From: an uncultured Deinococcales bacterium
Lineage (GTDB): Bacteria > Deinococcota > Deinococci > Deinococcales > JAAFIG01
DNA length: 20,401 nt
Assembly: GCA_964247135.1 (NCBI GenBank)
Contig: CAXTTL010000069.1
Location: 1-20,401 of the forward strand
Reading direction: 5' to 3'
The notes beneath the pieces are model-generated. The model worked only from the letters and a program-made list of their open reading frames with translations, was not told the DNA's origin and searched no databases. The number at the start of each line of letters is the position of its first letter. The first letter of the stretch is position 1. This document shows positions 1-20,401 of the stretch, one piece after another. The position numbers and the translations under genes were made by a program.

Positions 1-1
1 A

Positions 2-1345
2 ATGAAGATCAACACGAAAGTTTTAGCCATCACCACATTGTTGGCAATGGGTGTGGGCGCAGGAATTGTCGGCACGCAGGCGCAGTCACCGGTTTCAATC
101 GATTACTGGTTGTGGGATTCAAATCAGTTTCCCGCCTACCAAAAGTGCGGCGTGGATTTTGAAAAAGCCAATCCAGGCATCAAGGTCAAAGTCATTCAAA
201 AGGGCTGGGATGACTACTGGACAGGCATCACCACGGGCTTTGTCAGCGGTACCGCGCCAGATATTTTCACCGACCACCTGGCAAAATACCCAGAATTTGC
301 GTTGAACAAGCAAATCGTTGACATTGCGCCCTGGATCAAAGAGGACAAAGTGCCAACCGATATCTACCAAGGCGATTTGATCAAGCTCTGGGGACGCAGC
401 GGCAAACAGTACGGCTTACCAAAAGATTGGGATACCGTCGCCATTGTCTACAACAAAGCCATGCTCAAAGACGCGGGTATTTCGGAAGCCAGCCTGAACA
501 ACATGACCTGGAATCCAAAAGACGGCGGCACGTTCCAAAAAATTATTGCCAAACTGACCATCGACGCCAATGGCAACCGTGGCGACAGCGCCAACTTTGA
601 CAAGTCCAAAGTCAAGCAATACGGCTTTGTGAGCTTGCCTGGCAACAGCGCCGGTGGCGCTTACGGTCAAACCGAGTGGAGCCACTTCGCAGTCTCCAAC
701 GGCTTTAAATTTACCGACGCACCTTGGGCGACCAAGTACAACTACGACGATCCAAAGCTTGCCGAAAGCTTGCAATGGCAAGCCGACCTGAGCTTGGTCA
801 AAGGTTTTGCCCCGCTCTACAAAGACACCAAAGCCAACAACGGCAACTCGGTCTTTACCGCCGGCAAAGCCGCATTTATTTTCGACGGCTCTTGGAATGT
901 CTCGAGCTACCGCGCCAACTCGAAGTTTGACATTGGCTTTGCCCAATTGCCAAAAGGTCCAGTCGGACGCCGCACCATGTTCAACGGTTTGGCTGACTCG
1001 ATCTGGACGGGCAGCAAGCACCAAAAAGAAGCCTTCCAATGGCTGAAGTACCTGGCTAGCCCAAGCTGCCAGAACACCGTGGGTGACTTCGGTGTGGTCT
1101 TCCCAGCCATTCCGAGCGCGATCAAAAAGTCCGTGGCTGCGTTCAAAAAGAAGGGCGTGGACGTCAGCGCCTTCACCAAAGAGGCATTGGCAAAAGACGC
1201 CACCTTCTTGTTCCCGATCACCGACAACGCCGGCGAAATCGGCGACATCATGACCAAAGTCCTCGACAAGATTTTCTTGGGCGATGCCAAAGCGGCTGAC
1301 CTTTTGAAAGACGCCAACGACAAAGTCAACGCCCTGTTCAAATAA
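2..1345 (+). CDS. Sugar ABC transporter substrate-binding protein (family 1 extracellular solute-binding protein)
   Basis: 447-aa ORF with an N-terminal Sec signal peptide (MKINTKVLAITTLLAMGVGAGIVGTQA). CUT1 SBP motifs are present: FEKANPGIKVKV, GTAPDIF, GKQYGLP, IVYNKAML, GKAAFIFDGSW, EAFQWLKYL. The start lies at the window edge, so no upstream context is visible. Confidence 0.93.
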   Translation: MKINTKVLAITTLLAMGVGAGIVGTQAQSPVSIDYWLWDSNQFPAYQKCGVDFEKANPGIKVKVIQKGWDDYWTGITTGFVSGTAPDIFTDHLAKYPEFALNKQIVDIAPWIKEDKVPTDIYQGDLIKLWGRSGKQYGLPKDWDTVAIVYNKAMLKDAGISEASLNNMTWNPKDGGTFQKIIAKLTIDANGNRGDSANFDKSKVKQYGFVSLPGNSAGGAYGQTEWSHFAVSNGFKFTDAPWATKYNYDDPKLAESLQWQADLSLVKGFAPLYKDTKANNGNSVFTAGKAAFIFDGSWNVSSYRANSKFDIGFAQLPKGPVGRRTMFNGLADSIWTGSKHQKEAFQWLKYLASPSCQNTVGDFGVVFPAIPSAIKKSVAAFKKKGVDVSAFTKEALAKDATFLFPITDNAGEIGDIMTKVLDKIFLGDAKAADLLKDANDKVNALFK

Positions 1346-1353
1346 CCAATCTC

Positions 1354-1383
1354 GAGGAACTCGTGGCAAGCCACGAGTTCCTC
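1354..1383. other. Perfect 14-bp inverted repeat after the SBP gene; probable mRNA-stabilising stem-loop
   Basis: GAGGAACTCGTGGC-AA-GCCACGAGTTCCTC begins 8 nt after the SBP stop. It is followed by AAAA rather than a U-tract on the + strand. Confidence 0.75.
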
Positions 1384-1410
1384 AAAACCCATCTGACTCG
1401 AGGTGAACCG

Positions 1411-3081
1411 ATGAATGTTCCAAAAATCTTGCTGGCAAGTTCCAGCCTCCTGCTGGTGGCTTGTTCTGCGCGGAGCGAGTCCTCGGGTTCAGCTCGAGCT
1501 TCGCTGCCCAGCGTGCCTGTGACGTTTCAAACCAGCAAACTTTCGGCGGCGACAACTTGCTCCTCGAGTTTTATCACACACGATTTAAACCACACCACTG
1601 TTCCGCGCCAAGGAGATCGGGTGGTTTATGACAGTAACGGTTCGGGCGTGGCGGTTGGCGACCTGGATCATGATGGTCTGAGCGACATCGTGCTGGGCAA
1701 CATTGGCGCGGCGAGCAGCATTCAGTGGAATTTGGGAGATTTTAAATTCAAATCCCAGGAACTTTTAAACAACCTCGGGCTACCCGAAAGTCAAACTCGA
1801 GCCGTGTCGTTGGTGGATGTCAACAATGACGGTTGGTTGGACATTGTCCTCACGCACTCGCAAGGCGGGATTTCGGCTTGGATCAACAACCACAAAAAAG
1901 GCTTCACGCTCGAGACTTTGAGCGGCGTGGATTTCCCCGCGTACACCATGATTTGGGATGATCTGAGCGGCACGGGAAAACTCGATTTGGTCACGGCTTC
2001 TTATGATGCGTTGCTCGAGACGGAGTTAAAAGATTCGTTTTTGCTCTCTCGGGGGGCTGGCGTGGTGGTTTACAACCGCAGCGGCAAGCAATTTGAGGCG
2101 ACGCGGTTGGCAAAATCCTCGCAAACCCTGGCGTTGGCGCTTTATGACGTGAACAACGACGGCAAACGAGATTTGATCGTCGGCAACGATTTTGCGGTGC
2201 CAGATTTGGCATTTTTAAACGGCACTTGGAAAGCCGTTAAACCCTTTAAACGCACCACCAAAAACACCATGGGCTTCTCGAGCAGCGACATTGACAACGA
2301 CGGCAAACTCGAGCTTTTTGCCACGGACATGAAACCAAAAATGGATGATGAAAAAGTGATTGCCAAATGGATCACCTTTATGCAAAAAACCTATGAGAAA
2401 TCACAATACAGCAGCCTGCAACGCGCCGAAAACGTGCTCGAGCGCCAAAACCCCGACGGCAGCTTTCAAAACATTGCTTATGAGCTTGGCTTGGATGCCA
2501 CGGGTTGGAGTTGGTCGGCAAAATTTGGCGATTTGAACAACGACGGTTATGAAGATTTGTACATCGTCAACGGCATGATCGACACCCAAAATTTAAAGCA
2601 TCTGCCCAACAACGAACTGGTCGAAACCAACAAAGCCTACCTCAACACCCACGGCGCATTTCAGATCATGCCAAGTTGGAATTTAGGCTCGAGCGCCAGC
2701 GGGCGCGGCATGAGCATGAGTGACCTCAACAACGACGGTCAACTGGACATTGTGGTCAACAACCTTGGCAAACCCGCCCAGGTTTTCGAGAATCAACTTT
2801 GCGGCGGCAACAGCCTGGAAGTTGAACTGAACTGGCTCGGCTCGAGCAACACCAAAGGCATTGGCGCAAAAGTATTTCTCAACTCAAGCGCAGGAACAAT
2901 GCAGCGTGAAGTCTTAAGCCAGAGCGGATATTTGAGCGGCAACGACCCCAGAATTCATTTTGGCATTCCCAAAGATTCAGCCCTCGAAAGTCTCGAGGTG
3001 GTCTGGTCGGACGGCAAGCGTTCAGTGATTGAAAAACCCGAAGCCAACAGCATTTTAAACATCTCGAGGAGTGCCAAATGA
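1411..3081 (+). CDS. CRTAC1-family lipoprotein (FG-GAP/VCBS beta-propeller repeats plus C-terminal ASPIC/UnbV domain)
   Basis: Start re-called at ATG 1411 (SD GAGGTG at 1400-1405). Lipobox LLVAC. Repeated D-x-[DN]-x-DG-x-x-D motifs: DLDHDGLSD, DVNNDGWLD, DVNNDGKRD, DIDNDGKLE, DLNNDGYED, DLNNDGQLD. ASPIC/UnbV signature GIGAKV...QREV...SGYLSGNDPRIHFGI...EVVWSDG. Confidence 0.9.
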   Translation: MNVPKILLASSSLLLVACSARSESSGSARASLPSVPVTFQTSKLSAATTCSSSFITHDLNHTTVPRQGDRVVYDSNGSGVAVGDLDHDGLSDIVLGNIGAASSIQWNLGDFKFKSQELLNNLGLPESQTRAVSLVDVNNDGWLDIVLTHSQGGISAWINNHKKGFTLETLSGVDFPAYTMIWDDLSGTGKLDLVTASYDALLETELKDSFLLSRGAGVVVYNRSGKQFEATRLAKSSQTLALALYDVNNDGKRDLIVGNDFAVPDLAFLNGTWKAVKPFKRTTKNTMGFSSSDIDNDGKLELFATDMKPKMDDEKVIAKWITFMQKTYEKSQYSSLQRAENVLERQNPDGSFQNIAYELGLDATGWSWSAKFGDLNNDGYEDLYIVNGMIDTQNLKHLPNNELVETNKAYLNTHGAFQIMPSWNLGSSASGRGMSMSDLNNDGQLDIVVNNLGKPAQVFENQLCGGNSLEVELNWLGSSNTKGIGAKVFLNSSAGTMQREVLSQSGYLSGNDPRIHFGIPKDSALESLEVVWSDGKRSVIEKPEANSILNISRSAK

Positions 3082-3824
3082 ACGCCACATTTTCGCCAAA
3101 AACAAGTCTTCTTGATCTGTTCAGGTTGCGCGGCAGAACCACCATCATCGCGCTGGCTGCCACGATAGGTTTGGTCTTGGCAGGCGTTCTGGTGACTCGA
3201 GTTGGCTTTCCGATTTGGGGCGGCACAATTTTGTTTTTGGGCGTGATAGCCGTGCCAGTCAGCCTGAAATGGCACGACGATCTGGTTTCGCTCGGCACGG
3301 CGGCTTGTGTGCTCAGCGTCTTGCTGGCATTGCAAGGTTTTCACACCATCGAGCACATCGTGCAACTGATGCAGTTTTACGTTTTTGATCGCCCAGGCAT
3401 TCAATCGCAAGGACTCATCTCGAGCCTGAACGTCGAATGGGTGCATTTTGTCTGGAACTGGCTGGCGTGGGGTTTGGTCGCCTACCTTTTTAAGAACGGA
3501 ATGCGCGGCGTTTGGAGTTACCCGCTGATGGTCTGGATTTCGCTTCACACCCTCGAGCACACCTACATGCTGCTGCATTACTTGCACGTGGCTGCCGAAG
3601 TCGGAGCGCTTGGACTGCCGCAATTCAGCGCCGAACAGGTGCTCCCAGGCGTTCTCGGGCGCGACGGCTGGCTCGCCAACAACATTTTGCTGTGCCGTGG
3701 CATTCCTGGCTTGACCACCCTGCCGCGCGTGGCGATTCACTTTTACTGGAATATGGGCGAAATGACCCTGCTGTTGCTGGCGGCAAAAGAATCTTTTCCC
3801 AAAATGATCAAACCAAAACCTTAA
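3078..3824 (+). CDS. Multi-pass membrane protein of unknown function with duplicated HxxEH and HFxWN motifs
   Basis: 248 aa with about 6 hydrophobic segments. ATGA overlap with the upstream gene and SD GAGGAG at 3066-3071. Motifs QGFHTIEH...EWVHFVWN and LHTLEH...IHFYWN. Confidence 0.85.
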   Translation: MNATFSPKTSLLDLFRLRGRTTIIALAATIGLVLAGVLVTRVGFPIWGGTILFLGVIAVPVSLKWHDDLVSLGTAACVLSVLLALQGFHTIEHIVQLMQFYVFDRPGIQSQGLISSLNVEWVHFVWNWLAWGLVAYLFKNGMRGVWSYPLMVWISLHTLEHTYMLLHYLHVAAEVGALGLPQFSAEQVLPGVLGRDGWLANNILLCRGIPGLTTLPRVAIHFYWNMGEMTLLLLAAKESFPKMIKPKP

Positions 3825-3871
3825 CCTCGCCCCTCGAGTTGTCTCGAGCATTCAAAAAGGAGCATTCACCT

Positions 3872-5251
3872 GTGAGACAAGCCAAAATCACCCTGATCGG
3901 TGCGGGCAGCACCGTTTTCGCCAAGAATTTGTTGGGCGACATCCTCAGTTACCCAGAACTTTCAAACTCGAGAATCTTTTTGTTCGACATTGACCCTGAA
4001 CGCCTGAGGACTTCGGTGATCGTCGCCAAAAAGGTTTCTGAGGCACTGGGCGTCAAACCCGAAATTATTGCCACCACCGACGCCGAGCAAGCCCTGGACG
4101 GCGCAGATTATGCCATCAGCATGATTCAAGTGGGTGGTTATAAGCCGTCTACCGTGATCGATTTTGAGATTCCTAAAAAGTACGGTTTGCAGCAAACCAT
4201 TGCCGACACGCTGGGCATTGGCGGCATCATGCGCGGCTTGCGCACCATTCCCGTGCTGCTCGAGTACACCCGCATCATGGAACGGGTCTGCCCCGACGTG
4301 CTGCACCTCAATTACGTCAACCCAATGGCGATGAATTGCTTGGCGCTGGCTAAAGCCAGCAAAATCAAATTGGTTGGTTTGTGCCACAGCGTGCCGCACA
4401 CCGCCAAAGAACTCGCGCAAGACCTGGGCATCCCGCCCGAAGAGGTGCATTATCTGGTGGCGGGCATCAACCACATGGCGTTTTACCTGACGCTCGAGCG
4501 TCACCACCAGGACGGCAAAAAAGAAAACCTGTACCCCAAATTGCGCGAATTTCTCGAGCGCGGCAAGTTCACGCACCGCGTTTCTGCCGACATGCCCTGG
4601 GGCTTGACCGATGCCGTGCGCTATCAGGTTTTGAAGCACTTTGGTTACAGCGTGACCGAATCGAGCGAGCACTTTTCCGAGTACACGCCGTGGTTCATTA
4701 AAAACAACCGCCCAGACTTGCTCGATCGTTTCAACATTCCAATCGACGAGTACATTCGCCGCTGCGAACTGAACATTGCCAAATGGGAAAGCCTGCGCAT
4801 CGACCTCGAGGATGAAAACAAGAAACTCGAGGTCAAACGCAGCGTCGAATACGGCAGTTTGATTGTTCACAGCCATGAAACGGGTCAACCCAGGGTGATT
4901 TACGGCAACGTGCCAAACAAGGGCTTGATCGATAATTTGCCAGCCGATTGTTGCGTCGAAGTGCCGTGTTTGGTGGACAAAAACGGCATTCAACCGACCA
5001 AAATTGGCATGTTGCCGCCGCAACTCGCCGCCATGATGCGCACCAACGTCAACGTCCAGGAATTGACCGCCGAAGCCGCGCTGACTGGCAGCCGCGAGCA
5101 TGTCTATCACGCCGCCATGATGGACCCACACACGGCAGCCGAACTCGATTTGGATCAAATTCACAACCTCGTGGACGATCTTCTCGAGGCACACGGCAGC
5201 ATGATTCCGAATATTGCCAGTAAATCAAAAGCCGAGTTAATTGCGGTTTAA
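3872..5251 (+). CDS. melA: GH4 NAD+/Mn2+-dependent alpha-galactosidase (alpha-glucosidase/alpha-galactosidase family)
   Basis: Start re-called at GTG 3872 (SD AAGGAG at 3857-3862). GH4 motifs: KITLIGAGS, DFEIPKKYGLQQTIADTLGIGGI, LNYVNPMAM, GLCHSV, AGINHMA, TESSEH, AAMMDPHTAAEL. Confidence 0.92.
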   Translation: MRQAKITLIGAGSTVFAKNLLGDILSYPELSNSRIFLFDIDPERLRTSVIVAKKVSEALGVKPEIIATTDAEQALDGADYAISMIQVGGYKPSTVIDFEIPKKYGLQQTIADTLGIGGIMRGLRTIPVLLEYTRIMERVCPDVLHLNYVNPMAMNCLALAKASKIKLVGLCHSVPHTAKELAQDLGIPPEEVHYLVAGINHMAFYLTLERHHQDGKKENLYPKLREFLERGKFTHRVSADMPWGLTDAVRYQVLKHFGYSVTESSEHFSEYTPWFIKNNRPDLLDRFNIPIDEYIRRCELNIAKWESLRIDLEDENKKLEVKRSVEYGSLIVHSHETGQPRVIYGNVPNKGLIDNLPADCCVEVPCLVDKNGIQPTKIGMLPPQLAAMMRTNVNVQELTAEAALTGSREHVYHAAMMDPHTAAELDLDQIHNLVDDLLEAHGSMIPNIASKSKAELIAV

Positions 5252-5334
5252 AGACTGTCCCTCGCAGGGTTGCAAGTGTCACGGTGAACTGAGCTTCAGT
5301 CAAACGACTGAATTTCAGGAAGTCTGAAAGGAAC

Positions 5335-6408
5335 ATGACATACAACAAGCGGGTCACGAGTCTAGAAGTTGCCAAACACGCTGGGGTTTCGCGCACCACA
5401 GTCTCGTTTGTTTTGAACAACGTCTCCAACGCCAACATCAGCTTGGAAACCCGAGCCAAAGTCAGGCGTGCCGCCAGCGAACTGGGTTACACCCCCAACG
5501 AGGCGGCACGGTCCCTGGTCAGTGGTCAAACCCGCACGGTGGGTTTGGTCATCTCTCATGCCGAGCAACTGCAAGTCGATGCGTATATCCCGCAACTCTT
5601 GTACAGTTTGACCGCCGCCAGCCACCAGCACGGTTATCAGGTGATGCTCGAGACGATTATTAAAAACAACCACACCAGCAATTACGTGCGTCTGGTCGAA
5701 GGACACCGCATTGACGGTTTGATCGTGCTGAACACCTGGTCGCACGACACCCAACTGCCAAAACTCCTCGAGCGCAAATTTCCGGTGGTGATGCTGGGTT
5801 TGCCGCGAAACATGAGCATGAACGATCAAACGTTTCTGGTCGAAATCGACGGTCGTGACGCCGCAACTCGAGCCACCAAACATTTGATTGACCTGGGACA
5901 CTCGCGTGTTGCCCACATCAGTTTTGTTCCCGAAAAGCACGACATCGTGCAACCCCGCCGCGAGGGCTACAAAGACGCGCTCGAGGCGGCAGGTTTGGCG
6001 TTCGACCCGTGCTTGGTACGGTTTGGCAATTACAGCGCCCAAAGTGGCTTTGATGCCATGAACAGCCTGTTGCAGCAACGACCTCGCCCGAGTGCGTTGT
6101 TCGCTGGCAACGACACGATTGCCCTCGGCGCGATGGCAGCCATTCGGGAGCATGGTTTGAGAATTCCTGAAGATATCGCCGTGGTCGGCTTTGATGACAT
6201 TCCAACCGCGCCGTTTATGGCTCCAGCCCTCACGACCATCCATGCCCCCGCCACGCTTCAAGGCAAAACAGCCATCGACATGTTGTTGCAACGGATGCGA
6301 GGGCAAGTTCCAGCCCAGCAACGCGTCGAACTTGAGTCACCGTTGATCGTGCGCGATTCTTGCGGTGCGAATTTAAAACCCAAAACTCGAGCCAGCAAAA
6401 AACGCTAA
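5335..6408 (+). CDS. LacI-family transcriptional regulator
   Basis: N-terminal HTH VTSLEVAKHAGVSRTTVSFVLN and hinge LGYTPNEAARSL. Sugar-binding domain motifs NDTIALGAM, IPEDIAVVGFDD, PALTTI. SD AAGGA. Confidence 0.96.
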   Translation: MTYNKRVTSLEVAKHAGVSRTTVSFVLNNVSNANISLETRAKVRRAASELGYTPNEAARSLVSGQTRTVGLVISHAEQLQVDAYIPQLLYSLTAASHQHGYQVMLETIIKNNHTSNYVRLVEGHRIDGLIVLNTWSHDTQLPKLLERKFPVVMLGLPRNMSMNDQTFLVEIDGRDAATRATKHLIDLGHSRVAHISFVPEKHDIVQPRREGYKDALEAAGLAFDPCLVRFGNYSAQSGFDAMNSLLQQRPRPSALFAGNDTIALGAMAAIREHGLRIPEDIAVVGFDDIPTAPFMAPALTTIHAPATLQGKTAIDMLLQRMRGQVPAQQRVELESPLIVRDSCGANLKPKTRASKKR

Positions 6409-7404
6409 TCAAGGTTTGCGCGTAAATTCTTGCTCGAGGGTTGTCCACCTCGAGAAATCCATTGTGAAATGCGCGTACAGCGCAATTCCAGCATAATTTC
6501 TTGGCATTTCAGGTTCGAGCGCCGCGTGAATTCCATGCAAAGAATTCTCGAGGTTTTCAACATTCGGATGGTGCGAAATGCTGGGTTCGTCCCAAGCAGG
6601 AACACCGAGCAAAACTTCTTTACCATTGCTCCAATTCAGCACCTCGAGCGTCCACGTTTTCATCAACGCAATATAGGGTTTCTCGAACGGAATTGACGTG
6701 TCGTACAACATTGGCACAATTTGATTGGCGTATTTTGAAACCTCGAGAAACATGGTTTTATCCCAGAACCAGTCGGGTGTAATACCAGGAATGATGTTTG
6801 GTTTTGGGGTCGCCACGGAAATCAATTTGTCACTGCCAATTGCGGCTCGAAGTTCGTTCAACAACGCCAGAAAACCCGCGTGACGGTTGCGAACAGGTTC
6901 AAAATCCAGGTGAATTCCCGCAAATTTTGGGTACATCTCGAGCAAACTTTTGACGCTCAAGATAAATGTTTTCCGCCATGCCAACGACTCGAGGAACACG
7001 GTTTTGCCCGTCACACCCCCAAGCCAAGGCATGACGCGTTTGTTGGGCAGCAATTCGAGGAAGCGTTTTGTTTGAACCTCATCCACTTTTGGAATACCGC
7101 CATCCAAATCCGTTGGTGTCAGGTGCGGAAAAACATCCCGAATCCCGTGTGCATCAAGTTCTTGCTTCAGTTTGAGAATCGCTGCTCGAGATCGAAATTG
7201 GTTTTTGTCTCGAGCATTTTCTTGGAACCAAGCATTGTCACCAAGCCAGCCATGCCCAAGCCAGATGCCGTTGCGTCCGAGATCGTGCGTTCCATTGGTG
7301 ACGCCCGAGCCTGGATTCCAAAATGCAAATGCCAGCATGAATGCGGCAATCAAAACAATTAAAACCCGAAAAACACGAATCACACCAACATTCTCGAGCC
7401 TCAA
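6409..7404 (-). CDS. Membrane-anchored or secreted GH18-like (chitinase-fold TIM barrel) glycoside hydrolase
   Basis: N-terminal hydrophobic helix. GIHLDFEP is a variant of the GH18 DxDxE motif, followed by IVPMLYD, LLGVPAW and GIALY in GH18 order. The exact start is uncertain (TTG at 7404, or a GTG about 21 nt downstream). Confidence 0.7.
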   Translation of the reverse strand: MRLENVGVIRVFRVLIVLIAAFMLAFAFWNPGSGVTNGTHDLGRNGIWLGHGWLGDNAWFQENARDKNQFRSRAAILKLKQELDAHGIRDVFPHLTPTDLDGGIPKVDEVQTKRFLELLPNKRVMPWLGGVTGKTVFLESLAWRKTFILSVKSLLEMYPKFAGIHLDFEPVRNRHAGFLALLNELRAAIGSDKLISVATPKPNIIPGITPDWFWDKTMFLEVSKYANQIVPMLYDTSIPFEKPYIALMKTWTLEVLNWSNGKEVLLGVPAWDEPSISHHPNVENLENSLHGIHAALEPEMPRNYAGIALYAHFTMDFSRWTTLEQEFTRKP

Positions 7405-7473
7405 CCTGAGAGATTATGAGATTGTCTTACACATTGCTCAATCCTTCCTGCCCTCCCCTATCCAAGCGGCTCG

Positions 7474-7500
7474 GGAACTTCTACAATGAAACCCACGTAT
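7474..7500 (+). promoter_or_regulatory. Putative ECF sigma-dependent (autoregulatory) promoter
   Basis: GGAAC (7474-7478)-N17-CGTAT (7496-7500) matches the general ECF AAC/CGT promoter architecture and lies directly upstream of an ECF gene. Confidence 0.6.
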
Positions 7501-7510
7501 GGGTTTTGAA

Positions 7511-8062
7511 ATGACTTCCCTCAACCTCGAGAAATTAAAAACCGGTGACCAGACCTGCTGGGAATCTTTGATTCTCGAGCATCAAGATCGCATGGTCAAT
7601 TACTTGTTTCACCTCGAGGGGTCGTACACCGACGCGCTGGATTTGACGCAGGAAACGTTTTTTCGGGCGTGGAAGGGGATCAAAACCTTCAAACCTGGCG
7701 AGGAATTCTTGCCGTGGTTGTACGCCATCGCCCGCAATTGTCAGATCGAAAAGCACCGTCGCAAGCAGCACAGCCAGTTTTCTATCGAGGAAGCCAACGA
7801 TTCGGGTTTTGAACCGATGGCGTTCACCGATGGTCCTCAAGCCACCGCCGAGTACAACGAAAACGCCGAACGCGTTCGCGCGGCGTTGCTCGAGCTGCCA
7901 GAAGAGTACCGCTCGGCGGTGATATTGCGTTTTATGGACGAACTGAGTTACGAAGAAATCGCGGCGGCACAGTGTTGCGCCATCGGCACCGCGAAATCGC
8001 GCGTGTTTCGCGGTAAAGAACTCTTGGCGGGGCTGCTCGAGGGGAAGGTGATGGTCGAGTGA
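7511..8062 (+). CDS. ECF-subfamily RNA polymerase sigma-70 factor
   Basis: Region 2: DALDLTQETFFRAW...FLPWLYAIARN. Region 4: LLELPEEYRSAVILRFMDELSYEEIA...GTAKSRVFRG. The ORF track starts at 7499, but that ATG overlaps the predicted -10 element, so 7511 is preferred. Confidence 0.95.
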   Translation: MTSLNLEKLKTGDQTCWESLILEHQDRMVNYLFHLEGSYTDALDLTQETFFRAWKGIKTFKPGEEFLPWLYAIARNCQIEKHRRKQHSQFSIEEANDSGFEPMAFTDGPQATAEYNENAERVRAALLELPEEYRSAVILRFMDELSYEEIAAAQCCAIGTAKSRVFRGKELLAGLLEGKVMVE

Positions 8063-9699
8063 CGAACGAATTTGATGTTGTGGCGCAAGCCATTCACAGC
8101 TTGCCTCGGGTGAACGCACCTGTTGGGTTTGCCGCAAGTTTGAGTGCCGAACTCGAGACTTGTCTATTGCTCGAAGGGCTTGAACGCATTCACGCGCCAC
8201 CCGATTTTGCCAAGTTGATGGCGACTGAAATCTCGAGTGGTGCAGCATTGTCAGGGCATCTCGAGTTGCTGTCCAAGGTTGCTGTGCCTGAAGCTTTCGC
8301 CTTTCAAGTCTCGAGCGAAATTGCCCAAAGTGCTTTGCTTGCCCAGATTCCTCGGGTGAGCGCACCCGACAGTTTTGCGGCAAAAATATCGCACGCGATT
8401 GCTAATAATGCTTTGCAAGCCGACATTCCCGCCATTCCTCGAGTGAGCGCCCCTGCCGGTTTCGCTCGGCAACTTGCGGCGAGTATTGCCCTCGATGCCG
8501 AACTGAGCAGTCCGTCAGCCCTGCTCGAGGCTCAACTGAGCAGCATTCCTCGAGTGAACGCCCCAGCAACATTCGCCTCGAGCCTTGCCGCCAAAATCCA
8601 AGCCGATGTTGTGGAGCTTGAAAACCCTGATCGCACGCCATTGTATTTCGTGTTTACCTTGCTGGCTGGCGCTGGTTTGGGTTTGATCGGGCTGTCCTGG
8701 AATTATGCCAGCGTCACCGCTCGAGCCGTGATCGATTTGGTTCAAGCGCTGCCTGTCAGTTTGATCGTCTCCGCCTTAATTGTTACCCTGCTTGCCGCTT
8801 TCGCCAGTGGCTCGAGGCGCAATGTCGGGGCGCTCGCCAGTACGATTGCCTTTGGGGTTTGCGCCGCCCTGGTGCTACCGCAAGCCGCGCCATTTTTTGG
8901 CTCGAGTGTGATCGCTGGAGTTCACAATTCCAGCATCGTGCGCTTTGGCGGTGACATTACGGTCAGCGGCACGGTCAACGGCGATGTGGTCAGCATTGGC
9001 GGCAATGTCAGGCTCGAGCCGAGAGCCAGCGTCACGGGCAAAGTCATGACCTTTTTGGGTGATGTCAATTTACCAGCCGACACCCGCAAAGTTGGTGGCG
9101 TCAGTGCAGTGTTGGGTCGTTTTCACAGCGATGCCGTGCAAACCATTCCCGCCCAAAGCGCCAATCTACCTGGTTTAAGTGCCGCCAGCGCTTTACAACC
9201 CTTCAAAAACCTCTTCGGCTCGAGCAATTGGCACTGGGTGTACCTGCTGGTGATTGCCGTCTGTGCCGCCGCCTTGCAATTGTTCAACTGGGAAAAACAG
9301 CTCGAGCGTCATTTTAAACTCGAGGCTGGACGCGCCACGGGCATCGGTTTGCTGCTGGTGATTTTGACGCTGCCGCTGGCGACCTTGGGCGGTTTAAGTC
9401 TGGTCGGTGCGCCGTTTGCCATTCTCATCTCGAGCTTCACGATTTTTGCCTTGACCGTCGGCATGGGTTTAAGTTGCAGTTTGCTCGGGCGTTCGATCTT
9501 GAAACGCCTGGGTTTGAAGCTCGAGCCTTGGGTTGGAAGCGTGCTCGGTTTGGGCGTGTACGCGCTGACGTTGTTTGTGCCAGTCTTGGCAGTTTCATTG
9601 TGGCTGCTGGGTGGAGCTTGGGGCGCTGGGGCACTGATTTTGGCATGGCGTCAACATGAATTGCGCATCCCAAATGCCTTAAAAGCCGTGATTGACTGA
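8059..9699 (+). CDS. Putative membrane anti-sigma factor with six N-terminal repeats, a bactofilin-like (polymer-forming) beta-helix segment and multiple TM helices
   Basis: GTGA overlap with the ECF gene. Six PRVxAPxxFAxxL/I-type repeats, about 3 TM helices, a GGDITVSGTVNGDVVSIGGNVRL beta-solenoid segment, then about 5 C-terminal TM helices. The anti-sigma role is inferred from gene position. Confidence 0.72.
   Translation: MTNEFDVVAQAIHSLPRVNAPVGFAASLSAELETCLLLEGLERIHAPPDFAKLMATEISSGAALSGHLELLSKVAVPEAFAFQVSSEIAQSALLAQIPRVSAPDSFAAKISHAIANNALQADIPAIPRVSAPAGFARQLAASIALDAELSSPSALLEAQLSSIPRVNAPATFASSLAAKIQADVVELENPDRTPLYFVFTLLAGAGLGLIGLSWNYASVTARAVIDLVQALPVSLIVSALIVTLLAAFASGSRRNVGALASTIAFGVCAALVLPQAAPFFGSSVIAGVHNSSIVRFGGDITVSGTVNGDVVSIGGNVRLEPRASVTGKVMTFLGDVNLPADTRKVGGVSAVLGRFHSDAVQTIPAQSANLPGLSAASALQPFKNLFGSSNWHWVYLLVIAVCAAALQLFNWEKQLERHFKLEAGRATGIGLLLVILTLPLATLGGLSLVGAPFAILISSFTIFALTVGMGLSCSLLGRSILKRLGLKLEPWVGSVLGLGVYALTLFVPVLAVSLWLLGGAWGAGALILAWRQHELRIPNALKAVID
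8092..8610 (+). repeat. Six degenerate intragenic protein repeats of about 22-37 aa
   Basis: LPRVNAPVGFAASL, LERIHAPPDFAKLM, LSKVAVPEAFAFQV, IPRVSAPDSFAAKI, IPRVSAPAGFARQL, IPRVNAPATFASSL. DNA similarity is visible at about 8101, 8347, 8434 and 8545. Confidence 0.85.
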
Positions 9700-9700
9700 C

Positions 9701-11266
9701 CTAAAGCGGAATGTTGCCATGCTTTTTGAACGGGCGCGATTCCGCTTTCTCCTCGAGCATCTCGAGGTGCAAAATGAGTTGCGCCCTGGTCTGCTCGGGT
9801 TGAATCACATCGTCAATGTAACCTCGAGCGGCGGCGACATAAGGATTATCGAACGCGCTTTTGTACTCGGCAATTTTGCTGGCTCGGGTCGCGTCTGGGT
9901 TGGCTGAGCCTTGAATTTCGCGGCGGTAAATGATGTTGGCTGCACCGTCTGCGCCCATCACGGCGACGGCGGCGCTCGGGAATGCCAGCACCACATCGGC
10001 GCCCATGTCGCGGCTGTTCATGGCAAGGTATGCGCCGCCGTAAGACTTACGGACGATCAACGTGATTTTGGGCACGGTGGCTTCGGCATAGGCATACAAC
10101 ATTTTCGCGCCATGCCTGATAATGCCCTGATGCTCCTGAGCGACGCCTGGCAAAAACCCTGTGACATCGACCAGGGTCACAATTGGAACGTTGTAACAGT
10201 CACAGGTGCGAATAAACCGCGCGGCTTTATCGGAGGCATCAATGTTGAGCACCCCCGCCATTTGACGCGGGTTGTTCGCCACAATCCCAACGCTGCGCCC
10301 GCCCATCCTGGCAAAACCGCAAATCATGTTCTTTGCCCATTCGGGCTGCACCTCGAGAAACGCTTTATCGTCCACGATGGCATGAATCACGTCGATCATC
10401 GGGTAGGGTTTGCGCTGGTCTGGGTTTACAATCTCGATCAATTCTGGTGTGGCTCGGGTTTTGGAATCTTTGGTGGATTTGAGCGCTGGTTTCTCTTTGG
10501 CGCTCGAGGGAAGGTAACCCAGAAGGTCGCGGATGCCGGCAATCACGGCTTTGTCGTTGTCGTACTCAAAATGTGCCACGCCAGATTTCTTGTTGTGAAC
10601 GTCCGCACCGCCGAGTTCTTCAAAACTGACATCTTCACGGGTAACACTTTTGATGACTTCTGGACCGGTAATGAACATATAGCTCGAGCCACGAGCCATA
10701 AAAATAAAATCGGTCAGGGCTGGGCTGTAAACTGCACCGCCCGCGCAAGGTCCAAGAATCGCGCTGATTTGCGGTACAACGCCCGAGTAAATCGCGTTGC
10801 GGTAAAACACCTCACCGTAGCCCGAGAGGCTGTCCACGCCCTCCTGAATGCGAGCACCGGCGCTGTCGTTCAGACCAATGATCGGGCAACCCACCCGAGC
10901 CGCCAAATCCATGACCTTGCAGATTTTGCTGGCGTGCATTTTGCCGAGGCTGCCGCCCAGCACCGTGAAATCTTGACTGAAAATACAAACCTTGCGCCCG
11001 TCAACCGTGCCAAATCCAGTCACCACGCCCTCGCCCGGGGCTTCGATGCCCTCCATCAATCCTGTCTCTTGATGCTCGACAAACGCGCCCAACTCAACAA
11101 AACTACCCTCATCCAACAACTCGAGGATTCGTTCTCGGGCGGTCAGTTTTCCCGCATCGTGATGCTTTTTGATGCGTTCCGCACCGCCACCGTTTTGCAC
11201 GGTTTTGCGACGCTCGAGCATCTCGGCGATTTTTTCTTGAAAAAAGAGATATGAATTGTCAGCCAT
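9701..11266 (-). CDS. pccB: Acyl-CoA (propionyl-CoA-type) carboxylase carboxyltransferase beta subunit
   Basis: Motifs GKLTARERI, SQDFTVLGGSLG, NDSAGARIQEG, GPCAGGAVYSPALTDF, DVTGFLPG, RHGAKMLYAY, RKSYGGAY, and C-terminal KKHGNIPL. Confidence 0.93.
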   Translation of the reverse strand: MADNSYLFFQEKIAEMLERRKTVQNGGGAERIKKHHDAGKLTARERILELLDEGSFVELGAFVEHQETGLMEGIEAPGEGVVTGFGTVDGRKVCIFSQDFTVLGGSLGKMHASKICKVMDLAARVGCPIIGLNDSAGARIQEGVDSLSGYGEVFYRNAIYSGVVPQISAILGPCAGGAVYSPALTDFIFMARGSSYMFITGPEVIKSVTREDVSFEELGGADVHNKKSGVAHFEYDNDKAVIAGIRDLLGYLPSSAKEKPALKSTKDSKTRATPELIEIVNPDQRKPYPMIDVIHAIVDDKAFLEVQPEWAKNMICGFARMGGRSVGIVANNPRQMAGVLNIDASDKAARFIRTCDCYNVPIVTLVDVTGFLPGVAQEHQGIIRHGAKMLYAYAEATVPKITLIVRKSYGGAYLAMNSRDMGADVVLAFPSAAVAVMGADGAANIIYRREIQGSANPDATRASKIAEYKSAFDNPYVAAARGYIDDVIQPEQTRAQLILHLEMLEEKAESRPFKKHGNIPL

Positions 11267-11275
11267 GTGGGTCTG

Positions 11276-11281
11276 ATTCTA
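11276..11281 (-). promoter_or_regulatory. Putative -10 box (TAGAAT) for pccB; very short leader
   Basis: The minus strand reads TAGAAT-N9-ATG with no SD sequence. Confidence 0.5.
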
Positions 11282-11332
11282 CGGCGCGACGGGGGTTCAG
11301 TGTTTCGAGAATCGGGCTTGACAAATCCTGGC

Positions 11333-11368
11333 TTGCAGGTTGTTTACTAATATGCTAGCATTCTAACA
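11333..11368 (+). promoter_or_regulatory. Putative promoter and RHH operator array upstream of the ankyrin-RHH-VOC operon
   Basis: TTGCAG (11333-11338)-N17-TAGCAT (11356-11361) is overlapped by three tandem 8-mers: TACTAATA, TGCTAGCA, TTCTAACA (11345-11368). The middle one lies inside the perfect palindrome ATGCTAGCAT. Confidence 0.55.
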
Positions 11369-11387
11369 ATCCAAATCGAGAGGTGAA

Positions 11388-11954
11388 ATGATGACAAATA
11401 CAATTCCAACTGAGCTTGTTGAAGCCTTCGTCCTCGCCGCGCACAACAATCTTGGGGAAGTTCAAGCGCTGCTCGAGCGAGAACCCGCACTTTTAAATGT
11501 GTCTTTCGAGAAATTCAACGAAACCGCGCTCGAAGCCGCAGGTCACATGGGACGGGAAGACATTGCCAATTTTCTGCTTGCACAAGGCGCAAACCCTCAA
11601 ATTTTTGCGGCTGCAATGCTTGGGCGTCTCGACGAGGTGAAACCCATGCTCGAGAAGGACCCGAGTTTGATCAAGAAAACGGGCGTTCACGGATTCTCGC
11701 TGATGTTTCACGTTGCGCTTTCAGGCAATCTCGAGCTTGCCAATTTACTCGAGCAACACGGTGCGGACATTGCCGATCACAGCCTTCACGCGGCACTGAT
11801 GAAAGACCATGTCCCAATGCTCGAGTGGCTGATTCCTCGCGTGAATGACATCAATTCGCCAAATTACCAAGGTCTTACGCCACTTACCGTCGCAATCAAC
11901 AGCAATCAAACAAAAGCCATCGAAGTCTTGCGCAAAGCTGGTGGACACGGGTAA
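11388..11954 (+). CDS. Ankyrin repeat protein
   Basis: Ankyrin-like segments [48 protein letters not shown] and [33 protein letters not shown] fits a start at 11388 or 11391. Confidence 0.88.
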
Positions 11955-11962
11955 AACAATCT

Positions 11963-12169
11963 ATGGCTGACGAAAAGCAACAGTTTAACGTGTACCTCCC
12001 GCCAGACTTGATTCGTGCGGTCAAACATGCCGCGATTGACGATTGCGTGTCACTTTCGGGCTTTGTCGAACAAGCCCTTCGCGCCCAACTTGCGATGCGC
12101 GAAGCCATCATCAAGGCGTCAATCCAAGCCGTCTCGAGCCTCGAGATTTCCGTCAAGGGGAAAAAGTGA
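11963..12169 (+). CDS. Ribbon-helix-helix (CopG-family) transcriptional regulator
   Basis: [39 protein letters not shown] shows the beta-strand, helix, helix pattern of RHH proteins. Confidence 0.85.
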
Positions 12170-12519
12170 AACTCGAACTGATTTTGTCCGTCTCGAGCGT
12201 CGAACGCGCCGCCGAATTTTATCAGGCACTTGGCTTTGAGCTTGGTGTTCGAGGCATCAGTCCGTACTGGGCAGAAATGACCGTTGGCGAGAGTTTTATC
12301 GGATTACACCGCGACGACAACCTCAACCCACACGGTTCGGGACGGGTTTTTGTCATGCTCAACGCACAAGCGCCGCTCGAGACGATGGTCGATCAACTGG
12401 GTCGAAATGGTATTCAACTCGAGCGCGACATTGCCGATGAAACCTTCGGGCGCAGCATTCAAGTGCGCGACCCCGATGGAATGCTGATTCAGATTAACGA
12501 ACACGAAGCGCAAGAATAA
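12166..12519 (+). CDS. VOC/glyoxalase family protein
   Basis: Start re-called at GTG 12166 (GTGA overlap with the RHH stop). Motifs [16 protein letters not shown] and [21 protein letters not shown]. Confidence 0.88.
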
Positions 12520-12623
12520 GAATTCTCGAGCCGTCAAAGTTCTCCTGCATCGGGCAAATTCTGTTACCAGTCCGAGGGTACTATTTTAAACTCGAGACTC
12601 GAAAAAAACAATTTCAAAGTGGT

Positions 12624-12652
12624 TTGAAAACGTGGCATTTTGAGCCTAAAAT
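12624..12652 (+). promoter_or_regulatory. Sigma-A-type promoter giving a leaderless transcript
   Basis: TTGAAA (12624-12629)-N17-TAAAAT (12647-12652)-N6-ATG (12659), with no SD sequence. Confidence 0.7.
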
Positions 12653-12658
12653 GCTGGC

Positions 12659-13144
12659 ATGGCTTTACCTTTTTCTGAATTGCTCGAGCGTGCGGATGAA
12701 GCGGGTATTCGCATTGAAATGATGAACGGAATCCCGATCTGGGAAGCCAGCCCTGCGTTTCGTCATCAGCGCGAATCATTTCGCATTCAACAAAGTATCA
12801 AACGTCTCGGTGATTGTGGTTGTCACCATGTCGCCGATGTGTACGTGAAGTTCTCAGACAAATCGATCAAACGTCCTGACATCAGTATTTTTTGCCAAGA
12901 ACCTGCCGAACTTGACGAGGCAATTACCCTCATTCCAGAGGCAGTCATCGAAATTATTTCTGTGGGTTACGAGATCAAAGACAAAGAACTTGCGCCAAAG
13001 TTTTATCTCGAGAATGGCGTCAAAGACATTTTGGTCTTCGACCCACGCAGTCTGGAAATTTGGCACCACACGACAACGGGAACTCGAGAATTCACTTCGC
13101 CCACGGTTTTTGAACTACTTTGTGGATGCTCGGTCAAAATTTAG
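12659..13144 (+). CDS. Uma2-family (DUF820) PD-(D/E)xK endonuclease-fold protein
   Basis: Motifs IEMMNG..., SPAFRHQ, KRPDISIF, PEAVIEIIS, KDKE...FYLENGVKDILVFDP. Confidence 0.88.
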   Translation: MALPFSELLERADEAGIRIEMMNGIPIWEASPAFRHQRESFRIQQSIKRLGDCGCHHVADVYVKFSDKSIKRPDISIFCQEPAELDEAITLIPEAVIEIISVGYEIKDKELAPKFYLENGVKDILVFDPRSLEIWHHTTTGTREFTSPTVFELLCGCSVKI

Positions 13145-13716
13145 GATTCTTCTGGTTCTGCATCGGGTAAATTCTGGTACAAATCTGACAACACAATTTC
13201 CAACTCGAGGCTAACGAATCTGAGATTTGAATCGTTCGTAAAACGTTCGTAAATCCATTTGTCGTTGCTTCTCAAGAAAACCTCCGCCACAGGTTCGTTT
13301 TGCGAAAGCAGCACGTACTGCTCGAGGCTGGGAATGGTTTGGTATTGCTCCCACTTTTCGCCTCGGTCAATGGCTTCTGTGCTCTGTGAAAGCACTTCGA
13401 TCAAAATATTCGGGCGGTACACAACACGGTTTGTATCGAGGCTCGAGTCACAAGTCACCAGAACATCGGGGTAATAACCTTTGCCGCTCGGCATTCGCGT
13501 AATAACATCTGCAAAATACGTGTAGCAGCCTCGAGCGACAGAAATCGGCAGGAGTTTTGAGTAAAGCATTCCTGCAACAAAGTTATGCCGTTTTAAACCC
13601 CCTGCCATGATAAACAGATTACCATCCACAAACTCGTGCCTCACGTCGGAGGTCGTCTCAAAACGCACGTAATCTTCAAACGTGGCGACGGTTTTGACTG
13701 GCGAAACACGAGGCAT
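13141..13716 (-). CDS. Uma2-family (DUF820) endonuclease
   Basis: Motifs RHEFVDGNLFIMAGG..RH, YYPDVLVTC, PNILIEVLSQSTEAIDRGEK..YQTIPSLEQYVLLSQ. Confidence 0.93.
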   Translation of the reverse strand: MPRVSPVKTVATFEDYVRFETTSDVRHEFVDGNLFIMAGGLKRHNFVAGMLYSKLLPISVARGCYTYFADVITRMPSGKGYYPDVLVTCDSSLDTNRVVYRPNILIEVLSQSTEAIDRGEKWEQYQTIPSLEQYVLLSQNEPVAEVFLRSNDKWIYERFTNDSNLRFVSLELEIVLSDLYQNLPDAEPEES

Positions 13717-13721
13717 GATTC

Positions 13722-13727
13722 AGTATA
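13722..13727 (-). promoter_or_regulatory. -10 box (TATACT) for a leaderless Uma2 transcript
   Basis: The minus strand reads TATACT-N5-ATG with no SD sequence. Confidence 0.6.
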
Positions 13728-13774
13728 CTCGAGATTTTTAGATTGGATTTTAGCCACTCAAGGTATCAATAAAC

Positions 13775-13800
13775 TCCCTTCTCTCCTTGGAGAGAAGGGA
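13775..13800 (-). terminator. 12-bp perfect hairpin downstream of der; intrinsic terminator or REP-like element
   Basis: TCCCTTCTCTCC-TT-GGAGAGAAGGGA. On the minus (der) strand it is followed by GTTTATT. Confidence 0.6.
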
Positions 13801-13852
13801 CCCTGCCCGTTAGGTGCATTTTACGGTCAAGAGAGAGGGAGCAACTCGAGTT

Positions 13853-15283
13853 TTACTTTTTGTCAACTTTTTCCGCTGCCGCTTTGCGCCGTTCACTGCG
13901 TGAACTCGGCGGTTTGGAACCGCGTTCACCCTCGAGCGCGTGTTCCTCACGGGCAATTTCGGCTTTGCTCGAGGTTTTCTCTTTCTTCTGGAATGCCGCC
14001 CCACGTTCGCGCCAGACGATGCGCACGGGAATACCTGGAAGCTCGAGGTCTTCGCGGATGCGGTTGCGCAAGAAGCCTTCGTAAGCTCGAGTGACAAAGT
14101 CTGCCCTGTTACAAAAAATCACAAAGGTTGGCGGCGCAATTTCGGCTTGGGTCATGTAATACATTTTCAAAGGCTTGCCCTTAAAGTTTGGCATCTGTTG
14201 ACGCATCTGCCAAACCTCGAGCCAGCGGTTGAGGTCGCCCGTACTCACCCTGGTTTGCCAGAGCGTATAAAGTTTGGTGCATTCGGCGAGCAGTTCATGA
14301 ATGCCGTACTCGTTGATCGCACTGGTGTACACCCTGGGCGCAAAATCGAGGTGATTAAGACGTTGACTGATGTCTTTTTCGACTTTTTTCAGGTTTTCTT
14401 CAGGCACCAAATCCCACTTATTGATGATGATGATGACGGGTTTTCCCGCGTCATACGCCATGTTTGCCAGTTTCATTTCGTGGTCGCCCAATTCAAACGG
14501 GTCAATCACCAGCAAATTGATATCGGAGTTTCTGATGCTTTGCTCAGAGCGAAGTTGCGCAAACAGCTCAATGTTGTCCTTGGGGCGGTGGCGAATGCCG
14601 GCGGTGTCAATCAAGATAAAACGCTGACCCGCGTAATTAAATTCAATATCAATCGCATCTCGAGTCGTTCCGGCAATCGGCGAAACGATCACGCGATCCG
14701 AACCCGTGATGGCGTTCAACATGCTCGATTTGCCCGTGTTGGGGCGTCCGATCAATGCCACGCGAATTGGCGAAACGTCCGTAATCTCTTCGTCATCTTT
14801 GGGCAGAATCTCGAGCACCCTGTCCATCACGTCGTCCAAACCCCTGGCGTGTTCGGCGCTGGTCGGCATCGGGTCGCCAAAACCGAGTTGATACAAATTT
14901 AAAAGCAAGTTTTCTTGCTTGTTCGAGTCAATCTTGGTGGCGACCAAAATCACGGGTTTGCCCAACCGTCGCAACCACATCGCAATCTCTTCATCGGCGC
15001 TCGAGAGTTCGGTGCGGGCATCGACGGCAAAAAGCACGACTTGGGCATCGTGAATTGCCATTTCGGCTTTCTCGAGGATTTTGGCTTCCCACTCGTCACC
15101 GCTCCAGAGTCCGCCGGTGTCCATCAACAGAATGCGGTGGTTTTCATAGAGCATGAATTCTTCTTTGACATCGCGTGTCACACCTGGTTCGTCGGCAACC
15201 ACGGCGGAGCGTTTGCCGATCATGCGGTTGAACAAACTTGATTTGCCCACGTTTGGGCGTCCTACAATGGCTACTTTATGCAT
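13853..15283 (-). CDS. der: Ribosome biogenesis GTPase Der (EngA)
   Basis: Two tandem G domains (GRPNVGKSS/DTGG/TKID and GRPNTGKSS/DTAG/NKWD) plus a KH-like C-terminus (TQAEIAPPTFVIF). SD GAGGA. Confidence 0.97.
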   Translation of the reverse strand: MHKVAIVGRPNVGKSSLFNRMIGKRSAVVADEPGVTRDVKEEFMLYENHRILLMDTGGLWSGDEWEAKILEKAEMAIHDAQVVLFAVDARTELSSADEEIAMWLRRLGKPVILVATKIDSNKQENLLLNLYQLGFGDPMPTSAEHARGLDDVMDRVLEILPKDDEEITDVSPIRVALIGRPNTGKSSMLNAITGSDRVIVSPIAGTTRDAIDIEFNYAGQRFILIDTAGIRHRPKDNIELFAQLRSEQSIRNSDINLLVIDPFELGDHEMKLANMAYDAGKPVIIIINKWDLVPEENLKKVEKDISQRLNHLDFAPRVYTSAINEYGIHELLAECTKLYTLWQTRVSTGDLNRWLEVWQMRQQMPNFKGKPLKMYYMTQAEIAPPTFVIFCNRADFVTRAYEGFLRNRIREDLELPGIPVRIVWRERGAAFQKKEKTSSKAEIAREEHALEGERGSKPPSSRSERRKAAAEKVDKK

Positions 15284-15441
15284 TCACAGTTCCTCTACAC
15301 CCCAAGTCTATACTGGGGTTGCTCAGTGTACACGAGTCAATCAAGATTTGCTGTGATGCGAATTTTTGAAGGCTTCTGGTATTTTTTCTCAGTTCTCGCA
15401 CAGTTAATTCAGTAAACTACAATCTAACGGAGGTGCTCGAG

Positions 15442-15975
15442 GTGCTTAAACAGATTGCGTTGGTGTTGGTTGGAGGCTTGCTCGCCATCGGTGGTTTTAT
15501 GGCTGGGCGCTCGAGTGCGCCAAAAGAAATAATCACCATGAATCAAGCCATTCCTGGTTTATTTCGGGTGCAAAACACGCAACAAGCCGCGCCCGTCAAT
15601 CCAAACAACGATGCTCGAGAGTTGATTCCCCTCAACCCGAATGGGCAGCAGCCGCAACCTGGTCAGGGGCAAAAACCGCAGGATTGTCCAGTGCAAATTT
15701 TTCAGGATGGAAAGTTGTACACCTTCCCGCAGCCTGGACAGCAGCCACAACCTGGGCAGCAAAATGGCAATCAGCCTGGGCGCGGCGGTCAGCCGCAAGA
15801 GTTGGTTCCGTTGCAACCCAGTGCGCCGAGTACCACACCTCAACCGAACACACCACAAAATACGCCAGCTCAACCTCGAGCGGTGCCGATTCAACCCAAC
15901 ACCCCAAATACCCCAAGTGATCCAGAAAATCCTTTGAATCCTTTCGCACCAACCCTGCCGAACACCCGCAGTTAA
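15442..15975 (+). CDS. N-terminally anchored Pro/Gln/Asn-rich hypothetical protein, first gene of the MoxR operon
   Basis: Start re-called at GTG 15442 (SD GGAGG at 15429-15433; ORF track starts at 15433). One TM/signal helix, then low-complexity P/Q sequence with two EL[IV]PL motifs. Confidence 0.8.
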   Translation: MLKQIALVLVGGLLAIGGFMAGRSSAPKEIITMNQAIPGLFRVQNTQQAAPVNPNNDARELIPLNPNGQQPQPGQGQKPQDCPVQIFQDGKLYTFPQPGQQPQPGQQNGNQPGRGGQPQELVPLQPSAPSTTPQPNTPQNTPAQPRAVPIQPNTPNTPSDPENPLNPFAPTLPNTRS

Positions 15976-15998
15976 ATTCTCAATTGGGAGCAAAACAC

Positions 15999-17063
15999 AT
16001 GGATGATATGAGTTCCAAACCAACCATCGAACCAAGTTCCGTGGTCGAAGCCGCCGCCAAACTGCGCACGCTTTTGTTTGAAGTCAAACGCGTGATCGTC
16101 GGGCAAGATTTGATGCTCGAGCGGATGCTGGTGGCGCTCCTTTCCAGGGGGCATATCTTGATCGAAGGCGTGCCTGGACTTGCCAAAACCTTGGCGATCA
16201 AAACCACCGCCGATGCGATTGGTGCCACATTCAGGCGCATTCAGTTCACGCCCGACCTGGTGCCAGCCGATTTGATCGGCACCCGAATTTACAACCAGAA
16301 AGAATCCAAATTCGAGGTCGAACTCGGACCGATCATGGCGAATTTGGTGCTGGCAGACGAGATCAACCGCGCACCCGCCAAAATCCAGAGTGCGCTGCTC
16401 GAGGCGATGCAGGAACGCCAGGTCACGATTGGACAGCAAACCTTCAAACTGCCCGACCCGTTCTTGGTGCTCGCCACTCAAAACCCCATCGAGTCCGAGG
16501 GCACGTACTTTCTGCCAGAAGCCCAGGTGGATCGTTTTATGTTTAAAGTGATTATCGGCTATCCTGGTTTCCACGAGGAAATGACCGTGGTGGACAGGGT
16601 CAGCACCAAATTCGAGGCGATCAATAAAGTCATCTCGAGCGAGGAATTGCGCGGCTTGCAGGAGATGGCAGACCGAATTTACGTGCATCCAAACGTGACC
16701 GAGTACGCCGTGCGCTTGGCTCGAGCCACGCGCGACCCGAGCGAAGCCAAACTGCCAGAACTGAAAAAGTACATCTCCTACGGTTCTTCGCCGCGCGGCA
16801 GTGTGAATCTGATTTTGGGCGCGAAGGCATTGGCAGTCTTGCGCGGACGCGAGTACGCCCTGCCCGAAGACGTGCGCGACCTCGCCCCAGAAATTTTGCG
16901 CCACCGCATCATGCCGTCCTACGAAGCACTGGCGGACGAGAAAAAAATGGAAGACTTTATCGACATGATCTTAAAAGCCATTCCACTGCCAAAAGTGCAC
17001 ATGGGCGACCCGTACAAAACCCAGAACAACAATCTGGCGGCTGGCATGGAAGTCAATCTTTAA
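15999..17063 (+). CDS. moxR: MoxR-family AAA+ ATPase (MoxR proper subfamily)
   Basis: Walker A GHILIEGVPGLAKT, RIQFTPDLVPADLIG, Walker B LADEINRAPAKIQSALLEAMQE, ATQNPIESEGTYFLPEAQVDRF, SPR. Start ATG 15999 with SD GGGAG. Confidence 0.95.
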   Translation: MDDMSSKPTIEPSSVVEAAAKLRTLLFEVKRVIVGQDLMLERMLVALLSRGHILIEGVPGLAKTLAIKTTADAIGATFRRIQFTPDLVPADLIGTRIYNQKESKFEVELGPIMANLVLADEINRAPAKIQSALLEAMQERQVTIGQQTFKLPDPFLVLATQNPIESEGTYFLPEAQVDRFMFKVIIGYPGFHEEMTVVDRVSTKFEAINKVISSEELRGLQEMADRIYVHPNVTEYAVRLARATRDPSEAKLPELKKYISYGSSPRGSVNLILGAKALAVLRGREYALPEDVRDLAPEILRHRIMPSYEALADEKKMEDFIDMILKAIPLPKVHMGDPYKTQNNNLAAGMEVNL

Positions 17064-17111
17064 ACCTTTCAAATTCGTATACCGTTCTTGAGAACTCGAG
17101 AAAATGAAAAC

Positions 17112-18056
17112 ATGCTGACCTTAACCCGACCAAAACCCAAAACGCTCGACGTTCGTCCCGAACCCAAAGCCCCAGAATTGCCCGAGGCTTTGCTGCGCAG
17201 GCTCGAGTTGAAAGTCATTAAGCGGCTGGACGGGTTTTTGTTTGGCGATTATTCGGGCATTTTTTACGGTCCCAGCCTCGACCTCGCCGAAATCCGCGAG
17301 TACCAACCTGGCGACGAGGTGCGGCGCATGGATTGGAATGTCACGGCGCGGTCAGGCAAATTGCACGTGCGCCAATACCGTGAAGAGCGCGAAATCACCG
17401 CCTGGATGGTGGTTGACCTTTCCAAAAGCATGACCTTTGGCACAAGGCGGGTTTTAAAACGAGATTTGGCACTCGAGTTTGCTGGTGTGCTCTCGAGCAT
17501 TATCACGCGGCACGGCGACAAGATTGGCTGCTTGGGCGTCAACGAGGCGGGCATCAAATTTGTGCCGCCGCGCACAGGTCGGGCGCAAACGCTAAACATT
17601 TTGCATCAACTTTCTCACCTCGAGCAAAACTTTGCCCCAGGAAATTTCAGCAACCTCGAGGCAGCACTCGAACGGGTTGAACGCACTTTAAAACGGCGTA
17701 CCATGTTGTTTGTGGTTTCGGACTTCATGGACGCCAATTCCGAATGGGCACAGCCGCTCGGACGCCTCGCGCAACGCCATGACGTGATCGCCGTGCGAAT
17801 CTCTGATCCGGCGGAGCGCGAATTGCCCAACGTCGGCGGCGTGCGATTCCGCGATCCCGAGTCTGGCAGCGAGGTCTGGGTGGACACCAGCAACCCCAAA
17901 GTTCGCCTTGCCCATGCCAAAATGGTCTTAAATCGCAACGAACGCGTGGCTCGAGCCTTCAGGGGCGCTCGGGTCGATGCGCTCGAGTTGAGCACCCATC
18001 TCGAGGTGATCGCCCCAATCATGAAATTTACCCTCAAACGTCGAGGTCGCCGATGA
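17112..18056 (+). CDS. DUF58 domain protein (VWA-like MoxR partner)
   Basis: Motif EIREYQPGDEVRRMDWNVTAR...VRQYREERE, then VDLSKSM and VVSDF. The start is either 17088 (TTG) or 17112 (ATG). Confidence 0.92.
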   Translation: MLTLTRPKPKTLDVRPEPKAPELPEALLRRLELKVIKRLDGFLFGDYSGIFYGPSLDLAEIREYQPGDEVRRMDWNVTARSGKLHVRQYREEREITAWMVVDLSKSMTFGTRRVLKRDLALEFAGVLSSIITRHGDKIGCLGVNEAGIKFVPPRTGRAQTLNILHQLSHLEQNFAPGNFSNLEAALERVERTLKRRTMLFVVSDFMDANSEWAQPLGRLAQRHDVIAVRISDPAERELPNVGGVRFRDPESGSEVWVDTSNPKVRLAHAKMVLNRNERVARAFRGARVDALELSTHLEVIAPIMKFTLKRRGRR

Positions 18057-18090
18057 ACAACCTCCCAAGCCAACTCGAGGAGCGAACATC

Positions 18091-19137
18091 ATGACTTTCA
18101 CCTGGCCACTGCTGTTGTTCTTGATGCTGCTGGTGCCGCTGGCAATCTGGTTTGTGCGCCGCAGCGCCAAAGGTCGGATCGATACCGCCACCGCCTATGC
18201 CGACTCGAATTTGCTTCCCAATGTGCTCTCAGATTCCAAACAATCGCACTCGAGATGGCCACTGAATTTGCAACTGATCGCCTTGGCGTTGTTGTTGTTT
18301 TCGGCGTCACGCCCCATCGGAGCGCCGCCGTTGCCGGTCAACAAAGCCGCCGTCATGATCGCGCTCGACACCAGCAAGAGTATGCAGGCAACCGATGTCA
18401 GCCCGACCAGGCTCGAGGTTGCCAAAGAAATCGTCAAAGAATTTGTCAAACTCGCGCCTAGCAGCACCATGATCGGTTTGGCAACGTTCTCGGACAGCGC
18501 CGCGATTGTCGTGCCCGCCACCACCGACCGCAGCACCTTGCTCGAGAAACTGAACGGGGTCAAAATTGCTGCCAACACGAGTTTGGCTGATGCGGTGGTC
18601 GGCAGCGTCAGGAGCTTACCTGGGCGCAAAAACGTGGACATTCCAAGCGAATTGTTGGGGCTGAAATCCAATGCCAACCAACCCAAACAGCAACAAATTG
18701 ACCCAAGCACGGGTCAGCCAATCAAACCCGTTGACCCTGCGACCTTACCTCCTGGTGCAATCTTGCTGCTGTCCGACGGTACCAGCAACGTTTCAGCCGA
18801 CCCACAACTGGCAGCCAAATTCGCCAAACAGTACAAAGTCAAACTCTACACTGTGGCGGTCGGCAAAGAGGGCGGCGCGGTCATGCAAATCGACGGCAAA
18901 CAATATTTTGTGCCTTTCACACCCAAAACTTTGGAAAGCATGGCGCTCGAGACCGAGGGTAAATTTGTCTTTCCGCCCGAAAAAGCGGCGCTCGAGAAAA
19001 TCTACAAAGAGCTGGGCACCGTTACCGTTTGGGAAGCCACCAAACTCGAGCTGGGCGGAATCTTGTCGGGCTTGGCAGTGGTCCTGATGCTGACGGGCGC
19101 AGGTTTAAGCCTTCACTGGCAACGCAGGATTCCTTAA
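18091..19137 (+). CDS. VWA domain membrane protein (BatA/B-like)
   Basis: N-terminal BatA-like TM segment (MTFTWPLLLFL), MIDAS DTSKSM...LLSDG, C-terminal TM helix. SD GAGGAG. Confidence 0.92.
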   Translation: MTFTWPLLLFLMLLVPLAIWFVRRSAKGRIDTATAYADSNLLPNVLSDSKQSHSRWPLNLQLIALALLLFSASRPIGAPPLPVNKAAVMIALDTSKSMQATDVSPTRLEVAKEIVKEFVKLAPSSTMIGLATFSDSAAIVVPATTDRSTLLEKLNGVKIAANTSLADAVVGSVRSLPGRKNVDIPSELLGLKSNANQPKQQQIDPSTGQPIKPVDPATLPPGAILLLSDGTSNVSADPQLAAKFAKQYKVKLYTVAVGKEGGAVMQIDGKQYFVPFTPKTLESMALETEGKFVFPPEKAALEKIYKELGTVTVWEATKLELGGILSGLAVVLMLTGAGLSLHWQRRIP

Positions 19138-19147
19138 AGGAGTAGGC

Positions 19148-20104
19148 ATGAACTTTCTTTGGCCATTTCAACTTGTGCTCCTGGTGATCGTGCCATTTTT
19201 GCTGTGGTGGTACTGGCGCGACCAAAAACTTCCAGCCGAAAGCGTGGTCTTTCACCCCGACCTCGAGTTTTTAAAGTCCATCAGCACCCCGACGTTCTCG
19301 AGAAACCGCGACATTCCCGCCATTTTGTACCTGCTGGCACTGGGCTTGGGCATTTTTGCACTTGCCCGTCCAACCGCCGCTTTGCCCGTACCCGACAACA
19401 AAACCACCATCATGCTGGCAATTGACGTTTCCTTATCGATGCGAGCCGATGACATCAAACCCTCGAGGTTCGAGGCTGCCCAAGATGCCGCCAGAATTTT
19501 TATCAAGCAACTTCCGGCTGGCACCAAAATCGGGCTGGTCAGTTTTAGTGGTTATGCCGCCGTCAACGTCGAACCGACCGCCGATCACAGTGCCGTTTTG
19601 GACGCGATAGACCAACTTTCACTCGGGCGAGGGACGGCGATAGGCGCGGGGTTGCAACTTGCTACCCAAGCCCTGCCCGAACGCGGCGAGAATGCCAAAA
19701 TCGTGCGCGGTCAACGCCTCCCGCCCGCCGCCATCGTGCTCTTGACCGACGGACGCAACAACCGTCCACCCGAGCCGCTCGAGATTGCCGCCGAGGTGCG
19801 CAACAAAGACGTGAAAGTGTACACCGTCGGACTCGGCACGGACGCCGGTTCAATCGATTTTCAGGGCGGTGGCATGATGGTCGGTTTTGATCCTGAAATC
19901 CTCAAAAACATTGCCGACACCACTGGCGGCAAATACTTCGAGGCACGCTCGAGCGGAGAACTGCAAAGCATTTACCAAGGTTTGGGACGCAGCATCGGCT
20001 GGTCAACCAAACCGGGCGAAATCACGGGTATTTTTGCGGCTTTGGCAGGACTGATGTTGCTCTCGAGCATTGCCTGGAGCGAACGCTCGAGACGGATTGT
20101 TTAA
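19148..20104 (+). CDS. VWA domain membrane protein (BatA/B-like), paralogue of the upstream gene
   Basis: N-terminal TM segment MNFLWPFQL, MIDAS DVSLSM...GTAIG...LLTDG, VYTVGLGT, C-terminal TM helix. SD AAGGAG. Confidence 0.93.
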   Translation: MNFLWPFQLVLLVIVPFLLWWYWRDQKLPAESVVFHPDLEFLKSISTPTFSRNRDIPAILYLLALGLGIFALARPTAALPVPDNKTTIMLAIDVSLSMRADDIKPSRFEAAQDAARIFIKQLPAGTKIGLVSFSGYAAVNVEPTADHSAVLDAIDQLSLGRGTAIGAGLQLATQALPERGENAKIVRGQRLPPAAIVLLTDGRNNRPPEPLEIAAEVRNKDVKVYTVGLGTDAGSIDFQGGGMMVGFDPEILKNIADTTGGKYFEARSSGELQSIYQGLGRSIGWSTKPGEITGIFAALAGLMLLSSIAWSERSRRIV

Positions 20105-20105
20105 G

Positions 20106-20401
20106 TCACTTGCGGATAAAGTATTTGCCGCCAATGTCCAGGGTTTTGTTTTGTACTCCTGAGCTGAAAAATGACAAGCGTTCGATGTGTTTGTCCGTAA
20201 ATCGCAACTCGAGCGCGTAACCATCAATCCAATACGTTCCAGAGGTTTGGTCGCTCGAGCCGGTGGTTAACCCGCCCTGGTTGTTGGTAGATTCAACAGA
20301 GGCGCCACCAGTGAAATTGATTTCAAAACGACCATCGGCGTAAAACCTACAGCGGTTTTCATAATGGTTGACGCGCCAAACGATAACCGCAATCTAAAAA
20401 C
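20106..20401 (-). pseudogene. 3' fragment of a disrupted or frameshifted gene (beta-rich hypothetical protein)
   Basis: A 95-codon open frame runs from an in-frame TAG (20394-20396) to TGA (20106-20108) with no usable start near its 5' end. The translation looks protein-like: ...FYADGRFEINFTGG...SSDQTSGTYWIDGYALELRFTDKHIERLSFF...LDIGGKYFIRK. Confidence 0.55.

Follow-up and report, generated by a model that had tools for sequence, protein, structure and literature searches.

CTCGAG as a highly iterated palindrome in an uncultured Deinococcales family, with evidence for a fixation bias acting on DNA

The DNA uptake sequences of Pasteurellaceae (USS) and Neisseriaceae (DUS) are nonpalindromic words of 9 to 12 bases that occur about once per kb in genes and spacers. 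They are lineage specific, constrain proteins, and are thought to accumulate by a molecular drive through transformation. In Escherichia coli, Dcm/Vsr very-short-patch repair raises the frequency of CCWGG, and a sequence-specific repair bias of this kind shifts word frequencies genome-wide. In cyanobacteria, HIP1 (GCGATCGC) is a short palindrome that, according to the available parts of two papers, is over-represented 15- to 300-fold in and between genes, is conserved beyond codon constraints, and has no accepted function after 30 years (PMC5861425; PMC4390886). The accessible text of one of them gives a HIP1 density of 300 to 2,700 per Mb and describes alternative HIPs, namely, GGCGCC in Calothrix, GCsGC in Cyanothece PCC 7822, and rCCGGy in Oscillatoria PCC 10802 (Elhai 2015, PMC4390886). 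An orphan CTCGAG methyltransferase is reported from Nocardia, where local clusters of the motif lie at the origin of replication (Blow et al. 2016, PMC4752239).

We examined the frequency of CTCGAG in the window, that is, the whole 20,401-nt stretch of DNA analyzed here. The initial annotation had counted about 135 copies by hand, an excess of about 25-fold, and had considered it specific to the full hexamer, spread over three reading frames and noncoding DNA, and beyond the reach of codon or dipeptide bias. An exact count gave 135 CTCGAG, the first at 901 and the last at 20254-20259 (about 6.6/kb), against a zero-order expectation of about 5.5 at 52.7% GC. Dinucleotide-preserving shuffles of the window (n = 100) averaged 3.73 sites (sd, 1.8), with a maximum of 8, and none reached 135. 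The 18 one-mismatch words were present in 0 to 15 copies each on the plus strand (CTCGGG, 15; TTCGAG, 11; CCCGAG, 11; CTCGAA, 10), and 135 of the 229 TCGA lay within CTCGAG. According to our own gene calls, 72 sites read CTC-GAG, 30 xxC-TCG-AGx, and 23 xCT-CGA-Gxx, and 10 were outside called genes. Shuffling synonymous codons within genes left 14.9 ± 3.5 sites (largest, 23 in 200 shuffles), compared with the 125 coding sites observed. These counts confirmed the observation. Among the ten sites that had been taken as noncoding, six are intergenic (1351, 12525, 12591, 13728, 13845, and 18074), whereas the status of 1397, 3833, 3843, and 15436 hinges on gene starts that are uncertain or on weak ORFs. 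The sites referred to here are as follows (window coordinates; a strand applies only where given; the source is in parentheses).

901..20259: all 135 CTCGAG (word count and own gene calls)
1351..1356: intergenic site between a solute-binding protein gene and an FG-GAP/ASPIC gene (own gene calls)
12525..12596: intergenic sites 12525 and 12591, flanked by a glyoxalase-like gene and by the first of the Uma2 genes (own gene calls)
13728..13850: intergenic sites 13728 and 13845, flanked by the second of the Uma2 genes and by engA/der (own gene calls)
18074..18079: intergenic site flanked by a DUF58 gene and by the first of the BatA/vWA genes (own gene calls)
20208..20259: two sites (20208, 20254) beyond the last called gene (own gene calls)
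8524..8582: turnover example, three sites (8524, 8549, 8577) present here and absent from both of two sister species (alignment)
14659..14664, minus-strand gene: engA site xCT-CGA-G, CCCTGG in both sister species (xCC-AGG-G on the coding strand) (alignment)
14332: mirror of the engA 14659 case, a site in one sister species (G004) only (alignment)
17655..17672: neighboring opposite changes, with a site at 17655 in this genome only and, 12 bp away at 17667, a site in a sister species only (alignment)
18000..18005: site made by synonymous change, CTC-GAG here and TTA-GAG (also Leu-Glu) in both sister species (alignment)

The whole genome contained 33,925 CTCGAG (6.66/kb, about one per 150 bases), with an observed/expected ratio (O/E) of 24.8, making it the commonest of all hexamers; the O/E of one-mismatch words ranged from 0.08 to 1.74. 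Two of the outcomes that the initial annotation had named as speaking against its reading, disappearance of the excess under a codon- and dipeptide-preserving null and confinement to one contig, did not come about. Synonymous-codon shuffles of the genome gave 3,944 to 4,066 coding sites versus 28,724 observed, removing 86% of them, and 386 of 386 contigs were enriched (lowest, 2.56/kb; median, 6.81/kb). The density was 7.48/kb (O/E, 36.9) in intergenic DNA versus 6.60/kb in coding DNA. By frame, coding sites numbered 17,981, 6,551, and 4,192; CTC-GAG made up 63%, and CTCGAG spelled 17,981 of the 23,320 Leu-Glu pairs. The log-odds of CTCGAG over the context-free expectation was 3.6 in intergenic DNA, 4.2 at Leu-Glu, 3.4 at Ser-Ser after xxC, and 4.4 at Ala-Arg-Gxx. 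Spacers had 8.05 (convergent), 7.00 (divergent), and 7.63 (tandem) sites/kb. When genes were ranked by codon usage, the most atypical 5% had 4.2/kb, compared with 5.8 to 7.2/kb in other classes; the longest site-free gaps were mostly islands of 27 to 40% GC, and a plasmid-like contig had 3.55/kb.

The surroundings of the sites carried little information (no position above 0.13 bit), and the lengths of palindromic extensions matched chance; by these two measures, CTCGAG is not the core of a longer REP- or MITE-like repeat with a conserved sequence or hairpin. Intergenic sites showed a weak flank preference, with A at -3 in 0.44 and G at -1 in 0.35, in this genus only. Site pairs closer than about 60 bp were below expectation. 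The variance/mean of site counts was 0.80 at 200 bp, which can be accounted for by this short-range deficit, and above 1 from 1 kb upward. The spacing statistics, computed at short range because the assembly is divided into 386 contigs, revealed no helical phasing at 10.5 bp. Regular spacing was rejected on the basis of the phasing result and the over-dispersion at 1 kb and above. Among sequencing runs, only five contained 5 to 9% of sampled words, with no RNA run among the matches listed. Viral contigs were scanned for three sites within about 90 bp; among the matches listed, the densest loci examined were high-GC contigs (58 to 71% GC), in which CTC-GAG codons are common.

The count was also repeated across Deinococcota, as the initial annotation had proposed. 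All 18 sampled relatives of the family had 4.3 to 6.8 CTCGAG/kb (19 of 19 counting this genome), and the density across the phylum was graded from 0.01 to 7 sites/kb. Genera of a neighboring family had 1.4 to 3.5 sites/kb, high-GC relatives had 0.6 to 2.9/kb with no drive evident, and a Thermus-like outgroup piece had 1.87/kb. Two genomes of the same genus and equal GC had 7.0/kb (G253) and 0.3/kb (G197). The proposed HIP1-like, genome-wide process at the DNA level was supported, with a whole lineage affected. Named relatives were represented by three 50-kb plasmid pieces; that of Allomeiothermus silvanus had only 1.26/kb, and plasmids may not represent chromosomes. The suggestion in the initial annotation that some Meiothermus genomes are also rich in CTCGAG is compatible with these data. 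The graded enrichment across the phylum and the same-genus pair of equal GC are new here. In the main texts of open-access papers, a search turned up no mention of CTCGAG being hyper-abundant; methylome surveys (e.g., PMC4752239) may list CTCGAG for cultivated relatives in their motif tables.

Conservation and fixation were studied by aligning this genome to one sister species over 210 kb. In this pairwise alignment, 1,213 of 1,558 sites (78%) were intact, compared with about 45% of control hexamers. The third position of CTC had changed in 63 of 820 codons before GAG versus 293 of 842 elsewhere. Within CTCGAG, changes had occurred in GAG in 59 of 826 cases (295 of 899 elsewhere), in TCG in 20 of 300 (169 of 598), and in CGA in 24 of 168 (118 of 283); synonymous positions within the word changed 4 to 6 times more slowly than identical codons outside. 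A three-way alignment of 41 kb contained 86 losses and 70 single-species sites, so that turnover was close to balanced, and the loss per branch was 0.097 versus 0.198 for 275 control words. Gain from resolved one-off ancestors (6 of 110; 0.018 versus 0.012 per branch) was within the control range and not detectably raised. Some gains followed multistep synonymous paths, and others followed amino-acid-changing paths; the engA site (14659..14664) differs from both sister species by three bases, synonymously; third-position divergence between the compared species was about 30%. Opposite changes at neighboring variable sites within 100 bp stood at 69 versus 54 (expected opposite, 44%; p = 0.008). 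Between windows of the alignment, no compensation was detected, the variance of gains minus losses being as for independence (ratio, 0.97 to 1.23). Leu-Glu had an O/E of 2.35, the highest of all dipeptides, and the reverse, Glu-Leu, had 1.01; relative to the outgroup, gains to losses were 358 to 274 for Leu-Glu and 200 to 259 for Glu-Leu. The force favoring CTCGAG has enriched the proteins in Leu-Glu and Ser-Ser. The sites are actively maintained, even at the cost of protein change, and the comparison of orthologues suggested by the initial annotation found them conserved yet still turning over.

That annotation had also put forward, among other possibilities, a cognate methyltransferase with methylation-directed repair, which was not supported by the tests made. 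The XhoI-family endonuclease (PF04555) was found in 0 of 19 family genomes and, across the phylum, in 4 of 251, none in an enriched lineage; none of the 19 yielded the Vsr endonuclease (PF03852) either. The methylase that accompanies XhoI nucleases in related families had only partial matches at 33 to 47% identity in this family and thus no close orthologue, and orthologues at 63 to 73% identity occurred in four genomes of other families. Six type II methylases were identified here, each adjacent to a nuclease for another, depleted word (SacI-like, NgoPII, Eco29kI, MvaI/BcnI, NotI-like, and PvuII); the other methylases of the genome are type I or MmeI-like. In five family genomes inspected, type I HsdM was the sole methylase family common to all; G011, a single-contig genome, had no PF01555 match, and G008 had no C5 methylase. 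No cognate orphan methylase was found in this genome, which is 84% complete and in which specificity is not readable from sequence, and the word may still be methylated. Deamination products were not depleted genome-wide (TTCGAG O/E, 1.74; CTTGAG, 1.17). The single-mismatch alleles at lost sites were spread evenly over all six positions without a C-to-T excess and therefore bear no signature of methyl-cytosine deamination.

Other candidate agents were rejected. A SacI-like nuclease with a D12 methylase was present in G000, G011, and probably G005 but not found in G008, G010, G015, and G009, which still have 4.3 to 6.2 sites/kb. This pair fits the absence of GAGCTC: of the four genomes in which it was not found, G008, G010, and G015 have 114 to 568 GAGCTC. 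Uma2 (PF05685) nucleases, with two genes in the window and 4 to 39 matches per family genome, numbered 3 in the strongly enriched G253, 0 in G196, and 10 to 16 in unenriched Thermus-like genomes. ComEC and DprA were present in all five genomes examined, and competence genes were rejected as a discriminator because unenriched G197 also has them; their presence suggests that transformation is possible.

The DNA itself is subject to a directional force of near-equal strength at every possible site, under which word-creating changes are favored in fixation and word-destroying ones are hindered. It is alike between genes and in the three reading frames and overrides synonymous codon choice, and DNA of atypical composition is poorer in sites. 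Its scaled strength is about 3 to 4, comparable to strong codon bias. The reduction in loss rate (0.17 to 0.26 of control) implies a strength of about 2.3 to 3, somewhat below the 3.4 to 4.4 obtained from equilibrium. We tentatively propose, with a probability of roughly 0.45, that CTCGAG is a HIP-type "genome word" of this uncultured Deinococcales family, held by a uniform DNA-level fixation bias that would arise from a protein acting in uptake, recombination, or mismatch correction. By analogy with known systems, the candidate protein would recognize CTCGAG during one of these processes, and alleles carrying the word would then be preferentially transmitted, as in biased gene conversion or an uptake-type molecular drive. 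Arguments for such a drive have reportedly been made in the case of DNA uptake sequences and, more recently, of HIP1 in cyanobacteria. On the same analogy, the bias most likely acts during recombination or repair. About 7 sites/kb should saturate an uptake filter, which makes a pure uptake-sequence reading awkward. We do not think that the source is a restriction-modification system or Vsr-type very-short-patch repair. Population genetics cannot separate weak per-site selection from biased conversion. The deficit of pairs under about 60 bp and the opposite neighboring changes are faint signs of some selection on local site density, a feature not predicted by a pure drive.

It is doubtful, although conceivable, that the drive is a methylation-independent, sequence-specific "genome-writing" one, in which a protein would recognize CTCGAG in heteroduplex or incoming DNA and bias repair or recombination toward the word. 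If true, such a drive would saturate genomes, rewrite proteins, and switch on and off between sister lineages (7.0 versus 0.3/kb at equal GC). Its mechanism would then belong to a class so far undescribed, one that might account for HIP1 in cyanobacteria as well.

Several other explanations were weighed against the fixation bias. As in Elhai's account of HIP1, an orphan methyltransferase may mark CTCGAG, with the methylated word being functional in mismatch-repair strand discrimination, replication control, or methylation-dependent transformation and selection keeping one site per 100 to 200 bp. In the parts of the sources available, HIP1 is tied to DmtA and DmtC (PMC4390886; PMC13756078), methylated HIP1 raises transformation more than 100-fold (bioRxiv 2024.09.10.611283), and Nocardia has an orphan CTCGAG methylase (PMC4752239). 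The short-range pair deficit and the weak local compensation also fit selection on density. We nevertheless consider this explanation unlikely, given that all six type II methylases adjoin nucleases of other specificity and the rest are type I or MmeI-like, that besides HsdM no methylase family is common to the five genomes, that the family has no close orthologue of the XhoI-linked methylase (this genome being 84% complete), and that Vsr (0 of 19) and a deamination signature at lost sites are both lacking. Similarly improbable is weak selection on each site for binding by an abundant DNA-binding or nucleoid protein, with density shaping chromosome compaction or architecture. Site conservation, a density that is equal whether spacers are convergent, divergent, or tandem, the deficit of pairs under about 60 bp, and the flank preference at intergenic sites would fit such a protein, but this preference is limited to one genus, no candidate protein is known, and the sites are neither phased at 10.5 bp nor evenly dispersed at 1 kb and above. 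Xu and co-authors have reportedly proposed a chromosome-architecture role for HIP1 and are said to have described, in 2018, its periodic distribution at the 10- to 90-kb scale.

A mutation bias alone, in which error-prone or templated repair writes CTCGAG without any fixation bias, appears very unlikely. Many single-species sites are 2 or 3 bases away from the other species, and the equilibrium excess is somewhat above that predicted from the loss-rate reduction. However, multibase differences are expected at the third-position divergence observed, synonymous paths were followed, and mutation bias by itself does not give 4- to 6-fold slower loss at synonymous positions. The view that CTCGAG is a by-product of codon or dipeptide usage, or was left over from a high-GC ancestor preferring CTC and GAG, is already refuted, and we give it almost no weight. 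The predominance of CTC-GAG among coding sites (63%), the high-GC relatives with 0.6 to 2.9/kb without evident drive, and the Thermus-like piece at 1.87/kb speak for it, whereas the loss of 86% of coding sites under synonymous shuffles, the highest enrichment being in intergenic DNA, the ongoing gain of sites, and the same-genus, equal-GC genome with only 0.3/kb speak against it.

The lineages described here amount to natural experiments, with 0.01 to 7 sites/kb across one phylum and a same-genus pair of equal GC that appears on and off; genera with complete genomes reach 2 to 3.5 sites/kb and may include cultivable strains. Such contrasts could let phylogenetic profiling and transformation assays identify the agent. 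In practice, XhoI will cut DNA of these organisms to pieces of about 150 bp. CTCGAG leaves each of the six frames open, so spurious antisense ORFs are longer and gene callers can be misled.

Compared with known systems, CTCGAG resembles USS and DUS in being lineage specific and present in genes and spacers, with core competence genes in place. Unlike these asymmetric words of 9 to 12 bases at about one per kb, it is a 6-base palindrome at 6.7/kb, a density at which an uptake filter should saturate, and ComEC and DprA also occur in an unenriched relative. It differs from Dcm/Vsr in that Vsr was found in none of the 19 genomes, TTCGAG and CTTGAG are not depleted, and the effect is an order of magnitude larger. 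As for an XhoI/PaeR7I-type restriction-modification system, the nuclease (PF04555) was in 0 of 19 genomes and the accompanying methylase gave only the partial matches at 33 to 47%. The word is identical to that of Nocardia, where, in the available text, it is methylated without a partner nuclease and presumed to have a cellular role; the clusters there are local at the origin, whereas here saturation is genome-wide and a methylase of that kind was not found. Like HIP1, and in keeping with a HIP's at least about 15-fold genome-wide excess, CTCGAG is 25- to 37-fold over-represented, occurs in all frames and in noncoding DNA, and is conserved beyond codons. Unlike HIP1, it has 6 rather than 8 bases, belongs to another phylum, visibly affects the proteome, has no cognate orphan methylase found (genome 84% complete), and is a classic restriction site whose matching nuclease is absent; at 6,660 per Mb, it is 2.5 to 20 times denser than the 300 to 2,700 per Mb given for HIP1 in the accessible text. 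Fixation bias, turnover, and protein cost recur here and the orphan methylase was not found, which separates the essential from features that may be peculiar to HIP1. CTCGAG is a second, independent, and denser case of highly iterated palindromes, and the phenomenon is a general one that arose in another phylum with another word. The alternative cyanobacterial HIPs, as far as the available text describes them, also vary by lineage, have 5 or 6 bases, and are gained and lost among close relatives, which G253 and G197 parallel here; those are single genomes within a HIP1-bearing phylum, whereas CTCGAG marks a whole family (19 of 19) and, in graded form, further genera.

Exactly 135 CTCGAG sites were found in the 20,401-nt window, in agreement with the count of about 135 in the initial annotation. 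Dinucleotide-preserving shuffles of the window gave a mean of 3.73 (largest, 8) and reached 135 in 0 of 100 runs, so the large fold excess that it had reported was confirmed. Its argument that the excess belongs to the full hexamer also held, as the 18 one-mismatch words occurred only 0 to 15 times each; 135 of the 229 TCGA in the window fell within CTCGAG, and GAGCTC did not occur. We divided the sites by frame using our own gene calls.

CTCGAG sites in the window
CTC-GAG: 72 sites
xxC-TCG-AGx: 30 sites
xCT-CGA-Gxx: 23 sites
Outside called genes: 10 sites

The use of all three frames and of noncoding DNA was thus as described, except that 4 of the 10 sites annotated as noncoding hinge on uncertain gene starts. 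A codon-preserving null, named in advance as a possible refutation, left the excess standing: shuffling synonymous codons within genes gave 14.9 ± 3.5 sites (largest, 23 of 200 runs) versus 125 in the coding DNA of the window. Because CTCGAG contains a stop codon in none of the six frames, spurious open reading frames (ORFs) are longer, and gene calls are uncertain at 2955-5251.

Other features of the window
2955-5251: long ORFs that overlap one another on both strands (3078-3824 +, 3512-5251 +, 3962-5194 -); the two searched against Pfam gave no match
12659-13144 (+) and 13141-13716 (-): convergent pair of Uma2-family genes (PD-(D/E)XK) with a slight overlap
15984-20104: consecutive genes for a MoxR AAA ATPase, a DUF58 protein and two BatA/vWA proteins; an unremarkable aerotolerance-like operon of the Bat type
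20348-20400: last 53 to 56 bases, found again (98 to 100% identity) in terminal or near-terminal positions on contigs C70, C71, C104, C172 and C21; probably a repeat at which the assembly breaks off

The window is contig 69 of an assembly of 5.09 Mb (386 contigs, 84% complete), here called G000, in which CTCGAG occurred 33,925 times (6.66/kb, 24.8 times the zero-order expectation). It was the commonest hexamer, with its overlaps ranking next. Confinement to one contig, also raised as a possible refutation, was ruled out by a lowest per-contig density of 2.56/kb and a median of 6.81/kb. One-mismatch neighbors had observed/expected (O/E) ratios of 0.08 to 1.74; most abundant among them were the transition neighbors, which would fit their being mainly decayed CTCGAG sites. 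The density was 7.48/kb in intergenic DNA (O/E, 36.9 at 46% GC) versus 6.60/kb in coding DNA, and convergent, divergent and tandem spacers had 8.05, 7.00 and 7.63 sites/kb. Among the 2,034 genes with a length of 900 bp or more, only 11 lacked the word.

Coding CTCGAG by frame in G000
CTC-GAG: 17,981
xxC-TCG-AGx: 6,551
xCT-CGA-Gxx: 4,192

The 28,724 coding sites compare with 3,944 to 4,066 after synonymous shuffling (five runs) and 1,622 to 1,713 after shuffling codon order (three runs). The CTCGAG spelling was used in 77% of Leu-Glu pairs, compared with 4.9% predicted from context-free codon usage. The word contained 44% of the CTC and GAG codons, 29% of the TCG codons and 32% of the CGA codons. 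Since no flanking position carried more than 0.13 bit and the palindrome extended past the hexamer only as far as chance would give, the sites are part of no longer repeat.

We then compared G000 with its sister species G005 over 210 kb; DNA identity among sister species of the genus is 82 to 90%. CTCGAG was intact at 1,213 of 1,558 sites (intergenic, 109/166; the three frames, 715/875, 131/193 and 258/324), while control hexamers were intact in 38 to 45% of cases. The cleanest conservation test is that of matched codons inside and outside the word.

Third positions changed between G000 and G005
CTC: 63/820 before GAG, 293/842 elsewhere
GAG: 59/826 after CTC, 295/899 elsewhere
TCG: 20/300 inside CTCGAG, 169/598 elsewhere
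CGA: 24/168 inside CTCGAG, 118/283 elsewhere

After Jukes-Cantor correction, third-position rates inside CTCGAG were 0.17 to 0.26 of those outside. Sites also turned over, with 345 specific to G000 and 167 to G005. A 41-kb three-species alignment contained 86 losses and 70 single-species sites, and loss per branch was 0.097 for CTCGAG versus 0.198 for 275 control words. Many single-species sites were 2 or 3 bases away from the other species via synonymous paths (on the coding strand, CTG-GAA to CTC-GAG or xCC-AGG-G to xCT-CGA-G); GCC to TCG is an example of a protein-changing difference. The log-odds over expectation were 3.6 in intergenic DNA, 4.2 for Leu-Glu, 3.4 for Ser-Ser and 4.4 for Ala-Arg-G. 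Such similar values in unrelated contexts are what one DNA-level force of scaled strength 3 to 4 would give; the slower loss implies a strength of about 2.3 to 3, so the agreement is only rough. CTCGAG is a HIP-type word (highly iterated palindrome) kept by a uniform fixation bias, and explanations by codon bias, relic or artifact are refuted.

Leu-Glu was the most overrepresented dipeptide in the predicted G000 proteome (O/E, 2.35; Ser-Ser, 1.62; Glu-Leu, 1.01). Across 118 orthologue-like pairs (37,302 aligned residues) with an outgroup of 70% GC, Leu-Glu was found 358 times in G000 only and 274 times in the outgroup only, against 200 to 259 for Glu-Leu, and Leu and Glu singly were net losers (0.86 and 0.69). 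This gain against losses indicates, for the predicted proteins, that CTCGAG has altered amino acid sequences, the control being limited to one outgroup of very different GC.

The most codon-atypical 5% of genes had 4.2 sites/kb versus 5.8 to 7.2/kb in the other classes. The longest CTCGAG-free gaps were mostly islands of 27 to 40% GC, possibly recently acquired DNA, lacking both CTCGAG and GGCC for 1.7 to 2.6 kb (C13:11893-14537, C70:14168-16419, C20:7986-9674 and others). Contig C112 (15.5 kb; 3.55/kb, about half the genomic density) is plasmid- or conjugative-element-like, encoding a ParB-like protein, an HNH endonuclease and a 1,499-residue methylase-SNF2 helicase fusion.

CTCGAG density was surveyed over 251 genomes of the phylum and also measured in plasmid pieces of three named species.

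CTCGAG density across the phylum
Family of G000 (f1): 4.3 to 6.8/kb in 18/18 relatives, with rounded genome sizes; 5.2 to 6.7/kb in the 251-genome survey
G253 (family f3, genus g36): 7.0/kb, 24,536 sites
G196 (f3, g35): 3.6/kb
Genera g13, g18 and g19 of family f5: 1.4 to 3.5/kb
Several genera of family f2: 2 to 2.6/kb
Genus g9 (30 genomes): 0.6 to 1.6/kb
Genus g7 (92 genomes): 0.01 to 0.27/kb
Allomeiothermus silvanus, 50-kb plasmid piece: 1.26/kb
Thermus thermophilus HB8, 50-kb plasmid piece: 0.90/kb
Deinococcus radiodurans, 50-kb plasmid piece: 0.16/kb

The word was below chance in g7, a large Deinococcus-like genus, although a XhoI-family nuclease was found in none of its 92 genomes. G197, placed in the genus of G253, was at chance level (0.30/kb, 683 sites) with similar GC at one locus read in each (52.6% versus 53.1%). 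With 73% identity between their engA genes, G197 and G253 are not closely related; they offer a natural on/off contrast (7.0 versus 0.3/kb) in the search for the agent.

XhoI-family nucleases were found in 4 of the 251 genomes across the phylum and in 0 of 19 family genomes; Vsr was likewise not found in the family (0/19), and its methylase families were many and variable. Six type II methylases were identified in G000, each adjoining a nuclease (SacI-like, NgoPII, Eco29kI, MvaI/BcnI, NotI-like and PvuII); the others were type I or MmeI-like.

Depleted words listed with nuclease-methylase pairs of G000 (contigs C320, C14, C178, C189, C207 and C36, outside the window)
GAGCTC: 0 observed, 1,369 expected
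GGCC: O/E 0.016
CCGCGG: O/E 0.006
CAGCTG: O/E 0.011
CCSGG: O/E 0.066

Nearly all other 6-base palindromes were extremely depleted (GAGCTC, 0; GGGCCC, 1; CGGCCG, 3; GGATCC, 7), and the pairs match several of them. The most depleted words were those matching the pairs, so restriction shapes G000, and CTCGAG is the one word going the opposite way. The SacI-like pair was rejected as the agent, being missing in four family genomes that stay enriched; GAGCTC numbered 114 to 568 in three of these (G008, G010 and G015). Uma2 nucleases, with 24 hits in G000 and 4 to 39 in family relatives, did not track CTCGAG density. ComEC and DprA were present in every genome tested, the unenriched G197 included. 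No responsible gene was identified among the nucleases, methylases, Vsr, Uma2 and competence genes examined.

By analogy, we tentatively assign the fixation bias to DNA uptake, recombination or the repair of heteroduplexes, with a probability of roughly 45%. It is unlikely that the word is maintained through a methyl-dependent function of an orphan methylase that escaped detection. The methylase accompanying XhoI nucleases in other families had no close orthologue in the family of G000, and single-mismatch alleles between G000 and G005 (141/172 transitions, even over all six positions) gave no sign of methyl-cytosine deamination. In G031, from a neighboring family, a XhoI-family nuclease gene broken by one TGA and one TAG (C1:1095688-1096226, locus L012/L013) adjoins an intact Eco57I-type methylase, an arrangement from which an orphan CTCGAG methylase might arise. 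Weak selection on each site, for binding by a chromosomal protein, seems just as unlikely as the orphan methylase reading. Pairs less than about 60 bp apart were fewer than expected, and neighboring variable sites within 100 bp showed opposite changes in 69 cases versus 54 (44% opposite expected; P = 0.008); both hint weakly at selection on local density. Counts were overdispersed from 1 kb upward, and window-level variances of the changes matched independence.

No report of CTCGAG hyperabundance was found in the literature searched, which did not extend to supplements and subscription journals. Among known systems, cyanobacterial HIPs (PMC4390886; PMC5861425) come closest to the enrichment maintained here, and recent work has tied natural transformation to HIP1 (bioRxiv 2024.09.10.611283; PMC13756078).
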